NCBI GenBank assembly: GCA_035644935.1
Contig: DASQNO010000118.1
Coordinates: forward strand, 12,153-76,152
Direction: 5' to 3'
Origin: Sphingomonadaceae bacterium
GTDB lineage: Bacteria; Pseudomonadota; Alphaproteobacteria; Sphingomonadales; Sphingomonadaceae
DNA length: 64,000 bases
The number at the start of each line of letters is the position of its first letter. Positions within the stretch are counted from its first letter, which is position 1. The notes beneath the pieces were generated by a model. That model searched no databases. It was not told the origin of the DNA and saw only the letters and a program-made list of their open reading frames with translations. This document shows positions 1-64,000 of this stretch, one piece after another. The translations under genes were made by a program, and so were the position numbers.

Positions 1-1008
1 CGCCTCGCCACAGCAGGTTCGGAGGCGACCGCCAAGGGCCTGATCGGCTTTGAACTGTTCAACAAGTCCGACATGGGGCTCACCGACTTCGCGCAGAAGA
101 TCAACTACCAGCGCGCGCTGCAGGGCGAGCTGGCGCGGACCATCATGGCTATGGACGGGATTGACGGCGCGCGCGTGCACCTGGCCATCCCCGACCGGTC
201 GCTGTTCCGCGGCGTCAGGAGCGAACCCAAAGCGGCCGTGACGCTGACGTTCGAGCCGGGCAAGGCCGTCGACGAGCGCCGCGTCGCGGGCATCCAGCGC
301 CTGGTCGCCGCCGCCGTCGCCGAACTTCCCTTGGCCAACGTCACCGTGCTCGACGACGTCGGACGCATCATCAGCCAGTCGGCCGAATTCGAGGCGCCCG
401 TCGCGCCGGAAATGGCCGAGCGCACGGCGGTTCAGCAATACTACCGGGCACGGGTGCGCTCGGCGGTCGAACAGGTCATGCCGGGCCTCAAGTTCGAGGT
501 ACGCGTGCTCATCCTAGCCGCGGCTGGCGAGCCCGACATGGGCGCGTGGGACGTACCCGTGCGGGGCGACGCGGCGGCAGACGCAGCCGCCGCGCCTCGG
601 GAGCGCGACTTCGGCCTTCGTATTCTGTTCGTCACGCCGTCGGGGCTCAATGCCGAGGAACAGGGCATCATCGAAAACGCCGCCGCCCAAGCGGTGGCGC
701 TCAGGCGCAGCGCCGGCGACAGCTTTGCCTTCGCGGTCGAGCCAGTCGGCAGCCGTCTGCCCGCGCCGGTCCTGCCCGCCGTGACCGTCGCGCCCGATGC
801 GCTCGTCGTCCCCGCTCCGGACCCCACCGCGGCGGTGAAGCGGCTGGCGGAGTCGAACAACTGGCTCTTCAGCATCGCCGCGCTGGTCGCGATCGCGGCG
901 ATCTTGATCTGGCTGCGCCGCCGGGCGCCGCGTCTCTCGTCTGAGCAGCGCGACGCTTACGTCCGCCGCATTCGCCTGCAGCTGGAAGGCGGCGATGCTC
1001 GCGCCTGA
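1..1008 (+). CDS. fliF: Flagellar MS-ring protein FliF-like (YscJ/FliF family), 5' end cut by window edge
   Basis: Frame 1 is open from nt 1. FELF..NYQRALQGELARTI..ARVHLAIPDRSLF matches the FliF ring-building signature. C-terminal TM helix WLFSIAALVAIAAILIWL is followed by only 30 aa. 14-nt overlap with the next ORF. Confidence 0.8.
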   Translation, partial: RLATAGSEATAKGLIGFELFNKSDMGLTDFAQKINYQRALQGELARTIMAMDGIDGARVHLAIPDRSLFRGVRSEPKAAVTLTFEPGKAVDERRVAGIQRLVAAAVAELPLANVTVLDDVGRIISQSAEFEAPVAPEMAERTAVQQYYRARVRSAVEQVMPGLKFEVRVLILAAAGEPDMGAWDVPVRGDAAADAAAAPRERDFGLRILFVTPSGLNAEEQGIIENAAAQAVALRRSAGDSFAFAVEPVGSRLPAPVLPAVTVAPDALVVPAPDPTAAVKRLAESNNWLFSIAALVAIAAILIWLRRRAPRLSSEQRDAYVRRIRLQLEGGDARA

Positions 1009-1420
1009 CGCCTCGATCGGACCCGCCGCCGCCGACCTCGCCGCCGACCTTCGCGCGCTTGCCGTTAATCAGCGGCGACAGGTGCTTGCCTCATTGTCGC
1101 CGGCCGAGCAGGCGCGCGTTTCCGCGCTGCTGGAGCCCGTCGCAACGCCTGCGCCGGGTACCCTCGACGCGACGCCCGCCACGCGTCCTGCGTTCGCGCG
1201 CTACTCGCCCTGGCTCGCGCGGCAGCTGCAGGAGCTGCAATCGGGATCGACCGGACTGGAAGCCGGCTGGACCATGACTCCCGCGGCGCGGCGCCTGCTG
1301 CTGCAGATCGCGGCGGAAGAGGCGCGGGACGACGTGCCCCCCGCCGACCAGGCCGCTACCGGCAGCCCATCGCTGCTCGGTGCGCTCGGCGGATTGTTGG
1401 CGCGAAGGGCGAGGGTGTGA
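995..1420 (+). CDS. Hypothetical 141-aa protein in the position normally held by fliG (flagella) or sctK (injectisomes)
   Basis: ATG overlaps the fliF stop and the stop overlaps the fliH-like GTG (GTGA), so it is translationally coupled within the operon. Ala/Leu/Arg-rich. It is less than half the ~330-aa length of FliG and I recognise no FliG motif. Confidence 0.5.
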   Translation: MLAPDASIGPAAADLAADLRALAVNQRRQVLASLSPAEQARVSALLEPVATPAPGTLDATPATRPAFARYSPWLARQLQELQSGSTGLEAGWTMTPAARRLLLQIAAEEARDDVPPADQAATGSPSLLGALGGLLARRARV

Positions 1421-2088
1421 CAGCACTGATCAAAGCGCACGCGGGGCACGCCGTTCGCCGTTTCGCCGAGGGCGCGTCGATCGCGCGCGCGGTGGCCGCG
1501 TCGTCATCCCCGGCCGAAAGCGCGGAAGCGGTGCAGATGGCCGTGCTCACCCAGGAACTCGCCGAGTTGCGTCGCACGATCGCCGCGGACCGGGAGGCCG
1601 CCGCCCGCGCCGCCGCCAAGGCGCGCGAGGAGGGGCGACGCGAGGGCCGTGAACAGGCCCGGCGCGATGACGAAGCGCGGATCGCGGCACTTGGCGAAGG
1701 CCTGTCCGGCGCGCGCGCCGCGTGGGACGAACGGATCGGCGAGCTCGACGGCCTGGCAACGCTGGTGGCGCGCGCCGCGATCGCCAGGATGTTCGATGCC
1801 TGCGCCAACCACGCTGACTTCGTCGCAGGCATGGTCGCGCGGCAGCTGCGGCATCTCCGCCACGAAACGGTTCTCTTAATCCGTGTCAGCCCGGAAAATT
1901 TCACCGACGACGCGGCGCTGGCGGGGCTTGGCGCCGGCGCCATCGCCGTCGAACGCGACGATACGCTGAGCGGCGGGCAGTGCCGCATCGATCTGCAGCT
2001 CGGCCATCTCGACCTCTGCTCGCGCGCCCACTGGGCCGAGATGTCGGCGCTGCTTCACCAACTCTCCGAAGCGGAGGCCGCGGCGTGA
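1417..2088 (+). CDS. fliH: FliH/SctL-like export ATPase regulator
   Basis: Sits directly upstream of fliI. Has an Ala/Glu/Arg-rich coiled-coil centre and a C-terminal GGQCRIDLQLGHLDL block typical of the FliH/YscL family. GTGA overlaps on both sides. Confidence 0.7.
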   Translation: MTALIKAHAGHAVRRFAEGASIARAVAASSSPAESAEAVQMAVLTQELAELRRTIAADREAAARAAAKAREEGRREGREQARRDDEARIAALGEGLSGARAAWDERIGELDGLATLVARAAIARMFDACANHADFVAGMVARQLRHLRHETVLLIRVSPENFTDDAALAGLGAGAIAVERDDTLSGGQCRIDLQLGHLDLCSRAHWAEMSALLHQLSEAEAAA

Positions 2089-3428
2089 CCGCGCACCCGT
2101 TCCTCGCTGAAATCGCCCGCGCCGAGTTCGTCCGCCCGCACGGCTATGTCCGCCGCGTCGCCGCAGGCCTCGTCGAGGCGTCCGGTCCCGCGGGCGCGCT
2201 TGGCGACCTCTGCGACGTCCAATGCGAACGGCCCGACGGCGCTGCCGGCACGGTGCTCGCCGAAGTTGCGGCCGTGGACGAACGCCGCGTCGTGCTCGTG
2301 CCGCTCGAACAGCACGTCACCATCCGCCCCGATGCGCGCGTTTCCGCCCGTCCCCTGCGCGACCGCGTGCCCGTCGGGGAGGCATTCGCGGGCCGCGCGG
2401 TCGACCCGCTCGGCCGCCCGATTGACGGCGGACCCCCAATCCACGTGACGGGCTCCGCGGCGCTGATGGGCTCGGTTCCCCGGCCCATGGAGCGGGCCGA
2501 TCCCTCCCGTGTGCTGACGACCGGCATCCGCGCCATCGATGGAGTGCTGACGCTGGCGGAGGGCCAGCGCGTCGGCATCTTCGCGGCCAGCGGCGTCGGC
2601 AAGACCAGCCTGACCGAGCAGCTCGCGACGCAGATCCGCAGCGACCGCACGATCCTCTGCCTCGTCGGCGAGCGCGGGCGCGAGGTCGAGGCGCTGTGGC
2701 GCATGCTGAGCACGCGCGAGGACGCGGCGCGGTACACCGTGGTGGCGGCGACGTCCGACGAAAGCGCCGCGCTGCGCGCCCGCTCCGTCAGCTACGCGCT
2801 GTGCCTGGCCGATTACTGGCGCGCGCGCGGCGAGCATGTCCTGCTGATGGTCGACTCGATCACGCGCATGGCGATGGCCTTGCGCGAGATCGGGCTCGCC
2901 GCTGGCGCGCCGCCGACGGTGCGCGCCTACACGCCCAACGTCTTCGCCGCCTTGCCGCGGCTGGTGGAACGCTGCGGCGCGACGAAAGAGGGCGGGGCGA
3001 TCACTGCCATCATGACTGTGCTCAGCGAGACCGACGACGTCGACGATCCCATCGTCGAGTTGATGAAATCACTGCTCGACGGCCACATCGTGCTGTCCCG
3101 CGCGCTCGCCGAACAGGGTCACTTTCCCGCCATCGACGTCGCGCGCAGCGTCAGCCGTGGCGCCGACCGGTTGGTCCAGCCGGATCAGGCTAAGGCGATG
3201 CGCGAGGCGGTGTCGCTGCTCGGCGCGTACGAAGAGGCGCGGGTGATGATCGAAAGCGGCGTCTACAAGGCGGGCACCAACCCGCAGGTCGACCGCGCGA
3301 TCGCGGCGCGGCCCGGGATCAACGCCTTCTTGCGCCAGGACCGGACGGACGATGTCCGCATGGAGGAAACACTGCGCAACCTGCGCGCGGTGACCGCCGC
3401 GAGCGCGAGGGCGCCGGTTCATGCGTGA
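2085..3428 (+). CDS. fliI: Flagellum-specific/T3SS ATPase FliI
   Basis: Walker A SGVGKTSL, Walker B LLMVDSITR, and conserved HFPAIDV near the C-terminus. GTG at 2085 overlaps the fliH stop; the longer track ORF starting at 1980 lies inside fliH. Confidence 0.92.
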   Translation: MTAHPFLAEIARAEFVRPHGYVRRVAAGLVEASGPAGALGDLCDVQCERPDGAAGTVLAEVAAVDERRVVLVPLEQHVTIRPDARVSARPLRDRVPVGEAFAGRAVDPLGRPIDGGPPIHVTGSAALMGSVPRPMERADPSRVLTTGIRAIDGVLTLAEGQRVGIFAASGVGKTSLTEQLATQIRSDRTILCLVGERGREVEALWRMLSTREDAARYTVVAATSDESAALRARSVSYALCLADYWRARGEHVLLMVDSITRMAMALREIGLAAGAPPTVRAYTPNVFAALPRLVERCGATKEGGAITAIMTVLSETDDVDDPIVELMKSLLDGHIVLSRALAEQGHFPAIDVARSVSRGADRLVQPDQAKAMREAVSLLGAYEEARVMIESGVYKAGTNPQVDRAIAARPGINAFLRQDRTDDVRMEETLRNLRAVTAASARAPVHA

Positions 3429-3870
3429 CCGCGACCGCCTCGCCACAATGACCCGGCTGGCCGCCGTGCAACGCGCCAAGCGCGTCGGCGCGGAAGCCGC
3501 CCTGGGCGAGGCCCGCCGGGTTGAGGCGGAGGCGGAGACCGCCCAGGCGGACGCGCAGGCCCGCCTTGTCGACGCTCACGAACAGTGGCTGGGTCACATG
3601 GAAGCGGGCCGGTTCTCGCCCGAACTAGCGGGGCTGCTGTCGAACGCGGTGGTGGGCCGCGCCGGCGAGCTCGACCAGGCCGAGGCGCAGACCGCCACCG
3701 CCGCCGACGCGCGCGCCCGCAGCCAGTCCGAATGGCAGGTCCTGGAGGCCCGCGTGCGCGCCGGCGAGGACGGACTGCGTGACTTGCGCCGCAAGGTCGC
3801 GCGGCGGCGCGAGGAAAGCCGCGTCGCCGAACGCGCCGACCGCACAACCCTTGCATGGAGCCGGACATGA
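3421..3870 (+). CDS. fliJ: FliJ/SctO-like coiled-coil stalk protein
   Basis: 149-aa Ala/Glu/Arg/Gln-rich coiled-coil protein immediately after fliI, with an 8-nt overlap. Assigned by position and composition. Confidence 0.6.
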   Translation: MRDRDRLATMTRLAAVQRAKRVGAEAALGEARRVEAEAETAQADAQARLVDAHEQWLGHMEAGRFSPELAGLLSNAVVGRAGELDQAEAQTATAADARARSQSEWQVLEARVRAGEDGLRDLRRKVARRREESRVAERADRTTLAWSRT

Positions 3871-4730
3871 GCCTGCCCCCCGTTCACGCGCGTCCTTCGC
3901 CGCCGGCGGAACCCAGCGGTGTCAAGGGGCGACCCGGGCAGGAGGACGCATCGGCCGGGTCCGGCACTCCGTTCGACATCCTGCTGGCCGAGCGCGGCGG
4001 CGCGGCGCCGCTGCCGCTTGCGGGGCAGGACCTCGACGCAGACAGGCGGCAGGGCAGGGCCGTGCCGACTGTTGCGGAGGTGTTCAACGAACACGGCTTC
4101 TTCGCGGGCGCCGCGCCGCTCGGTTCACAATCGCCGGGCGCGCCGGCATCGCCGCAGGCCGGCGGCGTGAGTGTCGAGCCCGCGTTCGCGCACCCGGCTT
4201 CGGCAGCGCCGCGCGGCGGTGCGATGGCCTTGCCCGCCGGAGGAGCCGCGCCCGTCATCGCGGAAGCCCGTTTGGCCATGGCCGACGCTGCGCTGTCGGA
4301 GGGTGCCGTCAGGCTGGACGGCTTCGGCGGCCCCTTCCTCGCGCGCTTCGCCGGATCTCCGACCGGCGCGCCGGCTGTACCAAGAGCAGCGATGCAATCC
4401 GCCCCGCGCATCGCAGCGAGCATCGCGCGCGCGGCTTCGACCGGAGCCAGCTCGCCTTCCACGGCCGATGGATCGACTTTCGCCTCGCGCGCGGGCAAGC
4501 GCCTCGCCGCCAGGGTGGAGGAGCATCTCCGCCGCGCGGGCGGCACCGCCATCCGCGTCGATGTTCGCGCCAGCCAAGACGGGCTGCTGGTCGCAGCGCG
4601 CGCCGAGGGGCTCGACCGCGCGGAGCGCAGCCGCCTCCGGGCGGAGATCGAAGCCCTGCTCGTCCGGCACGGCCATGCGCCCGCCCGCATCAGCCTGAAC
4701 GGCGAACCCGCGCCGCCACGCCGGGCGTGA
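3867..4730 (+). CDS. FliK-like hook-length control protein (weak)
   Basis: ATG 3867 forms an ATGA overlap with the fliJ stop. Pro/Ala-rich N-terminal part and a C-terminal IRVDVRASQDGLLVAARAEG..LRAEIEALLVRHG block resembling the FliK C-terminal domain. Located before flgD-flgE. Confidence 0.5.
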   Translation: MSLPPVHARPSPPAEPSGVKGRPGQEDASAGSGTPFDILLAERGGAAPLPLAGQDLDADRRQGRAVPTVAEVFNEHGFFAGAAPLGSQSPGAPASPQAGGVSVEPAFAHPASAAPRGGAMALPAGGAAPVIAEARLAMADAALSEGAVRLDGFGGPFLARFAGSPTGAPAVPRAAMQSAPRIAASIARAASTGASSPSTADGSTFASRAGKRLAARVEEHLRRAGGTAIRVDVRASQDGLLVAARAEGLDRAERSRLRAEIEALLVRHGHAPARISLNGEPAPPRRA

Positions 4731-4743
4731 AGAGGAACATGGC

Positions 4744-5208
4744 ATGCAGGTAAGCCCCTTCCCGACGACGCCGAGCCGCCCGGTCACGACGCCCGGCCAG
4801 GCGCCAGGCGCCGCGCCTCCGGCGCAGGACCCGGCGACCAGCGCCTTCGGCCTGAGCTTCGAGTCCCTGCTCAAGATCATCCTGACGCAGCTGACCTACC
4901 AGGACCCGCTGAAGCCGATGGACAATTTCGAGTTCGTCTCGCAGCTCGCGCAGTTCTCGCAGATCCAGATCGGCCAGACGACCAACGACAAATTGTCCGC
5001 CGTCGCCACCGCGCAATCCAACCTGCAGGCCGCCGGCCTGCTCGGGCGTCAGGTCGATATCCCCGCCGGCGCCGCCACGATCAGCGGCAAGGTGGTCTCC
5101 ATCGCTTTTCAGGCGGGCGAACCGCGGCTGACCGTCGAGACGGCCGACAAGCAGACGATCAGCAACATCTCCATCGCCAGCATTTCGCAGATCCGGGAAG
5201 GAAAATAG
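4744..5208 (+). CDS. flgD: Hook capping/assembly protein FlgD
   Basis: QDPLKPMDNFEFVSQLAQFSQIQ is the conserved FlgD N-terminal signature. Directly precedes flgE. Confidence 0.85.
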   Translation: MQVSPFPTTPSRPVTTPGQAPGAAPPAQDPATSAFGLSFESLLKIILTQLTYQDPLKPMDNFEFVSQLAQFSQIQIGQTTNDKLSAVATAQSNLQAAGLLGRQVDIPAGAATISGKVVSIAFQAGEPRLTVETADKQTISNISIASISQIREGK

Positions 5209-5212
5209 GAAC

Positions 5213-6391
5213 ATGTTCGGTTCGATCTACGTGGGCCTCAGCGGCCTCAACGCCTATTCCAAGGGGCTGCAGCAGGTCAGCAGCAACATCACCAACCTGA
5301 ACTCGTCGGGGTTCAAGGCGTCCACCGTCACCTTCACCGACCAGTTCAGCGTCCGCAGCAACAACCTGGCCAACGCCAACAGCCGCGAGACCACCGGCCG
5401 CGGCGTAGACACGGGCCGCACGCAGCTCGACTACAAGCAGGGCGAACTGCGCCAGACCAACCGCGACCTCGATCTGGCCGTCGACGGCAACGGCTTTCTG
5501 ATGCTGACGCGGGGCGAGGAGGTCGCCTACACGCGCACCGGCAGTTTCGAGGTCGACAAGGACGGGTTCATCGTGCTCGCCGGCACCGACTACCGGCTGG
5601 CGACGATCGATGGTTCGGGCCGCGCGGTCAGCCTCTCGATCGACGCCTCGCGCACCAGCCCGCCCAAGCCGACGACGACGATCAAGTTCGCCGACAACCT
5701 CTCCTCCACCGCGACGACCCACGCGCTGGGCGACATCAAGGTGATCGACAAACAAGGCGGCGAGCATGTCTGGCAGGTGCAGTTCGCCAAAAAGGCCGAC
5801 GGCGCGCCCGACGAATGGACCGTCACCGTCACCGACGCCAAGGCGAAGGTCGTCGGCGCCCAGACGCTGAAGTTCAACGGCGGCATCGTCGATCCCGCCA
5901 CCGCCAAGCTCGTCTTCGCGGACGAGGAGAACGGCACGTCGGTAATGCTGGACCTGTCGGAGAACGTCACCTCCTTCTCCTCGGGCCAGGTGTCGACGCT
6001 ACGCACCGCGTCCGTGGACGGCTACAAATCGGGCACGATCACGTCGGTCGGCGTCAACGACAAGGGGGCGCTGGAGATCGGCTATTCCAACGAGCAGAAG
6101 AAGGACCTGGGCGCCGTAGCCATCGCCGACTTCCGCGACCCGCAGGCGCTGGAACAGCGCAGCGGCGGCTTGTTCGCCGACACCGGCCGCGCGGGGCGGC
6201 AGGTCGCGGGCAGCGAGGACGTCCGCGTCGGCCGCGTCCTGTCGCGCCGTCTGGAGGCCTCCAACGTCGACCTCGCCAAGCAGTTCGGCGATCTGATCTT
6301 GATCCAGCGCGGCTTTCAGGCGTCCTCGCAGATCATCAGCGTGTCCAATGACATGATCCAGCAGCTGTTCGGCATCCGGGGCCAGGGCTGA
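5213..6391 (+). CDS. flgE: Flagellar hook protein FlgE
   Basis: N-terminus MFGSIYVGLSGLNAY..NITNLNSSGFK and C-terminus EASNVDLAKQFGDLILIQRGFQASSQII match the conserved axial-protein termini. Confidence 0.9.
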   Translation: MFGSIYVGLSGLNAYSKGLQQVSSNITNLNSSGFKASTVTFTDQFSVRSNNLANANSRETTGRGVDTGRTQLDYKQGELRQTNRDLDLAVDGNGFLMLTRGEEVAYTRTGSFEVDKDGFIVLAGTDYRLATIDGSGRAVSLSIDASRTSPPKPTTTIKFADNLSSTATTHALGDIKVIDKQGGEHVWQVQFAKKADGAPDEWTVTVTDAKAKVVGAQTLKFNGGIVDPATAKLVFADEENGTSVMLDLSENVTSFSSGQVSTLRTASVDGYKSGTITSVGVNDKGALEIGYSNEQKKDLGAVAIADFRDPQALEQRSGGLFADTGRAGRQVAGSEDVRVGRVLSRRLEASNVDLAKQFGDLILIQRGFQASSQIISVSNDMIQQLFGIRGQG

Positions 6392-6420
6392 GAGCTCGGT
6401 CGCAGGGGGGATGAACAAGC

Positions 6421-7209
6421 GTGGGTGAAGCATGCACGGCCTGGCTGCCGGCCAAGGCGTTCGCCGACGGCGTCGCCGCGCGGCGGCTGGCGGCGGCGGT
6501 GGAGGCGTGGGCGGAGCGCTGGTTCGCGGACCGGCGGGTCGCGCCGCTCGCGGATCCGGCCGCCGCGCGGGCGGCGGTCTGGCGCGCCGAGGCGGCGCAG
6601 GTCCAAAGCTTGGACGACGGCCTGGCGGTGGCGGTCGGCGACGCGGGGCGCCTCGCCATCGCGGGCGCGATGCTGGATGCCGCGATCGATGTCCGCAAGG
6701 CGCGGCCGGCGGACCGCCAGCTTTTCGATCGCCTGTCCGACGCCTGCCTCGACGACCTTCGCACGCGCATGGCGCAGGCCTTCAAGCTGGCGCCCGACGC
6801 GCGCTGGCGTGCCGGCGATAGCGTCGATGACTTGCCGCCTGCGGACGCCCACGCCTTTGGGTTCGACGACGCGGACGAGCCCTTGCTGCTGCTGTTCGTC
6901 ACGCGCGACCTGGAGGTGGCGCTGATCAAGTCGGGCTTGCGCGCGCCGCCTTCGCCGCCCGCGCTGGCGCCGCTCGCCACCGGCTTGGCCGCGCAGACGG
7001 TCGATCTGTCCGCGCTGCTCGGCCGCTGCGACCTCACCGTCGCCGAACTTGCCGAACTCACCTGCGGCGATGTCCTCGTCCTCGACCGCGACCTCGACGC
7101 CCCGCTCGATCTCGCGATCGACGGCCGGCTCAAGTCCGGCCGCTGCTCGGTCGCGCCCGATGGCGACCGGCTCCACCTCACAATCGTCCAAACACCGACC
7201 GGAAATTAG
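6421..7209 (+). CDS. SpoA-domain switch/sorting-platform protein (short FliM/SctQ-like)
   Basis: C-terminal CDLTVAELAELTCGDVLVLDRDLDAPLDLAIDGRLKSGRC resembles the FliM/FliN/YscQ SpoA domain. Only 262 aa, with no recognisable N-terminal CheY-binding LSQxEIDALL-type peptide. Confidence 0.6.
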   Translation: MGEACTAWLPAKAFADGVAARRLAAAVEAWAERWFADRRVAPLADPAAARAAVWRAEAAQVQSLDDGLAVAVGDAGRLAIAGAMLDAAIDVRKARPADRQLFDRLSDACLDDLRTRMAQAFKLAPDARWRAGDSVDDLPPADAHAFGFDDADEPLLLLFVTRDLEVALIKSGLRAPPSPPALAPLATGLAAQTVDLSALLGRCDLTVAELAELTCGDVLVLDRDLDAPLDLAIDGRLKSGRCSVAPDGDRLHLTIVQTPTGN

Positions 7210-7211
7210 CC

Positions 7212-7550
7212 ATGCTGACCGAGACCAAAGCCAACGGCGCCGCCGCTCCCTCAGCCGGCCCAGCCGCCGCACTGCAGCCCGACCCGCCGACGGCTAAGAA
7301 GGCGAGCCCGCCGGGCCGCATCGACGCCCGGCTGATCGACAATGTAGGCGTGACGCTGGAGGCGTATCTCGGCGGCGCGCGCATGACCGTGGCGGAGTTG
7401 ACCGACCTCAAGGCGGATTCTGTCGTGCCGTTGGTCGCCGCGCTCAACCAGGCGGTCGAACTGCGCCTCAACGGCGTCCCCGTCGCGCGCGGGGAGCTTG
7501 TCGCGGTGGGCGACAAGTTCGGCGTCAGGCTGGTCGAGATGGCCGGATGA
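7212..7550 (+). CDS. fliN: Flagellar motor switch protein FliN
   Basis: VTLEAYLGGARMTVAELTDLKADSVVPL...ELRLNGVPVARGELVAVGDKFGVRLVEM is a typical FliN SpoA domain. Confidence 0.85.
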   Translation: MLTETKANGAAAPSAGPAAALQPDPPTAKKASPPGRIDARLIDNVGVTLEAYLGGARMTVAELTDLKADSVVPLVAALNQAVELRLNGVPVARGELVAVGDKFGVRLVEMAG

Positions 7551-7924
7551 GGCTCGCCGCCGCCGCCGCGCCGATTCTCGTCATGGCGGGACCGGCGTGC
7601 GCCGCGGGCGGCCGGTTGGGCGGCGGGCAGCCGCTCGACGTGTCGCTCGGACGCATCGTGATCGCGCTCGTCATCGCGGTGATCGTCGCGGCGCTCGCCA
7701 TTCTGCTGGTCCGGCAGCGTTCGGGGAAGATCGATCTCGCGGCGCTGTTCGCGCGCGTCGAACTGCGCCCGCGCGCGATCCACGTCGTCGAAACGCGGCG
7801 GCTGAGCCCGCACGCGGACATCTGTCTCGTCCGCCACGGCGACCGCGAATATCTGCTGCTGCTGCTCGCCGGCCGCGCGCAGGTGCTGCGCGAAGCGCCG
7901 CACGCGGCGGAGCCGCTCCGTTGA
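7547..7924 (+). CDS. fliO: FliO-like export-gate assembly protein
   Basis: Single TM helix IVIALVIAVIVAALAILLV followed by a ~70-aa domain. Lies between fliN and fliP, with an ATGA overlap to fliN. Confidence 0.6.
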   Translation: MRLAAAAAPILVMAGPACAAGGRLGGGQPLDVSLGRIVIALVIAVIVAALAILLVRQRSGKIDLAALFARVELRPRAIHVVETRRLSPHADICLVRHGDREYLLLLLAGRAQVLREAPHAAEPLR

Positions 7925-8634
7925 CGAGGCTGCTCGCGCCGGGCGCGACGCTCGTCCTGCTGCTGCTCGCCGAGCCGGCCGTCGCCGCGCCGGCGGCCGG
8001 CACCGCGCTCAACTCGGACGTGATCCGCAACGCGCTCGTGCTGACGCTGCTCGCGGTCATCCCGGCGGTGCTGGTCAGCATGACGAGCTTCATCCGCATC
8101 GTTATCGTGCTGTCGATGGTGCGCCACGCGTTCGGCATGCCCGAAACGCCGCCCAACTCGGTGCTCGTAAGCCTCGCGCTGTTCCTCACCGCCTTTACGA
8201 TGTCGCCGACGCTGACCGCGCTCAACCAGTCTGCGGTGCAGCCGCTGCTGAGCGGCCGCATCGGCGTCGAACAGGCGATGCAGACGGGCAGCGTGCCCCT
8301 GCGCAACTTCATGCTGACGCAGACGCGCGACAGTGACATTGAATCGATCTACGCGATTTCGAACACGCCGCTGCCCCAGCGGCCCGAGCAGGTCGAGATC
8401 CTCAAGCTCGCGCCGGCGTTCATCCTCAACGAACTGCGCGTCGCCTTCACCATCGGCTTCGTGATCCTGCTGCCGTTCCTGCTGATCGACCTCGTCGTGT
8501 CGGCGATCCTCTTGTCGCTTGGCATGATGATGGTCCCGCCTGCGACCATCTCGCTGCCCATCAAGCTCCTGATGTTCGTGCTCATCGATGGATGGAAGCT
8601 GGTGCTCGAAGGGGTGCTGGGCAGTTTCAGGTGA
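7921..8634 (+). CDS. fliP: Export-gate protein FliP
   Basis: SFIRIVIVLSMVRHAFGMPETPPNSVLVSLALFLTAFTMSPT is a canonical FliP/SctR motif. TTG 7921 overlaps the fliO stop; the track ORF from 7498 is an artefactual N-terminal extension. Confidence 0.9.
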   Translation: MTRLLAPGATLVLLLLAEPAVAAPAAGTALNSDVIRNALVLTLLAVIPAVLVSMTSFIRIVIVLSMVRHAFGMPETPPNSVLVSLALFLTAFTMSPTLTALNQSAVQPLLSGRIGVEQAMQTGSVPLRNFMLTQTRDSDIESIYAISNTPLPQRPEQVEILKLAPAFILNELRVAFTIGFVILLPFLLIDLVVSAILLSLGMMMVPPATISLPIKLLMFVLIDGWKLVLEGVLGSFR

Positions 8635-9377
8635 CGCGCGCGGCCGCATCCGGGCTGGCGCTGCTGGTGCGTCCCTGCCGGGTCGAGGCTTCGCTGTGGC
8701 GCCGGTTCCGGCTGGAGGCGGTGGGCGAATGCCGCGGCGTGCTGTTCGACCGCTATCTGGGTCTCGCCCGCGCCATTGCCGCCTGCCACTATCACCGGCG
8801 ATTCGGGCACGGCATCGAACGCGGCGACTTCGAACAGTTCGCGTTCGAAGGGCTGCTGCAGGCGATCGACCGGTTCGACCCGCTGCAGGGCGTGCCGTTC
8901 GGCGCCTATGCCCGCCGCCGTATCGCGGGCAGCGTCGCGGACGGCATCTCCAAGATGACGGAGGTCGGCACGCAGATCAGCCACCGCCACCGCACCGAAC
9001 AGGAACGCCTGCGCTCGCTGGCGCGCGCAGGCGCGGACATCACCGACGAGGACGCCATCGCCGCGCTGTCCGACCTCGCGCTGGGCCTGGCGCTCGGCCT
9101 GATGCTCGAGGGGACCAGCCTGATGGAGCCGGCCGACGGCCTCGACACGCGTCCGACCGCCTACGAGACGCTGGAATGGCGGCAGATGCAGGCGGGGCTG
9201 GCGCGGGAGGTCGCGCGGCTTCCCGACGCCGAAGCCGTGGTCATTCGCCAGCATTACAACAACGGTTTAAGCTTCGCGCAGGTCGCCGAACTGCTGGGCC
9301 TCAGCCGCGGCCGCGTGTCGCAACTTCACCGCGCCGGGCTCGACCGGCTGCGCAAGAAGATGGGCGCGTTCAATTGA
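8631..9377 (+). CDS. fliA: Sigma-70 family sigma factor, FliA (sigma-28)-like
   Basis: Region 2 FEGLLQAIDRFDPLQGVPFGAYARRRIAGSVADGI and region 4 HTH LSFAQVAELLGLSRGRVSQLHRAGLDRLRK. GTG 8631 gives a GTGA overlap with the fliP stop. Confidence 0.8.
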   Translation: MTRAAASGLALLVRPCRVEASLWRRFRLEAVGECRGVLFDRYLGLARAIAACHYHRRFGHGIERGDFEQFAFEGLLQAIDRFDPLQGVPFGAYARRRIAGSVADGISKMTEVGTQISHRHRTEQERLRSLARAGADITDEDAIAALSDLALGLALGLMLEGTSLMEPADGLDTRPTAYETLEWRQMQAGLAREVARLPDAEAVVIRQHYNNGLSFAQVAELLGLSRGRVSQLHRAGLDRLRKKMGAFN

Positions 9378-9390
9378 AGAAGGATCACCG

Positions 9391-9957
9391 ATGACCACCC
9401 TGTGCAGCGACGACGAACTGCAGGAGCTGATGGCCGCGATGCAGGCGGACAGCGCCGACGAACTCGAGCGCGCCGACCGCCTTGTCGCGATCTACCCGGA
9501 GGATGCGCGGCTGCATTTTCTGCGTGGTTCGATCCTCGCCAATATCGGCCGCCCGATCGAGGCGCTGCCCGCGCTCAAGCGGTCCGTCGAGCTCGCGCCC
9601 GATTTTTCGCTGGCGCGGTTTCAGACCGGCTTCTTCCAGCTGACTTCGGGCGAGGCGGCGGATGCGCTGGGCACCTGGGGGCCGCTGGCGATGCTGCCGG
9701 CCGACAATTACCTGCGCATGTTCGTCGCGGGGCTGACCCACCTGATCCGCGACGAGTTCGCCGAGGCGGTCGCGCAGCTCGAAGCCGGCATCGCGGCCAA
9801 CGAGGAGAACCCGCCGCTCAACCGCGACATGCAGCTGATCATCGATCAGACGACCGAGCTGATGGCGGGCGCGCCGGCCGTGTTGCCCGAGGAAACCGGG
9901 AGCGCATCGGCCACCAGCTTCCTGCTGGGCCAGTTCGATCGCGGGCGGCCCAACTGA
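9391..9957 (+). CDS. TPR-repeat protein (188 aa)
   Basis: TPR-like helix pairs (ARLHFLRGSILANIGRPIEALPALKRSVELAPDFSLARFQTGFFQL). Weak Shine-Dalgarno-like purine-rich motif (GAAGGA) upstream of the ATG. Immediately follows the sigma factor. Confidence 0.6.
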   Translation: MTTLCSDDELQELMAAMQADSADELERADRLVAIYPEDARLHFLRGSILANIGRPIEALPALKRSVELAPDFSLARFQTGFFQLTSGEAADALGTWGPLAMLPADNYLRMFVAGLTHLIRDEFAEAVAQLEAGIAANEENPPLNRDMQLIIDQTTELMAGAPAVLPEETGSASATSFLLGQFDRGRPN

Positions 9958-9980
9958 CCCGCGTCACGTCTTCCGATCAT

Positions 9981-10277
9981 GTGCTGCTGCTGCTGCGCGA
10001 GCAGTTGCAGCGGCTCGACCGGGCGGGCGCCAAGCGGACGGCCCCGGGCGCCAAGCCGACGGCGGCGCCGATGGCGCGGCTGCGGGCGTTGGGGGATGTC
10101 CCGGACAAGGAATTCAAGCGGACGCTGGTGCGCGCGCTGCTGGCCGAGCGGATGGGAGAAGGGGTGGCCAACGACCCCGCGTTCCAGGCGGTGATCGACG
10201 ATGTTTACCGCATCATCGACGAAAGCGACGACGGACGGGCGCTGATTCACCGCGCCGCGACGCGTTTGCGGGGGTGA
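9981..10277 (+). CDS. Hypothetical small protein (about 98 aa; start uncertain)
   Basis: Open frame after the TPR gene, ending inside a terminator hairpin. GTG 9981 is the first plausible start. No family recognised. Confidence 0.35.
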   Translation: MLLLLREQLQRLDRAGAKRTAPGAKPTAAPMARLRALGDVPDKEFKRTLVRALLAERMGEGVANDPAFQAVIDDVYRIIDESDDGRALIHRAATRLRG

Positions 10278-10290
10278 AAACGCGCTTTTT
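10261..10290 (+). terminator. Rho-independent terminator candidate at the end of the plus-strand flagellar operon
   Basis: Stem CGCGTTT (10261-10267) pairs with AAACGCG (10278-10284). The 10-nt loop contains the TGA stop, and CTTTTT follows. Confidence 0.55.
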
Positions 10291-10455
10291 GGGTGGTTTC
10301 CGCAACCGGAGTACGGGGCTGCGCGGTGTGAAAAGGTCGCGAAGTTCGCAAAGTTCCTAGTGTTGAGCCGTTTTCGCATCCAGTGGATCGTGAAACGCGA
10401 GTCGCAGCCGGATCAGAGAACGAAAGCAGATCGCCGTCCTGTAGGACAGAACTTT

Positions 10456-11586
10456 TCAAGCCATCCCTAGCTTGGCGAGCGCCTGCGCAATCGTGCGACC
10501 GCTGTCGTCCACCGGCGTGTTGATCGCCAGCGCGTAGATGCGCTGCGCGCCCGCCTCGTCGCCGGCGCCTGCCGCCAGCATCGATTTGGCGAGCGCCGCC
10601 GAATAGCATTGCCGGTCGAGGCGGAGCGCGACGTCGCTGCGCTGCCGGGCGCTGTCCGCGTCGCCCTCCAGCAGGTCGAGCACCGCCAGCGATCCGTGCG
10701 ATTCGGCGAAGTTCGGGTCGATGCGCAGCGCGGTTTCGAAGCGGGCGCGGCTCGCCGGGAGATCGCGGGCGACGAAATGCGCCCAGCCGGCGGCGATCCA
10801 GGAGCCCAGGTGATCGCCGAACAGCTCCGCGCCCCGGTCGATGTCGCCGGCTGCGGTGTCCGCCTGGCCGGTGAGCAGCTTGGCGAGGCCGCGGCCGACC
10901 CAGGCGCGCGGCGCCTGCGCATTGGCGTCCAGCACGCGGTCGAAGATCGCCAGCGCTTCGGTGGCGCGCTCCTCGCCTAAAGCCAGCGTGCCCAGCGTCG
11001 CCAGCGCGTCCGGGTGATCGCCCGCCGCTGCCGCGCATCGCGCCGCCAGTTCCTCGTCGCCGACGTCGATCGCCAGCACGGACACCGCCGCCATCAGCGG
11101 CGCGTAGTCCGGGTGCAGCTCCACATACTCACGCGCCAGCGCCGCCGCCTGCTCGAACTCGCCATGCTGGTGAAGGATCTGCACGCGCAGCATTGCCGCC
11201 GCCGGCAGCGCGCGCGCGACGTCGTCCTCCAGCAGCGACAGGGCGCCGTGAAGGTCCTTCTTCATCGCCCACGCCCAGGCGAGGTTGAACCGCAGCGCGT
11301 GATCGTCGTCGCCGCCCAGCAGCAGGCGTTCGAAGAAGGCGGCCGCCACGTCGTATTGCCCCTGCCGCATCGCGGCGAGCCCGGCGAGGTTGGTCTCGCG
11401 CGGCGGCAGCGGGGCGAGGGCGGCGTAGCGTTCGAGCACGGCCGCCGCCGTGTCCGCGTCGCCCGCGTCCACCGCGGCCTCCGCCGCGTCGGCGAGTAGC
11501 GGCAGGTTGGCGGGGTCGCTTTCGAGGTACGACAGGAGCCGTTGCAGCCGGCTCGTTTCGACGGTGTCCACGAGATCATCCTTCAT
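10456..11586 (-). CDS. TPR-repeat protein (376 aa)
   Basis: Multiple TPR-like repeats along the whole length. ATG at 11586 (MKDDLVDT...); the upstream part of the track ORF runs through a palindromic repeat. Lies downstream of flhA on the same strand. Confidence 0.7.
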   Translation of the reverse strand: MKDDLVDTVETSRLQRLLSYLESDPANLPLLADAAEAAVDAGDADTAAAVLERYAALAPLPPRETNLAGLAAMRQGQYDVAAAFFERLLLGGDDDHALRFNLAWAWAMKKDLHGALSLLEDDVARALPAAAMLRVQILHQHGEFEQAAALAREYVELHPDYAPLMAAVSVLAIDVGDEELAARCAAAAGDHPDALATLGTLALGEERATEALAIFDRVLDANAQAPRAWVGRGLAKLLTGQADTAAGDIDRGAELFGDHLGSWIAAGWAHFVARDLPASRARFETALRIDPNFAESHGSLAVLDLLEGDADSARQRSDVALRLDRQCYSAALAKSMLAAGAGDEAGAQRIYALAINTPVDDSGRTIAQALAKLGMA

Positions 11587-11617
11587 CGGTAACAACCTCA
11601 ATCGCGTGGCTTGCCGC

Positions 11618-11685
11618 GTACCCCGACGAAGGCCGGGGTCCAGCATCGTGGCCACGGATCTGGACCCCGGCCTTTGCCGGGGAAC
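11618..11685. repeat. Palindromic REP/MITE-like element, family A
   Basis: GTACCCCGACGAAGGCCGGGGTCCAG ... CTGGACCCCGGCCTTTGCCGGGGAAC. Same architecture as the copies at 21748, 22161 and 22281. Confidence 0.8.
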
Positions 11686-11714
11686 TAGCGGAAATTCGGC
11701 CCATGCACCCCACC

Positions 11715-13745
11715 CTACGCCTCCAGCTTGACGACATCGAAAGACTTGAGATTGATCCGCATCGGGATCTCGTTGACCGATAGCACCGACAATCGCGGGA
11801 TGCTGCGCTTGGTGAACGCCTTCAACTGACGCCGCACCTCCGCCCCGCACAGCAGCACGGGCGAGCGACCCTCCCGGTGCATGTCCTCCGACATCGCCGA
11901 CAGCTTGCGGATCAATTGCTCGGCCAGTTTCGGCTCGACCAGCAGCGTGCCGCGCGGGCCCGCCTGCCCGGCGTTGGTGGTGATCTGGTTCTCGATCCGG
12001 GGATCGAGGCTCAGCACCGCCAGGTCGTTGTGCTTGCCGCGAAGCTGGTGGCAGATCGAATGGCTGATGCGCTGGCGCACCAGTTCGGTGAGCTCCCCCG
12101 TCTCCTTTTGCGTGCGGGCGAGGTCGGTCAGATGCTCCAGGATCAGGTCGACATTGGCGATGGACACGCCTTCGCCCAGCAGGTTCTGCAGCACGCGCTG
12201 GACGTCGGAGATGGTCAGGCTGTTGGGGATCAGCTCTTCAAGCAATCCCGGCTGGCGTTCGCGGACGTCCTCCATCATCTTCACGACAACCGATCGCGTC
12301 ACCAAAGTCGCCATCTCGCTCTGCACGATCTCCCCGAAATGCGTGATCAGCACGGTGACGGGGTCGATGACCTTGAGCCCCGCCGCGCGCGCTTCCGCCG
12401 CCGCTTCGGGCAGGATCCACAAGGCGGGGAGCCCAAAGGCGGGATCCTCGGTCGCGATGCCGTCCAGCTTGACCGTCTCGTCTCCCGACCGGATCGCCAG
12501 CACCCGGTCCGGATGGATTTCGGCCAGCGCGAAGCGCGACCCGAACAGGCGGATCTCGTATTGGAGCGTCCCCAGCCCCGCGCCGTCCCCCATGCGCACC
12601 GCCGGGAAGCCCAGCCCGTAGTCGCCCTCGAAGACGCGACGCAGGCCCGCAATGCGATCGGTGACGATCGCCTCCTCCGCTTTCCAGGCCTGGCTCAGCT
12701 CGCTTCCCAGCCGGATCTCGAGCGCGGGGGCGGGACCCGCGCCCGCCAGCTCGTCGGCCGCCGCCTCCACCTCGCGCGCGGCCTCCGCAATCGCCGGCGC
12801 GGCCTTGCGCGCCTTGTACCAGGCGAGCAGCGCCAGCGCGATGATGATGGCGATCGGCCATTTGGGCATGCCGGGCAGCAGCAGCAGCGCCAGCAGGATC
12901 GCCGCGACGATCAGCGGGATGCGCGGCACCGACGCCAGCTGGCGGAACACCTCGGTGCTGAGCTCCCGGTCCGCTGACGAGCGCGTGACGATGATGCCGG
13001 TGGCGATGGCGATGATGAGCGCGGGCAGCTGCGTCGCGATGCCGTCGCCGATGGTCAGCAGCGTGAACCGCTCCAGCGCCACGTCCCACGCCATGTCCAT
13101 CTGAACGACGCCGATGATCCACCCGCCGATGATGTTGATCAGGAGGATCAGGATGCCGGCGATGGCGTCGCCCTTCACGAACTTGCTGGCGCCGTCCATC
13201 GACCCGTAGAACGAGGCCTCTTTCTCCAGCTCCTCGCGCCGCTGCACCGCCTGCTTCTGGTCGATCAGACCCATGTTGAGGTCGGCGTCGATGCTCATCT
13301 GCTGGCCGGGCATCGAATCCAGCATGAAGCGCGCCGCGACTTCCGACACGCGCTGCGCGCCCGCGGTTACGACGACGTACTGCACCACCACGAGGATCAG
13401 GAACACGACCAAACCGATAACGAAATTGCCCTGCACGGCGAACGTGCCGATGGAGCCGATCACTTCGCCGGCATCAGCGCCGGTCAGGATCAGGCGGGTG
13501 GCGGCGACGTTGAGCGACAGGCGGAAGAGCGTGGCGAGCAGCAGCAGCGAGGGAAAGGTCGAGAACTCCACCGGCTTGCCGACGTAAAAGGTCAGCAACA
13601 GGATCGTCAGCGCGAAGCCGAAATTGATGAGGATGGCGAGGTCCAGCACCGCCGGCGGGATCGGCGAGAACAGGATGGTGAGGATCAGCACCATGCCGAT
13701 CACCAGCGCCAGGTCCTTGTTATTGCGGAGCGTCTTGCCGAGCAT
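11715..13745 (-). CDS. flhA: Export-gate protein FlhA
   Basis: FPSLLLLATLFRLSLNVAATRLIL and the downstream conserved TM and cytoplasmic blocks. ATG at 13745 (MLGKTLRNNKDLAL). Confidence 0.95.
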   Translation of the reverse strand: MLGKTLRNNKDLALVIGMVLILTILFSPIPPAVLDLAILINFGFALTILLLTFYVGKPVEFSTFPSLLLLATLFRLSLNVAATRLILTGADAGEVIGSIGTFAVQGNFVIGLVVFLILVVVQYVVVTAGAQRVSEVAARFMLDSMPGQQMSIDADLNMGLIDQKQAVQRREELEKEASFYGSMDGASKFVKGDAIAGILILLINIIGGWIIGVVQMDMAWDVALERFTLLTIGDGIATQLPALIIAIATGIIVTRSSADRELSTEVFRQLASVPRIPLIVAAILLALLLLPGMPKWPIAIIIALALLAWYKARKAAPAIAEAAREVEAAADELAGAGPAPALEIRLGSELSQAWKAEEAIVTDRIAGLRRVFEGDYGLGFPAVRMGDGAGLGTLQYEIRLFGSRFALAEIHPDRVLAIRSGDETVKLDGIATEDPAFGLPALWILPEAAAEARAAGLKVIDPVTVLITHFGEIVQSEMATLVTRSVVVKMMEDVRERQPGLLEELIPNSLTISDVQRVLQNLLGEGVSIANVDLILEHLTDLARTQKETGELTELVRQRISHSICHQLRGKHNDLAVLSLDPRIENQITTNAGQAGPRGTLLVEPKLAEQLIRKLSAMSEDMHREGRSPVLLCGAEVRRQLKAFTKRSIPRLSVLSVNEIPMRINLKSFDVVKLEA

Positions 13746-14856
13746 CGTTGTTACCTGAGGTGGCCGCTCGCGCGGCGTTGTCGGTGGTCGCCGCGCGGGC
13801 GGCGTGGAGCTTGAAATAAAGGTCGGCGACGCCGCCATATTCGTTCGCGCCGATCTCGCGGCCGGTCTCGCCGCGCTCGTACAGGGCGCGCGCCAGCGGG
13901 CGGTTCTCGAAGATCGGGATGCCGAGGCGGAAGGCCTGGCGCTTCATCGCCAGCGCGTTGTGGTTGCGGGCCTTGGCGGTGACGGTGGGCGCCGCCATCG
14001 TCGCCGCGTCGTAGCCCAGCGCCACCGCGACATGCTGCGGATTAACGATCAGCATGTCGGAGCCGGGGAGCTTGCCCAGGTCCTTGGACTGCTGAACGAA
14101 TTCGGCGTGCAGCTGCTTTCGCTTCTGCCGCATCCTGGGCTCGCCTTCCCTGTCCTTGGACTCGCGCGTCAGCTCGCTGCGGCTCATGCGCATCTGCTTG
14201 CTGTATTCGCGGCGCACCATGATCTGGTCGATGCCGGCGAAGAACAGGGCCAGCAGGATGAACAGCATCAGCAGGCGGGTGCCGACGCCCCGCATCGCGT
14301 CGGCAAGGCCGGCGGCGCCGTCGCCGTAGAAGCCCGGCGTCGTCATCACCGACTTGACCACCAGGAACGTCACGGTGGCGTAGGCGGCGAACTTGACGAC
14401 GTTCTTCAGCGCCTCCTTGAGCATGCGCACCGAGAACAGCCGCTTGAGGCCCTTGGCCGGGTTGATCTTGGAGAAATCGGGCTTCAGCGGATGTGTGGTG
14501 AAGATCAGCCCGCGCAGCTGCACCACCTCGAACAGCAAAGCGATCGCGACCACCGTTCCGCCCAGCAGCAGGATGGGCTGCAGCGCCGGCCAGTACACGG
14601 CGGCCATCGTGGCGGTGGCGTGCTGCGGATCGGTGGCGCCTTCGATCCCCGCGCCCAGCGAGCGCCGCATCAGCAGCGCCAGCGTTTGCGCGACGCCTTC
14701 GCCGGCCACCGTCAGAAACGCCGCCAGCGCGAGCAGCACGCCGAAAAAGCCCAGGTCCATGCCGCGCGCGACCTGGCCCTTCTCCCGCGCGCGCTTGAGC
14801 TTAAAGGGGGTCGCCTCCTCGCTCTTGTTCTGTTCGCCGCCGCCGCCGTCGGACAT
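13720..14856 (-). CDS. flhB: Export switch protein FlhB
   Basis: N-terminus EQNKSEEATPFKLKRAREKGQVARG. The autocleavage loop reads NPQH (canonical NPTH) in LIVNPQHVAVALGY. ATGA overlap with the fliR stop. Confidence 0.9.
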   Translation of the reverse strand: MSDGGGGEQNKSEEATPFKLKRAREKGQVARGMDLGFFGVLLALAAFLTVAGEGVAQTLALLMRRSLGAGIEGATDPQHATATMAAVYWPALQPILLLGGTVVAIALLFEVVQLRGLIFTTHPLKPDFSKINPAKGLKRLFSVRMLKEALKNVVKFAAYATVTFLVVKSVMTTPGFYGDGAAGLADAMRGVGTRLLMLFILLALFFAGIDQIMVRREYSKQMRMSRSELTRESKDREGEPRMRQKRKQLHAEFVQQSKDLGKLPGSDMLIVNPQHVAVALGYDAATMAAPTVTAKARNHNALAMKRQAFRLGIPIFENRPLARALYERGETGREIGANEYGGVADLYFKLHAARAATTDNAARAATSGNNDARQDAPQ

Positions 14857-15611
14857 CAGATAAGCGCGATCGCGGTTTCGAGCGCGTAGCGGATCATGCG
14901 CAGGAACAGGGCGCCCGACAGCGTAATCGCGATCGGCAGCACGATCAGCATCGCCAGCGCCTTGACCTGAAAGCCCAGCAGCAGGACGTTCATCTGCGGC
15001 ATCGTCCGGCTCATCAGCGAGATCGCGATGTCCAGCGTGAAGAGCACCAGCATCAGCAGCCCGCCGGCGCCGAACGCCATCACGAATACCGCCGACATGT
15101 AGCCGGTGAGCGCGCCGAGGTCGCCGCCGATCCCCGCCGACCCCAGCGGCACCTGGTCGACCGACGCCGCCCAGATCGCCAGCATGTCGGCCGGGCCGTC
15201 CGTGGCGAAGAAGATCGCCGCCGCCGCGTAGGCGAACAGGGTGCCCGCCAGCGGCACCTGCGCCCGCGTCGTGGGGTCGAGCAGCATCGACAGGCCGAAC
15301 CCCGCCTGGATGTCGATCGCCCGCCCCACCGTCTGCAGCGCGGCGAACGCCAGCTGGAGGGCCAGCGACAGCCCGACGCCGAGCAGCAGCTCGCCCAAGG
15401 CCGTGACGAACAGGCCCGGCGCCCAGAAATCGGCGCGCCACGTCTGGTTCGGGTGGCCCGACACCAGCCACGCCGCCAGGCTGACGCTCAGCATCACGCG
15501 CACCAGAGCGGGGACGCGCAGCAGCGTGAACGGCGGCGAGAAGGCGAACGCGGGCGCGATGCGCAGGCTGACCAGCAGCGTCGCCACGAACTGATTGCTA
15601 TAGTCTTCCAA
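14856..15611 (-). CDS. fliR: Export-gate protein FliR
   Basis: Polytopic membrane protein starting LLVSLRIAPAFAFSPPF, typical of FliR/SctT. Lies between fliQ and flhB. Confidence 0.9.
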   Translation of the reverse strand: MEDYSNQFVATLLVSLRIAPAFAFSPPFTLLRVPALVRVMLSVSLAAWLVSGHPNQTWRADFWAPGLFVTALGELLLGVGLSLALQLAFAALQTVGRAIDIQAGFGLSMLLDPTTRAQVPLAGTLFAYAAAAIFFATDGPADMLAIWAASVDQVPLGSAGIGGDLGALTGYMSAVFVMAFGAGGLLMLVLFTLDIAISLMSRTMPQMNVLLLGFQVKALAMLIVLPIAITLSGALFLRMIRYALETAIALI

Positions 15612-15621
15612 GGCCGGCCGC

Positions 15622-15891
15622 TTATCCGCCCAGCGTCGGGATGATCAGGTAGAGCGAGGTCGCGAAATTGGTCATGCGGCCCATCATCCACGGCCCGATC
15701 GCGATCAGCAGAAAGGCCGCCGTCAGGATCTTGGGGACATAGGTCAGCGTCATTTCCTGAAGCTGCGTCGTCACCTGGAACACACTGATCATCAGGCCGA
15801 CGAGCAGCGTCGCGATCAGGATGGGACCGCCGACGATCAGGCTCTGCCACAGCATGTCGTTCAGGAAATTGAGCGCGCGATCGGTTCCCAC
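15622..15891 (-). CDS. fliQ: Export-gate protein FliQ
   Basis: LLVGLMISVFQVTTQLQEMTLTYVPKILTAAFLLIAIGPWM is the FliQ/SctS signature. GTG 15891 gives the usual ~89 aa. Confidence 0.85.
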   Translation of the reverse strand: MGTDRALNFLNDMLWQSLIVGGPILIATLLVGLMISVFQVTTQLQEMTLTYVPKILTAAFLLIAIGPWMMGRMTNFATSLYLIIPTLGG

Positions 15892-16082
15892 CGCTTCCCC
15901 CCGGGCGTACGGCCGGCACGCTCCGCGTAAGGGGGCGCGCAGTGCCAAACGATTGATTGCAGGACGTTATTGGGCGTCCGCATGCTCGGCAATCGAGGGC
16001 GGGGGCAATTGCAACCGGTTCGGGCCAGTCTCCGCTGGTTGCGTCCGAAGTCGTGGAACCATTCCGGACCCGCCCCCGCGCG

Positions 16083-17252
16083 ATGGCAGGTGCCAATCGC
16101 CGCATCAGGCGTCATAAGGCGCGCGTGCCGATATCCATTGAGCCTGCCGAACTGAACGCGGTGGTCGCCTGCTGCCGCTGGCCGCCGTCGCCGGCGCGCG
16201 AGGCGGCGGTGCGGGACGCGGCGGCGACGGCGCTGAACTGGGACCTGCTCGCCCGCATCGTCGCGCGGCACCGGGTGGAGGGGCTCGTCCACGATGCCTT
16301 ACGCCGCGCGGGCGTGTCGCCGCCGCCCGCCGTCGCCGCCGCGCTGGCGGCCGCGGCGAGGGGGATCGCGCAGGAAAACCTCCGTTTCGCCGCCGCGTCC
16401 GTGCGGCTGAGCGCCGCACTTGACGCCGCCGCCGTGCCGCATCTGTTCGTCAAGGGCGTGTCGCTGGGCGTGCTCGCCTACGGGTCGCTGGGCCACAAGA
16501 AGTCGTGGGACATCGACCTGGCGGTCGAGCCCGGCGCCTACGGACGCGCCTGCAAGGTGCTGGCGGACGCGGGGTACGCCCAAGTCGAACATGAGGGCGA
16601 GGGCGCCAACAAGCACAGCGAATGGGCAGACGCCGCGCGCGTCACGGTGGAGCTGCACGCCAGCCTAGTGGACAACGCGCTGATTATGCCCGGCCTGTCG
16701 GTGCTGGGGCCGCGGCAGGAGGTCGCGGTGGCGGGTGGGGCCACGCTGCCGACGCTCGCAGGTGACGAGCTGTTCGCGTATCTGTGCGTCCACGGCGGCG
16801 CGCACGCGTGGTCGCGGCTGAAGTGGCTGGCAGACGTCGCCGCGCTGATCGCGCCCGCCGACGAGGCGGAGGTGGCGCGGCTGTACGCGCGCAGCCAAGC
16901 GATGGGGGCGGGGCGCTCGGTCGGGCAGGCGCTGCTCTTGTGCGCGGACCTGTTCGGGCGCGAACTGCCGCCCAAGCTGGAAGCGGCGCTGCGCGGCGAT
17001 CCTATCGTACGCGCGCTGGTGCGCGCGGCGCGCGGCTCGATGACGCGGGGCGGCGCCGATGTCGAACTCGACAGCCTGGTGCTGGGCACCGTGCCGATCC
17101 ACGCGACGCATTTCTTCCTGCAGCGCGGCTGGCGGTACAAATGGCTGGAGGCCCGGCGCAAGCTGGGCGGCGGCGGCGCGCTGGGGCCGGCGGCGCGGCT
17201 GACCGGCTGGCTGACGCGCCGCAGCCGCACCGCCGCCGCGCCGCCGGCCTGA
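16083..17252 (+). CDS. Uncharacterised nucleotidyltransferase family protein (NTP_transf_5-like)
   Basis: FVKGVSLGVLAYGSLGHKKSWDIDLAV and the later LCVHGGAHAWSRLKWLADV resemble that family from memory. ATG 16083 is in frame. Confidence 0.55.
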   Translation: MAGANRRIRRHKARVPISIEPAELNAVVACCRWPPSPAREAAVRDAAATALNWDLLARIVARHRVEGLVHDALRRAGVSPPPAVAAALAAAARGIAQENLRFAAASVRLSAALDAAAVPHLFVKGVSLGVLAYGSLGHKKSWDIDLAVEPGAYGRACKVLADAGYAQVEHEGEGANKHSEWADAARVTVELHASLVDNALIMPGLSVLGPRQEVAVAGGATLPTLAGDELFAYLCVHGGAHAWSRLKWLADVAALIAPADEAEVARLYARSQAMGAGRSVGQALLLCADLFGRELPPKLEAALRGDPIVRALVRAARGSMTRGGADVELDSLVLGTVPIHATHFFLQRGWRYKWLEARRKLGGGGALGPAARLTGWLTRRSRTAAAPPA

Positions 17253-17321
17253 CGAACTGTTATCGAGCTTTCCGAGCTTTTTCAGAAGGCTTGCTAGTGA
17301 AACGGTAACGGGTGGCCGTGC

Positions 17322-17684
17322 ATGACGGCCCGCATGAAACGGCCCAAACGCGCAAGCCTGAACGATGTGGGGAAGGACGGCGGCCTCGCCGGCTCGATGA
17401 TTCCGCGCACGGCGCCGCGAGTCGTCGACCAGCGCTGGGAGAAGCGGTTCAGCGGTCTCGTCGACGACGCCGTTCTCACCGTGCGTGGCCGCGAGCGGCT
17501 GGTTCGCGTGATCAACATCTCGGGCGAAGGCGCGATGATCACCGCCGCGGCGCCGACGCTTCGCATCGGGGAGCGCGTGGCGCTGCGGCTGGCGGGGGAC
17601 ATTCAGGTCGAAGGCGCGGTGCGCTGGATCCGCGACGGGCGGACAGGGATCAATTTCTCGACCCCGCTGATCATCGAGGACTGA
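17322..17684 (+). CDS. PilZ domain protein
   Basis: RGRER (RxxxR) followed by NISGEG (D/NxSxxG), the c-di-GMP-binding motifs. Confidence 0.75.
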   Translation: MTARMKRPKRASLNDVGKDGGLAGSMIPRTAPRVVDQRWEKRFSGLVDDAVLTVRGRERLVRVINISGEGAMITAAAPTLRIGERVALRLAGDIQVEGAVRWIRDGRTGINFSTPLIIED

Positions 17685-17688
17685 AGGC

Positions 17689-18349
17689 CTATTCCCGCGG
17701 CAGTGCGCCCATCACCACGGGCAGCATGCCCGTCACCATGCGCCTGACCCCCGCCGCGTTGGGGTGGATGTTGTCCGGCAGCACCAGCGCGCGGTTGCCG
17801 ACCACTCCGTTGAGGATGAACGGGTAGAGCGGCGCGCCGTATTTGGCGGCAAGCTCCGGATAAATGGCGTTGTACGCGCGCATGAAGGTCGGACCGACAT
17901 TGGGCGGCGCCAGCATCCCCGCGACCACGGTCTTGAGCCCGCGCCGCTTCAGTTCCGCCAGCATCGCGTCGAGGTTCTCGCGCGTCACCGCCGGCGACAC
18001 GCCGCGTAGCAGGTCGTTGGCGCCCAGCTCCAGCAGCACGAGGTCCGGCTTGGTCTTCAATCCGTCCAGCGTCCACGCCAGCCGCGCACGGCCGCCCGTC
18101 GTCGTGTCGCCCGAAACGCCCGCATTGGTGACGAACGCGCGCACGCCCTCGCGGCGCAGCACGTCCTGCAGCTGCGGCGCGAAGCCCTGGCCACCGGGCA
18201 GACCGTACCCGGCGAACAGGCTGTCCCCGAACGCCAGCACGTGAACGTCGCGCGCGGTTGTCGGCTTGCCCGGCGCGGCGGCGACGCCCGGCGATGGGAC
18301 GGTGGCGGCCATCAGCATCGCTCCCAGATAGACAATGAACCTGGGCACC
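17689..18349 (-). CDS. tesA: SGNH/GDSL arylesterase/thioesterase (TesA-like), secreted
   Basis: FGDSLFAGYG, GANDLLRG and DNIHPN blocks. GTG 18349 gives signal peptide PRFIVYLGAMLMAATV (ATG 18319 is the alternative). Divergent from the ybbA-like gene, as in E. coli tesA-ybbA-ybbP. Confidence 0.85.
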
Positions 18350-19075
18350 CCATATGCCCGCCTGACAGTGAACAATTCTTTCTCCTCATCTCCGGCCGAT
18401 ATTGTGATCGCCGCGCGGAATGCCAGCCTCCAGCTGGGCAGCGGCGACGCGCGCGTCCTAATCCTCCACGGCCTCGATCTGGAGGTCGCGCGCGGCAGCC
18501 GGGTGGCGCTGCTGGGGCCGTCGGGTTCGGGCAAATCCTCGCTGCTGGCGCTGCTCACCGGCCTCGAGCGCGCCAGCGGCGGCACGATCACAGTGGCCGG
18601 CGAGGACTTCTCGACGCTCGACGAAGACGGCCTCGCCCGCGCCCGCCGCGGCCGCATCGGCATCGTGCTGCAGGCTTTCCACCTGCTGCCGACCATGACC
18701 GCGCTGGAGAACGTCGCCGTGCCGCTGGAGCTTTCCGGTGACCCGCAAGCCTTCGCGCGGGCGAAGGACGAACTCGCCGCCGTCGGCCTCGGCGACCGCC
18801 TGACCCACTATCCTGCACAACTGTCGGGCGGCGAGCAGCAGCGCGTCGCCATCGCCCGCGCCACCGCCCCGCGCCCCGCCATCCTGTTCGCCGACGAGCC
18901 GACGGGCAATCTCGACGCCGCGACCGGCGAGGCGGTGATGCGGCTGCTGTTCGCAAGGGCGGACGAGACGGGGGCCACCCTGTTCATCATCACGCATGAC
19001 GAGCGGCTGGCCGCGAAATGCGCGCGCGTGCTGACGATGCGGGACGGGCGGATCGTGTCGGATGTGGGCGGGTGA
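18335..19075 (+). CDS. ABC transporter ATP-binding protein (YbbA/LolD-like)
   Basis: Walker A GPSGSGKSS, signature LSGGEQQRVAIARA, Walker B ILFADEPTGNLD. Confidence 0.9.
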   Translation: MNLGTPYARLTVNNSFSSSPADIVIAARNASLQLGSGDARVLILHGLDLEVARGSRVALLGPSGSGKSSLLALLTGLERASGGTITVAGEDFSTLDEDGLARARRGRIGIVLQAFHLLPTMTALENVAVPLELSGDPQAFARAKDELAAVGLGDRLTHYPAQLSGGEQQRVAIARATAPRPAILFADEPTGNLDAATGEAVMRLLFARADETGATLFIITHDERLAAKCARVLTMRDGRIVSDVGG

Positions 19076-19093
19076 GGGCCGGCGGCGGAGGTG

Positions 19094-19207
19094 AGCCCCT
19101 TCCCCTTGGGGGAGGGGTTGGGGTGGGGGAGTCCGTCCCCAGAAGGAAGAGTTGGCTCGCGCTGCGCTCTCGCCCCCACCCCAACCCCTCCCCTGAAGGG
19201 GAGGGGC
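19094..19207. repeat. MITE-like inverted-repeat element (family C variant) inside the ABC operon
   Basis: Left arm GCCCCTTCCCCTTGGGGGAGGGGTTGGGGTGGGGGA and right arm CGCCCCCACCCCAACCCCTCCCCTGAAGGGGAGGGGC are reverse complements flanking ~40 bp. Confidence 0.75.
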
Positions 19208-19208
19208 T

Positions 19209-21695
19209 TTGAGCCTGGCCTGGACCCTTGCTCTGCGCGAGCTGCGCGGCGGCTTGTCGGGCCTCCGCCTGCTCGCCGTCTGCCTCCTCCTCGGCGTCAC
19301 TGCGCTGGCCGGGGTCGGCAGCCTCGCCGCCTCGCTCGGTGCCGCGCTCGCGGGCCAGGGCCAGGCGATCCTCGGCGGCGACATCGCCTTTTCCATTGCG
19401 CAGCGGCAGGCGAGCCCGGACGAGCGCGCCGCCTTCGCGCGGCTGGGCCCCGTGTCCGAAGTCGTCACCATGCGCGCCATGGCCGTGCGCCCGGACGGCG
19501 CCGACAGCTTTCTGGTCGAGCTCAAGGGCGTCGACGCCGCCTACCCGCTCTACGGCGACTTTCGCCTTGCTTCCGGGACGCGCCCGCAAGGTGCGCAGGT
19601 GGCCGTCGCTCCCGAACTCGCCGAACGCCTGTCGCTGAGCATCGGCGACCCCGTCCGCATTGGCGAGGGGACCTTGCGCGTTTCGGGGTTGATCGCCGAC
19701 GAGCCCGACCGGCTGGGGCAGGGGTTCAGCCTCGGCTCCACCGCGCTGGTCGACCCGCAGGGCCTGGCCGTCACCCGCCTGGTGCAGCCCGGCAGCATGT
19801 ACGAGGCCGCCTACCGCGTCCGGCTCCCCGCCGGCGCCGATCCCAAGCTCGTCGGCGACGGCTTCGGCAAACGGTTCGAGGAAGCCGGCTGGCGCATCCG
19901 CGACCGGTCCAACGGCGCGCCGGGCACGCGCCGCTTTGTCGATCGCCTGGGCCAGTTCCTGACGCTGGTCGGGCTCACCGCCCTCGTCATCGCGGGCATC
20001 GGCGTCGGCAACGGCGTTGCGTCGTACCTGGATGAGCGCCGCGCCGGCATGGCGACGCTGAAGGCGCTGGGCGCGACCAGCCGCACGATCTTCCTCACCT
20101 ACTTCCTGACGGTCGGCGCGATCGCGCTGGCGGCGATCCTGGTCGGCCTGGCGCTCGGCGCCGCGACGCCCCGGCTGGTGGTCGCCTTCGCGGGCGACGC
20201 CCTGCCCATTCCGCCCCGGGGCGGGCTGTTCCCCATCCCCCTGATCGCCGCAGCCGCCTACGGCCTGCTGATCGCGCTGACCTTTTCGCTGATCCCGCTG
20301 GCGCAGGCGCGCGCCGTTCCCGCCGCGTCCTTGTTCCGCGGCGGCGTCGAGCGGCTCGCCCGCCCGTCGCGCGCGACGCTCGCCGCCGTCGCGCTCGCCG
20401 CCGCCGCCATTGCCGCGCTGGCGATCGGCACGGCGGAGGAGCCGCTGTTCGCCGCCGGCTTCGTGGCCGCGGCGCTGGGGCTGCTGCTGCTGCTGACGCT
20501 GCTCGGCGTGCTGATCCGCTGGACGGCCGCGCGCCTGCCGCGGCCCAAGGGTCCGCTCGCCCGTCTCGCGCTCGCCAATCTCCACCGCCCGGGCGCGCAG
20601 ACCGGCCGCCTGGTGGTCGCGCTCGGGCTGGGGCTGACGCTGTTCACGACCCTGGCGGTGATCGAGACCAATTTGTCGGGCCAGATCCGTTCCACCATCC
20701 CCGCCCGCGCGCCGAGCTTCTTCCTGCTCGACATTCCCGTGGCGGACGTGCCCCGCTTCCGCGCGGTCGCCGCTCGCGCTGCGCCGGGCAGCGACCTCAC
20801 CGCCATCCCGTCGCTGCGCGCGCCCGTGGTCGCGGTCGACGGCACCCGCGTCGCCGACATGAAGGACATCCCGGACGGCGCGTGGATCCTGCGCGGCGAT
20901 CGCGGCCTGACCTACGCCGCGACCGTTCCGGAAGGCAGCCGGGTCGTCGCGGGCAAATGGTGGCCGGAGAACTACAGCGGCCCGCCGCTGGTCTCGCTCG
21001 ACGTCGAGGCGGCGCGCGCGCTGAACATCGGCGTCGGCGACACGATCACCGTGTCCGTGCTCGGCCGCGAGATCGAGGCGGAGATCGCGTCGTTGCGCGA
21101 GATCAACTGGGACACGATGGGGTTCAACTTCGTCATGGTCTTCGCGCCGGGCACGCTGGAGAGCGCGCCGCACAGCTTGATGGCGACGGTGGCGATGCCG
21201 GCGGCGGCCGAAGCCGCGTTCTCCCGCGAGGTCGCGCGCGCCTTTCCGTCCGTGTCGGCGATCCGCGTCAAGGACGTCATCGCCAAGGTGTCGGACACGC
21301 TGACGCAGCTTAGCACCGCCGTTCGCGCCGCCGCCGCCGTTACCGTGCTGGCCGGCATCGCCGTGCTCGTTGGCGCGCTCGCCGCCAGCCGGCGCGCACG
21401 GACCTACGACAGCGTGATGATGAAGCTGCTGGGTGCCACGCGCCGCCGCATCCTGGGCGGGCAGGCGCTGGAATTCGGCGCGCTGGCGCTGATCGTCTGC
21501 GGGGTGGCGCTGGCGTTGGGCAGCGCCGCCGGTTGGTACGTCGTGGTGCGCGTCTTCGAACTGAACTGGGCGCCCGACTGGCTGGTCGTGGGCGGGACGC
21601 TGGCCATCGGCGCGCTGGTGACGCTGGCGTTGGGATTGCTGGGCGCATTGCCGGCGTTAGCGGCGCGGCCGGCGCAGGCTTTGCGGAGCCTGTAG
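19209..21695 (+). CDS. ABC transporter permease, FtsX-like double domain (YbbP-like)
   Basis: 828 aa with two sets of TM helices and large loops. The N-terminus LALRELRGGLSGLRLLAV is of YbbP type. TTG start. Confidence 0.85.
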   Translation: MSLAWTLALRELRGGLSGLRLLAVCLLLGVTALAGVGSLAASLGAALAGQGQAILGGDIAFSIAQRQASPDERAAFARLGPVSEVVTMRAMAVRPDGADSFLVELKGVDAAYPLYGDFRLASGTRPQGAQVAVAPELAERLSLSIGDPVRIGEGTLRVSGLIADEPDRLGQGFSLGSTALVDPQGLAVTRLVQPGSMYEAAYRVRLPAGADPKLVGDGFGKRFEEAGWRIRDRSNGAPGTRRFVDRLGQFLTLVGLTALVIAGIGVGNGVASYLDERRAGMATLKALGATSRTIFLTYFLTVGAIALAAILVGLALGAATPRLVVAFAGDALPIPPRGGLFPIPLIAAAAYGLLIALTFSLIPLAQARAVPAASLFRGGVERLARPSRATLAAVALAAAAIAALAIGTAEEPLFAAGFVAAALGLLLLLTLLGVLIRWTAARLPRPKGPLARLALANLHRPGAQTGRLVVALGLGLTLFTTLAVIETNLSGQIRSTIPARAPSFFLLDIPVADVPRFRAVAARAAPGSDLTAIPSLRAPVVAVDGTRVADMKDIPDGAWILRGDRGLTYAATVPEGSRVVAGKWWPENYSGPPLVSLDVEAARALNIGVGDTITVSVLGREIEAEIASLREINWDTMGFNFVMVFAPGTLESAPHSLMATVAMPAAAEAAFSREVARAFPSVSAIRVKDVIAKVSDTLTQLSTAVRAAAAVTVLAGIAVLVGALAASRRARTYDSVMMKLLGATRRRILGGQALEFGALALIVCGVALALGSAAGWYVVVRVFELNWAPDWLVVGGTLAIGALVTLALGLLGALPALAARPAQALRSL

Positions 21696-21747
21696 TACGC
21701 CGGAGCACTGGTTTCGTTTCGATGATGCCGAAGCGTCGTAATTTCGA

Positions 21748-21815
21748 GTACCCCGGCGTAGGCCGGGGTCCAGTGACACGCTGGCACGACTGGGCTCCGG
21801 CCTACGCCGGAGCAC
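21748..21815. repeat. Palindromic REP/MITE-like element, family A
   Basis: GTACCCCGGCGTAGGCCGGGGTCCAG-N16-CTGGGCTCCGGCCTACGCCGGAGCAC. Lies 38 nt upstream of the GIY-YIG start. Confidence 0.85.
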
Positions 21816-21853
21816 TCGACAATTCCGGGTCTGCTGGCGCAGATTGCCCGGCG

Positions 21854-22144
21854 ATGGAGCGGCCAGGCTATGTCTACATCATGGCGAGCCGGCGCAACGG
21901 CACGCTTTACCTCGGCGTTACGAGCAACCTGATCAAGCGGGCGTACGAACACCGCTCGGGCGCGGTCGTGGGCTTCACTAGGACGCACGGATGCAAGCTG
22001 CTCGTCTGGTACGAAGTGCATGCGTCCATAGACGATGCGCGCCTGCGGGAGCTGCGCATGAAGAGCTGGCGCCGGGGGTGGAAGATGAAGCTGGTCGACG
22101 CGATGAACCCGGAGTGGGGTGATCTCTACCCCAGCTTGTTCTGA
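21854..22144 (+). CDS. GIY-YIG nuclease superfamily protein (small URI-domain type)
   Basis: GYVYIMASRRNGTLYLGVTSNLIKRAYEH (GIY...YxG motif) followed by a conserved Arg/Glu region. 96 aa. Confidence 0.85.
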   Translation: MERPGYVYIMASRRNGTLYLGVTSNLIKRAYEHRSGAVVGFTRTHGCKLLVWYEVHASIDDARLRELRMKSWRRGWKMKLVDAMNPEWGDLYPSLF

Positions 22145-22160
22145 GTGGCTCGAGTGTGTC

Positions 22161-22228
22161 GTACCCCGGCGTAGGCCGGGGTCCAGCGACCAGATGGTAC
22201 GACTGGGCTCCGGCCTACGCCGGAGCAC
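22161..22228. repeat. Palindromic REP/MITE-like element, family A
   Basis: Near-identical arms to the 21748 copy. Starts 17 nt after the GIY-YIG stop. Confidence 0.85.
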
Positions 22229-22280
22229 GCTGAGCTGGTTGCTCCGACGACGTGGATACGCGGTCGATCCATGATCTCGA

Positions 22281-22349
22281 GTACCCCGGCGTAGGCCGGG
22301 GTCTAGTGACACCCAACGTACGACTGGGCTCCGGCCTACGCCGGAGCAC
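22281..22349. repeat. Palindromic REP/MITE-like element, family A
   Basis: GTACCCCGGCGTAGGCCGGGGTCTAG-N17-CTGGGCTCCGGCCTACGCCGGAGCAC. Third copy within about 600 bp. Confidence 0.85.
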
Positions 22350-22405
22350 TCTGGCGCCACATGAAGCCAGTCCTTATCTGCTACTCAACCAGCAGGAGAC
22401 CTCGC

Positions 22406-23062
22406 ATGATCGACCTCTACACCGCCGCTACCCCTAACGGCTGGAAGGTCTCGATCGCGCTGGAGGAGCTCGAGCTCCCCTACGACCTCCACGTCATCGA
22501 CATGAAGGCGGGCGAGCAGAAACAGCCCGCGTTCACCGCCATCAACCCCAACGGCCGCATCCCTGCGATCGTCGATCGTGAGGAAGACGACTTCGCGGTG
22601 TTCGAATCGGGCGCGATCCTCGTCTACCTCGCGGAGAAGACGGGCCGGCTGATGCCCGCCGACGCCAAAGGCCGCAGCCGCGTCATGCAGTGGCTGATGT
22701 TCCAAATGGGCGGCGTGGGGCCGATGATGGGGCAGGCCAACGTCTTCACGCGCTACTTCCCCGAACAACTTCCGTCGGTGATCGACCGCTACCGTCGCGA
22801 AGGACGGCGGTTGCTGGAGGTGCTCGACGGGCATCTCGCGGGCAACGAGTACCTGGCGGGCGACTACTCGATCGCGGACATCGCCAACTGGTCGTGGGCG
22901 CATACCTACGCGTGGCCGGGGATCTCGGTGGACGGGCTGGACCACCTGCAGCGCTGGATGGCGGCGATCTCGGCGCGGCCTGCCGTCGCGAAGGGCCGCA
23001 CCGTGCCGCCGCGTGCGGAGGAAGCGGCGACGGTGGAAAGCGCCAAGGCGATACTTGCTTGA
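22406..23062 (+). CDS. Glutathione S-transferase (YfcG/Nu-like)
   Basis: [12 protein letters not shown]...[12 protein letters not shown]...[20 protein letters not shown] Shine-Dalgarno upstream of ATG 22406. Confidence 0.85.
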
Positions 23063-23063
23063 A

Positions 23064-23237
23064 CCCTTGTCCTCCCCTGCCTTTGCAGGGGATGGTGGAG
23101 GGGCGGAGCCGAAGGCTCACACGATGCGCAACGTCGTTGAAGAGGCGGTGGGAGGTCTTGTGGAGAGATCTGCGCCAAGAAGCCCCTCCGTCAGCCTTCC
23201 AGGCTGCCACCTCCCCCGCAAAGACGGGGGAGGACGG
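23064..23237. repeat. MITE-like inverted-repeat element, family C
   Basis: GTCCTCCCCTGCCTTTGCAGGGGATGGTGGAGGGGC ... GCCCCTCC..CCACCTCCCCCGCAAAGACGGGGGAGGAC. The arms are inverted copies with an indel. Confidence 0.7.
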
Positions 23238-23441
23238 TTGAGCCTCCAAGCTCTGGAAAACCGGCATCCGATTTGCCTCTGTCCTACAGCCCTCCGCCTC
23301 TGATATGCCGGTCCGCATGAGGACGCACGCCGCTCCCGCTATTGTCTCGCGCGCGCATAATCGGCGTTTGGAAACCTCGCTCCCCCATGCTTTGGGGTGT
23401 GACCTTTCCGTGACCTTCGCCCCCGTTTCAGGACCCAAACC

Positions 23442-24950
23442 ATGAACGCTCCCGCCCGAATCACCGCCCAGCCCGCCTACTCGGATGCCGTGCAGGCGTT
23501 GCTCCGCCGCGAGCCTTCGCTGTTCATCGACGGCGCGTGGACCCCGTCTTCGCACGGCAGGACGATCGCCATTCACGATCCCTCCACCGGCCGGGAGATC
23601 AGCCGCATGGTCGACGCCTCGGACGCCGACGTCGATCGCGCCGTCGCCGCCGCCCGCACCGCGTTCGACGACGGCCGCTGGACCGGGCTGCCCGCCATGC
23701 AGCGCGAGCGCCTGCTTCACCGCCTCGCCGACCTGATCGAGGCCAACCAGCGCGAGCTGGGCGAGCTGGAGGCGATCGACAACGGCAAGCCCGTGGCGCA
23801 GGCGATCGGCTACGACATCGCGCGCTGCATCGGACAGCTGCGCTACACCGCCGGCTGGGCGTCCAAGCTGACTGGCGACCATCTCGAACCCGTCGCTTCC
23901 CCCGTGGGCACGTTCCACGCCTATGTCCGGCGCGAGCCGATCGGGGTGTGCGCGCAGATCGTGCCGTGGAACTTTCCGCTGATGATGGCGGTGCAGAAGA
24001 TCGCCCCCGCGCTCGCCGCCGGCTGCACGGTGGTGCTGAAGCCCGCCGAGCAGACCTCGCTCACCGTGCTGCGCCTAGGCGATCTCATCGCCGAGGCCGG
24101 CTTCCCGGCGGGCGTCGTCAACATCGTCACCGGCATGGGCGAGACCGCGGGCGGCCGCATGGTTCGGCACCCGGACGTCGACAAGGTCGCGTTCACGGGC
24201 TCGACGGAGGTCGGCAAGATCATCAACCGCGCCGCGACCGATACGCTGAAGCGCGTGACGCTGGAATTGGGCGGCAAGTCGCCCGTCATCGTGTTGCCGG
24301 ACGTCGACATCGCCGCCGCCGGCGCGGGCGCGGCGCGCTCGATCTTCGCCAATGCGGGGCAGGTGTGCATCGCCGGCTCGCGCCTCTACGCGCACCGCTC
24401 GATCTTCGATGAGCTGCTGGAGGGCGTCGCCGCCGCCGCGGGCCAGTTCAAGGTCGGGCCGTCGCTGGCGCCTGACACCGTCATGGGTCCGCTCGTCTCC
24501 GACGAGCAGCACGAGCGGGTGCGCGGCTATATCGAGGCCGGCCGCAAGGCGGGCGCGTCCGTGTTCCACGGCGGCGACGCGCCGGAGGGAGACGGCTATT
24601 TCGTCAACCCGACGATCCTGGTCGACGTGAAGCCCGACATGAGCGTCGTGCGCGAGGAGATTTTCGGCCCGGTGCTGACCGCGCAGCGCTACGACGACCT
24701 CGACGAGGTCGCCCGCCAGGCCAACGACACGACCTATGGCCTCGCCGCCAGCGTGTGGACGCGCGACGTGTCCGCGATGCACCGCCTTGCCGCCAAGCTG
24801 AAGGCCGGCATGGTGTGGGGCAATGCGCCGTCGGCGGTCGACTATGCCTTTCCGTTCGGCGGGTTCAAGCAGTCGGGCATCGGCCGCGAGGGCGGCCGGC
24901 ACGGGGTGGAGGCGTACACCGAGCTCAAGACGGTGGTGGTGGCGCTGTGA
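23442..24950 (+). CDS. NAD(P)-dependent aldehyde dehydrogenase
   Basis: VTLELGGKSP (catalytic Glu) and GQVCIAGSR (catalytic Cys) motifs. 502 aa. Confidence 0.92.
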   Translation: MNAPARITAQPAYSDAVQALLRREPSLFIDGAWTPSSHGRTIAIHDPSTGREISRMVDASDADVDRAVAAARTAFDDGRWTGLPAMQRERLLHRLADLIEANQRELGELEAIDNGKPVAQAIGYDIARCIGQLRYTAGWASKLTGDHLEPVASPVGTFHAYVRREPIGVCAQIVPWNFPLMMAVQKIAPALAAGCTVVLKPAEQTSLTVLRLGDLIAEAGFPAGVVNIVTGMGETAGGRMVRHPDVDKVAFTGSTEVGKIINRAATDTLKRVTLELGGKSPVIVLPDVDIAAAGAGAARSIFANAGQVCIAGSRLYAHRSIFDELLEGVAAAAGQFKVGPSLAPDTVMGPLVSDEQHERVRGYIEAGRKAGASVFHGGDAPEGDGYFVNPTILVDVKPDMSVVREEIFGPVLTAQRYDDLDEVARQANDTTYGLAASVWTRDVSAMHRLAAKLKAGMVWGNAPSAVDYAFPFGGFKQSGIGREGGRHGVEAYTELKTVVVAL

Positions 24951-24960
24951 CCCCGCGCCG

Positions 24961-25680
24961 ATGGCGGCGCGGTTGAGCCTCGCGAAACTGGCAGCTTTGC
25001 TCGCATCGGCTTGGTTGATGCAGGCGTCGGCCGTTCAGCTTCCGCTACTCTCCGCGCCGGTCCCTCGCACCTTTACGGATCTCCCATTCATCGCCGCCCA
25101 TCCGGGCTTCGTCACCCGCTCCGGCAGGACGCTGACGTTCAGGAACGGAGAGACGCTCACGGACGAGGGCGACTGCAACGAAGGAGACTGCATTGAATGG
25201 CGCGCGGACGATGTCTGGCATGATCGCTTTGTCGGCGTCAGCGAAACGCAGTACGAGGACTCCGGCTACGTCATCGTCAATCTCGGCGTGAACAACTCGC
25301 TCGTCAGCACCGCATCGCGCCCGATCCCGTCCCCGAACGGCAAGTTGTTCTTTGCCGGGCACCATGACGACCGCGCTTGGGACCCGTTGCATGGCGCTGC
25401 GATCTGGGCGTTCGACGAGTCCGGCCCTAACCGTCTGCGCCTCGTCGATACGCATCTCCTCATGTTCGATCGTTTCGTCGCTTGGCGGGGCGACGCATGC
25501 GTCGAGTTCACCGGCGCGCGCGGTTACAGCAGGGGATTGAAGCCGACCCGCACCTACTGGCTGGCGGAGGAGGCGGGGGATTGGCGGTTGCTGGAGGCAC
25601 CATCCGCCGTGTGCGAGGTCAGCCGCCCTTTACCGGCGGCAGCACCTGCGCGGGGTCGAAATAGGCGCGGAAAGCCGTGA
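24961..25680 (+). CDS. Hypothetical secreted protein
   Basis: ATG 24961 gives signal-like LAKLAALLASAWLMQASA. No family recognised. The 3' end overlaps the convergent NTF2-like gene by 62 nt. Confidence 0.45.
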   Translation: MAARLSLAKLAALLASAWLMQASAVQLPLLSAPVPRTFTDLPFIAAHPGFVTRSGRTLTFRNGETLTDEGDCNEGDCIEWRADDVWHDRFVGVSETQYEDSGYVIVNLGVNNSLVSTASRPIPSPNGKLFFAGHHDDRAWDPLHGAAIWAFDESGPNRLRLVDTHLLMFDRFVAWRGDACVEFTGARGYSRGLKPTRTYWLAEEAGDWRLLEAPSAVCEVSRPLPAAAPARGRNRRGKP

Positions 25681-25999
25681 TGCCGCCTTCGCCCCATTCG
25701 ATGACGCTGACGCCGCCGTAGCGGAACGGACCGTTCTTGCTCGTGCCCTCGCTGACCCATTCCAGCAGCGACGCCTTGTCGTCCTCGACGATGTTGCGGA
25801 ATTCCGAATGGATCGTCTCGAATGCCGCGCGGTAGCTGGTCCAGAACGCAGCAGCGCCGCCTTCGCCTTCGTGCACGTGCTTGACCAGCGGATTAGACAC
25901 GTCGGCGTAGGGCGCGAACAGCGCGGCGATGGGCTCGACCTCGCGGTCGTGCTCGAGGCGGTACAGCGCCTGGATGAAGGTGTCGGCCTTGGCTGGCAT
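25619..25999 (-). CDS. SnoaL/NTF2-like small protein
   Basis: 126 aa. Has the pattern typical of ketosteroid-isomerase/SnoaL-like folds (FIQALYRLEH...FWTSYRAAF...EWVSEG...GVSVIEW). GAGGAG Shine-Dalgarno upstream of the ATG. Confidence 0.55.
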   Translation of the reverse strand: MPAKADTFIQALYRLEHDREVEPIAALFAPYADVSNPLVKHVHEGEGGAAAFWTSYRAAFETIHSEFRNIVEDDKASLLEWVSEGTSKNGPFRYGGVSVIEWGEGGITAFRAYFDPAQVLPPVKGG

Positions 26000-26066
26000 C
26001 GATGGGGCTCCTCGTCGGGTTCGGTTTCGCAAGCGCCAGGAGCGGGCTTTGGTTCCTGGCCTTCCG

Positions 26067-26999
26067 CTACTGTTTGGTGACCACGGCGCCGATGGCGGCG
26101 ATCCGCTCGACCTCCTCGTAACCCGGGTGGTCGAGCTGATCGCCGAAGATGTCGGGGTCGAGCTCGCGATAGCGCAGGGTGCAGCCAAGCGCGGGCAGCT
26201 CGTCCTCCAGCGCGCGGCGCAGGCCGTCGACGCCGCCGACGATCGAGGAGCCGGTGTACAGCAGCACGCGCCCGCCCGGCGCGACCTTTTCCGCGGCCGC
26301 CAGCGTCCAATCGAGCGACAGCCGCGCGCCGTACATGTCGCCGCCCGCGCGGTAGGCGGGGCCGTTGTCGTCGATGATGAAGGGCGGGTTGGCGATCGCA
26401 ACATCGAAGCCGGGCTCGACGGCCGCCACGGCGTCGCTCTCGTACGTCGTCGCCGCGACGCCGGCATGGGCGGCGTTGACCCGCGCCAGGCTCAACGCGG
26501 AGCGGTTGATGTCCACCAACTCGATCGCCGCATCTGGCAACGTCATCCCCGCGATGATCCCGCCGGCGCCAGCGCCCGCGCCGATGTCGACAAGGCGGGC
26601 GACGCCATCGCCGGCGGACAGTTCCGCGACGAGGAAGTCGGCGAAGCGGATGCTGTCGGGCCCGAGGAACACGGACTCGTCGGACGTGGTCGGATAGGCC
26701 GAATGCAGGAACAGCTGCCCGCGCACGCAGCTCGCGCGAACCTTGCTGACCAGCCCGGCCGCGGTATCGCGGAGCAGCCGCGCCCGCGTCATCAGCTCTA
26801 GAATCTCGGGCCCGACCACGGCCGCATCGAACGGCAGGCTCCACCCGAACACGCCGCGCAGATCCCGCGCGGTGCGCATCGACGCGCGCGCCACGACACG
26901 CCGGTGCGTTTCGGGCGTCGGCGCGGTGAAGGCGTAACCGGAGGCGTCGAGAGTGCGCAGCAAGGCAAGAGCCGCCTGCTCGGCGTCGGACAAGGTCAT
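26067..26999 (-). CDS. Class I SAM-dependent methyltransferase (small-domain/NPPF type)
   Basis: Motif I VDIGAGAGAGG and motif IV IANPPF, preceded by a ~120-aa N-terminal domain. ATG at 26999 (MTLSDAEQ). Confidence 0.75.
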   Translation of the reverse strand: MTLSDAEQAALALLRTLDASGYAFTAPTPETHRRVVARASMRTARDLRGVFGWSLPFDAAVVGPEILELMTRARLLRDTAAGLVSKVRASCVRGQLFLHSAYPTTSDESVFLGPDSIRFADFLVAELSAGDGVARLVDIGAGAGAGGIIAGMTLPDAAIELVDINRSALSLARVNAAHAGVAATTYESDAVAAVEPGFDVAIANPPFIIDDNGPAYRAGGDMYGARLSLDWTLAAAEKVAPGGRVLLYTGSSIVGGVDGLRRALEDELPALGCTLRYRELDPDIFGDQLDHPGYEEVERIAAIGAVVTKQ

Positions 27000-27016
27000 A
27001 AGCGTCGGGGCGTCGG

Positions 27017-27940
27017 TCAGACGGACGACCTTGCGAGCGGCATGGTGAGGCAATGGATGCCGCCGCCGCACCGCGTGAACTGCGACACGTCGACCGGCAG
27101 GACCTCGTAGCCGCGGCGGCGCAGTTGCGTGTTGACGTTGTCGTTGTCGGCCGAGGTCAACACGCGCCGGTCGCCCAGGCTGACGACGTTGCACCCGAGC
27201 TTGCGCGCCTGCTTGTAGCTGACGGGCAGGATTTCCATGCCGTCCGCTTCCATCTCCTCGATGAAAGCGTCGTCGAGCACATCGCGGCAGCCCAGCGCCA
27301 GATCGTCGTCGACAACGGCGAAGATCGTATCGAGGTGGAGGAAGTGCGGGTCGAAATGGTGCAGCATCGCGTGCCAACCGCGCCGCCGGAACATGCCGGC
27401 CAGCGCTTGGGCACCCTCTTCATCGGTGCGACCGCCTGTGACGCCGATGATCACCAGGCCAGGGCGCAGGATGCATATGTCACCCCCTTCGATCATGCCG
27501 CGTTCTATCCGTCCCAGCACGGGCACGCCGGCCGCTCTCGCCTCGGCCATGACGTGGTCCACCTCGGCGCGGCGGTGAAAGGCGCCGGGGCGCAGGCCGA
27601 CGAGACCCCAAGGCGTCATCAGCGTCGTGTCGCGGGCGAAAGCCTGGTCGGCGAGACCGGGCGCGGCGCGAGCGATCACCGTTTCTACGCCTGCGTCCTG
27701 AAGCGTCTGAACCAGCGCGGCATGCTGCGCCGCCGCGGCGCGCGGCGACACGTTCATGCCCTTTCGCAAAGCTTCGCGCGTCACCGAGTTGCACGGCACC
27801 ATCGCAAGGTGATCCGGCGCGGACAACAGCACCCGAGTCAGTCGGCCGAACTCGCTATCGACACCGAACTCCCGCCGAGCGGGTCCCCGCGACGTCTCGG
27901 TCTTGAGAACCCCGGTGTGCGGAGCGTAATCAGTGTACAT
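27017..27940 (-). CDS. Amidinotransferase-fold enzyme (arginine deiminase/DDAH-like guanidino-modifying)
   Basis: ARDTTLMTPWG, FLHLDTIF and the C-terminal catalytic-Cys block CGGGIHCLTMPL are characteristic of this superfamily. Confidence 0.75.
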   Translation of the reverse strand: MYTDYAPHTGVLKTETSRGPARREFGVDSEFGRLTRVLLSAPDHLAMVPCNSVTREALRKGMNVSPRAAAAQHAALVQTLQDAGVETVIARAAPGLADQAFARDTTLMTPWGLVGLRPGAFHRRAEVDHVMAEARAAGVPVLGRIERGMIEGGDICILRPGLVIIGVTGGRTDEEGAQALAGMFRRRGWHAMLHHFDPHFLHLDTIFAVVDDDLALGCRDVLDDAFIEEMEADGMEILPVSYKQARKLGCNVVSLGDRRVLTSADNDNVNTQLRRRGYEVLPVDVSQFTRCGGGIHCLTMPLARSSV

Positions 27941-27945
27941 CCCGC

Positions 27946-28854
27946 TCAGCCCCACAGCGCCGCGCGATAACGCGCGAAGCAGCGCTCGCCGGCCTTCAGG
28001 CGGATCAAGGCGCCTTCCGCGATGCCCCGGGCGCGGCGCGGATCCTCCGAAATGAGCGGGATCAGCGCGTCGCGGTTCCAATCCTCGCTGTGTTTGATGT
28101 CGAGGACGGCGTGGAGATCGAAATATCGGCGTTCCGGACCCGAGAAACCCAGCCGGCGAAGCCCCGCGCCTGTCGCGGCGGCGCGCGCGGGGGCGGTGAG
28201 TTCAATGACGCCCAGCGCGCCGACCGACTGCCAGGCATAGCGGCGCGTCGCGGCCATCGCGGTCATCGCGTTGGCCAGTGCGAGGCTCTCCCAAACGGTG
28301 GTCTCGATCCGCGGCTTGAGGCCCAGCGTTTCGATCAGTCCGTCCAGCATCGGCCCGTGCATGCCCCTGATATTGCCGCGGCCCATTTCGTCCCAATAAT
28401 TGCGCGCCAGCTCCATCTTCGGGGTCGCCGGCAGCTTTACCTGCGTCATCGCAACGAGATCGTCGAACCCCGCCTCGCCCGCGGCCTCCTGTTCCAGGAA
28501 CCAGGCGAACTCCTCACGCGTCGCGGTTTCCGCGAGCCAAGGGAACAGCGGGTCGTTCTCGCCCGGGCCCGTGCCCTTCAACGCTTCGAACCAGGCGATG
28601 AAGCCATCGACGTCGGTGGGCGCGGCGGCGGCCTCGTCCGCGACCTCAGCGCGAAGCTCCTCCATGAAGCCGCCTTCCAGCCGCTGCATGCGCACGTCGT
28701 TCTCGAACCCTTCGCGCCAGTCGGCGGTGGCGAACTGCGGCGCCAGCCGCTCGTGGTTCCACGCGCTCAGCGCCTGCTGGAACCCGTCATTCAGAAACTG
28801 CGACGCGGACGCAGCCGCCACGCCGGTGAATTTGGTCGCCATGCGAGATGTCAT
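27946..28854 (-). CDS. Heme-oxygenase-like di-iron enzyme (iron-containing redox enzyme family, Haem_oxygenas_2-like)
   Basis: Ligand-type motifs NYWDEMGRGNIRGMH (E..x..H), VIELTAP and YFDLHAVLDIKHSEDW (HxxxDxxH). Its stop lies 5 nt from the next gene's start. Confidence 0.7.
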   Translation of the reverse strand: MTSRMATKFTGVAAASASQFLNDGFQQALSAWNHERLAPQFATADWREGFENDVRMQRLEGGFMEELRAEVADEAAAAPTDVDGFIAWFEALKGTGPGENDPLFPWLAETATREEFAWFLEQEAAGEAGFDDLVAMTQVKLPATPKMELARNYWDEMGRGNIRGMHGPMLDGLIETLGLKPRIETTVWESLALANAMTAMAATRRYAWQSVGALGVIELTAPARAAATGAGLRRLGFSGPERRYFDLHAVLDIKHSEDWNRDALIPLISEDPRRARGIAEGALIRLKAGERCFARYRAALWG

Positions 28855-29104
28855 CCGTTGCGTATGGAGACTCGATCAACACGCCGGTTGCCGGTCCGTT
28901 CCTGCCTCGCGCGCCGCCGAACCGCGCTGGGACAGTCAAGCTGCGCTCTATGTTAACGCAAAGCCGCAGAATGACGTTCGCAGATGAAAGCGGTGCGTTT
29001 GCAGAAGAGCGGGCGCGCGCCGCAGCGGCCGCACCGCGCCGCCTTGCAAATCGCCCCGCCGCTTGTAGCGTCGAGACAGCACGCCTCCCAAGAAAGAAGC
29101 ATTC

Positions 29105-31195
29105 ATGATCAAGCCCTTGCTCCTGGCCGGCCTGGCGACTTTCGCGCTCGGCGCCGCGTCGGCGCAGACCGCCCGAACGCCTGCCAAGACGCCCGCTAAG
29201 GCCTCCGCGAAGCCGGCCGCCGCCGCAGCCAAACGCCCGACCTTCGGCAAATGGGGCTTCGACGTTGCCGGAATGGACCGCACGGTGAAGCCCGGCGACA
29301 GCTTCTTCGGATACGCCAACGGCAACTGGGACAGGAACACGCCGATTCCCGCCGACAAGTCGTCCTGGGGGGGCTTCGGCGTGCTGCGCGACCTGTCCGA
29401 CCAGCGCACCCGCGCCATCCTGGAGGAGGCGGCGCGCAGCAACGCCGCCGCCGGGAGGCCCGCGCACAAAGTCGGCGCGCTTTACGCGACCTTCATGGAC
29501 GAGGCGGCGATCGAGCGCGCGGGCGTCGCGCCCTTGAAGCCCTATTTCGCCAGGATCGATGCAATCAGCACCCCGGGCCAACTGGCGCACGCCTTCGGCA
29601 TGGCGAACCGCATGGGGATATCGACCCCGATCGGCGGCGGCGTCCGCCAGGACCTCAAGGACAACACGCAATACGGCGTGTACATGAGCCAGGGCGGGCT
29701 CGGCCTGCCCGACCGCGACTATTATCTGGACGACGCCAACCCCAAGTTCGTCGCCGCGCGCGCCGCCTACCAGACGCACGTCGCCAACATGCTGCGCCTG
29801 GCCGGGATCACCGACCCCGCGGGCCGGGCGCAGCGCATCTACGAACTGGAAAAGAAGATTGCGCAGGCGCACTGGACCCGCGCGCAATCTCGCCAGGTCG
29901 AAAAGCGCTACAACCCGATGCCGACGGCGGGCCTGGGCACCGCGATGCCCGGGTTCGACTGGAACGCGTACCTGAAAGCCGCCAGCCTCGACACGCGGCC
30001 GCAGGTCATCGTGTCGCAGCCCAGCGCGCTGACCGGCACCGCGCAGCTGATCGCGTCCGAGCCGCTGCAGACGTGGAAGGATTATCTGACGCTGCGCACG
30101 CTGTCGCGCGCGGCGCCGATGCTGTCCAAGGCGTTCGTCGATGAAAGCTTCAACTTTTACGGCAAGACGCTGGCCGGCACGCCGCAGATCGAGGAGCGCT
30201 GGAAGCGGGGCGTCGGCTTTGCCGGAAGCGCGATGGGCGAGGCCGTGGGCGAGATGTACGTCGCGCGCCACTTCACGCCTGAGGCGAAGGCCAAGATGGA
30301 CGTGCTGGTGAAGAACGTCATCGCGGCGATGGATCGGCGGCTGGCGGGCCTCGACTGGATGGCGCCCGAGACGCGGGTCAAGGCGCGCGCCAAGCTGGCC
30401 GCGTTCACGCCTAAGATCGGATACCCCGAGAAATGGCGCGATTATTCGCGGCTGGAGGTGCGGCCGGGCGACCAGCTGGGCAACGCGTTCCGCGCCATCG
30501 AATTCGAGTACCAACGCAACCTCGACAAGATGGGCAAGCCCGTCGACCGCACCGAATGGGGCATGACGCCGCAGACGGTGAACGCCTACGCCAATTTCGG
30601 CATGAACGAGATCGTGTTCCCGGCCGCGATCCTGCAGCCGCCGTTCTTCGATCCCGACGCCGACGACGCCGTGAACTATGGCGGTATCGGCATGGTCATC
30701 GGGCACGAGATCAGCCACCATTTCGACGACCAGGGCCGCAAGTTCGACGCGGCGGGCAACCTCGCCGACTGGTGGACGCCGCAGGACATCGCGCGGTTCA
30801 AGGCGCTGACCGACAAGGTCGTCGCGCAATATGCCGCGTACGAGCCGCTGCCTGGCAGCAAGGTCAACGGCGAGTTGACGCTGGGCGAGAACATCGCCGA
30901 CCTGGCGGGGCTGACCGTCGCCTACGACGCTTACAAGATGAGCCTGGGCGGCAGGCCGGCCAAGGTCATCGACGGCTATACGGGCGACCAACGCTTCTTC
31001 CTGGGCTTCGCGCAGGTGTGGCGCAACAAGTATCGCGAGCCCGCGCTGCTGCAGAACCTGGTGACGGACAGCCACACGCCGGGGCACTTCCGCCCCAACG
31101 TCGCGCGCAATTTCGACCCTTGGTACGCGACGTTCGGCGCCAAGGCGGGCGACGCGCTGTACCTGTCGCCGGAAGACCGGATCCGGATCTGGTAG
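29105..31195 (+). CDS. M13 family zinc metallopeptidase (PepO/endothelin-converting-enzyme-like), secreted
   Basis: VIGHEISHHF (HExxH), GENIADLAGL and NAYANFGMNEIVFPAAILQPPFF. N-terminal signal peptide. Confidence 0.92.
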   Translation: MIKPLLLAGLATFALGAASAQTARTPAKTPAKASAKPAAAAAKRPTFGKWGFDVAGMDRTVKPGDSFFGYANGNWDRNTPIPADKSSWGGFGVLRDLSDQRTRAILEEAARSNAAAGRPAHKVGALYATFMDEAAIERAGVAPLKPYFARIDAISTPGQLAHAFGMANRMGISTPIGGGVRQDLKDNTQYGVYMSQGGLGLPDRDYYLDDANPKFVAARAAYQTHVANMLRLAGITDPAGRAQRIYELEKKIAQAHWTRAQSRQVEKRYNPMPTAGLGTAMPGFDWNAYLKAASLDTRPQVIVSQPSALTGTAQLIASEPLQTWKDYLTLRTLSRAAPMLSKAFVDESFNFYGKTLAGTPQIEERWKRGVGFAGSAMGEAVGEMYVARHFTPEAKAKMDVLVKNVIAAMDRRLAGLDWMAPETRVKARAKLAAFTPKIGYPEKWRDYSRLEVRPGDQLGNAFRAIEFEYQRNLDKMGKPVDRTEWGMTPQTVNAYANFGMNEIVFPAAILQPPFFDPDADDAVNYGGIGMVIGHEISHHFDDQGRKFDAAGNLADWWTPQDIARFKALTDKVVAQYAAYEPLPGSKVNGELTLGENIADLAGLTVAYDAYKMSLGGRPAKVIDGYTGDQRFFLGFAQVWRNKYREPALLQNLVTDSHTPGHFRPNVARNFDPWYATFGAKAGDALYLSPEDRIRIW

Positions 31196-31203
31196 GGTGA
31201 AAT

Positions 31204-31225
31204 CCTCTCCCGCGTGCGGGAGAGG
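31204..31225. terminator. Perfect 10-bp hairpin just after the M13 peptidase stop (terminator or repeat arm)
   Basis: CCTCTCCCGC-GT-GCGGGAGAGG. No T-run follows, and it resembles the arms of family C repeats. Confidence 0.4.
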
Positions 31226-31240
31226 GTGCCTTCAACTCTT

Positions 31241-31356
31241 CGTCATCCCGGCGGAAGCCGGGACCCAAGTACGCGAGATTTGCGGGTGTGGGACGAACTC
31301 GTCGCTGGACCTGCGAAGTTCCGTGTACTTGGGTCCCGGCGTTCGCCGGGATGACG
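31241..31356. repeat. MITE-like inverted-repeat element, family B
   Basis: Left arm CGTCATCCCGGCGGAAGCCGGGACCCAAGTAC (31241-31272). Right arm GTACTTGGGTCCCGGCGTTCGCCGGGATGACG (31325-31356). Confidence 0.85.
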
Positions 31357-31378
31357 GTATGCCAACCTGGATGTTCCC

Positions 31379-32611
31379 CTGCCCCACTTCGCCTTCATCG
31401 CGCCGCCGCTTCCCGGCCATTTCAACCCGCTGCTGGCGCTGGCTGGCGAACTCGTGCGGCGGGGGCATCGGGCGACGTTTCTGCATCAGCCGGACGCCGC
31501 GCGCATGGTGGCGGGGGCGGGGATCGGGTTTCATGCGATCGGCGCGGACACATACCCGCCGGGATCGCTGGACGCGTGGATCGGGCGGATGGCGCGGCTC
31601 AACGGGCCGGTGGGCCTGCGCGGCCTGATCGCCGAGACGGCGGCGCAGACAGACATGATCGCGCGCGAGGCGCCGGGTGCGATGCGCGCGCTGGGCGTCG
31701 ACGCGGTGGTCGCGGACCAGATGGAGCCCGGGGCGGGCCTTGCCGCCGAGCATCTGCGGCTGCCGTTCGTCACCACCGCCACGGGCCTGCCGATCAACCG
31801 CGAGCCGGGCGTGCCGCCGCCCTACGTCGCCTGGGACTATGACGCGTCCGAACGCGGCGTGTGGAAGAACACTGGCGGCTATCGCGTTTCCGACTGGCTG
31901 ATGTCGGGGGTCGGGGACGTCATCGAGGGCAATGCCCGCCGCCTGCGCCTGCCGCGCCGCCGCCGCGCCGATCAGGGCTTTTCGCCCTACGCGCAGATCG
32001 CGCAGGCGGTGGCGGGTGTCGATTTTCCCCGGCGCGAACTGCCCGGCAGCTTTCATTATCTCGGGCCCTGGCGGGATGCCGACGGCGAGTGGACGCTGCC
32101 CGATCCCGACGGGCGGCCGCTGGTCTTCTGTTCGCTGGGTTCGCTGCAGGGTTCGCGCGGGGAGATCTTCCGCAACGTCGCGAGCGCCTGCCACGAACTC
32201 GGGCTGCGGCTGGTGGTGGCGCACGGCGGGCGGCTGGCGCCCCGCGATGCGGCGCGGCTGCCGGGGGACCCCCTCGTCGCCGCCTATCTGCCGCAGCGCG
32301 CGGTGCTGGCGCAGTGCGCGGTGGCGATCACGCATGCCGGGTTCAATACGGTGCTGGACGCGCTGAGCTTCGGCGTGCCGCTGGTCGCGATCCCGCTGGC
32401 GTTCGAGCAGCCGGCCACGGCGGCGCGGCTCGCGCGCGCGGGGGTGGCGGAGATCGTTGCAAAGGGGGCGGGGCCGAAGGCGCTGAAGCGGGCGGTGGCG
32501 CGGGTGTTGGCCGAGCCGGGGTATCGCGAGGCGGCGGGCCGTGTGCGGGCGGACATCACGGCGGCGGGTGGGGTGACGCGCGCGGCGGATCTGGTGGAGG
32601 GGTGCCTCTAA
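31379..32611 (+). CDS. crtX: MGT-family glycosyltransferase, zeaxanthin glucosyltransferase (CrtX)-like; start codon unresolved
   Basis: HFAFIAPPLPGHFNPLLALAGELVRRGHRATFL N-terminus and C-terminal HAGFNTVLDALSFGVPLVAIP UDP-sugar motif. Homology begins at 31385, but the only in-frame codons after the upstream TGA (31352) are CTG 31367 and CTG 31379. The first GTG is at 31454. Confidence 0.7.
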   Translation: MPHFAFIAPPLPGHFNPLLALAGELVRRGHRATFLHQPDAARMVAGAGIGFHAIGADTYPPGSLDAWIGRMARLNGPVGLRGLIAETAAQTDMIAREAPGAMRALGVDAVVADQMEPGAGLAAEHLRLPFVTTATGLPINREPGVPPPYVAWDYDASERGVWKNTGGYRVSDWLMSGVGDVIEGNARRLRLPRRRRADQGFSPYAQIAQAVAGVDFPRRELPGSFHYLGPWRDADGEWTLPDPDGRPLVFCSLGSLQGSRGEIFRNVASACHELGLRLVVAHGGRLAPRDAARLPGDPLVAAYLPQRAVLAQCAVAITHAGFNTVLDALSFGVPLVAIPLAFEQPATAARLARAGVAEIVAKGAGPKALKRAVARVLAEPGYREAAGRVRADITAAGGVTRAADLVEGCL

Positions 32612-32612
32612 A

Positions 32613-32760
32613 GTCTTCCCCCCGCTCTCGCGGTGGAGGGATCATGCCGCGAAGCGGTGTGGTGGAGAGGCATCTTCGACGATGCCTTGGCGCTGCAAAA
32701 CCCCTCCACCATCCGGCTTCGCCGGACGGTCCCCCTCCCCGCAAAGGCGGGGGAGGACTG
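32613..32760. repeat. Family C repeat element
   Basis: AAAACCCCTCCACCATCC..GGTCCCCCTCCCCGCAAAGGCGGGGGAGGAC with a partial inverted left arm. Lies between convergent crtX and crtW. Confidence 0.7.
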
Positions 32761-32764
32761 AAGG

Positions 32765-33505
32765 CTAGCCCCGCCGCTCGGCCGGCAGTCTCCACCAGGG
32801 CAGATGCGGCGCGCGGTGGTGTTCGTGGTGGTAGCCGAAGTGGAAGCAGGTGATCAGCGACAGCCAGCCGGGGTAGTCGTTGCTGCGGGCGCGGTGCCGG
32901 TCCCGAAAGTCTTCGGCCTCGTGACGGTGCGGCAGGAAGGTGCCGAACGCGAACAGCTGCAGCGATGACAGGATCGACGGCACGCCCCAGAACAGGATCA
33001 TGTTGAGCGGCGGCGCGCCCAGCGCGAGCAGGTAGAACCAGAAGATCGCGAAAAGCACCGCGAATTCGCGCAGGCCGAAATATTCGCGGAAGAAATTGAG
33101 GTACCAGGGCCAGAACCGCGTCGGGTGATCTTCGGCGAAATCGGGATCGTCGGCGGTGCCGGCGTGCCGGTGATGCGCGTGATGCTTGGCGAGGAAGCGG
33201 TCGAACCAGAAGCCTGCATAGAGCGCCAGCGCGACCCGCCCGACCCAGCGGTTCACCGCCGGCCGCCCGGGCGCCAGCGAGCCGTGCATACAATCGTGCG
33301 CGACGATGAACAGGCCGACGTTGAGCCAGCAGAGCACGGGCACGAGCAGCGCGGCGGCGAGGAGGCCCCAGCCCGCAAGCTCCAGCGCGAAGACCGCATA
33401 GATATGAAGGACCACGTAAGAAACGGCGACGCCGCCGGCGAGCGCGAGGCCGATCGCGGCCTGGCGGTCCTTGGCGGCCGAACCGGAGAGGGGCAGCGAA
33501 GCCAT
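32765..33505 (-). CDS. crtW: Beta-carotene ketolase CrtW (membrane di-iron desaturase family)
   Basis: His boxes HDCMH, HHAHHRH and HHEHH in a four-TM protein of 246 aa. Confidence 0.85.
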   Translation of the reverse strand: MASLPLSGSAAKDRQAAIGLALAGGVAVSYVVLHIYAVFALELAGWGLLAAALLVPVLCWLNVGLFIVAHDCMHGSLAPGRPAVNRWVGRVALALYAGFWFDRFLAKHHAHHRHAGTADDPDFAEDHPTRFWPWYLNFFREYFGLREFAVLFAIFWFYLLALGAPPLNMILFWGVPSILSSLQLFAFGTFLPHRHEAEDFRDRHRARSNDYPGWLSLITCFHFGYHHEHHRAPHLPWWRLPAERRG

Positions 33506-33531
33506 AAGCGGAGCTTAGCCTAAACGCGCGC

Positions 33532-33978
33532 TCACAGGAAATATTTCATCCGCACTGGCATGCGCGACGCGCCCGCGGGGACGGCGAAGCGGACGTCGCG
33601 GAAGGCGGGCGGGCCGAAGCGCACCACCGGATTGCGCGAGAAGCCGAAGCCTTCGCGCGGGATCTTCATCGTCGTGTCGAAGCGCCCATTGCGGTTCTCG
33701 TCGTGCATCACCGACAGCGCGTAGTCGCGGGGCTTGAGCGCGTCGAAAACGAGGCCGTCCGCCTTGCCGGCGGGCACGCGCAACTTGCGCGCGGCGGGAT
33801 CGGCGGCGCAATCGGGGAAGTGCCGGGGGTTGGCCGACAGGCAGAGGAAGAGTTCGCCCTTGGCGTTGCGCACGCCCGACAGGTCGACGCGCAGTTCGCC
33901 CGTCGGCTCGGCGGCGGCGAGAAGCAGCGGGGCGGCGGCTGCGGCCAAGAGCAGTCGAGTAGCGTGTGTTTTCATCAT
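33532..33978 (-). CDS. DUF2141 domain protein, secreted
   Basis: Signal peptide MMKTHATRLLLAAAAAPLLLAAA, then GELFLCL...MHDENRNGRFDT...PREGFGFSRNP, typical of DUF2141. Confidence 0.7.
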   Translation of the reverse strand: MMKTHATRLLLAAAAAPLLLAAAEPTGELRVDLSGVRNAKGELFLCLSANPRHFPDCAADPAARKLRVPAGKADGLVFDALKPRDYALSVMHDENRNGRFDTTMKIPREGFGFSRNPVVRFGPPAFRDVRFAVPAGASRMPVRMKYFL

Positions 33979-34010
33979 CGCGCGCTGCGCCTCCGGCCTT
34001 GAACGCGGGG

Positions 34011-35009
34011 TTAAGCCGCCTTTGCTCTGGCGACCACGTCCGCGATCAATTCCACCAGCTCGTCTTGGTGCGAATAATGGACCATGTGGCCCGCCCCGGC
34101 GATGCGGCGGAACAGGCTGCCCGGTAATTCGCGATGCAGGCGTTCGGACTCGTCCGTCGCGTCCACCAGCAGATCGCCGTCGCCCGCGGCGATGCCGACG
34201 GGCATGGCAAGGTCGGTGCATCGTTTGGCGAGGCCGACAGCGCTGGGCACCATCAACGCGGCGTCGGCGGCCTCCGCGCGGATCTGCGACGGGCGCAGCG
34301 CCAGGTCGCGATTGGCGGTCATGAACCGCTCGTCCAGTTCGGCGGGCGCGAACAGTCCGGCGGCGACGCCGCGGAACGTGGCGGCGCCCATCACCGGCGA
34401 CAGCGTGTGACGAAGAACGTCGCCAATCAGCGGAATGGCCGGCGGGGCGCCGACCAGCACGTCGACCCGGACGGAGGGGTAGTAGTAGCCGGACAGCAGG
34501 ACGAGGCCCGCGACCTCCGGATCGCGGCCGAGGCCCAGCGCTACCGCGACCAGCGTGCCAAAGCTGTGGCCGACGACCACCGGACGCTCGACGCCCAGGA
34601 TGCGCAGCACGCGCCCGATCAGCGCGGCCTGCGCGGCGGGCGTCCACAACGTGGTGCGCGGCCGATCGGTATAACCGTAGCCGGGTCGGTCGATCGCGAT
34701 GACGCGGTGCGTCGCGGCGAGGCGATCGAGCAGTCCGCTCGCCGCCCAGTCCTCCACGCTGGTGCCGTTGCCGTGCACCAGGACCAGCGCCGGCCCCTGT
34801 CCCCGATCGATGACATGGACGTTGACGCCGTCCACCTGGACCAGGCGCCCGAGCGCGGGATGCCGCTGCTGCGTGCGAAGCGTGCGCGACCGGTTGTAGA
34901 TGGCAAGGCCCGCGAGCGCGGCGGTGCCGATGGCTGCCGCCGCGCCCCACCCGCCCTTGAACGTCCTGCCGGAAGGGACGGCGCGCTGATCCTTGTGGCG
35001 TTTTGGCAT
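34011..35009 (-). CDS. Alpha/beta hydrolase
   Basis: HGNGTS oxyanion region, nucleophile elbow GHSFG and C-terminal AGHMVH. Confidence 0.8.
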   Translation of the reverse strand: MPKRHKDQRAVPSGRTFKGGWGAAAAIGTAALAGLAIYNRSRTLRTQQRHPALGRLVQVDGVNVHVIDRGQGPALVLVHGNGTSVEDWAASGLLDRLAATHRVIAIDRPGYGYTDRPRTTLWTPAAQAALIGRVLRILGVERPVVVGHSFGTLVAVALGLGRDPEVAGLVLLSGYYYPSVRVDVLVGAPPAIPLIGDVLRHTLSPVMGAATFRGVAAGLFAPAELDERFMTANRDLALRPSQIRAEAADAALMVPSAVGLAKRCTDLAMPVGIAAGDGDLLVDATDESERLHRELPGSLFRRIAGAGHMVHYSHQDELVELIADVVARAKAA

Positions 35010-35010
35010 T

Positions 35011-35217
35011 CTAGGCTTTCTTCAATGCGTCGGGTTTGTGCGCGGCCAGCGCGCCCTTGTCAGTCTTGACGATAAACTGCGGGTCCTCGGGTGTCGCGGC
35101 GACCTTGTGGCTCTTGATCATCGTCTCGCTGGTCTGCTTCTTCTCAACGGTGCCGTGCGCCTCGCCGCCATGCGACTTCCACGTCACCTTGTCGCCCTTC
35201 TTGAACTCGGTCATCAT
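35011..35217 (-). CDS. DUF2945-like small protein (hypervirulence-associated Tudor-like)
   Basis: MMTEFKKGDKVTWKSHGGEAHGTVEKK pattern. 68 aa. Confidence 0.55.
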   Translation of the reverse strand: MMTEFKKGDKVTWKSHGGEAHGTVEKKQTSETMIKSHKVAATPEDPQFIVKTDKGALAAHKPDALKKA

Positions 35218-35330
35218 TTCGCTCCTGTCGTGTCGGGCCCTAATGCATAGGCCACGGTACTTGTTTCGCGCCGCTTTGCATTGGCGCGGGCGCGGCGCTA
35301 GCGTGAGGGCGCTCAGGGAGACGGTTGAAC

Positions 35331-36356
35331 ATGCGCAAGGCTTTGGGATCATTCGCGGCCTTGTCCGCCTTGGCGCTGACCTTGAGCGGCTGCGAAACCC
35401 TGGCGAGTATCGAGGAAAGCATCCTGGGGCCGTTGCCGGAGGACCAGCAGGCGGCCGCGATGCCGGCGGACGGGCCGGCGATCGTTTCCGGCGATACCAC
35501 GGACGCTCCCGCGCCGATTGCCGGCATGACGCCCACGGCCGCCATCGCTTCCGCGGCCCCCGCCGACTGGCGCGCGATCGATCCGGCCAACCTGCTGCTG
35601 ATGGACCTGCGGGAGGCGAACGGGCAGCCGGCGCGGCGCGTGGTAATCGAACTGGCGCCCGCGTTCGCGCCCGTGCACGTCGCCAACATCCGCGCCTTCA
35701 CCCGCGCCGGCTGGTGGAACCGCAGCGGCATCTACCGCGTGCAGGACAATTATGTCGCGCAATGGGGGAACGGCGAGACGTCGCGAGGCATGCCCGCCGG
35801 CGTGGTGCCGGTGCCGCCGGCGGAATACGACCGGGATCTGGAAGGACAACGGCCCCGCCCGCTCGGCTACCGCGATGCCTATGCGCCCGCGGTGGGCCAT
35901 CTGGCGGGGTGGCCGGTGGCTTGGAACCCGCGCACGGGGCGCGTCAATCTGACGCATTGTTACGGCATGGTCGGCGTCGGGCGCGGCGAGGCGCCGGACA
36001 CCGGTTCGGGCGGCGAGCTCTACGCGGTGATCGGGCACGCGCCGCGCCACCTCGATCGCAACATCGCGGCGGTGGGGCGGGTGATCGACGGCATGGACGC
36101 GCTGTCGGCGCGGCCGCGGGGCACCGAAGCCTTGGGCTTCTACAAGGTGCGCAGTTCGGACATCCCGATCGCGCGGGTCACGCTTGCCGCCGACCTGCCC
36201 GCGGCGCAGCGCCCGGCCTACGAAGTCCTCGATACCGGCAGCGCCGCGTTCGGACGTTATGTGGCCGCGCGCGCCAATCGTCGCGACAGTTTTTTTGCAA
36301 CGCCCGCCGGCGGCGTGGACATCTGCAACGCCCCCGTGCCGACCCGCAAGCGTTAG
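35331..36356 (+). CDS. Cyclophilin-type peptidyl-prolyl isomerase-like lipoprotein
   Basis: Lipobox LTLSGC. RRVVIELAPAFAPVHVANIRAF...IYRVQDNYVAQWG resembles the cyclophilin core. Confidence 0.6.
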   Translation: MRKALGSFAALSALALTLSGCETLASIEESILGPLPEDQQAAAMPADGPAIVSGDTTDAPAPIAGMTPTAAIASAAPADWRAIDPANLLLMDLREANGQPARRVVIELAPAFAPVHVANIRAFTRAGWWNRSGIYRVQDNYVAQWGNGETSRGMPAGVVPVPPAEYDRDLEGQRPRPLGYRDAYAPAVGHLAGWPVAWNPRTGRVNLTHCYGMVGVGRGEAPDTGSGGELYAVIGHAPRHLDRNIAAVGRVIDGMDALSARPRGTEALGFYKVRSSDIPIARVTLAADLPAAQRPAYEVLDTGSAAFGRYVAARANRRDSFFATPAGGVDICNAPVPTRKR

Positions 36357-36423
36357 CACGGCAAAACGCGCCGGAAGCCAGGCTTCCGACGCGTCGCCGA
36401 TCATTATTGGTGGAGAAGGCCGA

Positions 36424-36666
36424 TCAGGCGGCCCAGGCGTGCTCGGTCCGCATCTTGCGATGGCGGACCAGCACGGGCGCGGGGTGGGACATCGTCGAGG
36501 CCTCCGCCAGCGGCAGCGCGGTGGCGCAGAACGCGCATTCGGCGCTGGTGCGGCCGATATACCAATGCGTGCGGCCGCAGCCGGGGCAATGGTTCACCTC
36601 CGCCTCGCGATAGGCGACGTGGTAGCCGCGATCCGCGACGCTGGAATGAAATTGCTTGCTGACCAT
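36424..36666 (-). CDS. Small zinc-ribbon protein (80 aa)
   Basis: CPGC-N15-CAFC cysteine pairs. ATG 36666. No family name recalled. Confidence 0.45.
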   Translation of the reverse strand: MVSKQFHSSVADRGYHVAYREAEVNHCPGCGRTHWYIGRTSAECAFCATALPLAEASTMSHPAPVLVRHRKMRTEHAWAA

Positions 36667-36919
36667 CGGAACGAGTCTCCCGTACTTGCCCCTTAGAACG
36701 GGCCGATGGGCAACCGGTTGCATGAACGAAAAACAACAAACAACGGCTGTGTCTTCGCGGTCCCAGCTTGAAACGGAATCCACCGGACGCCCTAACCGCG
36801 CGACGGGCCGCGCGGGTGATCGGCGAAGCGGAAGCGAAATCTTAACCAAATTCGCCTTACGCTCGCGGGTGGAGGCCTTCCCTGTTTGTCGGGAAGCTCG
36901 TTCAAAAGGGCGATCGCCG

Positions 36920-37231
36920 ATGGGTCAGGTTCTACGCGCGGAGGTGATCGAATGCCGTTCGGTTGACCGATCGGACGTCCTGATCGAGACGCAAATCTCG
37001 GTCGCGCACCGTTCGCGCGCGATCACACTGGTCAATCTTTCGAGCCACGGTTTCATGGGCGAATGCCCGGCCGGAGTGCCGTTGCGGTCGCGGATCAAGC
37101 TGGACGTTCCGGGCGTCGGCCCCGTCGATGGTTACGTCCGCTGGTCGGTCGGACGGCGCGTGGGCGGCCGTTTCGACAGCCCGCTGGACGAGCTGCAATT
37201 GGCCGACGCGCTGGCCGCCGCTTTCGCCTAG
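36920..37231 (+). CDS. PilZ domain protein
   Basis: RSVDR (RxxxR) plus NLSSHG (NxSxxG). 103 aa. Confidence 0.7.
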   Translation: MGQVLRAEVIECRSVDRSDVLIETQISVAHRSRAITLVNLSSHGFMGECPAGVPLRSRIKLDVPGVGPVDGYVRWSVGRRVGGRFDSPLDELQLADALAAAFA

Positions 37232-37321
37232 AATCCCCGCTCGACTGAGCGCGGCGTTCACGACCGCTTTACCGGTTCACGAATAGGGACCGGTCACGGC
37301 AGACGTGACCAGGACGGGTGA

Positions 37322-37663
37322 ATGCGGGAATCGCTTGAAAGTTTCGAAGGCTACCAGCAGCGCAGCGTCGAGCGCTGCCACGTCCTTATTGAAACGCAAT
37401 TGCGCGTCGACGGCGTGGTCTACCCGTTCGAGGTGCTCAACATATCGACCATGGGTTTCGGAGGCGCGAGCGCGCTGACCCTGCTGATGGGTTCGATCGT
37501 GGAGATCGATCTGCCGGGTATGGGCTTCGTGGATGCGCATATCCGCTGGGCGCTGGCGGGCCAGATCGGCGTGCAGTTCGTCACGCCATTGTCGCTGGAC
37601 CAATGCCGCCGGGCCATCATGCCCGATCCCGAGGACCGGCGCGGACCCGTGCGGACGGCCTGA
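37322..37663 (+). CDS. PilZ domain protein (tandem paralogue)
   Basis: RSVER plus NISTMG. Aligns by eye with the 36920 protein (VLIETQ..., VD.(Y/H)(V/I)RW). Confidence 0.7.
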   Translation: MRESLESFEGYQQRSVERCHVLIETQLRVDGVVYPFEVLNISTMGFGGASALTLLMGSIVEIDLPGMGFVDAHIRWALAGQIGVQFVTPLSLDQCRRAIMPDPEDRRGPVRTA

Positions 37664-38146
37664 TCAGGCGGCCTGATGCGGGGCGGGCGTGCCCCGCACG
37701 TCGGCGGCGACGCTGTCCAGCAGGCCGTTGACGAAGCCCGATTCGACCCGGGCGTAAAAGGCCTTGGCGACGTCGACATACTCGCTGATCACGCTGGCCG
37801 TCGGCACGTCGATGCGGGCGAGCAATTCGTACGTCCCGGCGCGCAGGATCTGTCGCATCGGCTTGTCGAGCCTCTCCAGGCTCCACCCCGAAGCCAGCCG
37901 CCGCGCGATCAGGCCGTCGATCTCGGCGCGCCGCGCATCGACACCCGCGACCACGTCGTCGAAGAAATCGATCTCGGCATCGATATATTCGACGTCCTCG
38001 ATCGTCGCGCCAAGGCGATGGGCGTGGAATTCGTGCAGCAGGATGCGAAGGGGCGTGCCCTCCATTTCCTGCTGGTAGAGCGCCTGCACGGCGGCCAGCC
38101 GCGCGGCGGAGCGCGATCGGGCGCGTTGGGATGTCTTGGTTGCCAT
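37664..38146 (-). CDS. nusB: Transcription antitermination factor NusB
   Basis: AARLAAVQALYQQEM...ILRAGTYELL...VISEYVDVAKAF is canonical NusB. Confidence 0.9.
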   Translation of the reverse strand: MATKTSQRARSRSAARLAAVQALYQQEMEGTPLRILLHEFHAHRLGATIEDVEYIDAEIDFFDDVVAGVDARRAEIDGLIARRLASGWSLERLDKPMRQILRAGTYELLARIDVPTASVISEYVDVAKAFYARVESGFVNGLLDSVAADVRGTPAPHQAA

Positions 38147-38159
38147 GAGAACGGGCGAC

Positions 38160-39089
38160 TTAGGCGCTGATGGGGCGGGCGACAAGGAAGTCGCGGATCG
38201 CGGCCGTCACCGCGGCGGGCGCTTCCCACGTGACGAAGTGCCCGGCCTCGGGCACCGGGACCAGAGTCAGGTCGCTCACCAGTTCGTCCAAGCCCTCCAG
38301 CTGCACGGGAAGCAGCGCGGTGTCCTTCATCCCCCAGACCACCAGCGTCGACACCGCCAGGCTGGGGAAGGGCGCGTCGAGCCATGGCGGCCGCGGCGGG
38401 TCCTCGTCCGGTCGCGGCACGACGATCGGCGACGCGCGATACCAGTTGAGCATCGCGGCCATGGCGCCCGGCTGCCGCCATTCGGCGATCGTCTGCGCCC
38501 GGTCCTCCGCGGTCAGCTTGCCGAGGTCGGCATGGCCTTCGAAGATCTTCGCGAACAGCGTTTCCCATCCGGCGACCGCCCCCGTCACTTGCGCGGCGGC
38601 CGGAAGCAGGACGTCGCCGGCGGGCATCCGGAAGCGGTTGATATACTGCGACGCGGCGCGCTGGGCGGGATCGTCGAACAGCGACCGCTGAAAGATCAGC
38701 GGGTGCGGGGCGTTGGCGATGACCAGCCGCGCGACCCGGTCGGGGTGCCCCAGCGCCGTCGCCCACGCGACCGCGCCACCCCAGTCGTGGCCGGCCAGCG
38801 TGATCCGGCCCCAGCCGAGCGCATCGGCCAGCGCCAGCACGTCGGCGACCAGCCGGTCGATCCGGTAGTCCGCCTCGCGCGGCGGCTTGGAGGAGCCGGC
38901 GTAGCCGCGCTGATCGGGGGCGGCGACCGGGTGGTGGGGGCCAAGGTCGGCGAGCTGGTGCCGCCATGTCCTCCGCGACTCAGGAAAGCCGTGCAGGAAG
39001 AGGATGGGGTCGCCGTCCGCCGCGCCGCCCACGGTGACGTCGAGCTCCACGCCGGTGGAGAGGGGAATGCGTCTGGTCTCAAGAGCCAT
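38160..39089 (-). CDS. Alpha/beta hydrolase (epoxide-hydrolase/haloalkane-dehalogenase-like)
   Basis: LHGFPES, AGHDWGG nucleophile elbow and C-terminal AGHFV. Confidence 0.8.
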   Translation of the reverse strand: MALETRRIPLSTGVELDVTVGGAADGDPILFLHGFPESRRTWRHQLADLGPHHPVAAPDQRGYAGSSKPPREADYRIDRLVADVLALADALGWGRITLAGHDWGGAVAWATALGHPDRVARLVIANAPHPLIFQRSLFDDPAQRAASQYINRFRMPAGDVLLPAAAQVTGAVAGWETLFAKIFEGHADLGKLTAEDRAQTIAEWRQPGAMAAMLNWYRASPIVVPRPDEDPPRPPWLDAPFPSLAVSTLVVWGMKDTALLPVQLEGLDELVSDLTLVPVPEAGHFVTWEAPAAVTAAIRDFLVARPISA

Positions 39090-39095
39090 GGTATT

Positions 39096-39170
39096 CCGTT
39101 CGTCCCGAGTGAAAACGAGGGGCGTGATCGACGGCCCCTCGGCGCCCCTCGTTTACACTCGGGACGAACG
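39096..39170. repeat. Long palindromic element, family D-like
   Basis: CCGTTCGTCCCGAGTGAAAACGAGGGGCG ... CGCCCCTCGTTTACACTCGGGACGAACG. Lies in the pirin/hydrolase intergenic region. Confidence 0.75.
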
Positions 39171-39187
39171 AACCTTGCAAGCGGTTC

Positions 39188-40084
39188 TCAAGGATAGCTG
39201 ACCGTCTTCGGCACCGCCGGAATCTCGATCCGCTCCGCATCGTCCGGCACGGTGGGAAACCGCCGGGCCGTCCAGTCCTCGCGCGCCTGGCGGATGCGGT
39301 CGGGGCGGGAGGAGACGAAGTTCCACCACACGTGGCGCGGCCCGTCCAGCGGCGCGCCGCCGCACAGCATGATGTGGGCGCCACGGTCCGACCGCAGCGT
39401 CGCGGGAACGCCAGGGGCCAGCACGTACAGGACGGACGGCTCGAGCGGCATGCCATCCAGGCTCGCCTCGCCTTCCGCGACGTACAGCGCGCGTTCGTCC
39501 CCCTGCGCGTCGATCGGCACACTGCCGCCGGCACCAAGCGCGATGTCGGCGTAGATCGTCGCGCTGTGTTGCGTCGTCGGCGCGGTGACGCCCCATAAGG
39601 TTCCCATGATGACCCGCGCGGTAGCGCCAGGCGCCTCCACCGCGGGCAGCGCGTCGGCGGCGACATGTTCGAACGCGGGGTCGATCTCCTCCCGGTGCGA
39701 GGGCATGGCGAGCCAGGTCTGGATGCCCGACAGCACGGGACCGTGGGCGCGCTCGTCGGCCGGCGTGCGCTCGGAATGGACGATGCCGTGGCCCGCCGTC
39801 ATCAGGTTCACCGCGCCCGGCGTGATCGTGCGCAGCGTCCCCAGCGAATCGCGATGATCGATCGCGCCGGCGAAGAGGTAGGTCACGGTGGCCAGGTTGA
39901 TGTGCGGGTGCGGGCGGACGTCGATGCCATCGCCGGTGGGCAGCTGCGCCGGACCCATCCGGTCGAAGAAGATGAACGGGCCGACGGTGGTGCGCAGCCG
40001 GTGGGGCAGGGTGCGATGAACCTTGAAGCCGCCGAGATCATGCGTGACGGGGGTGAGGGTCTGGAGGATTAGGTCGTTGGTCAT
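39188..40084 (-). CDS. Pirin family protein
   Basis: GFKVHRTLP...FIFFDRMGP...RPHPHINLATVTYL is the cupin metal site. Confidence 0.9.
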   Translation of the reverse strand: MTNDLILQTLTPVTHDLGGFKVHRTLPHRLRTTVGPFIFFDRMGPAQLPTGDGIDVRPHPHINLATVTYLFAGAIDHRDSLGTLRTITPGAVNLMTAGHGIVHSERTPADERAHGPVLSGIQTWLAMPSHREEIDPAFEHVAADALPAVEAPGATARVIMGTLWGVTAPTTQHSATIYADIALGAGGSVPIDAQGDERALYVAEGEASLDGMPLEPSVLYVLAPGVPATLRSDRGAHIMLCGGAPLDGPRHVWWNFVSSRPDRIRQAREDWTARRFPTVPDDAERIEIPAVPKTVSYP

Positions 40085-40176
40085 GGGCGATCTCCGTCAT
40101 GCCAGCGCAGGCTGGCATCTCCGCCGGTGAAAAGCAGGGTCATTGGGATTAACGACAGTCCGCCTCCGCACGCGCG

Positions 40177-40231
40177 AAACCCCTCCACCACCCTGCGGGT
40201 GGTCCCCCTCCCCGGCAAAGGCCGGGGAGGA
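40177..40231. repeat. Family C repeat arm (solo)
   Basis: AAACCCCTCCACCACCCTGCGGGTGGTCCCCCTCCCCGGCAAAGGCCGGGGAGGA. Near-identical organisation to 32697-32758. Confidence 0.7.
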
Positions 40232-40232
40232 T

Positions 40233-40526
40233 TCATTCGCCCGGCGCCCGCGCCTTGATCGCCAGCGCGTGGACGCGTTCGACGAGGAGTTCGGCGAGGG
40301 CCAGGTTGACCATGCGCTGGCGCTGCACCCGCCCGACGCCGGTGAACAGCGGGCTTTCGACCTCGACGGTGAAGTGGCTTTCGCCCCGGGCGTCGTGCCC
40401 CGCATGGCCGCGATGCGCCTCGCTGTTGTCGATCACGGCGAGCCGTGTCGGCTGCAAGGCGCGACGTAGACGGTCTTCGATTTCCTGTGCGACGGGGCCG
40501 GTGGCGGAGAGCGACATGCGCCCCAT
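40233..40526 (-). CDS. bolA: BolA family protein
   Basis: IDNSEAHRGHAG...HFTVEVESPLF...RVQRQRMV is a BolA pattern. Confidence 0.85.
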   Translation of the reverse strand: MGRMSLSATGPVAQEIEDRLRRALQPTRLAVIDNSEAHRGHAGHDARGESHFTVEVESPLFTGVGRVQRQRMVNLALAELLVERVHALAIKARAPGE

Positions 40527-40554
40527 ATAGCCCGATTGCGGAGCGGAGACGAGA

Positions 40555-41145
40555 GTGGCGCCACGTAGCGGTTCAGGGTCAAATAGGTTTTACGGACGGG
40601 TCGAGCGCGAGGAGCCGTGCGCCGAGCCGGGCTGCGACGCGCACGGCGAGTTTCGCGCACCCGATCCGAACGGCAACGCGCCGGGGCCGGACGGGCCGGG
40701 CGACTGGCGCTTCCTGTGTCTGGACCATGTCCGCGCGTTCAACGGCGGATACAACTACTTCAACGGCATGAGCCCCGACGAGATCGAGGGCCGGCAGTCG
40801 ATCTACGGCGGCTGGGAGCGGGAGACGCGCGCGTTCGCGAGCAACGGCGATCCGGCGCCACGCTGGGGAGACTATGCCGACCCATTGGACGCGATCGGCG
40901 CGCGCTTCCGCCGCCCGGAGCCACCGCGCGCCGACGGGCGGGAGCTGACCACGGCCGACCGCCGCAACCTCAAGGTGCTGGGTCTGTCCGTCGACGCCGA
41001 CCGGCGGACGCTGCGCACGCGCTACGCCGAACTCGTCCGCCGCTACCACCCCGACCGCAACGGCGGCGACCGCAGCCATGAGAAAGCGCTGCAGGCGGTG
41101 ATCGCCGCCTATACGGCGCTCAAGTCGGCGCGGGCGTTCGCCTAG
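40555..41145 (+). CDS. J-domain (DnaJ-like) protein
   Basis: C-terminal J domain with LRTRYAELVRRYHPDRNGG (HPD). Confidence 0.7.
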   Translation: MAPRSGSGSNRFYGRVEREEPCAEPGCDAHGEFRAPDPNGNAPGPDGPGDWRFLCLDHVRAFNGGYNYFNGMSPDEIEGRQSIYGGWERETRAFASNGDPAPRWGDYADPLDAIGARFRRPEPPRADGRELTTADRRNLKVLGLSVDADRRTLRTRYAELVRRYHPDRNGGDRSHEKALQAVIAAYTALKSARAFA

Positions 41146-41585
41146 GCGGACCCTGCCGGACCGGTCGACGCGTCCGCGCCGGCGATCCTTTCGCGAAGCC
41201 GCTCCTCCTGTGCCGCCAGTTCGGGCGTGAACGCCTCGCCGAAATCGGCCGCGTCGAACAGCGGCCGGATCTCGATTTCGCTGCGCGTCGGCATGGGGTT
41301 GGGGCAGCGTTTCGCCCAGGCCAAGGCCTCGTCCACCTGCCACAGCCAGAACCCCGCGGCGATCTCGTTGGCGACCGGGAAAGGCCCGTCGACCACCGTC
41401 CGGTCGGCGCCGTCGAAGACCACCCGCTTGCCCTTGGACGAGGGATGCAGGCCCTCGCCGGCCAGGAGAATGCCCGCATCGGCGAGCTCTTCGTTGTACC
41501 TGCCCATCGCCTCCATCAACTCGGTGGGCGGCATGGCGCCCGCTTCGCTGTCGCTCGTGGCCTTGACCAGAACCATCACACGCAT
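41142..41585 (-). CDS. YciI-like/DGPF domain protein
   Basis: MRVMVLVKAT...VVDGPFPVANE..FWLWQV. AAGGAG Shine-Dalgarno. Confidence 0.75.
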   Translation of the reverse strand: MRVMVLVKATSDSEAGAMPPTELMEAMGRYNEELADAGILLAGEGLHPSSKGKRVVFDGADRTVVDGPFPVANEIAAGFWLWQVDEALAWAKRCPNPMPTRSEIEIRPLFDAADFGEAFTPELAAQEERLRERIAGADASTGPAGSA

Positions 41586-41625
41586 CTTCCAAGCTCCTTA
41601 TCGTGACATTCTCTTGATTGCGTCG

Positions 41626-42300
41626 TTAGGCGGCGGTCGGCTGGCGCGCCTCGAAGTCGGACAGCTGCGCGTCGTGGGCGCGGCGGAACGCGGGCCGCGC
41701 GGTGCCGCGCTCCATGTAGGCGAGCAGGTTCGGCCGCTCCTGCAGCAGATCGGTGTCGTCGACGATGCGCAGCACGTCGATCATCAGCAGGTCGCCAGCG
41801 GTGAAGGCATCCTCGAGCCATTCCTTGTCGCCCAACCAGTCGGCCAGCCGGTCGAGCCGCCTGCCGATCATCTCCAGCACCTGCGGCCGCCGCTCGGCGG
41901 TCCAGGCCTCGCCGCGGTGGAAGATGTCGATGGTCGGCAGTTGAGCAAGATACGGTTCGACGCTGTTGAGCGCCGCGATCGCCCAGGCCGTAGCGCGCGC
42001 GCGGCCCGCCTCGTCCGGGGGCAGCAGAGCGCCGTATCTGCGGCCGATGTGCAGCACGATCGCGCCCGATTCGAACAGCTGCACCTCGTCGTCGCGGTAG
42101 CTGGGAACCTGGCCCCAGGGCTGCTCGGCGAAATAGTCCGCCGGCCGGTCGCTCAGCGCATCCAGCTTGCGCACAGCATAGGGCACGCCCGCCTCCTCAA
42201 GGGCCCAGCGCACGCGCAGGTCGCGGACGCGGCCTTTCGCGAAGTCCGGCACCCAATTGAAGGCGGTGATACGCACGGCGGCGTTCGGGTCGATCGGCAT
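41626..42300 (-). CDS. Glutathione S-transferase
   Basis: GST N- and C-domain pattern (QVPSYRDDEVQLFESGAIVLHI). GAGGAG Shine-Dalgarno 7 nt before ATG 42300. Confidence 0.8.
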   Translation of the reverse strand: MPIDPNAAVRITAFNWVPDFAKGRVRDLRVRWALEEAGVPYAVRKLDALSDRPADYFAEQPWGQVPSYRDDEVQLFESGAIVLHIGRRYGALLPPDEAGRARATAWAIAALNSVEPYLAQLPTIDIFHRGEAWTAERRPQVLEMIGRRLDRLADWLGDKEWLEDAFTAGDLLMIDVLRIVDDTDLLQERPNLLAYMERGTARPAFRRAHDAQLSDFEARQPTAA

Positions 42301-42311
42301 GGTGTTTCTCC

Positions 42312-42809
42312 TCAAGCGGCGACGGTGTCGCCAGCGGCGGCAGCTTCGATGGCGGCGATGTCGATCTTCCTCATCGTCATCATCGCCGCCATGGCGCGTT
42401 GGGCACGGGCTTGGTCAGGGTCGGTGGTCAGTTCGAGCAGGCGCCTGGGCGTCACTTGCCAAGACACGCCCCACCGGTCCTTGCACCAGCCGCACGCGCT
42501 TTCCGCACCGCCGTTGGCAACGATCGCATCGTACAGCCGGTCGGTCTCGGCCTGGTCCTTGGTCTCGATCATGAACGACACCGCTTCGGTCTGCGGGAAC
42601 ATCGGGCCGCCGTTCAGCAGACAGAATCTCTGCCCGGCCAATGTCAGAATGGCAGTCAGCACCATGCCGGCGGGTCCCGACGGCGTGTCGATGGGCGAGC
42701 GGTTGATCTGCTCGATGCGGCTGTCGGGGAGCAGCGAGACGTAGAACGCCGCCGCTTCCTCGACCTGGCCGTCGAACCACAGAGTGGGCGTGATCTTGCT
42801 CATCGTCAT
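42312..42809 (-). CDS. VOC-superfamily protein, PhnB/3-demethylubiquinone-9 methyltransferase-domain type
   Basis: ITPTLWFDGQVEEAAAFYVSLLPDS...CGWCKDRWGVSWQV. Confidence 0.75.
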   Translation of the reverse strand: MTMSKITPTLWFDGQVEEAAAFYVSLLPDSRIEQINRSPIDTPSGPAGMVLTAILTLAGQRFCLLNGGPMFPQTEAVSFMIETKDQAETDRLYDAIVANGGAESACGWCKDRWGVSWQVTPRRLLELTTDPDQARAQRAMAAMMTMRKIDIAAIEAAAAGDTVAA

Positions 42810-43618
42810 TCTCCCGATTTGGCCGTGGCGATGACCATGAACGCCGCGCCCTGCGGGTCGGTCGCCTGGATGACCATGTCGCCGCCGGGGACTTCCGCCG
42901 GCCCGAAGTTGATCGTCGCGCCGCCATCTCGGATGCGGCGCTCCGCTTCTGCAATGTCGGGGACGCGGAAGCAGAAGCTCCACGACGGGCGCGGGTGGTG
43001 TGGCGTCTGGGTCATCACCGCGCCGATCATCTCGCCGCCATGCTCGATGAACTGGTAGTCGCCCATCTCGCCCATCGGCATGGCGTCGCCCTTCGTCCAG
43101 CCGAACTGGTTCTGGTAGAAGGCGAGCGCGCCTACCTGATCGCTGGTGACGAGTTCGTTCCACGCGGCGTGGCCGTGCGCGTCGGGCGCGAACGACGTGC
43201 TCGGCGCGTCGCTTGAGCCGCGCATGACGTAGAAGGGCGCGCCTTGCGGGTCGGCGACCATCGCCATGCGGCCGACGCCTTCCAGGTCCATCGCGGGCAT
43301 GTGCACCGCGCCGCCGGCGGCCACGATCCTGGCGACCGCCGCATCGACATCGTCGACGCCGATATAGCCGACCCAGCCCGGGTGCATGTCGGGGCTGGGC
43401 GCAGCCATGAAGCCCGCCACGTCCTCGCCGCCGATCGACAAGAGACGGTAGTCCATCCCCTCGACGCCCGCATCGCGGGACTGCCAGCCGACGACGTCGC
43501 CGTAGAAGCGCGCCGCGGCGTCGGGATCGGGGGAAACCAGTTCGTACCAGACGAAGCTGCCGTGCGCGTTGCGCGCGTCCGCGGCGGGACGTTCCGCGGT
43601 TTGGGTCATCTCGCTCAT
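42806..43618 (-). CDS. Two-domain VOC/glyoxalase family protein
   Basis: Duplicated FVWYEL../WNELVT.. modules ending in DPQGA(P/A)F. ATGA overlaps at both ends. Confidence 0.75.
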   Translation of the reverse strand: MSEMTQTAERPAADARNAHGSFVWYELVSPDPDAAARFYGDVVGWQSRDAGVEGMDYRLLSIGGEDVAGFMAAPSPDMHPGWVGYIGVDDVDAAVARIVAAGGAVHMPAMDLEGVGRMAMVADPQGAPFYVMRGSSDAPSTSFAPDAHGHAAWNELVTSDQVGALAFYQNQFGWTKGDAMPMGEMGDYQFIEHGGEMIGAVMTQTPHHPRPSWSFCFRVPDIAEAERRIRDGGATINFGPAEVPGGDMVIQATDPQGAAFMVIATAKSGE

Positions 43619-43980
43619 TTTCCGTTCTCCTTTGCCAGGGTGACGACGGGCGTGAACCCGCCAAAGATCATGCGCTTGCCGTCGAAAGGCATGGGCTCGC
43701 CCGTCATCCGCGGGTCCTTGCGCATCGCGGCCATCGCGGCGTCGCGCGTCGGCTTGTCCGGCCACTCGATCCACGAGAACACCACCGTCTCGTCCGCCTT
43801 GGCCTGCACCGCACGGTGGAAGTCGGTGACTTCGCCCTTCGGTACGTCGTCGGCCCAACCCTCCACGACTCTGAGCGCGCCCATTTCGAGGAAGATGGGG
43901 TCCATGCGCTCGGCATGTTCGATGAACTTGGCCTTGTCCGCCGTCGGCGCGGCGATCACGAAACCGTCGATATAGGTCAT
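43615..43980 (-). CDS. DUF1428 family protein
   Basis: [19 protein letters not shown]...[16 protein letters not shown] Shine-Dalgarno. Confidence 0.7.
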
Positions 43981-44003
43981 GCGGGTTCTCCTTGTCGGGT
44001 CGG

Positions 44004-44435
44004 TCAGGCGGCGACGCTCTCGGGCGCCATCGCCTGCTGCGCGGCGGCGAGGTCCATCCACATCGGCTCCCAGATGTGGCCGTCGGGGTCGGCGAAGCTG
44101 CGGCCGTACATGAAGCCGTGATCCTGCGTCGGACCAGCCCCCGCGCCGCCCGCTGCCAATGCGGCCTCCGTCACGCGATCCACGTCCGCGCGGCTGTCGG
44201 TGGAAATGCAGAGGAGGACCTGGCTGCTCGCGTGCGCATCGGCGATCGGGTGCGGGGTGAAGCCGGCGAACTTTGCGTGGGTCAGCAGCATGACGTGGAT
44301 GGTGTCGGAAAACACCATGCAGGCGGCGGTGTCGTCGCTGAACTGCGGGTTCCGGGTCGCGCCCACCGCTTCGTAGAAGGCGACGGAGCGGGGCAGGTCG
44401 CTGACCGGCAGGTTGACGAAGATCATGGTGGCCAC
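44004..44435 (-). CDS. VOC/glyoxalase family protein
   Basis: [21 protein letters not shown]...[13 protein letters not shown] 44435 lies 5 nt from the AGGAGA Shine-Dalgarno. Confidence 0.75.
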
Positions 44436-44484
44436 GGGTTTTCTCCTGTTCGCGAATCGACTGGTCTTGTCTTTGTGCATGCGG

Positions 44485-44503
44485 TAGTTACATATTGCAA
44501 CTA
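44485..44503. promoter_or_regulatory. Imperfect palindrome in the divergent VOC/hxlR control region (possible operator)
   Basis: TAGTTACATATTGCAACTA, an AT-rich imperfect inverted repeat overlapping the hxlR-type ATG. Confidence 0.25.
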
Positions 44504-45225
44504 TGAAGTTAGAAAAACTAACCGACTCTCTGGAAAGTGCATCGCGCCGCCGCTACGACGACGCCTGCGCGGCCGCGCACGCGATGGACATCTTCGGCGA
44601 ACGCTGGGCCGTGCCCGTGATGCGCGAACTTATGTTCGGCCCGTTACGGTTCGGCGAATTGCGCGCGGCGCTGCCGGGGCTGAGCGCCAACGTCCTGACG
44701 CAGCGGCTGGAGGGGCTGGAGGCGGCGGGCGTCGTCGCGCGCCGCCGGCTGCCGCCGCCGGCGTCCGTTCAGGTCTACGAACTCACTGCCTGGGGCTACG
44801 AGGCCGGGCCGATATTCCAGGCTATGGGCCGCTGGGCGGCGCGCTCGCCCACTCACGATCCGGGCCGTCCGTTCAGCCCGGCCTCGCTGATGCTTTCATT
44901 TCGCACGATGGCGGACCCGGCGCGCGCCGCGGACCTGACCGCGCGCATCGGCTTCCGCCTGGGCGCGGCGGAATATCTGCTGACGCTGGACAGGGGCACG
45001 GTGACGCCGCGCCGCGCGGCGATCGAAGGCGCCGACCTCGTCCTGAGCGGCGACGCCGCGACCTTGGCGGCTGCGGTTTACGGCGGCGCGCCACTGGACG
45101 TGCTGGAGGCGGAGGGCAGGCTCGGGATCGAGGGCGATCGCGCGCTGGCCCAGCGGTTCGTGGCGCTGTTCCCGCTGCCTGCCAAGGCATCACAGGACGT
45201 TGCGGGCGCGGGCGCGAGGCTCTAG
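44503..45225 (+). CDS. HxlR-type winged-helix regulator with C-terminal SCP2-like extension
   Basis: [57 protein letters not shown]. 240 aa, against about 120 for plain HxlR. Confidence 0.8.
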
Positions 45226-45236
45226 CGCAACGCCGC

Positions 45237-46244
45237 ATGACCGACATCCCCAACGTCCAGCCCGACAGCCGCGACGCGACCATCATGGACGCCCCCGACA
45301 AGATGCTCCGCGTCCGCGACGCGTTCGGCATCGATTCGGACATGGAGGTCCCGGCCTTCAGCGAAGCCGACGAGCGCGTCCCCGATTGCGATCCGACCTA
45401 CGTCTTCGACCACGACACGACGCTGGCGATCTGCGCGGGTTTTGCCAAGAACCGCCGCGTCATGGTCCAGGGTTATCACGGCACGGGCAAGTCGACGCAT
45501 ATCGAACAGGTCGCCGCGCGGCTCAACTGGCCGACGGTGCGCATCAACCTCGATGCTCATATCAGCCGCATCGACCTGGTCGGCCGCGACGCCATCGTGC
45601 TGCGGGACGGGCAACAGGTGACCGAATTCAAGGAAGGGCTGCTGCCCTGGGCGCTGCAGACGCCAACCGCGTTGGTGTTCGACGAATATGACGCGGGCCG
45701 CCCCGACGTCATGTTCGTGATCCAGCGCGTGCTGGAGGTCGAGGGCAAGTTGACGCTGCTCGACCAGAACCGCGTCATCCGCCCCAATCCCTGGTTTCGC
45801 CTGTTCGCGACCACCAACACGATCGGGCTGGGCGACACCACCGGTCTCTACCACGGCACGCAGGCGATCAATCAGGGGCAGATGGACCGCTGGAACATCG
45901 TCGTGACGCTGAACTACCTGCCCGCCGCGACCGAGGCGCAGATCGTGCTCGCCAAATCCGGCGAATACGACAAGCCGGAGGGTAAGAAGGAGGTCGAGCG
46001 CATGGTCAAGGTCGCCGACCTGACGCGCCAGGGCTTCATCAACGGCGACATCTCCACCGTGATGAGCCCGCGTACGGTGATCAGCTGGGCGCAGAACGCG
46101 CTGATCTTCGGCGACGTCGGCTTCGCATTCCGCCTGAGTTTCTTGAACAAGTGCGACGAGGCGGAGCGCAGCCTGGTGGCGGAATATTACCAGCGCGTGT
46201 TCGGCAAGGATCTGCCGGAGAGCGTCGTTGGAAAAACCAAGTAG
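45237..46244 (+). CDS. cobS: CobS-type AAA+ ATPase (aerobic cobaltochelatase small subunit family)
   Basis: [21 protein letters not shown]...[13 protein letters not shown]...FRLFATTNT. Only the last 335 codons of the 750-aa track ORF. Confidence 0.9.
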
Positions 46245-46252
46245 CGAAGAAA

Positions 46253-46337
46253 CCCGTTCGGGCTGAGCTTGTCGAAGCCCTCTCCTTCGGACCAAGGAGG
46301 AAGAAGCGCAGCCCTTCGACAGGCTCAGGGCGAACGG
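46253..46337. repeat. Palindromic element, family D
   Basis: CCCGTTCGGGCTGAGCTTGTCGAAGCCC ... GCCCTTCGACAGGCTCAGGGCGAACGG. Lies between cobS and cobT. Confidence 0.8.
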
Positions 46338-46344
46338 AGTTGGA

Positions 46345-48177
46345 GTGCCCGAACAGGATAGTCCCCTCGAAGCCTTCCGCCACGCGCTGGCCGGCGCGTC
46401 GCGCGCTCTGGCGCGCGAGACGGAGGTGGAGGTCAGCTTCACCACGGACGCGCCCGTGTCCGCGGGCAAGCAGCTCAAGGTGCCGATGCCCGCGCGCAAC
46501 CTGCCCGAGCGCGATGTCGCGGAGGCGCGCGGGTCGGCCGATTCGGCGGCGCTGAAGCTGCGCCACCACGACGCGCCGCTGCACGCTCGGCTGTCGCCGC
46601 AGGACCCGACCGCGCGCGCGGTGTTCGACGCGGTTGAACTCGCCCGTGTCGAGGCGCTGGGCAGCCGGGCGATGGCCGGGGTGCGCGCCAACCTCAATGG
46701 CATCACCGAAGCCCGCATGCGCAGCGACCCGATCTCGCGCGCGCGGGCGCCGGGCGAAGTGCCGCTGGGCACCGCGCTCGGCCTGCTGGTGCGCGAGCGG
46801 CTGACGGGCGAGGTGGCGCCCAAGGCGGCGCTGGCGGGGCTCGCGCTTGTTGCGGAGTGGGCCGAGGAGAAGGGGGGTCGCGGACTCGACGGCCTTGGCC
46901 TGGCGATCGACGACCAGGCCGCGTTCGCGCAGCTCGCGACGCGGCTGTTGCAGGATCTTGAGCTGATCGAGGGGGAACCTGAGCGGCCGGCCGAGCCGGA
47001 CGAGGGCGAGGAGAGCGAAGGCGAGGCCGATTCGGGCAGCGAGGATGCGGACGATGCCGACGACGAGTCGGGCGGCCAGTCGGGCGAGACGGAGGCCCGC
47101 GCCGAGACGGGCGACGAGGAGGACGACGGCGACAGCGAGGACGACGGATCGTCCGAGGAGTCGATGTCCGACGCCGAAAGCGGCACCGGCGACGACGGCG
47201 AGGAAGGCGCGGTGCCGACGCGGCCCAACCGCGTGCCCGCGGACGTCACGCCGCAGTTCGACTATCGCCCTTATACAACGGCTTATGACGAGATCGCCCA
47301 CGCCACCGAGCTGTGCGACGAGGAGGAGCTGACGCGGCTTCGGACCTATCTCGATACGCAGATGGTTCACCTGCAGTCGGCCGTGTCCAAGCTCGCCAAC
47401 CGCCTGCAGCGGCGGCTGATGGCGCAGCAGTCGCGGTCGTGGGATTTCGACCAGGAGGAAGGCCTGCTCGATGCGGCGCGCCTGGCGCGGGTGGTGGTCA
47501 ATCCGGCGCAGGTGCTGAGCTACAAGGTCGAGCGCGACACCGAATTTCGCGACACGGTGGTGACGCTGCTGATCGACAATTCGGGTTCCATGCGCGGGCG
47601 GCCGATCTCGATCGCGGCGATCAGCGCCGACATCCTGGCGCGGACGCTGGAGCGCTGCGGCGTCAAGACCGAGATCCTGGGCTTCACGACGCGGGCGTGG
47701 AAGGGCGGGCAGGCGCGGGAGAAGTGGCTCGCCGACGCGCGGCCGCCGCAGCCCGGGCGGCTCAACGACCTCCGCCACATCGTCTACAAGCGCGCCGACG
47801 AGCCGTGGCGCCGCGCACGCCGCAATCTCGGGCTGATGATGCGCGAAGGGCTGCTCAAGGAGAATATCGACGGCGAGGCGCTTTTGTGGGCGCACTCCCG
47901 GCTGCTCGCGCGGTCTGAGGACCGGCGCATCCTGATGGTTATATCCGACGGCGCGCCGGTCGACGATTCGACGCTGTCCGTGAACAGCAGCACCTACCTG
48001 GAAAAGCACCTGCGGCAGGTGATCGGCTGGATCGAGACAAAGTCGCCGATCGAGCTGGCGGCGATCGGGATCGGCCACGACGTCACGCGATACTATGACC
48101 GCGCGGTGACGATCATGGACGCCGAGCAGCTCGGCGGCACGATGGTGGAGCAGCTGGCGGGTCTGTTCGCCGCCTGA
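46345..48177 (+). CDS. cobT: CobT-type vWA protein (cobaltochelatase subunit family)
   Basis: Acidic D/E-rich central stretch and C-terminal v[21 protein letters not shown] start. Confidence 0.85.
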
Positions 48178-48301
48178 GCTGAAACGCGTTGAGGGCCGGC
48201 ATGCTTTCGCACACCGGCCCCCGCCCTCGTTACGCGACGCGAGGGATCTCTGGGTACGCATCCCCGGAATACAACCCGGTGAAACTGATGATGAGGCTGG
48301 G

Positions 48302-48336
48302 CGGGAGGCGCGGCCCTGGTGGCGGCGCGCCTCCCG
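48302..48336. terminator. Strong GC hairpin between convergent cobT and the glycine-zipper gene (possible bidirectional terminator)
   Basis: The 11-bp stem CGGGAGGCGCG pairs with CGCGCCTCCCG around a 13-nt loop. No T-run on either side. Confidence 0.35.
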
Positions 48337-48372
48337 GCTAGCGGAACTCTGCCTTGGCGACAGAGCGCTGCT

Positions 48373-48693
48373 TTAGCGGCAGCGCTTGTCCCGGGTCAGT
48401 TCGCGACCCGCTAGACCGCCGCCGGCGGCGCCGAGGATGGTCCCCGTGGTGCGGCTGTTGCGAAGGACTTCGCGGCCGAGCAGGGCGCCGGCGGCGGCGC
48501 CGAGAATGGCGCCGGTCGTGCCCGAACGGCACCGCTGACGCGACTGGCCGTAGTAGCGGTTGTCGTAGCCGCGGTCATAATCGCGCGCCTGGTGGCTGTG
48601 GCTGTAGCCGCGGCGATGCGCCTCGGCGGGGGCGGGGGCCACGGAAGCGGCGGTCATCGCGGCGACGGCGGCGAACATGGGAAGCTTACGCAT
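48373..48693 (-). CDS. Glycine-zipper (17-kDa-antigen-like) small outer-membrane/secreted protein
   Basis: Signal peptide MRKLPMFAAVAAMTAASVAPAPAEA. GAILGAAAGALLG and GTILGAAGGGLAG zippers. Confidence 0.6.
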   Translation of the reverse strand: MRKLPMFAAVAAMTAASVAPAPAEAHRRGYSHSHQARDYDRGYDNRYYGQSRQRCRSGTTGAILGAAAGALLGREVLRNSRTTGTILGAAGGGLAGRELTRDKRCR

Positions 48694-48837
48694 TGAAACT
48701 CTCCTGAAGGGGAACTGTAATCCGGCATCTCGTGTCGGCGTTTCGTTCGTCGGCTTGGATGCCAGCGTTTCGTCGACAACACTCATATGCCCCGTGCCGC
48801 TTGGACCTTTCCTGAATGTGCGTGACAGCGCCCGTTC

Positions 48838-49854
48838 ATGCGATTTCGACCGCTGCCCTCCCGCCCAGAAGCGGCTAGGGCTGCGGACGTGCGCCGCCCC
48901 CTTCTCCTGATCCTGCTGCTGGGCACCGGCATGTCCATGACGCGGTCCGAACCGGTCATGCAGGCGCAGACCCGAAGCGTCAGCCGAATCGTCGCGACGC
49001 CGCTGACCGGCGAGGCGCGCCCGGGACAGCGTGTGGGGGCGTTGCGCTACCTTGTCGGTTACGCACTGACTTCCGCGGACCCGCGCTTCGGGGGGATATC
49101 GGCGATCGCGCGCACCGCGGACGGGTTTCTCGCGCTCAGCGACGGCGGCACCGTGATGAAGATGGCGGCCGCAAACGGACGGCCGACGTCCTTGAATCTG
49201 CTGCCGTTGCCGGCGGGGCCGGGCGACGCGGCGATCAAAGCCGACCGCGACAGCGAAGCGTTCACGCGCGATTTCCGGGGCCGCATCTGGGTCGCGTTCG
49301 AGCGACACAACAGCGTCTGGCGATACGCTCCCGGCTTTTCGGAGGCGCAGGCCAGTCACGCACCGCCCGCGATGCGGCGCTGGCGCGCGAATTCGGGAGC
49401 GGAAGCGATGGTGCGGTTGGACGACGGCCGCTTCCTGCTGTTTTCCGAGGGCGCTGGGGAGGTGCCGCGCTCAAGCGATGTGCTTCTGTTCGACCGGGAT
49501 CCGACGGACCCCCGTGCCGAGGCCACGCGCCTGAGCTACCGGCTTCCCGAAGGGTTTTCCGTCACGGACGCCGCGTTGCTCGGGGACGGGCGGCTGGCGA
49601 CCTTGCACCGGCGCGTGTCGCTGAGTTCCGGATTCGTCGCCGGCATCGGGATCATTCCATTAACGGCCTTCCGGCCCGGCGCCGTGGCCGAGCCGCGCAT
49701 CGTCGCGACGCTGGAACGGCCGTTCCCGACCGACAATATGGAAGCGCTCGCGATCGAACGCGTCGGCGAGCGGACGCTGATGTGGGTCGCGTCCGATGAC
49801 AATTTCAGCGGACTTCAGCGCACGCTTCTGCTGAAGTTCGAACTCGTCGACTGA
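48838..49854 (+). CDS. Secreted protein, esterase-like activity of phytase family (tentative)
   Basis: DPRFGGISAIARTADGFLALSDGG and the repeated beta-propeller-like pattern. Family recalled from memory only. Confidence 0.5.
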   Translation: MRFRPLPSRPEAARAADVRRPLLLILLLGTGMSMTRSEPVMQAQTRSVSRIVATPLTGEARPGQRVGALRYLVGYALTSADPRFGGISAIARTADGFLALSDGGTVMKMAAANGRPTSLNLLPLPAGPGDAAIKADRDSEAFTRDFRGRIWVAFERHNSVWRYAPGFSEAQASHAPPAMRRWRANSGAEAMVRLDDGRFLLFSEGAGEVPRSSDVLLFDRDPTDPRAEATRLSYRLPEGFSVTDAALLGDGRLATLHRRVSLSSGFVAGIGIIPLTAFRPGAVAEPRIVATLERPFPTDNMEALAIERVGERTLMWVASDDNFSGLQRTLLLKFELVD

Positions 49855-49895
49855 CGAGGCTTCAAGCGCGGGCCGGGCTTAAGCAGAAGCCGGGC

Positions 49896-50207
49896 TTAAG
49901 CGGAGGCCGGCTCGCCCGCGCCCGATTCGGCCGTCTTCTTGACGATCTCGCGCTTCAGGCGACGCGCCTTGAGGCTCAGCTTGTCCTCGCCAGTCTTGGT
50001 CAGCCAGTTGTCGAGGCCGCCGACATGCTCGACCGAGCGCAGGCCGTTCATCGACACGCGCAAGCGGATGCCGCGGGCCAGCGCGTCGGAGATCAGGGTC
50101 ACGTTCTGCAGGTTGGGCAGGAACGTGCGCTTGGTCTTGTTGTTGGCGTGGGACACGTTGTGCCCGACCTGCCGGCCCTTGCCGGTCAGTTCGCAAATGC
50201 GCGACAT
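49896..50207 (-). CDS. rpmB: 50S ribosomal protein L28
   Basis: [34 protein letters not shown] is canonical. Confidence 0.95.
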
Positions 50208-50418
50208 GATGAATGGTCCTGACGATCTGTTGGTAGGGAACGGACGTCCAAAAGAGCCCGCTGCAAGCGGCGCCGGATAGCGCGGCGATGCCGCGGGGTC
50301 AACGTGCAAGGGGGCACGGGGGGCGCGGCTGGCCGCAATCGCGTTGCGCCGCCGCGACGCTTTGCATTAAGGCGGGGTGGCTCAAGCTTAGCGAGTAAAA
50401 AACGGGAGGACTTGTTTC

Positions 50419-50733
50419 ATGGCCAACGGCTCGAACAACAACAACGGCAACAGCGGATCGCGCACGATCCTGATCATTGCCATTCTGGCGATCCTGGCGC
50501 TGATCGCGGCCTTCGCCTTCGGCCTGATCGACATCGACCAGGAAAAGGGCGCCAAGCTCCCCAGCGTCGAGGTCGATGCCAAGGGCGGCCAGATGCCGAC
50601 GTTCGACGTCGACACCGCGGATGTCGATGTGGGAACGACGAACACCACCGTCGAAGTGCCCACGGTCGAGGTCAACTCCAAGGAGACCAAGGTCGAAGTG
50701 CCGACGGTTACGGTCGGCAAGCAGGCCGATTGA
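50419..50733 (+). CDS. Hypothetical single-pass membrane protein
   Basis: GGGAGGA Shine-Dalgarno 8 nt upstream. Asn-rich N-terminus, TM helix ILIIAILAILALIAAFAFGL and repeated VEVPTV(E/T)V. Confidence 0.5.
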   Translation: MANGSNNNNGNSGSRTILIIAILAILALIAAFAFGLIDIDQEKGAKLPSVEVDAKGGQMPTFDVDTADVDVGTTNTTVEVPTVEVNSKETKVEVPTVTVGKQAD

Positions 50734-50812
50734 TGCTGCGGGGTCGCGGCGCATCGCCCCCGGCAGGCGCCGCGGCCCCCATCCATAACCGCCCCGCCTA
50801 GACGCATCGGCG

Positions 50813-51265
50813 ATGGCGGGCATCGACACCGCGCCGATGGCGCGCGCGTTGCGCCTGGCGGCGGAGGCGGCCGCGGCGGGCGAAGTTCCCGTGGGCGCGG
50901 TCGTGATGCGTGGAGGCGTGGAGGTCGCCGCCACCGCCAACCGCATGGTGGCCGGCAGCGACCCGACGGCGCATGCCGAGATCATCGCTCTGCGCGAGGC
51001 GGGACATGCGCTAGGAACGTCCCGGCTGGACGAATGCGACCTGTGGGTGACGCTGGAGCCCTGCGCCATGTGCGCGGCGGCGATCGGGCTTGCCCGCATC
51101 CGCCGGCTCTACTTCGCGGCGCCCGACCCTAAGGGCGGCGCCGTGCTGCACGGACCGCGGTGGTTCGGCCAGCCCACCTGTCACCACCGCCCCGAAGTCT
51201 ATGCCGGCATCGGCGAGTCCGCGTCGGCGGCGCTGCTGCGCGATTTCTTCGCGGGTCGTCGCTGA
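50813..51265 (+). CDS. tadA: tRNA adenosine(34) deaminase TadA
   Basis: HAEIIALREAG and TLEPCAMCAAAI zinc motifs. Confidence 0.9.
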   Translation: MAGIDTAPMARALRLAAEAAAAGEVPVGAVVMRGGVEVAATANRMVAGSDPTAHAEIIALREAGHALGTSRLDECDLWVTLEPCAMCAAAIGLARIRRLYFAAPDPKGGAVLHGPRWFGQPTCHHRPEVYAGIGESASAALLRDFFAGRR

Positions 51266-51272
51266 CAAGAGA

Positions 51273-51309
51273 AAGGCGCGAAGAGTTGCCTCTCCGCGCC
51301 TTGTTTTGT
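51273..51309. terminator. Bidirectional rho-independent terminator between tadA and the ompA-like gene
   Basis: Stem AAGGCGCG (51273-80) pairs with CGCGCCTT (51295-302). GTTTTGT follows on the plus strand and TTTCTCTTG on the minus strand. Confidence 0.55.
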
Positions 51310-51323
51310 CCCCGATCGGACGC

Positions 51324-51995
51324 TTAGCGGGCGTCCGTCAGCGGTACGATCTTGATCTCCACCCGGCGGTTGGCCTGCTTGCCCGCCTCGGTGTTGTTGT
51401 CCGCCACCGGCTGCGTCGCCGCGTAGCCGCGCGTTTCGATACGTGCGGACTGGACGCCCTGTCCGACGAGGTAATTCGCCACGGCCTGCGCGCGGTTCTG
51501 CGACAGCGGCACGTTGATCGCGTCGCCGCCCGTCGAATCTGTGTGGCCACGCACGTCGATGAACGTCTGCTCGTACGATTTAAGCGTCTGCGCGACCTGA
51601 TTCAGCGTGTCGCGGAACTGCGGCTGGATCGCGAAGCTGTTGGACGCGAAGGTGATGCCGGACGGCATGTTGAGCACGAGCTCGTCGCCCTGGCGGATCA
51701 CGTCGATGCCGGTGCCGGCGGTTTGCCGCTCGAGTTCGCGCTGCTGCCGGTCCATGTACGCGCCCACCGCGCCGCCGGCGATCGCGCCGATGCCCGCCCC
51801 GACGATCTTTTCCGTCCGATCGCGCTTGCCGCCGATGAGGTCGCCCGCGAAGAAGCCGGCCACCGTGCCGCCCAGCGCGCCGATGGCGGCGCGGGACAGG
51901 CGGCGCTCGCCGGTTTCCGGGTTGGTGGTGCAGGCGGTGGTGGCGAGCAGCGCTGCGGCGAGCGAGGCCGTGCCCAGTCGATGAAGGTTGCGCAT
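51324..51995 (-). CDS. OmpA-family lipoprotein (peptidoglycan-associated)
   Basis: Lipobox LATTAC, Gly-zipper region and OmpA C-domain RGHTDSTGGDAINVPLSQNRAQAVANYL. Confidence 0.85.
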   Translation of the reverse strand: MRNLHRLGTASLAAALLATTACTTNPETGERRLSRAAIGALGGTVAGFFAGDLIGGKRDRTEKIVGAGIGAIAGGAVGAYMDRQQRELERQTAGTGIDVIRQGDELVLNMPSGITFASNSFAIQPQFRDTLNQVAQTLKSYEQTFIDVRGHTDSTGGDAINVPLSQNRAQAVANYLVGQGVQSARIETRGYAATQPVADNNTEAGKQANRRVEIKIVPLTDAR

Positions 51996-52146
51996 GATGA
52001 CGTCTCCTGTTGACCTATGCAAATAAACGGAACGGGCGCGTAACCGCCGTCCGATGCGCGTTGTTCCCACTTCGCCCGTGAACCCGTCGTGACGCGGCGG
52101 TTGTGCGAGGGACAGATTTGCCGCTAGGATCGTCTCACCCCCAGCG

Positions 52147-53469
52147 ATGCCCGCGCCGAACCCTTTCCCCTGGCCCGACGTGCTGATCATCCTCGGATTG
52201 ATCGCATTCAACGGCGTGTTCGCGATGTCGGAGCTCGCCATCGTCTCCGCGCGCCGGCCGCGCCTGTCGGGCATGGTCAAGAACGCACCGTCCGCCGTCC
52301 TGCGCCGCGGGGCCGCCGTGGCGATCGAGCTGGCGGACGAGCCGGGACGGTTCCTGTCCACCGTGCAGATCGGCATCACGCTGATCGGCATCGTCGCCGG
52401 CGCCTATTCCGGATCGACGCTCGGCCGACCCGTCGGGGACTGGCTGGCGAGGACGGGAGTGGCGCCCGACACGGCGGCGACGCTGGGCTTTGCGATCGTG
52501 ATCGCGCTGACGACCTACGCCAGCCTGATCATCGGCGAACTCGTCCCCAAGCAGTTCGCGCTGCGCCGGCCCGAAACGATCGCGGCGGCGGTCGCCATTC
52601 CCATGCGCTGGCTGGCGATCGCCACCGCGCCGCTGGGTTGGCTGCTCGACCGGTCGAGCGCGGTGATCTTCCGGCTGCTGGGCCTTGCCCGCGAAAGTCG
52701 CCACAACGTCACGGCGGAGGAACTGCACCATGTCGTCGCCGAAGCGCACGGCGCGGGCGTCCTGGAAGAATCGGAGCGGCAAATCATCTCGGGCGTCGTC
52801 CGCCTCGCCGACCGCCCGGCGCGCGAGGTCATGACCCCCAGGGTCGATGTCGACTGGATCGATGTCGATGCGGACGAGGCCGGGCTACGCGCGGCGCTGG
52901 TCGCGTCCGCGCACAACCGGTTTCCGGTAGCCGAAGGCTCGGTCGATACGATTGTCGGGGTCGTGCAGGCGCGAGACATCGCCGCCGCCTTGATCGAAGG
53001 CCGGGCGCTGGTCCTTCGCGACCTGATGCGCACCGCGCCCGTCGTGCCCGATCAGATGGACGCGATGGACGCGCTGCTCGTGCTGCAGCGCGCGGACGTG
53101 CCGATGGCGTTCGTTCACGACGAGTACGGCCATTTCGAAGGGCTGATCACGGCCGCCAACATCCTGTCGGCGCTGGCCGGGGACTTCGCCTCGGACGCGG
53201 ACGAAGGCACCGACCCGCCGCTGGTGGAACGCGCCGACGGCAGCTGGCTGGTCAGCGGATCATTGAGCGCCGACGCGCTTTCCGACCGGCTGGGCGTCAC
53301 GTTGCCCGACGATCGCGATTACGCGACCACGGCGGGATTCGCGCTGTCGGTGCTCAAGCGGCTGCCTGAAACGGGCGAACGCTTCCGGCACGACGGCTGG
53401 CTGTTCGAGATCGTCGACATGGACGGCCGCAAGATCGACAAGCTGCTCGCCAGCCAGGAAACGGCCTAG
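52147..53469 (+). CDS. CNNM/TlyC-family protein (DUF21-CBS-CorC_HlyC)
   Basis: N-terminal DUF21 TM block (FNGVFAMSELAIVSAR), a CBS pair and the C-terminal CorC domain. Confidence 0.9.
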   Translation: MPAPNPFPWPDVLIILGLIAFNGVFAMSELAIVSARRPRLSGMVKNAPSAVLRRGAAVAIELADEPGRFLSTVQIGITLIGIVAGAYSGSTLGRPVGDWLARTGVAPDTAATLGFAIVIALTTYASLIIGELVPKQFALRRPETIAAAVAIPMRWLAIATAPLGWLLDRSSAVIFRLLGLARESRHNVTAEELHHVVAEAHGAGVLEESERQIISGVVRLADRPAREVMTPRVDVDWIDVDADEAGLRAALVASAHNRFPVAEGSVDTIVGVVQARDIAAALIEGRALVLRDLMRTAPVVPDQMDAMDALLVLQRADVPMAFVHDEYGHFEGLITAANILSALAGDFASDADEGTDPPLVERADGSWLVSGSLSADALSDRLGVTLPDDRDYATTAGFALSVLKRLPETGERFRHDGWLFEIVDMDGRKIDKLLASQETA

Positions 53470-54074
53470 AGCTTGCCGAACGCGCGTTCGTAGCCGGCGC
53501 GGTCACCGACGGCGAGGAAGGCGGCCTGTTCGACGATGCGGTCGCGTACGAGACGGCCCTTGAAGGCGCCCAGATGCGTGTCGAGGCGGGCGAGATCGTC
53601 GGGTGTCAGCGCGGCGATCTGGTCGAAGCGCGTGAGGCCTTCGGCCCGCAACAGGCTGGCGAGCTTGGGCCCGACGCCCTTCATGACCTGCAGGTCGTCG
53701 TGGACGGCATCGGCACCGCCGCCGGTCGCCTGTGACCCCGGGTGGGCGTCGATGCCCAGGAACTGGTCGGCGACGTCCTCGATCGCCGCCGCCGCCCCGG
53801 AAACCACATCGCTGTCAGCCACGTCGCGCCCCGCGCGCCGCGCCAGCACCTCGGGCTCGGGCCGCGGGCTGGCGCGTTCGGAATACAAGGGTTCGGGGGC
53901 GGGAGCCGGCCTGTTCTCGACATAAGGGCGGCGCAGCGGCGCGTCTTCGGTCAGCACGCGGGTCGGCGTGTCGCGGGTGCTACGCGCGAATTTCCAGATC
54001 CAAAGACCGGTCACGAACCCGATCAGCAGGGCCACGAGGATGGGAAGGAGGTTCTCGCCGGCGACAAACATCAT
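53466..54074 (-). CDS. Membrane-anchored protein with C-terminal helix-hairpin-helix-like domain
   Basis: TM LLPILVALLIGFVTGLWIW. C-terminus LQVMKGVGPKLASLLRAEGLTRFDQIAAL. Confidence 0.5.
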   Translation of the reverse strand: MMFVAGENLLPILVALLIGFVTGLWIWKFARSTRDTPTRVLTEDAPLRRPYVENRPAPAPEPLYSERASPRPEPEVLARRAGRDVADSDVVSGAAAAIEDVADQFLGIDAHPGSQATGGGADAVHDDLQVMKGVGPKLASLLRAEGLTRFDQIAALTPDDLARLDTHLGAFKGRLVRDRIVEQAAFLAVGDRAGYERAFGKL

Positions 54075-54086
54075 GGGAAGCGGGTC

Positions 54087-54197
54087 CTAACGGTAATATT
54101 GAGTGCGGCGGCCGAACATGCCGTAGGCGGCGGCCAGGCCCAGCAGGTAGGCGCCGATCTGCCAGATCAGGCTTTCGGCGAAAAGCGGCAGGTTCAT
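54087..54197 (-). CDS. Unannotated 36-aa membrane micro-protein candidate
   Basis: My own translation is MNLPLFAESLIWQIGAYLLGLAAAYGMFGRRTQYYR. GGAG lies 6 nt upstream, and there is an ATGA overlap with the upstream gene's stop. It is below the ORF-track cutoff. Confidence 0.35.
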   Translation of the reverse strand: MNLPLFAESLIWQIGAYLLGLAAAYGMFGRRTQYYR

Positions 54198-54538
54198 CGG
54201 GCGTCTCCGTTGGCCGAGGCGGCGGCCGGGGCGGCCGACGGAGCAGGCGTGCGGTCCCACCCCACCGACCGCAAGCCGCGGATCTCCTCGTCCTGGATGA
54301 TCTCGACGAAGCGCTGCCGCTGAAAGGAATTGGCTTCGCCCGAAAAGCGCAGGTCGCGTGACAGCGGGCGGGGGAAGCGAGCGGTGACCGTCTTCAGCTC
54401 CTGTTTGGCGACGACCTGCTGCACGTGGGCGTCCAGCTTGCCGATCAGGCGCTGCCCGTAGCCGGCCGGGCCGTGAAACAGCCAGGCGGACAGCACGGTG
54501 GCGGCCAGCCCGATCAGGGCTTTCAACGATGGCGGCAT
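54194..54538 (-). CDS. Hypothetical membrane-anchored protein
   Basis: N-terminal TM ALIGLAATVLSAWLF. No family recognised. First gene of a three-gene minus-strand unit. Confidence 0.45.
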   Translation of the reverse strand: MPPSLKALIGLAATVLSAWLFHGPAGYGQRLIGKLDAHVQQVVAKQELKTVTARFPRPLSRDLRFSGEANSFQRQRFVEIIQDEEIRGLRSVGWDRTPAPSAAPAAASANGDAR

Positions 54539-54594
54539 TGCGTGTTCATCCCCGACCTCATTCCTGCCTGATTAGAACCGGCGACGGGGCAAAT

Positions 54595-55893
54595 CTATCC
54601 CGCCCAGCCCCGCCCCGCCCCGCCCGTTCCGCCCCGCGCACGCGCCTCTTCGCGCCAGCCGATGTCGCGGCGGTGAAATCCATCGTCGAACCGCACGGCG
54701 TCCACGGCCCGGTAGGCGGCGTCGCGCGCTTCCCCGATGTCCGCGCCCAGCGCGCACACGGCGAGCACGCGGCCGCCGCTTGCGACCAGCGTGTCGCCCG
54801 CCAGGCGCGTGCCCGCCTGGAAGACCTTGGCTCCCGTCGCTTGCGCATCGGCGATCCCGGCGACCGCGCCGCCGGTGGCCGGCGCGCCGGGGTAACCGCG
54901 GGCGGCGACGACCACGCCCAGCGCGACGTGGGGGATCATCGCCGGGGGCGCGCGTTCGGCGAGCCGGCCGCGGGCCGTGGCGAGCATCAGGTCGAGCAGA
55001 TCGTCGCCGAGCCGCAGCATCAGCACCTGCGCTTCCGGGTCGCCGAAGCGGGCATTGTATTCGATCAGCTTGGGTCCTTGCGCGGTCAGCATCAGCCCGG
55101 CGTAAAGCACGCCGGAGAACGGCGTCCCCGCGGCCGCCATGGCGCGAACCGTCGGCTCCACGATCTCGGCCAGGGCGCGCGCCTCCAGCGCCGGCGTCAG
55201 CACGGGGGCGGGGGAGTAGGCGCCCATGCCGCCGGTGTTGGGACCCGTGTCGCCGTCGCCGACGCGCTTGTGGTCCTGCGCGGTGCCCAGCGGCAGCACG
55301 GTGACGCCGTCGGTCAGCACGAACAGGCTGACCTCCTCGCCCCGGAGGAATTCCTCGACGAGCACCTCGTCGGCGCCGACCGCGAACAGCGCGTCGATCG
55401 CGGCGTGAGCTTCGCCGGTCGTGGCGGCGACGGTGACGCCCTTGCCGGCGGCGAGGCCGTCCGCCTTGACGACGACGGGCACGCCGAAACGCGCGCAGGC
55501 GGCGCGCGCCGCCGCGGCGTCCGGCGCGCGTACGAACCCGGCCGTTGGGATGCCTTCGCGGGCGCACAGGTCCTTGGTGAACCCTTTGGAGCCTTCCAGC
55601 CGGGCGGCGGCGGAGTTCGGGCCGAACACGAGCAGGCCGGCGCGCCGCAATGCGTCGCCCAGGCCCGCGACCAGCGGCGCTTCCGGGCCGATAACGACGA
55701 GATCGATGGTCTCCGCCCGGCAGAAGGCCATCACCGCCGCGTGATCGTCCGGGTCGAGCGCCACCAGTTCGGCATGTTCGGCGATCCCCGGATTGCCCGG
55801 CGCGCAGAACAGCTTCGACAGCTGTTCCGATTGCGAAAGCTTCCACGCGAGCGCATGTTCGCGCCCGCCCCCTCCCACCAGCAGAACGTTCAT
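54595..55893 (-). CDS. purD: Phosphoribosylamine-glycine ligase PurD
   Basis: [19 protein letters not shown] plus the ATP-grasp body. ATG at 55893. Confidence 0.95.
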
Positions 55894-57349
55894 GGCCACC
55901 GCTCGTCCTTCCGGCGCAAATCCTCCCGGCCTGCTAGCCGACAGCCCCCCGGGCGACAACGCGGCGCCGTTCACGGTGTCGGAGCTTTCGGGCGCGCTCA
56001 AGCGCACCGTCGAGGGCGCGTTCGGCCATGTCCGCGTCCGCGGCGAGATCTCAGGGTTCAAGCGGCACGCGTCCGGCCACTGCTACCTGACGCTGAAGGA
56101 CGACCGGGCGTGCATGGACGGCGTGATCTGGAAGGGGTGCGCAGGAATGCTGCGCTTCCGCCCGGAGGACGGTATCGAGGTCGTCGCCACCGGCAAGCTG
56201 ACGACGTTTCCCGGGCGATCCAAGTACCAGCTGGTGATCGATTCGCTGGAGCTGGCGGGGCAGGGCGCGCTGATGGCGCTGCTCGACCGGCGGCGGCAGG
56301 CGCTGGCCGCCGAAGGGCTGTTCGACGCCGCCGCCAAGCGCCGGCTGCCGTTCCTGCCGGCGCGCATCGGCGTCGTGACCTCGCCCACCGGCGCGGTAAT
56401 CCGCGACATCCTGCACCGCCTGGCCGACCGCTGCCCGACGCACGTCCTCGTCTGGCCTGTGGCGGTGCAGGGCGACGCGGCGGCGGGGCAGGTCGCGGCG
56501 GCGGTCGCGGGCTTCAACGCCATGCCCGCGGCGACGCGGCCCGACCTGATCATCGTGGCGCGCGGCGGCGGGTCGATCGAGGACCTGTGGGCGTTCAACG
56601 AAGAGGTGGTGGTGCGCGCCATCGCCGCGTCCGCCATCCCGACGATCTCCGCCGTGGGCCACGAAACCGATACGACGCTGGCCGACCACGCCGCCGATGT
56701 GCGCGCCCCGACGCCCACCGCTGCTGCCGAGATCGCCGTGCCCGTCCGGGCCGAACTGCTGGCGCAGGTCCGCGAGCTGTCGACGCGCACCGCGCGCTGC
56801 GTCCAGCGCGCGCACGAACGCGCGGGCGAGATGCTGGCGGTCAGCGCCCGGCGATTGCCCGAGCCCGCCGGACTGCTGGGGCCGCAGCGACAGCGGCTGG
56901 ATGACCTCGGCGACCGCCTGCCACGCGCATTGCGGTCGGAGGTGACGCACGCGCGGTCCGAACTGAACCGCGCCGGCGGTGGCTTGCGCCCGGCGGTTCT
57001 GCACGGGCTCCTGCGCGCGCGGCGCGAGCGGCTGGACAATGTGCGGCTGCCGGCGGACGCGATGCGCCGCCGCTTGGCGGAAGGCTCGGCGCGCCTGCAG
57101 GCTCTCTGGCGGCTAGCGGAACTCGCCCATCCCGACAAGCCATTGGCCCGCGGGTTCGCGCGGGTCACTGCGCCGGACGGCGCGACGCTGACGAGCGCCG
57201 CGGCGGCGGGGCGCGAGGCGCGGCTGCGGCTGATCTTCCACGACGGCGAAGTGGAGGCCGCGACCGGCGCGGCGAGTCCGCCGGGCAGGGTTGAGCGCCC
57301 GCGCCGGCGCGGCTATCCGGCCTCCAATGACCAGCCTGGACTTCTGTAG
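55892..57349 (+). CDS. xseA: Exodeoxyribonuclease VII large subunit XseA
   Basis: [45 protein letters not shown] (OB fold) and [16 protein letters not shown]. Confidence 0.9.
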
Positions 57350-57550
57350 ATGCTGATGCGGGGCGGCGGCGCGCCGGCGCGCGTGCACTATATGGCGGGC
57401 TCGTTCCGGCTGCTGACCACGGGCGATTACGTCGTGTGCGCGGTGACCGGCGCGCGCATTCCGCTGAACGAGCTGCGCTACTGGAGCGTCGCGCGGCAGG
57501 AGCCCTATGCCTCCGCCGCCGCCTCGCTTGCCGCCGAGCAGCGTGCGTGA
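57350..57550 (+). CDS. DUF2093 domain protein
   Basis: GDYVVCAVTGARIPLNELRYWSVARQEPY matches my memory of DUF2093. TAGATG junction with xseA. Confidence 0.6.
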   Translation: MLMRGGGAPARVHYMAGSFRLLTTGDYVVCAVTGARIPLNELRYWSVARQEPYASAAASLAAEQRA

Positions 57551-58407
57551 AGCGCCTGGCGGCCGCCGTTGCGGCGGCGACGGCGGTGGTCGTGCCGGGT
57601 TTCTCCGCTGCGCAGGGGCCCACGCCGGGCGTAGTGGCCGCAGGCGACGCCGTCACTCTTGAAGGTGACTTCCGGCAGGGCGGCTTGGTTCGCGGCCGCG
57701 CGCCCGGCGCGAGAGCCGTCTCGCTGGATGGACGACCGGTGCCGCTGGCGCCCGATGGCGGGTTCCTCCTTGGCTTCGGCCGCGATTCGGCGACGGTCGC
57801 AAGGCTGAGTGCGACTTTCGCCGACGGCCGCATGGTCGAGCGGCAGATTGCGGTCGCCCGCCGCGCCTGGCCGGTGCGCAACCTGCGGACCTTGCCCAAG
57901 GGCACGCCCCGTACCCCGGCCGAGATCGCCCGCCGCGCAGACGAGGTGGCGCGCGTCGCCGCCGCTCGCGCCCGCTTGCAGCCGTCGGAAGGGTGGCGGC
58001 AGATGTTCCGCTGGCCGGTCACGGGACGCATCAGCGGCGTCTTTGGCGCGCAGACGATCTACGCGGGCGAGCCAGGCAGCTACCACAGCGGCGTCGACAT
58101 CGCACGGCCAAGGGGCACAGCTGTCACATCTCCTGCCGATGGCATCGTCGTGCTGGCCAGCCCGCCGCAATTCAGTGTCGAGGGCAATCTGCTGATCGTC
58201 GACCACGGCATGGGCCTGTCCAGCGCCTTTCTGCACCTGTCGCGGATCGACGTGCCCGTCGGCGCGCGCGTGCGGCAGGGGCAGGTCGTGGGGGCGATCG
58301 GCACGACCGGACGATCGACGGGGCCGCATCTGCACTGGGGCGTGGTGTGGCAGGGGGTGCGGGTGGATCCGCGCAAGTTGCCAGGTTCTATGACTGTGGG
58401 GCGTTAG
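57547..58407 (+). CDS. M23 family metallopeptidase
   Basis: HSGVDIA...GTAVTSPADGIVV...TGPHLHWGV. GTGA overlap with the DUF2093 stop. Signal peptide. Confidence 0.85.
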   Translation: MKRLAAAVAAATAVVVPGFSAAQGPTPGVVAAGDAVTLEGDFRQGGLVRGRAPGARAVSLDGRPVPLAPDGGFLLGFGRDSATVARLSATFADGRMVERQIAVARRAWPVRNLRTLPKGTPRTPAEIARRADEVARVAAARARLQPSEGWRQMFRWPVTGRISGVFGAQTIYAGEPGSYHSGVDIARPRGTAVTSPADGIVVLASPPQFSVEGNLLIVDHGMGLSSAFLHLSRIDVPVGARVRQGQVVGAIGTTGRSTGPHLHWGVVWQGVRVDPRKLPGSMTVGR

Positions 58408-58766
58408 CGGAACCGAACGGTACGCAGCGCAGTGCGACCCTTGATCCACGATTCATAACTTCCAAGCCGACCGCGGCTGATCTTCACGGTGTCGCCAACT
58501 TCCGGATCCGCCTGGTAAGCGTTGACCTCCGTTGTGCGTCAGACGGCATCGTCCACTCGGATCACCCACTTGCCATCCAAGGCCCTCGTGAAAAACCGGA
58601 TCGTGCCCTCCACCTCTTCGTACGCCTCGTCCTGGCAGCCGCCCTTGACCAAGGCTCGAACGTGAGCGACCCGCGTCGTCCTGATTTTGGACGTGGGACC
58701 CCGTACTCGATGGCGGCCGAACGGATGTTGCTCCGCAGCTAGTATCGAACGGCGATCACCAGTAAT
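58404..58766 (-). pseudogene. Possible decayed ORF (in-frame TGA), lower-GC spacer between the M23 gene and clpB
   Basis: One minus-strand frame reads about 75 sense codons (..VKGGCQDEAYEEVEGTIRFFTRALDGKWVIRVDDAV), then TGA at 58539-41, then 44 more codons to TAA at 58404. No convincing start and no family recognised. Confidence 0.2.
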
Positions 58767-58787
58767 CTAAGTTCGGAGCCACGCGAC

Positions 58788-61382
<2,595 letters not shown>

Positions 61383-61409
61383 GGGTGGCCCCTAATGCTG
61401 TCGAGCGGG

Positions 61410-61437
61410 AAATAGTGTTGCGTGTTGGCAACACAAG
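61410..61437 (-). promoter_or_regulatory. Sigma-32-type heat-shock promoter candidate for clpB
   Basis: The minus strand reads CTTG-N18-CTATTT, 28 nt before the ATG. As I recall it, the alphaproteobacterial RpoH consensus is CTTG-N17/18-CYTATNT. Confidence 0.4.
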
Positions 61438-61479
61438 TGTTGCCCGGCGGAGAAGCTTCGAGCAGAGAAGCGCTCGGCT

Positions 61480-62772
61480 TCAACGCAGAACTCGCGACGA
61501 TACTTCTGGATCGACAGCCGGCGTCGTCAGGATGCGATTATCCGTCGCAACGCGAAAGCCCCCGTCCAGCAAGAACTGCCGGACACTGGGATCGGTGCTG
61601 AGCCCGGCCGCCGTCCGGGCGGCGGACCAGGCCATCTCCTCGTCACCCCCAAGCCAGCAGGTCCGCGCCCGCGCCGCCCACCACGGCTGATAACCGGATG
61701 CACGCGCGATCCCGTCCAGTTGTCGCAAGCCGGATGCAGGATCACCGTTCTCAGCATGCGCGACCGCGCGCGCCACGAGCACGCCCGTGGTCGGCGCCAT
61801 GCCCGCCAGCACGTCATAGAGTTGCGCGAGCGGCTCCGTGAAGCGTTCGCCCGTCATCCGCTGGTGGGCGTGGAGCGACTGGATCGCGGCCTCCGTCTGG
61901 AAACGCCCCGGCGCGTTGGCCCGCGCGGCGGAACGGAGCAGCGCTTCAGCCTCGACGATCATCGGACGCGACCAGAGTGCGGTATCCTGCCGGTGAAGCG
62001 GAACGAACCGGCCCGCCGGATCACGCCTGGCGGTGCGCCTGGACTCGCAGTGGAGCATGAGGGACAACAGCCCCATGACTTCGGGGTCGCCAGGCAGGAA
62101 TCGCCGAAGCAGGCGACCGAGCCAGATCGCTTCCGCTGAAAGCCCGACCAGCTTGCCGTCGGTCCCGTTGACGTCCTCCCATGCCGTGCCGAACGCGGCG
62201 TACACCGCCGACAGGACGCCGCCGACCCGTGCGGCAGCGCTCGCCGGTTCGGGTACGGCAAAGGCGATTCCGGCATCGCGGATCTTGCGTTTGGCCCGGA
62301 CGAGGCGCTGTCCCATCGTCGCGCTGGAGACCAGGAAGCATGCGGCGATGCGCGCGGCGTCGAGGCCGAGCACGGTTTGCAGCATCAACGGCGTCTGCGC
62401 CTCGGCGTCGATGGCGGGATGGGTGCAGACGAACATCAGCGCCAGGCGCTCGTCGCCGAAGGCGCTTGTCACCGCCTCGTCGCGCTCGTCCTGAAGCAAC
62501 TGCACCAGATCGACCGCCCACTCGGCGGTGCGCCGTCGAGCGTCCGCATGGCCGATGCTCCGGCGGGCGACGGTCAGCAACCAGCCGGGAGGGTTGGCCG
62601 GCACGCCGTCGCGGGGCCATTGCACGAGAGCCGCGGCGAAAGCGTCGGCAAGCGCGTCCTCGGCGGAGGTGATGTCGCCTGATCGCGCGGCAAGGATCGA
62701 CAGCAGCCTGCCGTATGAAGAGCGCGCCGCATCTTCCGCTTCGCGGCCGGCGATGCGGCGCGCTTCGTCCAT
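61480..62772 (-). CDS. ECF sigma factor with long C-terminal extension (ECF42-like)
   Basis: The sigma-2/sigma-4 part is SYGRLLSILAARSGDITSAEDALADAFAAAL...GWLLTVARR...LGLDAARIAACFLVSSATMGQRLVRAKRKI. About 200 further aa follow. ATGA overlap with the upstream DGPF gene. Confidence 0.8.
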   Translation of the reverse strand: MDEARRIAGREAEDAARSSYGRLLSILAARSGDITSAEDALADAFAAALVQWPRDGVPANPPGWLLTVARRSIGHADARRRTAEWAVDLVQLLQDERDEAVTSAFGDERLALMFVCTHPAIDAEAQTPLMLQTVLGLDAARIAACFLVSSATMGQRLVRAKRKIRDAGIAFAVPEPASAAARVGGVLSAVYAAFGTAWEDVNGTDGKLVGLSAEAIWLGRLLRRFLPGDPEVMGLLSLMLHCESRRTARRDPAGRFVPLHRQDTALWSRPMIVEAEALLRSAARANAPGRFQTEAAIQSLHAHQRMTGERFTEPLAQLYDVLAGMAPTTGVLVARAVAHAENGDPASGLRQLDGIARASGYQPWWAARARTCWLGGDEEMAWSAARTAAGLSTDPSVRQFLLDGGFRVATDNRILTTPAVDPEVSSRVLR

Positions 62773-63131
62773 CAACTGGCGGGCGGCGGCAGGACCGGGC
62801 GGATTTCGACCGACCCGGCCGTGGCGCAGGGCGCGCGCGCCGCCCATTCGAGCGCTGCATCCAAATCGGCGGCATCCAGGATCACGTATCCGCCCAAAAT
62901 CTCCTTCGTATCGGCGAATGGCCCATCGACGATGTGGCGCTTGCCGTTGTCGACCCGGATGGTGGTGCTGGTCTCGGGCGGCTGAAGCGCGTTGCCGCTC
63001 ACCATTACGCCACTCTGGGCGATCGCGCCCATATAGGCCGTCCAGCCGCCCCAATAGGCGTCCGCTTCGGACGGGTTGGTACGCTTGGCCAACTCGGCCG
63101 GCGTTTCGTTGAACAGCAGCATGTAGTGCAT
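62772..63131 (-). CDS. YciI-like/DGPF domain protein
   Basis: MHYMLLFNE...IVDGPFADTKE..GGYVILD..SVEIRPV. Confidence 0.8.
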   Translation of the reverse strand: MHYMLLFNETPAELAKRTNPSEADAYWGGWTAYMGAIAQSGVMVSGNALQPPETSTTIRVDNGKRHIVDGPFADTKEILGGYVILDAADLDAALEWAARAPCATAGSVEIRPVLPPPAS

Positions 63132-63396
63132 CGGTCGCGTCCTTCATCTCGCCTTGCATCGCCACGCATCGTACCCGGCGATTGAGCGACCGTTGAGCCG
63201 CTCATCTCCATGTGCGGCGAGACAATACAATTTCGACCGTTGCTCGTGAGGCAACTGCTCAATCAGGTTTTCGTCCGATTGACAGACGAAACGGCGACCG
63301 TCGGTGAAGAGCCAGACCTAAGTGTCGCAAGCCCTCGGTTCTTCGCCGAGCCTTACGCGCAGTTCTCTGCCGCTTGCGCATTTGAGCCGGAGCGGC

Positions 63397-64000
63397 TTAC
63401 CGAGCCGCCACCGGCCGGGTCGCGGACGCCGGGTTGAAGAAGCTGTCCGCGTTCCAGCGGGGGGCGGCGTCGGCGTTGGCGATTTCGCGCGCGATGCGGA
63501 AGTTGATCTCGGCAAAACGCGCGCCGGCGTTCCAGTCGATCGGCAGCTTCAAGTCGTCCGACGGCTGGTGATAGTGGGTGGCGAGGAAGCCCTTGAAGCG
63601 CGCCTCGCCCTGGCCCTCGAACCCCGTCATCAGGAACACCGACGGAATGCCTTCGCGCACGAACTTGTAGTGGTCGGAGCGGGTGAACAGGCCCTCGGCG
63701 GGCAGCGGGTCGGGGGTGAGCCTGACGTTCATGCCGGCGGCGGCGCGCTGCACGATCGGACCCAGCGTGGAGTGGTTAGCGCCGAAGGCGATGACGTCGG
63801 TGAAGGGGTAGAGCAGCACGGGCATGTCGAGGTTGACGACGCCGACCACCTTGCCGTTGCCGACCACCGGGTGCTTGGCGAGATATTCGGCGCCGAGCAG
63901 GCCCTTCTCCTCGGCGGTGACGGCCGCGAACAGGATCGAGCGGCGCGGGCGATCGGGCGAGGCGGCCATCGCGCGCGCGACCTCCAGCATCGTCGCCGTG
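63397..64000 (-). CDS. M28 family peptidase, N-terminal part lies beyond the window
   Basis: SILFAAVTAEEKGLLGAEY...VVNLDM...RSDHYKFV..GIPS...YHQPSD. The frame stays open to nt 64000. Confidence 0.8.
   Translation of the reverse strand, partial: TATMLEVARAMAASPDRPRRSILFAAVTAEEKGLLGAEYLAKHPVVGNGKVVGVVNLDMPVLLYPFTDVIAFGANHSTLGPIVQRAAAGMNVRLTPDPLPAEGLFTRSDHYKFVREGIPSVFLMTGFEGQGEARFKGFLATHYHQPSDDLKLPIDWNAGARFAEINFRIAREIANADAAPRWNADSFFNPASATRPVAAR

Follow-up and report, generated by a model that had tools for sequence, protein, structure and literature searches.

The region analyzed here is a 64,000-nucleotide window of an 84.9 kb Sphingomonadaceae metagenome contig; the first 15,891 positions of the window carry a plus-strand and a minus-strand operon for a flagellar-type export apparatus and hook:

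1..1008, plus strand: fliF, C-terminal 335 codons of a 424-aa MS-ring protein; PF01514 (YscJ_FliF) only
995..1420, plus strand: orf141, small helical protein located where flagellar clusters have fliG and injectisome operons sctK; placed by position, no Pfam family
1417..2088, plus strand: fliH-like gene (ATPase stator/regulator), between orf141 and fliI; weak TIGR03825 (FliH) match, E = 8.5e-6
2085..3428, plus strand: fliI, T3SS ATPase; PF00006 and PF18269
3421..3870, plus strand: fliJ-like coiled-coil protein; position only
3867..4730, plus strand: fliK-position protein, Pro/Ala-rich with a conserved C-terminal block; placed by position
4744..5208, plus strand: flgD, hook cap; PF03963, E = 2.3e-15
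5213..6391, plus strand: flgE, hook protein; Flg_bb_rod, D1 domain, FlgE_D2 (weak) and Flg_bbr_C
6421..7209, plus strand: SpoA262 (262 aa), at the fliM position; PF01052 (SpoA/FliMN_C), residues 193-245 only
7212..7550, plus strand: fliN, SpoA protein; PF01052, E = 2e-18
7547..7924, plus strand: fliO; weak PF04347 and TIGR03500 matches, one transmembrane segment
7921..8634, plus strand: fliP; PF00813, E = 2e-69
8631..9377, plus strand: FliA/WhiG-family sigma factor inside the operon; TIGR02479, 92.8 bits, below the cut-off of 189.6
9391..9957, plus strand: TPR188, highly conserved TPR protein; TPR Pfam matches
9954..10277, plus strand: orf98, small conserved protein after the sigma factor and TPR genes; probable TTG start at 9954, 107 aa
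10456..11586, minus strand: TPR376, last gene of the minus-strand operon; TPR Pfam matches
11715..13838, minus strand: flhA; FHIPEP, E = 1e-220; start uncertain, alternative Met at 13745
13720..14856, minus strand: flhB; PF01312
14856..15611, minus strand: fliR; PF01311, E = 4e-40
15622..15891, minus strand: fliQ; PF01313, E = 2e-24

Most of the named genes are backed by Pfam and NCBIfam at these coordinates, and nearly all gene calls of the original prediction stand, except that orf141 and the gene it had called fliK-like belong to no family and its fliJ is assigned by position only. The guess that the host is a sphingomonad stands as well, and the predicted count of eight overlapping plus-strand junctions is exact (-14, -4, -4, -8, -4, -4, -4 and -4 nt). 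The cluster extends beyond the window, however: fliF starts 267 nt upstream (position 8740 of the contig, L001), and flgF-G-A-H-I, flgB-C, fliE and the beginning of this short FliF lie directly 5' of the window, so that rod and L/P-ring genes are present. The original list of genes not seen was therefore correct for the 16 kb that it covered, but the absence of rod, L/P-ring and fliE genes was an artefact of the window edge. That prediction had named fliE, flgBC, fliG, motAB and flagellin genes immediately upstream as evidence against it; fliE and flgBC (along with flgFG and flgAHI) are indeed there, while fliG, motAB and flagellin are not. Neither the cluster on this contig nor any of more than 80 syntenic loci, plasmid copies in Burkholderia and Undibacterium among them, has genes for FliG, MotAB, FlgKL, FliD, FliS or flagellin. 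HMM annotation of the window and the upstream contig likewise found no secretin, SctD, needle or translocator genes in the cluster. In the remainder of the window, a scan of larger ORFs whose G+C by codon position is of the coding type, covering all but 25.0-27.9 kb and several short ORFs, detected no further flagellar genes. Beyond flgF, this contig carries the gene for a giant Rhs toxin and, with it, an immunity gene. The locus comprises a toxin gene and a conserved module that spans about 25 kb, of which the window holds the larger part.

The export gate of this module consists of FlhA, FlhB, FliP, FliQ, FliR and FliO, and its ATPase complex of FliH, FliI and the FliJ-like protein. Among the core proteins tested, only FliP (240 bits against TIGR01103) and FlgI reach a family-specific NCBI cut-off. 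FliI, FlhB and FliN score about equally against flagellar and injectisome models: FliI gives 439 bits with FliI_clade1 (cut-off 619) and 432 bits with SctN (cut-off 605), and 305 and 274 bits with the solved structures of FliI and EscN; FlhB fits SctU best, with 266 bits versus 250 bits for FlhB, both under their cut-offs; and FliN gives 59.8 bits with the fliN model and 59.6 bits with SctQ. FlhA and FliP are clearly nearer to the flagellar models, the scores for FlhA being 704 bits against the FlhA model (cut-off 772) and 547 bits against SctV. The autocleavage motif of FlhB is present as an NPQH variant at residue 272, and 47 of 51 relatives carry NPxH. The fliH-like protein of one relative has a weak PF02108 match. 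The FliJ-like protein matches no HMM in Pfam or NCBIfam, and a 149-aa ORF is conserved at its position in relatives.

The ring and switch proteins are divergent too. FliF lacks a YscJ_FliF_C match in Pfam and aligns with profile positions 22-255 of the 555 in TIGR00206; its predicted transmembrane segments (residues 20-38 and 376-394) leave a cytoplasmic tail of 30 aa. Its best 120 homologues are 400-437 aa long with PF01514 only, apart from one partial protein of 274 aa. At the fliG position, syntenic loci always have a small ORF of about 130 aa with no detectable FliG homology, and fliF and fliH are too close together to leave room for fliG, with 210-505 nt between them in the 66 loci that allowed both ends to be placed. 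The possibility raised earlier that orf141 might score as FliG was not borne out, with hhalign giving a probability of 0.1% against E. coli FliG. The orf141 family has 153 representatives, and none of the 150 listed comes near the size of FliG. Their lengths are 70-151 aa except for one protein of 419 aa, which matches in seven short stretches. Weak MgtE_N matches occur in 24 of 80 family members, and an AlphaFold2 model of orf141 (pLDDT 75.6) matched no fold in the PDB. In SpoA262, a novel N-terminal part of 185 aa precedes a C-terminal SpoA domain, and only the latter was matched when PDB sequences were searched with a profile; no FliM middle domain is recognisable in the protein (hhalign against E. 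coli FliM, E = 0.005, 6.8% probability).

The hook is represented by FlgD, FlgE and the fliK-position protein. FlgE scores 232 bits against TIGR03506 and has 167 relatives among GTDB species genomes. The fliK-position protein has no match in Pfam, NCBIfam or the PDB and a 0.1% hhalign probability against E. coli FliK, and an ORF is conserved at this position in relatives; it may serve as the hook-length ruler. The sigma factor has Sigma70_r2 and r4 domains among its precomputed matches. TPR188, with a mean column identity of 62% across 30 loci, finds only generic TPR proteins in the PDB and is a candidate export chaperone or co-regulator. The TTG start of orf98 at 9954 overlaps the stop codon of the TPR188 gene; its relatives open with MTRIxxxDQVLLLLR, and translation of the window from 9954 gives LTRVTSSDHVLLLL. 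Although orf98 has no match in Pfam, NCBIfam or the PDB, it could be a FlgM-like regulator or a substrate. TPR376 most likely starts at 11586 (376 aa, relatives being about 375 aa) rather than at 11850, and it has a weak match to an SctY chaperone model (31 bits, cut-off 70).

This gene order is common to those fetched loci (L003-L088) that span the cluster, nearly all of them from Sphingomonadales. The loci were drawn from the 167 relatives, and short contigs carry only part of the cluster; in about 20, the fliQ operon is either inverted or not linked to the rest. The same order is found on two plasmids, the conjugative pMSMB2035 of Burkholderia ubonensis and pUYM01 of Undibacterium. ORFs are intact and collinear in all of the more than 80 fetched loci, with 30-87% identity within Sphingomonadales, and frameshifted copies occur only in one low-quality metagenome contig (L002).

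The most informative feature of these loci is a link between the cluster and Rhs toxins, a new observation that formed no part of the original prediction. About 35 loci have, directly adjoining the cluster, a giant gene for an Rhs-repeat toxin of 1,900-4,900 aa. This gene starts just beyond fliQ in 21 loci, lies upstream of flgF on this contig and in three others (L083, L085 and L087), follows orf98 in L030 and L088, and is within 1.3-2.2 kb of orf98 in four Erythrobacter-type loci; a 4,897-aa RHS protein directly follows the Burkholderia plasmid copy. On the other hand, about 25 loci lack an Rhs gene in the 560-960 nt that follow fliQ, IS elements stand in place of an adjacent Rhs gene in Sphingomonas sp. 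ERG5, and no RHS protein was found among the three large neighbours scanned near the Undibacterium plasmid copy. The Rhs C-terminus on this contig is a WHH/Colicin-DNase followed by a SUKH immunity gene, while that of Sphingomonas sp. CJ20 is GH-E followed by ankyrin and Imm33 genes. Rhs proteins of relatives begin with a glycine-rich leader of 45 residues without a signal peptide, MVAI(F/V)TGxGxG...NAAxGNL, which alpha- and betaproteobacteria have in common. Ahead of the toxin lie a LysM domain and a hydrophobic region of the glycine-zipper type. The complete Rhs proteins have no PAAR or other known trafficking domain on record, the 841 C-terminal residues available from this contig contain no DPxG[LWIV] autoprotease motif, and no T6SS genes are present in the flanks of the loci examined.

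In relatives, a sigma-28-type promoter, CTAAAC-N15/16-(C/G)CGA(T/C), lies 60-110 nt 5' of the rhs start. Approximately 17 of the 22 matches to this pattern in 1.64 Mb are those upstream of rhs, and the Burkholderia plasmid, L085 and L088 have it too. On this contig, the rhs promoter and N-terminus fall beyond the end, so neither the window nor the rest of the contig shows the motif. The gene that consistently carries this promoter in these loci is rhs, which together with the signal-less leader places it in the regulatory position of flagellin. Such a promoter could also be read by canonical FliA.

The Bacillus subtilis fla/che operon has the order flgB-flgC-fliE-fliF-fliG-fliH-fliI-fliJ-fliK-flgD-flgE-fliM-fliY-fliO-fliP...sigD, and the module is alike position by position. 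It shares with flagella the gate, ATPase complex, MS ring, rod (FlgB, FlgC, FlgF, FlgG and FliE), L/P rings (FlgH and FlgI, with FlgA), hook cap, hook, SpoA proteins, a FliA-type sigma factor and the NPxH switch motif. However, it lacks FliG, MotAB, FliL, the FliM middle domain, FlgJ, FlgKL, FliD, FliS and flagellin, its FliF is about 130 residues shorter, most of its core proteins fall under NCBIfam flagellar cut-offs, and the gene with the 'late' promoter encodes an Rhs toxin. The small non-FliG gene of the module is flanked by the genes for the MS ring and for FliH/SctL, which is the place of sctK in injectisome operons. As in injectisomes, a flagellum-related export machine without motor or filament is accompanied by TPR proteins, and FliI, FlhB and FliN fit Sct models about as well as flagellar ones; unlike injectisomes, the module keeps the flagellar rod, L/P rings and hook, and its FlhA and FliP are clearly closer to flagellar models.

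The reported gene content of a 'third flagellar type' (FlhA3/FlhB3) in Xylophilus ASV27 and KACC 21265, namely FlgABCDEFGHI, FlhAB and FliAEFHIJMNOPQR with no flagellin and with fliG, fliK and fliL 'missing', is identical to that of the module (Roux et al. 2026, PMC13436205). The two are probably homologous, judging from reported gene content. FlhA3 is sister to canonical flagellar FlhA and patchily distributed, and that study assigns the type no function and does not use the term Rhs (PMC13436205). Lysobacter enzymogenes, which lacks functional flagellin, requires its flagellar T3SS for secretion of toxic anti-microbe proteins (PMC7688988), and a bacteriocin, the Pectobacterium carocin, is reportedly exported by a flagellar T3SS likewise co-opted against other microbes (PMC8672553). 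Both cases involve otherwise canonical flagellar gene sets, and neither is described as having an Rhs gene dedicated as cargo, a reduction of the C-ring or FliG loss. The toxins themselves share RHS repeats, the YD shell, a variable C-terminal nuclease (WHH/GH-E) and an adjacent cognate immunity gene (SUKH/Imm33) with T6SS-linked Rhs proteins, Tc toxins and WapA, but bear the 45-residue glycine-rich leader instead of a PAAR domain, Sec signal or TcB-type domain, and their genes are linked to a flagellar-type T3SS, not to a T6SS.

The original prediction offered either a reduced, possibly horizontally acquired flagellar system or a flagellum-derived secretion or appendage system with a hook. 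That alternative holds, as the locus is reduced and divergent, and related copies sit on plasmids, one of them conjugative; the evidence favours the latter option, in which a secretion apparatus descends from a flagellum and retains the hook. Specifically, we propose, with a probability of roughly 55%, that the module is a non-rotating hook-basal-body T3SS exporting Rhs toxins. Against this proposal, we found no precedent for an Rhs protein of 2,000-4,900 aa passing a T3SS channel. A second flagellum that still serves motility, taking rotor, stator, junction, cap and flagellin from a canonical locus, with Rhs irrelevant, seems unlikely to us. The hook-basal-body genes are all intact and translationally coupled, the sigma factor and NPxH motif are kept, many Sphingomonas strains have one or two clusters with flagellin genes at other sites (PMC13037860, PMC9751261), and missing parts may be supplied from these in trans, Sphingomonas sp. 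A1 reportedly builds one flagellum from two gene sets (PMC9751261), and the cluster of the same content in Xylophilus was called a 'candidate flagellar system' (PMC13436205). Yet the 30-aa tail of FliF has no recognisable C-terminal domain on which a foreign FliG could dock, SpoA262 has no recognisable FliM middle domain, none of the more than 80 loci, including the two plasmid copies, carries fliG, motAB, flgKL, fliD or a flagellin gene, and the consistent carrier of the sigma-28-type promoter is rhs. Mixed assemblies are also improbable because the core proteins are equally far from canonical flagellar and injectisome models.

Somewhat less plausible still is an apparatus for other substrates, adhesion or sensing, beside which Rhs would be merely co-located and co-regulated and would leave by another route. 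Some copies have no Rhs beside them, the protein is very large, studied Rhs proteins use the T6SS or other routes (PMC3482391, PMC11762177), and the Lysobacter system is needed for small enzymes rather than Rhs proteins. Against this stand the lack of any recorded trafficking domain in complete Rhs proteins, the absence of T6SS genes from the examined flanks, and the fact that leader and promoter are conserved alongside the cluster in two classes of proteobacteria and on a conjugative plasmid. A decaying, functionless relic of an ancestral flagellum is very improbable: many flagellar genes are gone and several proteins have diverged past HMM recognition, but the reading frames are intact and collinear throughout, overlapping start and stop codons are preserved, a conjugative plasmid carries the cluster, and frameshifts are confined to L002.

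Given the absence of FliG, MotAB, hook-filament junction, cap and flagellin, the proposed toxin-export machine is expected to be a hook-basal body that does not rotate and bears no filament. Basal body and hook would assemble before a FlhB/FliK-type switch to late-substrate export, a step consistent with the retained NPxH motif. The module's own sigma factor would then drive rhs, and the Rhs protein, unfolded, would pass out of the open hook and target competing microbes. In these bacteria, a flagellum has probably been turned into a toxin-export device.

The flagellar-type cluster at 1-15891 is a widespread and mobile derivative of the flagellum that has neither motor nor filament genes. The original prediction had noted an export and hook cluster with non-canonical components, and had read it as either a second, reduced flagellum or a flagellum-derived secretion or appendage system retaining a hook; our analysis confirms the observation and supports this interpretation. 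Most of the gene calls were borne out in place by Pfam and NCBIfam searches, and exactly eight overlapping junctions were found in the plus-strand operon, as described. The plus-strand genes recognised in this way encode FliF (C-terminal part), FliI, FlgD, FlgE, a 262-aa SpoA protein at the fliM position (SpoA262), FliN, FliO (weak match), FliP, a FliA/WhiG-type sigma factor and a TPR protein (TPR188), while those on the minus strand encode a second TPR protein (TPR376), FlhA, FlhB, FliR and FliQ. The fliH call gained a weak FliH match and nothing stronger, the fliJ and fliK-like calls are positional only, and two small ORFs, orf141 and orf98, matched no Pfam or NCBIfam family. Features with revised or newly relevant coordinates are:

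995-1420, plus strand: orf141, small ORF between fliF and fliH
9954, plus strand: probable TTG start of orf98, the small ORF after TPR188 (corrected start)
10456-11586, minus strand: TPR376, 376 aa (corrected start)
14856-13720, minus strand: flhB (corrected coordinates)

Rod and L/P-ring genes had been listed as missing, and here extension of the contig changed the picture. On L001, an 84.9 kb JGI metagenome contig that contains the DNA of the window plus its upstream flank and encodes an identical orf141, the genes flgF, flgG, flgA, flgH, flgI, a divergent flgB, flgC, fliE and the start of fliF lie directly upstream in the same orientation. The identical orf141 protein is also listed by NCBI under a Sphingomonadaceae MAG. 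The absence of the rod, L/P-ring and FliE genes from the stretch was therefore a window-edge effect. The full set of rod, L/P-ring and hook proteins (FlgBCFG, FliE, FlgHI, FlgDE) was found in the window or directly upstream of it, and the export gate and ATPase (FlhA, FlhB, FliP, FliQ, FliR, FliI) gave strong Pfam matches. The upstream flank of L001 holds no further flagellar genes beyond flgF. The reported lack of full-length fliG, motAB and flagellin extended to this flank as well. Neither MotA nor MotB was matched by any scanned ORF of the 64 kb window or the 9 kb upstream, or in annotated plasmid copies of the module (the rod, ring, hook and export genes as a conserved unit), and FlgK, FlgL, FliD, FliC and the chaperone FliS were found in none of the window, L001, more than 80 related loci and the plasmid copies. 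Elsewhere in the window, the larger ORFs that were scanned (several short ones and the 25.0-27.9 kb stretch excepted) encode unrelated housekeeping and metabolic proteins. An OmpA-family protein with glycine-zipper motifs (51327-52403) carries the window's sole peptidoglycan-binding OmpA/MotB-like domain and was rejected as a stator given its distance from the cluster and the lack of a neighbouring MotA gene. A near-identical locus from a second metagenome (L002, JGI 3300041964, 13.4 kb) has split or frameshifted flgF, flgG, flgA and flgC genes and a truncated toxin gene, probably as a result of assembly or sequencing errors, not decay.

The rotor position departs furthest from a canonical flagellum. 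FliG had no Pfam match anywhere in the cluster, and in the 66 loci that allowed measurement of the fliF-fliH spacing it amounts to 210-505 nt, so there is never room for a 330-aa FliG. FliF itself is not a full-length protein with a C-terminal FliG-binding region: it has 424 aa, two predicted transmembrane segments and a 30-residue cytoplasmic tail, and its best 120 homologues, one partial entry apart, are ~400-437 aa long and match PF01514 only. We rejected orf141 as a truncated FliG at the level of detectable homology, as a profile search returned small proteins almost exclusively. The family has 153 representatives, 149 of the 150 listed being 70-151 aa long and the sole outlier (419 aa) aligning in seven short stretches. 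Comparison of orf141 with E. coli FliG gave an hhalign probability of 0.1%, and a structure model (pLDDT 75.6) had no PDB fold match by Foldseek. Weak matches to MgtE_N, a family that shares a clan with FliG, occur in 24 of 80 members and are the sole hint of a FliG-clan helical motif in the orf141 family. In SpoA262 the SpoA domain is the only recognisable part; a profile search of PDB sequences matched this domain only, hhalign against FliM was weak, and SpoA262 was accordingly not accepted as FliM.

Several accessory proteins likewise failed to match their expected counterparts. The protein at the fliK position showed no detectable similarity to FliK, and TPR188, considered as a class II T3SS chaperone, matched generic TPR proteins only. 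As a FlgM candidate, orf98 had no Pfam, NCBIfam or PDB match, and for this reason an anti-sigma role, suggested by its position and size, is speculation. TPR376 has a weak NCBIfam match to the injectisome chaperone SctY (31 bits, cut-off 70, E = 2e-7), which may be TPR noise or a real tie to FlhA/SctV-binding chaperones. The autocleavage motif of FlhB (13720-14856) is NPQH, that of most relatives NPEH; one relative of 51 has the canonical NPTH, and Asn, Pro and His are kept.

The core proteins are unusually divergent, as scores against flagellar and injectisome models illustrate. FliI scored 439 bits with its flagellar model (cut-off 619) versus 432 with SctN, and FliN 59.8 (cut-off 84) versus 59.6 with SctQ, while for FlhB the best model was SctU (266 bits, versus 250 for the flagellar model, cut-off 349). 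FlhA, at 704 bits flagellar (cut-off 772) versus 547 for SctV, and FliP clearly prefer flagellar over injectisome models. FliP also reached its NCBIfam equivalog cut-off, whereas FlhA, FlhB and FliI fell below theirs. Unlike an injectisome, this locus gave no Pfam or NCBIfam match to the secretin SctC, the inner-ring protein SctD, the needle SctF or translocators; in place of these parts the module has flagellar L/P rings, rod and hook.

A scan with FlgE, using one genome per GTDB species, returned 167 relatives. The best 80 belong almost entirely to Sphingomonadales, with cultured Sphingomonas, Novosphingobium, Sphingopyxis, Croceicoccus, Qipengyuania and Erythrobacter among them. Complete genomes with the module include Sphingomonas sp. 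So64.6b (CP048817), Sphingomonas sp. CJ20 (CP177172), Qipengyuania sp. DGS5-3 (NZ_CP170454) and the MAG OY970297. By tblastn, one gene order is found throughout, only part of it being visible on short contigs: flgF-G-A-H-I-B-C, fliE-F, small ORF, fliH-I-J-K, flgD-E, spoA, fliN-O-P, sigma, TPR, orf98. A TPR-flhA-flhB-fliR-fliQ unit then follows, usually convergent as here; in ~20 loci the fliQ unit shares the strand of the other genes or is not linked to them, and flgH-flgI is inverted in six. The module is also carried by the conjugative plasmid pMSMB2035 of Burkholderia ubonensis and by pUYM01 of Undibacterium sp. YM2, whose proteins are 24-61% identical to those of the window and whose annotated copies again contain no fliG, motAB or flagellin. 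On pUYM01, fliH has moved and now lies past the sigma gene on the other strand. Occurrences in one MAG labelled Pirellula and two Hyphomonadaceae MAGs (L042, L049 and L081; FlgE identity 55-60%) could reflect mis-binning or horizontal transfer. Base composition gave no signal of recent horizontal transfer in the window, where G+C is ~70% with no compositional break at the cluster (0.67-0.73 in the cluster versus 0.66-0.75 elsewhere).

In the literature, the module appears to have been mentioned in passing only. A "third flagellar type" reported for Xylophilus in 2026 has exactly this gene content, with no flagellin and with fliG, fliK and fliL described as missing; its FlhA branches as sister to flagellar FlhA, its distribution is patchy and no function was proposed (PMC13436205). 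Likened by gene content alone, it is probably the same system. Containing flagellin, the lateral-type cluster known from Sphingomonas sp. A1 and Xanthomonas was judged to be a different system. No account of a flagellar-type system linked to Rhs was found in the literature searched, and the coupling detailed below appears to be undescribed.

By clustering unassigned flanking ORFs across all loci, we found that giant RHS-repeat genes recur beside the module. In 21 loci rhs starts 15-250 nt past fliQ, in two (L030 and L088) it directly follows orf98, and in four Erythrobacter-type loci it lies 1.3-2.2 kb or less from orf98. It is found upstream of flgF on this contig, in an Allosphingosinicella MAG (3,290 aa), in Sphingomonas sp. 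So64.6b (4,118 aa; RHS, TEN_YD-shell and LysM matches) and in Sphingomonas sp. CJ20 (3,426 aa), while on the Burkholderia plasmid an RHS protein of 4,897 aa with 19 RHS stretches directly follows the module. The neighbouring giant genes have RHS_repeat and TEN_YD-shell matches, and the fragment on this contig aligns to them. Past fliQ, where the 21 relatives have the start of rhs, the window carries an NTP_transf_5 nucleotidyltransferase gene (15957-17252). The position of rhs on the opposite side of the module here compared with these relatives indicates that the toxin gene moved around the cluster in evolution. Some copies of the module have no adjacent Rhs gene. The corresponding site upstream of flgF in Sphingomonas sp. 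ERG5 (L086:524-4471) is taken up by IS66 and IS3-type transposase genes, suggesting disruption or replacement of the toxin locus by insertion sequences in this strain. None of the large neighbours scanned on pUYM01 is RHS, one having a PLD-like domain, and the cargo may therefore differ between lineages. The toxin and immunity genes of this contig are:

L001:3-2528: 3' part of the toxin gene (gene >1,885 codons), upstream of flgF
L001:2530-2976: SUKH immunity gene, in the flank directly upstream of the window

The C-terminal part of the Rhs protein on L001 consists of a LysM domain, a Gly/Ala-rich, glycine-zipper-like hydrophobic region of ~200 residues, a linker and a WHH/Colicin-DNase nuclease. 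This nuclease is paired with SUKH here, while GH-E is paired with ankyrin and Imm33 in Sphingomonas sp. CJ20; such differing C-termini with matching immunity genes are the hallmark of polymorphic toxins. The autoprotease motif DPxG[LWIV] was not found in the 841 C-terminal residues available from this protein, which runs off the contig, and may be divergent. From Sphingomonas through Burkholderia, the Rhs proteins share the N-terminus MVAI(F/V)TGxGxGxERGS...G(R/Q)xG...(V/L)NAAxGNL, and in full-length relatives a conserved leader of 45 residues precedes DUF6531. Of the known N-terminal trafficking domains (PAAR, Sec signal, TPS), PAAR is not on record for these relatives, and a hydrophobic signal is likewise missing from them. 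A protein search for the specificity of the leader returned short fragments only.

The promoter region of rhs provides a second link to the module. In ~20 relatives the motif CTAAAC-N15/16-(C/G)CGA(T/C) lies 60-110 nt upstream of the rhs start codon, and such sites account for ~17 of its 22 matches in 1.64 Mb, where only a few would be expected by chance (estimated by scaling window shuffles). Also counted among the ~20 relatives are So64.6b, L088 and the Burkholderia plasmid, whose site reads CTAAAC-N15-CGGATAA, and rhs is the gene that consistently bears the motif in these loci. The sigma-28 (FliA) promoter consensus is TAAA-N15-GCCGATAA, and the motif appears from its sequence to have the architecture of a sigma-28 promoter. 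The module sigma factor scored 92.8 bits against FliA_WhiG (cut-off 189.6). Leader and promoter were seen in relatives only, the 5' end of rhs being off this contig, which is why the motif has no match in the window or L001.

Overall, the module can encode an export gate, ATPase, MS ring, rod, L/P rings and hook without genes for rotor, stator, junction, cap or filament; it has its own sigma factor and is tied by position and promoter to an Rhs toxin/immunity pair. We tentatively propose, with a probability of roughly 45%, that it represents an uncharacterised branch of the T3SS superfamily in which a flagellum independently became an export machine built on a non-rotating hook-basal body, flagellin having given way to giant Rhs polymorphic toxins, and which occurs as a self-contained mobile module in Alpha- and Betaproteobacteria. 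The main rival, given that many Sphingomonas strains carry flagellin-containing clusters (PMC13037860, PMC9751261), is that the missing parts are supplied in trans by other flagellar loci of the genome. It is disfavoured by the divergence of the FliF tail and of the SpoA protein, and by how far the module as a whole lies from canonical proteins.

In the proposed export machine, orf141 and SpoA262 would form a static cytoplasmic platform in place of FliG and FliM. Once the hook is complete, FlhB, with its retained NPxH, and the protein at the FliK position would switch export to late substrates, the module sigma factor would then drive rhs, and the Rhs protein would be exported unfolded via its 45-residue leader. 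TPR188 may be the Rhs chaperone and orf98 a FlgM-like regulator. Hooks without junction proteins, as in flgK and flgL mutants, release late substrates into the medium, and a motor-less hook machine would therefore plausibly secrete. There are two precedents: toxic-protein secretion in the flagellin-less Lysobacter enzymogenes requires its flagellar T3SS (PMC7688988), and export of carocin via a flagellar T3SS has been reported (PMC8672553).

If this reading is correct, Rhs toxins would have a secretion route that is new, and the motor-less stage that has been postulated in injectisome origins would have a living example. To our knowledge, the injectisome is the sole well-established large-scale conversion of a flagellum into a secretion machine, and its loss of motor and filament is known from phylogenetic inference only. 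The module retains rod, L/P rings and hook, has lost FliG, stator and filament, and has export proteins roughly between flagellar and injectisome profiles, and it therefore offers a natural intermediate-like state for study. Cultivable carriers are available, including Sphingomonas Leaf and Root isolates and S. elodea ATCC 31461, and a "flagellar" annotation in carrier genomes is no proof of motility. A functional Rhs link would establish a new class of polymorphic-toxin trafficking, in which a 45-residue leader replaces PAAR, and would point to a weapon widespread among sphingomonads from soil, plant and marine settings.

Follow-up and report, generated by a model that had tools for sequence, protein, structure and literature searches.

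The 141-aa ORF found between fliF and fliH in the window (the whole stretch of 64,000 nucleotides of Sphingomonadaceae DNA analysed in this work) encodes a small helical protein, here called X, which may join FliF to FliM/FliN in a flagellum-derived, non-rotating export machine and may descend from FliG. We infer both the contacts and the descent, and give this reading as a whole a probability of about 45%. To our knowledge, FliG is considered a core part that no flagellar basal body can do without; it fastens the C-ring to the MS-ring and takes up the torque. This cluster keeps a true FliM and FliN, yet a protein of roughly 130 residues and of no known family is present in the place of FliG. 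As the probable link between the membrane ring and the FliM/FliN ring, X bears on the passage from a flagellum to a non-rotating secretion device. If X is the ring linker, it would define the minimal MS-ring/C-ring coupling for export alone, it would be a natural experiment separating the assembly parts of FliG from its rotation parts, and it would be a living parallel to the step of injectisome evolution at which FliG disappeared and SctK came in.

X is a real gene and not a chance ORF. The start of its frame overlaps the end of fliF by 14 nt (fliF stop at 1006-1008) and its stop overlaps the GTG of fliH (1417) in a GTGA, in agreement with the earlier note on this DNA, which described the ORF as locked into the operon. 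A Shine-Dalgarno sequence, GGAAGG, is present 6-11 nt upstream of the ATG. Comparison with one 74%-identical homologue gave a dN/dS of 0.21, which indicates purifying selection. In distant pairs, where synonymous sites are saturated, the ratio climbs to 0.4-0.6, and these values, with the strong variability of the linkers in X, would suit a functionless, decaying remnant retained merely through the overlap with its neighbours. However, at all inspected loci, which come from several alphaproteobacterial orders, the frame is intact and of constant size, four motifs show 75-95% conservation, and dN/dS is low at moderate distance; the remnant reading is close to refuted. Table 1 lists the features of X and of its cluster.

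Table 1. Features of protein X and of the flagellar-type gene cluster (positions in the window)
Feature	Position	Strand	Basis
fliF, 3' part of a short gene	1..1008	+	PF01514 1.4e-39; TIGR00206 130.4 bits vs cut-off 129.75
FliF second transmembrane helix (WLFSIAALVAIAAILIW)	862..912	+	sequence reading; position inferred from hydrophobicity
FliF cytoplasmic tail, 31 residues, putative X docking site	913..1005	+	tail alignment
Ribosome-binding site GGAAGG for X, inside the end of fliF	984..989	+	sequence reading
Protein X ORF (unannotated family, FliG slot)	995..1420	+	ATG 995 to TGA 1420, 141 aa
X motif 1, residues 12-46, three short helices, L..L...LraLp.rdRrAvLa.Lsp.ER.r..aLL	1028..1132	+	AF2, conservation
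X motif 2, residues 71-78, SPWLa.rl, start of helix 4	1205..1228	+	conservation
X motif 3, residues 94-102, mTpAaR.aL, start of helix 5	1274..1300	+	conservation
X motif 4, residues 125-135, rSL..a.g.lL, C-terminal hydrophobic helix, then basic residues	1367..1399	+	
fliH, 223 aa, start-coupled to X by GTGA	1417..2088	+	TIGR03825 8.4e-6; pre-fliI position conserved
fliI ATPase, likely GTG start 2085 overlapping fliH stop	2085..3428	+	PF00006 1e-74, T3SS_ATPase_C
fliJ-position gene, 149 aa	3421..3870	+	position only; no family match; 149-aa gene conserved in relatives
fliK-position gene, 291 aa	3855..4730	+	position only
flgD, hook cap	4744..5208	+	PF03963 2.3e-15
flgE, hook	5213..6391	+	TIGR03506 1.7e-68
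fliM, 262 aa, CheC-like middle domain and C-terminal SpoA	6421..7209	+	PF01052
fliN	7212..7550	+	PF01052 2.1e-18
fliO (weak match) and fliP	7547..8634	+	PF04347 6.5e-4; PF00813 2.2e-69
flhA	11715..13838	-	PF00771 9.7e-221
fliR	14856..15644	-	PF01311 4.7e-40

Homologues of X belong to a family without annotation, labelled 'hypothetical protein', and for this reason genome surveys score these clusters as 'FliG missing'. The 138 sequences collected have 103-151 aa, and the 61 clusters at 50% identity (all 117-142 aa) align across most of the query. A family profile found X in the fliF-fliH slot of 75 of the 80 loci with a short FliF, two more divergent copies were recognized by eye, and an intact member occurs at each related locus whose slot sequence is readable. 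The earlier note had considered that the ORF might be absent from orthologous clusters, where it is present, or that a frameshift might hide a longer FliG; the latter was discarded, as the homologues share their end point and are intact within the above length range. 'Open frames' of 259-367 aa in some genomes were also rejected as fusions: they extend upstream without stops, as is common in DNA of high GC content. No native fusion of FliF with X was seen either. Carriers are mostly Sphingomonadales, plus Caulobacterales. The order fliE-fliF-X-fliH-fliI is kept in metagenome contigs and in Sphingomonas deserti, and family members occur in the cultured Sphingomonas elodea, S. leidyi and Caulobacter vibrioides T5M6. 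Because these bacteria are cultured, harmless and tractable, the question of what X does is directly testable. A class-wide profile search in about 400 genomes gave no match beyond the family, a sample judged too sparse because the short-FliF scan later revealed Caulobacterales and other carriers. No remote or longer members were gained from a large protein collection with the family profile, and our literature search found no paper on the fliF-fliH slot protein of such machines.

That the machine does not rotate is strongly supported, as it has no FliG, motor, stator or filament. The host genome, which is 99.9% complete, has no match to the FliG model PF01706 and none to TIGR00207 at E<=10, and Flagellin_N, MotB_plug and MotA_N are also absent from it. 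Its axial proteins are FlgC, FlgF, FlgG and FlgE only, with none past the hook and no junction proteins. FliG, flagellin and MotA_N are all missing from 11 of the 15 carrier genomes, and each of them is confined to the same four carriers, which own a separate, ordinary flagellum. These absences strongly back the non-rotating machine proposed earlier from the window alone. A FliG supplied from another place in the genome was rejected for the host and for 10 other carriers.

Comparable systems have been described in Gammaproteobacteria, while the X clusters are alphaproteobacterial. The FT3SS-like system of Lysobacter enzymogenes (PMC7688988, PMC9927559) and the 'second putative flagellar system' PFS2 of Legionella (PMC5655016) have an export apparatus, basal body and hook without flagellin, and share these traits with the X cluster. 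In Lysobacter, fliG, fliM and motAB were undetected by BLAST, and FlgD secretion depends on FliI (PMC7688988, PMC9927559), which shows that such motor-less machines can be active. These papers state that divergent homologues of fliG, fliM, fliH or fliJ were possibly missed, and they give no description of the gene in the fliF-fliH slot (PMC7688988, PMC9927559, PMC5655016). Our phylum-wide search with a short-FliF profile brought up canonical long FliFs alone, without any gammaproteobacterial relative.

The cluster retains the export gate, FliH/I/J, rod, L/P rings, hook, FliN and FliM. The FliI homologues have 441-448 aa. TPR proteins are also encoded in the cluster, and a giant RHS-repeat protein is a frequent neighbour of these machine clusters. 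The AF2 model of FliM (pLDDT 75.7, pTM 0.60) matched by Foldseek the Salmonella FliM in C-ring cryo-EM structures (E 6e-6, probability 1.0), with further matches to FliM middle domains and CheC. This FliM is structurally genuine and keeps its middle domain; it has no recognisable CheY-binding N-terminus. In canonical motors, the FliM middle domain binds FliG. Its retention here would provide a partner that needs a linker, and counts in favour of an adaptor role for X. There is no evident GGXG motif in the cluster FliM, so the canonical contact of FliG_M with FliM cannot be the conserved one. Salmonella is able to export without a C-ring, at reduced efficiency, and a ring linker is therefore not strictly required.

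The FliF of this cluster is short. Read on the contig, its ORF encodes about 424 aa, with the start upstream of the window, while canonical FliF has about 550-600 aa. Canonical FliFs from 250 genomes, whose open frames are mostly of 540-650 aa, match only the N-terminal ~280 positions of the short FliF. The tail after the second transmembrane helix carries a conserved amphipathic helix with the consensus rR..r.rLs..er.aFA.rLRr.L, and the median tail length in 80 aligned short FliFs is 34 aa. The canonical alphaproteobacterial FliF has a much longer tail that contains VKASSLRKIGEIVDKHPEEA..IIRNWMYQE, a motif that is absent from the short FliF. As judged from these alignments, the short FliF has lost the canonical FliG-binding tail. 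X itself was considered as a detached C-terminal domain of FliF and rejected (hhalign against 18 canonical FliF C-termini, P=0.6; reversed control, P=0.49).

The AF2 model of X is all-helical, with confident helices and a pTM of 0.36. Helices of motif 1 were predicted at residues 11-21, 24-33 and 36-46; the pLDDT is about 90 across residues 21-40, and the helix pair at residues 19-46, to which the earlier note had drawn attention, is the best conserved and most confidently modelled part of the protein. Motif 2 (helix 72-82) has S71 in 95% and W73 in 75% of the 138 sequences, motif 3 (helix 96-112) has T95 in 93% and L102 in 91%, and motif 4 (helix 128-139) has L127 in 88%. The linkers between these short motifs are variable and Pro/Ala-rich, and no compact domain is formed. 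Confident helices with a low pTM would fit a protein that folds on its partners, as FliG_N does on the FliF C-terminus.

On the adaptor reading, X would be a structural subunit of an export machine of hook-basal-body type, derived from a flagellum and non-rotating, and would sit on its cytoplasmic side. There it would take on the only task of FliG that such a machine still requires, namely to hold the FliF ring and the FliM/FliN ring together, and via FliN this coupling would extend to the FliH-FliI ATPase complex. Residues 11-46 may co-fold with the amphipathic helix of the 31-residue FliF tail, in the manner known for FliG_N and the FliF C-terminus of real motors (PDB 5TDY, 5WUJ). The motifs SPWLA and MTPAxR..L and the SL..G.LL helix, joined by the variable linkers, may bind the middle domain of FliM, subunits next to X, or both. 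The minimal FliF adaptor suggested in the earlier note thus stays plausible.

Evidence on the origin of X was sought in profiles and folds. No FliG_N, FliG_M or FliG_C model (Pfam, NCBIfam) matches X at E<=0.1, in line with the earlier note, in which no torque-helix motif of FliG was recognised, and none stood among the top families matched by 68 family members at E<=1. X has no EHPQR FliM-binding motif and no PF14841 match, being too short for a middle domain, and no match to PF01706, the C-terminal torque domain. Sub-threshold matches to MgtE_N (PF03448), which we take to be a member of the FliG superfamily, were found in 26 of the 68 members; the best has E 0.0022 and 18.9 bits, under the cut-off of 25.9 bits. 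In the four members whose coordinates were inspected, X residues ~4-44 align with profile positions 63-100. The MgtE_N model also matches charged helical segments of unrelated flagellar proteins. Foldseek with the X model returned FliG in 4 of the 10 top matches, all with E>=4.3 and probability <=0.09, including full-length FliG (3hjl) and the FliG_N of the FliF-FliG complex (5wuj_B). By hhalign, X is colinear with FliG positions 28-152 (P=0.07; reversed control, P=0.85); its N-terminal 50 residues gave P=0.043, and comparison with 30 FliG sequences gave P=0.07-0.12 with probability <=1.2%. A profile search of X against PDB sequences gave chance-level matches only (E>=0.35), FliG not among them. 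Four weak signals thus agree on an origin from FliG-N, and none is significant. The vague likeness to FliG-N first noticed in the sequence gains some backing from the MgtE_N and fold matches, and no significant match accompanies it.

X resembles FliG_N (PF14842) in its place between fliF and fliH, in being all-helical and predicted unstable as a lone fold, and in that its best, non-significant profile and fold matches are FliG. The N-terminal unit also shares the pattern typical of FliG/MgtE_N repeats, 'L..L...xR..vL..Lsp.Er....LL'. It differs in that FliG has about 335-370 aa, with a middle domain (EHPQR) and a torque helix, whereas X, with 141 aa here and 103-151 aa in the family, is less than half as long, as had been pointed out, and has neither. 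No significant profile match unites the two, the partner tail on FliF is different and far shorter, and there is no stator. Most likely, X arose from fliG when the middle and torque C-terminal domains were lost and the rest diverged heavily. It is unlikely, though worth consideration, that X has the same adaptor function without kinship to FliG, having been recruited after the loss of fliG as a true analogue of SctK. All FliG similarity lies below significance with no Pfam or NCBIfam FliG model matched, and short motifs on Pro/Ala-rich linkers instead of a compact domain would agree with such a recruit. However, the four weak signals are independent and converge on the FliG superfamily instead of scattering, and fliF-X-fliH is otherwise strictly the order fliF-fliG-fliH. 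The comparison with SctK, given next, also speaks against such a recruit, as it brought up no similarity to SctK families and no SctD-like partner gene was noticed.

The likeness to SctK (YscK, OrgA/MxiK, HrpD) is one of position and proposed function. The sctK gene lies between sctJ and sctL, as X does between fliF and fliH, and both proteins are proposed to join a membrane ring to the SctQ or FliM-FliN platform of a non-rotating type III machine. No Pfam match to YscK (PF06578) or OrgA/MxiK (PF09482) was obtained with X or the 68 members, and no SctK entry was among the Foldseek or PDB-profile matches of X. The suggestion in the earlier note of a SctK analogue is therefore held to a positional and functional analogy, without similarity of sequence or fold. 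SctK, a protein of about 200-240 aa, binds the ring protein SctD at its cytoplasmic, FHA-like domain, and no SctD-like protein was noticed among the annotated genes of the X cluster. Furthermore, the injectisome has a secretin and a needle, whereas the X machine has a flagellar rod, L/P rings and hook.

A broader proposal goes beyond the descent of X from FliG: X could be all that is left of FliG in a widespread, alphaproteobacterial, non-rotating type III lineage derived from flagella, with the RHS neighbour as cargo or tip. We regard this as possible and rather doubtful. If true, it would be a second, independent route by which a flagellum turned into a static secretion device, parallel to the one that gave rise to the injectisome. 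Along this second route, FliM/FliN, the rod, the L/P rings and the hook would have been kept while FliG shrank to a FliF-to-FliM clip. With an RHS-repeat protein as cargo or tip, the whole would make an undescribed delivery pathway.

Two further roles that place X outside the ring junction were weighed. It is quite improbable that X is an accessory of the export ATPase complex or gate, whether by regulating or tethering FliH/FliI or by acting as cytoplasmic chaperone to cargo or to a hook-type substrate. The stop of X and the start of fliH are coupled in translation, X is small and all-helical like the flagellar chaperones FliS, FliT and FlgN, and its flexible linkers would suit a tether with several partners. 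However, the model is not a helical bundle, the TPR proteins of the cluster are better chaperone candidates, and the attachment of FliM/FliN to FliF would be left unexplained. We know of no flagellar operon with chaperone genes in the fliF-fliH slot, which also counts against an accessory.

Finally, X could be an exported regulator, FlgM-like and acting as anti-sigma for a sigma factor of the cluster, or another early secretion substrate. X is partly disordered, helical and about the size of FlgM, and stray sub-threshold matches were found to RskA_N (3/68), PhyR_sigma-like (2/68) and Sigma70_r4_2 (1/68). This role is very unlikely, since neither X nor any of the 68 members gave a match to FlgM (PF04316) and the X slot is fixed within the structural fliF-fliH block at all loci. 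The orthologous cluster of S. deserti carries its own sigma-70-family gene after fliP, which would give such a regulator a partner; a separate ORF of ~110 aa found there, beside the sigma and TPR genes, is better placed than X for that function.

The ORF in the FliG slot between fliF and fliH (141 aa; here protein X) was confirmed. By its coordinates it overlaps the end of fliF by 14 nt, and its stop codon overlaps the start codon (GTG) of the next gene in the sequence GTGA, as the earlier note had described. A ribosome-binding site, GGAAGG, lies 6-11 nt 5' of the ATG. The gene before X encodes FliF (PF01514 at 1.4e-39; TIGR00206 at 130.4 bits, cut-off 129.75), and the genes after it encode a FliH-like protein and then FliI. 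For X itself, neither Pfam nor NCBIfam gave a meaningful match. The host genome has 2.96 Mb, 69% G+C and is 99.9% complete; the window lies in its contig C118 (DASQNO010000118.1). The named relatives of the cluster are consistent with a placement in the Sphingomonadaceae. Genes flhA and fliR are in a convergent operon.

Location of X, its conserved motifs and the features of the X-type cluster (L043 is the orthologous S. deserti locus; L002, L059, L061, L066, L068 and L086 are loci of further relatives)
Feature	Location	Strand	Content
X	window 995-1420	+	ATG at 995, TGA at 1418-1420
fliF	window 1-1008 and C118 upstream	+	stop at 1006-1008
fliI (ATPase)	window 2085-3428	+	
FliM-position gene	window 6421-7209	+	262 aa
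Plus-strand operon, part 1		+	flgF, flgG, flgA, flgH, flgI, flgB-position gene
Plus-strand operon, part 2		+	flgC, fliE, fliF, X
Plus-strand operon, part 3		+	fliH, fliI, fliJ-position gene, fliK-position gene
Plus-strand operon, part 4		+	flgD, flgE, FliM-like gene, fliN, fliO, fliP
Genes after fliP (S. deserti locus; window)	L043 17553-19258; window about 8588-10277		sigma-70-family gene, TPR gene, small ORF
X motif 1	residues 12-46		L..L...LraLp.rdRrAvLa.Lsp.ER.r..aLL
X motif 2	residues 71-78		SPWLa.rl
X motif 3	residues 94-102		mTpAaR.aL
X motif 4	residues 125-135		rSL..a.g.lL, then basic residues
RHS/YD-repeat protein	C118:2-5674 (before window start); L043 1-2989; also L059, L061, L066, L068		
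Interrupted fliF	L086 about 7100-7900		
IS200-type (Y1_Tnp) transposase	L002 2195-2878		

X is a real, conserved gene. Among 1.84 billion representative proteins its relatives form 61 clusters at 50% identity, all of 117-142 aa and covering most of the query. Ten closer homologues are metagenomic, and comparison with a homologue of 74% identity gives a dN/dS of 0.21. Homologues of 29-35% identity occupy the identical slot in the identical gene order, in contigs from metagenomes as well as in Sphingomonas (Allosphingosinicella) deserti GL-C-18, a type strain. When 185,579 species genomes were scanned with the cluster's short FliF, 198 relatives were found, and the best 80 loci include those of the cultured Sphingomonas elodea ATCC 31461, S. 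leidyi DSM 4733, S. mali, S. oligophenolica, Caulobacter vibrioides T5M6 and Brevundimonas faecalis. In 75 of these 80 loci the X profile is positive for a gene in the slot, which starts at most about 85 nt from the fliF stop (at most about 15 nt in most) and ends at the fliH start or just before it. Two further loci carry recognisable divergent copies of 110-115 aa. Three contigs of the 80 stop at or inside the slot, one without an X call and two with truncated matches that are among the 75. No copy is fused or extended; apparent long frames are stop-free upstream sequence. Both refutations named by the earlier note, absence of X from orthologous clusters and a longer FliG hidden by a frameshift, are thereby excluded. 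In another locus, from an uncultured Sphingomonas sp. MAG (OY729425.1, locus L086), fliF is interrupted, its last ~40 codons lying ~800 nt downstream, which suggests an insertion that inactivated the cluster there. Contigs labelled 'Parcubacteria group bacterium' (L127) and 'Pirellula sp.' (L148) carry the same alphaproteobacterial-type cluster, probably through mis-binning, horizontal transfer being less likely.

The machine encoded here lacks motor and filament. FliG_C, MotB_plug and MotA_N have no match in the host genome, and the model of full-length FliG matches nothing there at a cut-off as loose as E<=10. Flagellin_N, whose search would also have caught FlgL, was not found there either. 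An iterative search of the whole genome that started from the rod and hook proteins of the cluster itself yielded only FlgC, FlgF, FlgG and FlgE as axial proteins, and thus no FlgK-like junction protein. X is carried by 15 of 401 genomes of the family, in 10 of 112 genera. FliG, flagellin and MotA are all absent from 11 carriers, while in the other four they occur all together at a distant locus, as an ordinary flagellum. The X-type cluster therefore encodes an autonomous machine that has no torque domain in the rotor, no stator and no filament. This machine ends in the hook and cannot rotate by any known mechanism, so that the non-rotating machine implied by the earlier note is well supported.

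Flagellar-type clusters like this one, with neither motor nor filament, are on record. In Lysobacter enzymogenes fliC, fliD, flgK/L, fliG, fliM and motAB were undetected by BLAST and FlgD secretion still occurs, dependent on FliI; its authors considered that divergent fliG, fliM, fliH or fliJ homologues were possibly missed (PMC7688988, PMC9927559). A 'second putative flagellar system or T3SS', which lacks both flaA and fliD, is known from Legionella micdadei and L. fallonii (PMC5655016). No description of the protein in the fliF-fliH slot was found in the searchable literature, and the only named database record found for the X family reads 'hypothetical protein'. The machine type is thus known in outline; as far as we could find, neither the X family nor the question that it poses has been described.

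Across 138 aligned X sequences (103-151 aa, median 128) four motifs are conserved, and variable Pro/Ala-rich linkers separate them. AlphaFold2 with the family alignment predicts six helices (residues 11-21, 24-33, 36-46, 72-82, 96-112 and 128-139) at a mean pLDDT of 72.7, about 90 over residues 21-40, and a pTM of only 0.36. The helices are thus confidently predicted and their mutual arrangement is not, as expected for a protein folding on its partners.

X has no significant similarity to FliG, though four independent weak signals agree. First, MgtE_N, which shares a superfamily with the domains of FliG, is the sole recurrent Pfam match (26 of 68 family members; best E 0.0022, 18.9 bits, below the 25.9 cut-off), its profile positions 63-100 aligning with X residues ~4-44 in the four members whose coordinates were inspected; this is a hint only, because the model is prone to matching charged helical segments. 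Second, a Foldseek search of the PDB with the X model gave nothing below E=4.3, and four of the ten matches listed are FliG (3hjl, 8wiw_3, 1lkv and 5wuj_B, the last being FliG_N from the complex of H. pylori FliF with FliG). Third, in a profile-profile alignment with 30 FliG sequences from Alphaproteobacteria, X is colinear with FliG positions 28-152, at P 0.12 (68 X sequences) or 0.072 (138 X sequences); an alignment of only the first 50 residues of X has P=0.043, and a reversed-profile control has 0.85. Finally, the gene order otherwise matches fliF-fliG-fliH. X may be either a drastically reduced FliG or a FliG replacement, and an adaptor of the same function with no FliG ancestry, which the lack of significant similarity would allow, we consider clearly less likely than one of FliG descent. 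A relationship to the canonical FliF C-terminus was rejected (P=0.6, equal to control). The SctK analogue suggested by the earlier note holds as an analogy only, since neither sequence families nor the fold search gave similarity to this injectisome protein. Similarity to FlgM was not found; an exported regulator, an ATPase-complex accessory or chaperone, and a functionless remnant jointly take up the rest of the probability.

The putative partners of X on both sides of the joint are altered. In the FliM-position protein Pfam recognises the C-terminal SpoA domain only. The AlphaFold2 model of this protein (pLDDT 75.7, pTM 0.60) resembles full-length Salmonella FliM as it appears in cryo-EM structures of the C-ring (Foldseek E 6e-6, probability 1.0), and it also matches isolated FliM middle domains and CheC/CheX. 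The machine thus retains a structurally genuine FliM whose middle domain, CheC-like here, is the one that lies under FliG in motors. No GGXG motif is evident in this FliM and it has no CheY-binding N-terminus; its most conserved parts are an N-terminal WLP and a tryptophan-rich helix, and the WLP, W30 and W34 are invariant. FliF has ~424 aa, about 130-180 residues below the canonical length. Alignment with canonical FliFs is limited to its first ~280 positions, and the region corresponding to the third ring-building motif and collar is therefore strongly diverged or reduced. Only 31 residues follow its second membrane helix. Over the 80 loci the tail has a median of 34 residues (consensus rR..r.rLs..er.aFA.rLRr.L), whereas the canonical alphaproteobacterial tail is far longer and ends in VKASSLRKIGEIVDKHPEEA..IIRNWMYQE, the FliG-binding segment. 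Both sides of the canonical MS-ring/C-ring joint have therefore been remodelled together, and X is the sole conserved cluster-specific cytoplasmic protein positioned to bridge FliF and FliM.

An adaptor role, as the earlier note had proposed, is plausible by analogy with real motors, where FliG_N co-folds with FliF_C (PDB 5TDY, 5WUJ). The N-terminal helices of X would clamp the tail helix of the short FliF in the same way, and the downstream motifs may contact FliM and perhaps FliN, FliH or adjacent X subunits. X would thus hold a FliM/FliN ring or pods beneath the export gate, where FliH-FliI could dock. With no torque helix and no stator, such an assembly would be static and serve export only. 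To this full reading, an adaptor of FliG descent with the contacts that we infer, we assign a probability of about 0.45. X is of interest because it makes the need of the C-ring for FliG apart from torque directly testable, in harmless cultured bacteria.

Other features of the cluster may be relevant to its function. The ATPase scores 438.8 bits with the flagellar FliI model and 431.7 bits with the injectisome SctN model, both below cut-offs, and this near equality suggests a lineage branching away from typical flagellar ATPases. The sigma-70-family factor, the ~185-aa TPR protein and the ~110-aa ORF 3' of fliP, with a second TPR protein at the end of the opposite operon, may be a regulator dedicated to the cluster, a chaperone, and either a small substrate or an anti-sigma factor. 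In 8 of the 14 loci examined (fragments in L060 included) the gene immediately upstream of flgF, in most cases divergently transcribed, encodes a giant RHS/YD-repeat protein, of 2,856-4,457 aa in complete copies; the S. deserti copy has hints of PT-HINT, LysM and ribonuclease. This protein may serve the hook-only machine as cargo or as a tip structure. In a close metagenomic relative flgF is separated from the RHS gene region by the transposase.

Follow-up and report, generated by a model that had tools for sequence, protein, structure and literature searches.

A tightly packed sphingomonad operon joining a predicted HrmI-like di-iron N-oxygenase, an arginine deiminase-fold hydrolase, and an N-methyltransferase, with a candidate role in tailoring a nitrogen-rich small metabolite

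The window analyzed here is a stretch of 64,000 nt from a Sphingomonadaceae bacterium (contig DASQNO010000118.1). Between positions 25619 and 28854 it carries four co-directional open reading frames (ORFs) on the minus strand, and when their spacing was measured again we obtained the same gaps of 5, 17, and 67 nt given in the preliminary description of this DNA. The features, in the direction of transcription and followed by the region upstream, are as follows:

27946..28854, minus strand, heme-oxygenase-like di-iron enzyme (HDO) of the HrmI-like clade, 302 aa (PF14518, E = 9e-42)
27017..27940, minus strand, guanidino-group-modifying Cys hydrolase of the arginine deiminase (ADI)/DDAH/amidinotransferase fold, 307 aa (PF02274, 8e-26; PF19420, 4e-25)
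26067..26999, minus strand, class I SAM-dependent N-methyltransferase (MT), 310 aa (PF05175, 1e-13)
25619..25999, minus strand, SnoaL/NTF2-like small protein, 126 aa (PF12680, 3e-11)
28855..29104, no strand, divergent intergenic region of 250 nt between the HDO gene and an M13 peptidase gene, presumed from its position only to be the operon promoter region

All the motifs quoted earlier were found again (WDEMGRGNIRGMH and FDLHAVLDIKH in the HDO, HLDTIF and GGGIHCLT in the ADI-like protein, DIGAGAGAGG and NPPF in the MT), and the domain scores were far above chance (143 bits for PF14518 against a cut-off of 28.9, 91 for PF02274, 89 for PF19420, 52 for PF05175, and 44 for PF12680). Two starts have alternatives. 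The public annotation (P0001) begins the HDO four codons later, at the ATG at 28842, and the 17-nt gap between the ADI-like gene and the MT is conditional on the MT starting at the ATG at 26999; the length of a 96%-identical protein (P0241, 328 aa) implies a TTG start at 27053, which would produce a 37-nt overlap with the ADI-like gene. The GC3 of all four genes (0.82 to 0.90) is the coding bias of this genome. No Rfam family was detected at an E value of ≤1 across positions 25000 to 29600, and convincing sigma-70 or terminator sites were not found on the minus strand. As described before, the operon contains neither a transporter nor a regulator, and no ligand clue from a transporter, regulator, or riboswitch was found within the window. 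In this Sphingomonadaceae genome, the gene set is a real, tightly packed operon.

The initial view of the first gene as a heme-oxygenase-like di-iron enzyme held, with a match to PF14518 and a complete ligand set. The six predicted 3His/3carboxylate ligands (E156, H166, E218, H248, D252, and H255) are all intact, invariant in 35 genome-derived homologues, and kept in 80 of the 81 sequences of a metagenome alignment that includes the window protein. A search of the PDB with the single sequence retrieved HrmI (E = 3.6e-30, 108.7 bits), and with the family profile this match rose to 6.4e-51 over an almost full-length alignment, followed in order by SznF (7e-6), FlcD, RohS (1.5e-3), and BesC. By these PDB matches, the protein clusters with the N-oxygenases HrmI, SznF, and RohS and not with TenA, PqqC, or CADD. 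On this basis, we predict that it is an HrmI-like di-iron N-oxygenase.

The product of the second gene, previously assigned to the arginine deiminase/DDAH type, matched that fold and has a complete catalytic set (C297, H202, and D204, together with R103-D104 and E151/D154); the Cys/His/Asp residues, like the metal ligands of the HDO, are conserved on alignment. DDAH was the top match both by sequence (E = 2e-15 against the Pseudomonas aeruginosa enzyme) and by structure, as a Foldseek search with the AF2 model (pLDDT 89) returned DDAH (target TM 0.87), ADI, AGAT, and NnhA, while the protein scored under the cut-off of every NCBIfam equivalog model. R123 and R171 are predicted to bind a carboxylate and correspond in the alignment to R85 and R132 of the P. 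aeruginosa DDAH, which we take to be the residues that bind the substrate alpha-carboxylate in the DDAH structure. Since both arginines are conserved, a substrate with a free alpha-carboxylate is favored. Across 84 sequences, the key residues were at least 97% conserved, except for H122 and R171 (at least 80%).

The third gene matched PF05175 and bears the GxGxG and NPPF motifs expected of the SAM methyltransferase proposed earlier. Its MTS domain (GxGxG at D138-G144, N204-P-P-F207) is preceded by about 120 aa that form an N-terminal domain specific to the family, and 27 homologues all retain the motifs unchanged. By sequence, the families nearest to it are PrmC and PrmB, which methylate Gln in proteins, but the PrmC/HemK and PrmB models scored far under their cut-offs (40 to 51 bits against 199 to 230). 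With the AF2 model (pLDDT 88), the best Foldseek matches were GenN (gentamicin 3''-N-methyltransferase) and AerE (Asn side-chain N-methyltransferase), then RsmC and PrmC; its best structural neighbors in this model-based search are natural-product N-methyltransferases. The fourth gene is SnoaL/NTF2-like, as first described (PF12680). It was absent from 86 other loci (tblastn and jackhmmer) and from 80 metagenome loci (tblastn), and elsewhere it lies 3' of the MT only in an 86%-identical relative (L003). Apart from the window, only L003 has all four genes, and its flanking genes are also those of the window, so that the sharing is simple synteny. The SnoaL-like gene is a lineage-specific addition outside the conserved cassette.

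The four-gene operon first proposed as the unit therefore recurs only in part: the HDO-ADI-MT trio forms an operon in 22 or more further species-level genomes, whereas the SnoaL-like gene is confined to its lineage. Among 80 species-level Sphingomonadales loci, the ADI-like gene lies directly 3' of the HDO in 25, with the MT directly 3' of it in 22 of these, and is solo in 52. Junctions in the trio range from −10 to +7 nt in 27 loci, and the loci occupy several distinct genomic contexts. The most widely conserved partnership, however, is that of HDO and MT. In metagenomes, MT and HDO were no more than 1.5 kb apart in half of the well-flanked loci (21 of 42), in at least four orientations, and an ADI-like gene was near the HDO in only 2 of 42 HDO-anchored loci. 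The pair, which comes in several gene orders, appears in Sphingomonadales, Komagataeibacter, Variovorax, and Legionella, spanning three proteobacterial classes, and is often plasmid-borne (Sphingobium, Komagataeibacter, Variovorax, and Legionella). It is horizontally mobile. A Legionella sainthelensi plasmid carries, 26 nt upstream of the HDO, a single ORF of 609 aa whose ADI-like domain (E = 1e-16) is joined to an MT homologue of full length (37% identity, E = 3e-64). Novosphingobium sp. ES2-1 has the three genes too, but scattered over two plasmids. Five further genomic contexts were inspected; in four of them (S. profundi, Sphingomonas sp. LY54, one metagenome contig, and a genome titled "Enterovirga"), an HDO homologue of 74 to 76% identity was solo. 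The conserved core is thus the HDO and MT pair, to which a minority of loci add the ADI-fold gene. Solo ADI-like homologues adjoin amino acid permeases or ABC transporters and LysR regulators. As the gene is mostly solo, and no residue signature was found that sets clustered copies apart from solo ones, it could be an enzyme of general arginine catabolism that was recruited opportunistically.

Two further neighbors recur beside the HDO or MT, a PurD-like ATP-grasp ligase (24 loci by tblastn) and a small SET-domain protein (7 loci by tblastn and an eighth, L173, by annotation), both absent from the window by tblastn. Cyanophycin is a polymer of Asp and Arg. Plasmid pKN1 of Sphingobium yanoikuyae carries on one strand the series cphA-iaaA-cyanophycinase-MT-HDO-DAACS transporter, in which the cyanophycinase and MT genes overlap by 4 nt, and in another locus (L004) cyanophycin genes are found 3.3 kb from an HDO; this association involves 2 of about 115 HDO-bearing loci examined. 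Neither a conserved small ORF nor a precursor-like gene was found with the cassette.

The best reading is a co-transcribed operon for tailoring a nitrogen-rich small metabolite, built on an HDO and an NPPF/Y-type MT, with the ADI-fold gene inserted between them here and in about one-third of the sampled Sphingomonadales species. The combination of HDO, ADI, and MT, its recurrence, including as a fusion, and our having found no published description of the trio in the literature together suggest that the three enzymes probably tailor the side-chain nitrogen of arginine or citrulline. That the operon encodes a module acting on a small molecule, with deimination, N-methylation, and N-oxygenation of such a side chain, is our leading proposal, held tentatively and as falling a little short of an even chance. 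The likeliest substrate would be a side chain, either that of L-arginine or L-citrulline as the free amino acid or that of a peptide ending in Arg, for example beta-Asp-Arg (the cyanophycin dipeptide). The ADI-like enzyme might convert the guanidino into a ureido group via a thiouronium intermediate at Cys297; the MT could then methylate the amide-like ureido or terminal nitrogen, a class of chemistry comparable to that of HemK (Gln) and AerE (Asn); and O2 at the di-iron site of the HDO would N-hydroxylate or further N-oxygenate a side-chain nitrogen, giving an N-hydroxy/N-methyl ureido- or guanidino-amino acid. A methylated or N-oxygenated arginine-type molecule had been suggested before; the conserved DDAH arginines and the link to a cyanophycin operon lend that idea indirect support, although we still infer its chemistry (substrate, order of reactions, product, and physiological role) from sequence. 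Since the core pair usually lacks a guanidino-modifying enzyme, the substrate of HDO and MT need not be derived from arginine.

The nearest characterized HDO relative is HrmI, which, like BelK, is an L-lysine N6-oxygenase; the two (PDB 9N1A and related entries) serve hormaomycin and belactosin biosynthesis, and HrmI oxidizes a free amino acid at its side-chain nitrogen (PMC13108848). They share with the window protein the 3His/3carboxylate pattern and the format of a stand-alone HDO (about 300 to 360 aa), although at 108.7 bits the relationship is distant, and the window has no HrmJ/BelL-type partner or NRPS context. Its partners are instead an N-methyltransferase and an ADI-fold hydrolase, and the nitrogen it targets may be that of a guanidino or ureido group, not a lysine amine. 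The use of lysine by HrmI counts against an arginine substrate. To our knowledge, streptozotocin biosynthesis has no ADI-fold enzyme. [quoted passage not shown] The only described pathway we found that joins an HDO, an ADI-fold enzyme, and ATP-grasp ligases is the mangotoxin mbo operon (MboA HDO, MboB redox partner, MboC/D ATP-grasp ligases, and MboE ADI-fold deiminase), whose substrate contains arginine and has a free C-terminal carboxylate (PMC13185094). The C terminus of MboE (GGIHC) resembles the GGGIHC of the window enzyme, but the systems are not orthologous (MboA, BLASTP E = 2.7; MboE, E = 0.02, confined to this motif). MboA works as a desaturase/acetylenase and depends on MboB, the named mbo genes include no methyltransferase, and the ATP-grasp of loci related to the window is PurD-like and not in the window itself. 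The D-cycloserine pathway proceeds from guanidine N-oxygenation to hydrolytic release of an N-hydroxy-ureido product and an ATP-grasp step, by the arginine N-hydroxylase DcsA, the hydrolase DcsB, which releases hydroxyurea, and DcsG. This parallel is an analogy in concept only, as the families differ (heme protein versus HDO, and arginase versus ADI fold); DcsA is mentioned in PMC11177257.

Rather unlikely, in our view, is a catabolic or detoxifying route that breaks down modified (methylated, N-oxygenated, or other) arginine or guanidino compounds, or mobilizes cyanophycin-arginine nitrogen, with the hydrolase freeing ammonia, methylamine, or hydroxylamine. The resemblance to DDAH, the transporters and LysR regulators beside solo homologues, the MT-HDO pair 3' of cyanophycin-degrading genes and adjoining a DAACS transporter, and the fold relative NnhA, which hydrolyzes an N-oxygenated guanidine-type ring, all agree with it. 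A SAM-consuming MT would nonetheless be odd in catabolism, and yet the HDO has no partner more conserved than the MT; the window operon encodes no transporter or regulator; and the HDO relatives characterized to date are described as biosynthetic (PMC13108848).

Improbable too is a system modifying proteins or ribosomal peptides, in which the MT would act on Gln, Asn, or Lys, the ADI-fold enzyme as a peptidyl-arginine deiminase, and the HDO as a residue hydroxylase, while the SET-domain (lysine methyltransferase fold) and ATP-grasp partners of related loci would add further marks. Those two neighbors would fit a protein or peptide substrate as well, PrmC and PrmB are the closest sequence families of the MT, AerE methylates a peptide Asn, and MboE is an ADI-fold enzyme acting on peptides (PMC13185094). 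Against this stand the low PrmC and PrmB scores, the missing precursor-like gene, the lack of SET and ATP-grasp genes in the window, both alpha-carboxylate arginines of free-amino-acid enzymes in the hydrolase, and the small-molecule substrates of characterized HDO relatives (free amino acids for HrmI and SznF, 2-aminoimidazole for RohS) (PMC13108848). Finally, the view of the HDO as a conserved sphingomonad gene that stands alone, its neighbors in the window reflecting local synteny only, would agree with its solo homologues and with the shared flanks of L003, but it is strongly disfavored and very improbable given the overlapping or near-abutting junctions of 27 loci, the same arrangement within differing flanks, an HDO-MT adjacency re-created in various orientations in three proteobacterial classes, and the fusion of ADI-like and MT domains in a single Legionella protein.

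The four co-directional open reading frames (ORFs) on the minus strand at 25619-28854, with gaps of 5, 17 and 67 nt, were confirmed as preliminarily described, and in all of them G+C is biased by codon position as in real genes, with GC3 values of 0.82 to 0.90 in a window of about 69% G+C.

Genes of the operon in the window
27946-28854, minus strand: gene 1, heme-oxygenase-like di-iron (HDO) protein, 302 aa
27017-27940, minus strand: gene 2, arginine deiminase (ADI)-like protein, 307 aa
26067-26999, minus strand: gene 3, methyltransferase (MT), 310 aa
25619-25999, minus strand: gene 4, SnoaL-like protein, 126 aa

Two of the starts are uncertain. The gene 1 protein is identical to P0001, which is publicly annotated four codons shorter at its start, and a 96%-identical homologue of gene 3 has a length that implies a start at the TTG at 27053, with which gene 3 would overlap gene 2 by 37 nt. 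A scan of the operon for promoters and terminators was uninformative, and a search for a riboswitch or leader RNA as a clue to the ligand gave no Rfam match at an E value of ≤1 across window positions 25000 to 29600 and only tRNAs, with no riboswitch, in twelve related loci. In the window, riboswitch, regulator and transporter give no information on the substrate.

Gene 1 scored 143.3 bits against PF14518 ("iron-containing redox enzyme"; cutoff of 28.9 bits, E value of 9e-42) over residues 118 to 289, and its only strong relative of solved structure was the L-lysine N6-oxygenase HrmI (E value of 3.6e-30 with the single sequence and 6.4e-51 with the family profile), followed among the PDB matches of the profile by SznF, FlcD, RohS and BesC (one FlcD deposit is labeled PqqC, which we take to be the fluopsin HDO). 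The three histidines and three carboxylates expected on core helices 1 to 3 are E156, H166, E218, H248, D252 and H255, each of which aligns to its conserved counterpart in HrmI (E, H, E, H, D and H, respectively). These predicted metal ligands, whose motifs had been noticed before, proved intact on alignment and nearly universal, being invariant in 35 genome homologues and kept in 80 of the 81 sequences of the metagenome alignment (window protein included). Score and predicted ligands place gene 1 in the HDO superfamily as judged from sequence. It does not group with TenA/PqqC-type proteins, there being no match to PF03070 and neither TenA, PqqC proper nor CADD among its PDB matches with the single sequence or the profile. 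The family has at least 8,000 database relatives at an E value of ≤1e-10. Gene 1 belongs to the HrmI-like branch of the superfamily and is not an HrmI orthologue. As a candidate HrmI/BelK-type enzyme it reached only 108.7 bits, and neither the window nor some 175 related loci showed an HrmJ/BelL-type Fe/2OG enzyme or an NRPS context. Among more distant HDO relatives outside the window (alignment A3, proteins P0361 to P0510, 28 to 50% identity), ligand-less and possibly non-catalytic paralogues seem common, since only 7 of 30 keep all six ligands; those that have lost ligands retain an N-terminal LHxxLAxxNxxRL, a block WFExL..GPGQ.DPLF.WLA and a C-terminal IAEGALxRL..RCFxRYR. Some SznF homologues have likewise been reported to lack the ligands (PMC11177257).

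The gene 2 protein scored above the cutoffs of the arginine deiminase and DDAH models (PF02274 and PF19420) and matched the DDAH of Pseudomonas aeruginosa (PaDDAH) with an E value of 2e-15; its C297, H202, D204 and E151 align to C249, H162, (K164) and E114 of that enzyme, and its FxRD, EGGD and HLD motifs resemble those of ADI. The catalytic Cys, His and Asp, read earlier from motifs, were present on proper alignment, and the active-site residues are conserved at 97% or more in 84 sequences, with the exceptions of H122 and R171 (at least 80%). An AlphaFold model (pLDDT of 89) had DDAH as its best Foldseek match (target TM score of 0.87) and also matched ADI, amidinotransferases and the 2-nitroimidazole hydrolase NnhA. 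Fold and Cys-His-Asp/Glu set thus place gene 2 in the superfamily that modifies guanidino groups. By comparison with NCBIfam equivalogs it could be rejected as DDAH proper (best score of 105.7 versus a cutoff of 340), as ADI proper (81.1 versus 414) and as arginine dihydrolase (45 versus 450), and it also fell far below the CtlX cutoff; on sequence grounds, its family is a branch separate from DDAH and ADI proper.

Gene 3 encodes a class I methyltransferase with the PF05175 "small domain" and a GxGxG motif. Its N204-P-P-F207 is invariant in 27 homologues, and the MT partners of more distant HDOs carry NPPY. Methyltransferases with NPPY/F motifs act on planar, amide-like nitrogens (Gln, Asn and exocyclic base amines); citrulline offers such a nitrogen in its ureido group, and a protonated guanidinium does not. 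PrmC/PrmB models scored 40 to 51 bits against cutoffs of 199 to 230, and an identity as a PrmC/HemK protein glutamine N5-methyltransferase, with its release-factor-binding N-terminal domain, was rejected in spite of the motif because TIGR03534 gave 50.9 bits (cutoff of 199.1) over residues 131 to 211 only. The whole-chain model (pLDDT of 88) was closer to GenN, an aminoglycoside N-methyltransferase, and AerE, an N-methyltransferase of peptide Asn side chains (query TM scores of 0.62 to 0.67), than to PrmC (0.53), and the structural ranking put both ahead of RsmC and PrmC. Gene 3 also matched the PADLOC model mad2 of the MADS defense system (53 bits). This looks like generic similarity of N-methyltransferase domains, since the HDO, ADI-like and SnoaL proteins had no PADLOC match, and a reading of the operon as antiphage defense was discarded.

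Gene 4 is SnoaL_2/NTF2-like (PF12680, 44.2 bits versus a threshold of 27). A homologue beside the cassette, by which we mean the HDO and MT genes with or without the ADI-like gene, was found only at L003, the locus of a close relative whose HDO is 86% identical to gene 1; beyond L003, jackhmmer detected no SnoaL gene among the ORFs read in six frames from the first 88 loci, and tblastn detected none in 80 metagenome loci. It is a local addition to the cassette.

How far the gene set holds together elsewhere depends on which genes are considered. L003 has all four, and the match there is plain synteny, since the flanking M13 peptidase, aldehyde dehydrogenase and GST genes are shared as well. 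HDOs with 74 to 76% identity are solo in two Sphingomonas genomes (S. profundi and Sphingomonas sp. LY54), in a genome labeled Enterovirga and on a contig from a metagenome. ADI-like homologues (about 60% identity) lie directly downstream of the HDO in different contexts in Allosphingosinicella flava (L007) and a metagenome contig (L008), one of which also has the MT. We then scanned the ADI-like family over one genome per species (80 loci): the HDO lay directly upstream on the same strand in 25 loci, 22 of which had the MT directly downstream, the ADI-like gene was alone in 52, and in three further loci the genes were close but rearranged, with the HDO at a distance of 1.5 kb on the other strand, the MT located 1.8 kb downstream, or the MT divergent. 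Junctions measured between -10 and +7 nt in 27 HDO-ADI(-MT) loci, and the HDO-ADI-MT clusters were found in at least five different flanking contexts. In neighbor-joining trees of both the HDO and the ADI-like proteins, clustered and solo copies interleave, and a search for signs of neofunctionalization found no residue that separates clustered from solo ADI-like proteins, so that this is one orthologous family with variable gene order. No conserved fourth gene or precursor peptide was found in the Sphingomonadales HDO-ADI-MT loci, where ORF clustering recovered lineage-level synteny only; an isochorismatase-family neighbor was rejected as a partner because it occurred in just three loci. Co-occurrence outside this genome was therefore borne out for HDO, ADI-like and MT genes (22 of 80 loci) and, beyond the immediate lineage, failed for the SnoaL gene.

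Several neighbors of these genes were recorded in passing. A divergent cell-wall hydrolase gene (PF07486) lies upstream of solo HDOs in three different genomes (L002, L004 and L005/L006), and hemerythrin-domain genes adjoin the solo HDO of strain LY54 (L005, 7010-7987) and lie near an ADI-like/MT locus of Rhizorhabdus (L043, 7446-8603). All 80 ADI-like genome loci kept were titled Sphingomonadales, "Proteobacteria" or "Alphaproteobacteria" MAG or, in one case, "Enterovirga", with weaker relatives (32 to 44% identity) in other Alphaproteobacteria. In "Enterovirga sp. GCM10030262" (L002 and L020, contig JBHTDC010000001.1), an HDO of sphingomonad type (74% identity) and an ADI-like gene are separated by 0.55 Mb; the label of this genome may deserve checking, since every other named isolate behind the 80 loci belongs to the Sphingomonadales.

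Anchoring the search on the HDO instead widened the picture. We collected 80 metagenome loci with HDOs 47 to 76% identical to gene 1 and G+C contents from 41% to 74%, and counted neighbors in the 42 whose flanks each extended for 1.2 kb or more. An MT homologue (38 to 51% identity, full length, NPPY) lay within 1.5 kb of the HDO in 21 of these, usually directly upstream, with downstream, divergent and convergent arrangements also occurring; a PurD-like ATP-grasp ligase was present in 10 and an ADI-like gene in two. The ATP-grasp protein, of about 430 aa, matches GARS_A and GARS_C (purD model, 100 bits versus a cutoff of 288), and its gene was found in 24 loci, four of which are Allosphingosinicella HDO-ADI-MT clusters. 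In eight loci it is convergent with a gene for a 134-aa SET-domain protein (L150, 3180-4877; L133; L155; L033; L042; L054; L062; and L173, 4262-5909), seven detected by tblastn and L173 by annotation, and this pair recurs beside the HDO/MT genes in two different cluster architectures. Neither gene is present in the window.

In a plasmid collection, adjacent MT-HDO pairs were also found on plasmids of Sphingobium yanoikuyae, Komagataeibacter (six plasmids), Variovorax sp. (Betaproteobacteria) and Legionella sainthelensi (Gammaproteobacteria). A Sphingomonas daechungensis plasmid holds a decayed MT-HDO copy whose ligase looks decayed too, and in Novosphingobium sp. ES2-1 the HDO and ADI-like genes share a plasmid, with the MT located on a second one. 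On the L. sainthelensi plasmid pLA01-117_113k, a conjugative plasmid of a clinical isolate, a 609-aa ORF (L169, 5061-6890; WP_101901829.1) fuses an ADI-like to an MT protein. The N-terminal part is ADI/DDAH-like (28% identity to gene 2, E value of 1e-16) and keeps the EGGD, RT, HLD and Cys motifs, the C-terminal part is a full-length gene 3 homologue (37% identity over 308 aa, E value of 3e-64) with NPPF, and an HDO 49% identical to gene 1 follows 26 nt downstream; the 90%-identity cluster of the fusion has a single member. The joining of two of these proteins beside the third, in another proteobacterial class, is strong evidence that HDO, ADI-like protein and MT act together; that the genes form no functional unit is highly improbable. 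The conserved unit is the HDO with the MT; the ADI-fold enzyme often joins them as a third component and is in one case fused to the MT. The preliminary description of a four-gene guanidino-modifying operon therefore stands as an observation and in part as an interpretation, with the unit being HDO plus MT rather than four genes.

No paper describing this cassette was found in a literature search. The closest logic is that of SznE/SznF, an arginine N-methyltransferase with an HDO. However, the N-nitrosating enzyme SznF fuses its HDO domain to a C-terminal cupin, whereas gene 1 has 302 aa, PF14518 only and no cupin match, and thus is not SznF-like in architecture. The gene content also resembles the mangotoxin operon, in which an HDO, ATP-grasp ligases and an ADI-fold deiminase act on Leu-Ala-Arg (PMC13185094), although the mbo operon as named lacks a methyltransferase, and orthology with MboA (HDO) and MboE (deiminase) was rejected at BLASTP E values of 2.7 and 0.02.

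Clues to the substrate came from other loci. On plasmid pKN1 of S. yanoikuyae (L172, 1398-9137), cyanophycin synthetase (cphA), isoaspartyl peptidase, cyanophycinase, MT, HDO and a DAACS-family transporter are encoded on one strand, with a 4-nt overlap between the cyanophycinase and MT genes. Cyanophycin is a poly-Asp with Arg side branches, whose degradation gives beta-Asp-Arg, which in turn yields Asp and Arg. At a second locus (L004, 10246-12898), cyanophycin genes lie at a distance of 3.3 kb from an HDO that is otherwise solo, and in L089 and L156, too, the HDO or MT is flanked by a DAACS-type transporter. The cyanophycin link concerns only two of roughly 115 HDO-bearing loci examined, and two independent co-localizations are unlikely to arise by chance because cphA1 is so rare in Alphaproteobacteria, having been found in only 24 of their genomes in one survey (PMC10206079). 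This context suggests arginine as the starting point for a substrate search. Gene 2 R123 and R171 align to R85 and R132 of PaDDAH, which we take to be the binders of the substrate alpha-carboxylate, and since the ADI-like protein keeps both, its substrate is probably a free amino acid or a C-terminal residue. The characterized HDO relatives oxidize the nitrogen of small molecules, either in the side chain of a free amino acid (HrmI and SznF) or in 2-aminoimidazole (RohS) (PMC13108848).

The cassette is an orphan HDO-centered amino-acid tailoring set, and nothing about it so far is rule breaking. The reading we put forward, with a little less than an even chance, is that it tailors the side-chain nitrogen of a small molecule of the arginine or citrulline type. 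The ADI-like enzyme would deiminate arginine, turning its guanidino into a ureido group via a thiouronium intermediate on Cys297, and citrulline from arginine metabolism could be the substrate in hosts that lack this gene. The MT would then N-methylate an amide-like nitrogen, and the HDO with O2 would N-hydroxylate or further oxygenate a side-chain nitrogen; the pathway would end in an N-hydroxy/N-methyl ureido- or guanidino-amino acid, which (or a precursor of which) the PurD-like ligase of other hosts could join to a second acid. A catabolic or detoxifying route is rather unlikely. We also regard as unlikely a system that modifies proteins or peptides, for which the likeness of the MT to HemK/AerE and the SET and ATP-grasp neighbors in related loci would speak. 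What probability remains beyond these and the lack of any functional unit goes to something that we have not considered. A more far-reaching form of small-molecule tailoring, which we consider quite doubtful, would make the HDO-MT pair (with optional deiminase, PurD-like ligase and SET protein) an unrecognized, horizontally mobile route that turns arginine or citrulline into an N-oxygenated amino acid, either an N-hydroxy-N-methyl ureido (hydroxyurea-like) one or a related one. Such a route would be widespread among Sphingomonadales, would also reside on Komagataeibacter, Variovorax and Legionella plasmids, and could yield a metal-binding, NO- or hydroxylamine-releasing or antimetabolite product without NOS, P450, flavin or NRPS.

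Reactions are known for only about a dozen HDOs, and almost all of those characterized have brought new chemistry to light (PMC13108848). The family is well suited to function assignment, being abundant, with a fully conserved active site and a defined minimal set of two or three small soluble enzymes as partners, and the natural fusion both supports the partnership and adds to its tractability; abundance, compactness and experimental tractability make the cassette of solid specialist interest. Should the product be an N-oxygenated or methylated derivative of arginine or citrulline, it would represent a compact, cupin-free route to N-O or N-hydroxyurea-type functionality, and would explain a gene set that sphingomonads associated with soil and plants commonly carry and that a clinical Legionella plasmid has as well. 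Should the substrate be a protein, HDO chemistry would be extended to the modification of a cellular protein.

Two features of the surrounding DNA complete the description. Convergent with the SnoaL gene, and overlapping its 3' end by 62 nt, is a 240-aa ORF (24958-25680, plus strand) with a signal-peptide-like N terminus, no Pfam match and a GC3 of 0.78, below that of its neighbors; the equivalent place in L003 has no called gene. Upstream of the M13 peptidase, window positions 31454 to 33811 encode an EryCIII/UDPGT-like UDP-glycosyltransferase and a membrane protein of the fatty acid desaturase family, and in the syntenic block of L003 (1129-3593) a DUF2141 protein gene lies beside the UDP-glycosyltransferase and desaturase-family genes. 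This block, conserved in the relative with the 86%-identical HDO, may serve carotenoid or lipid tailoring.
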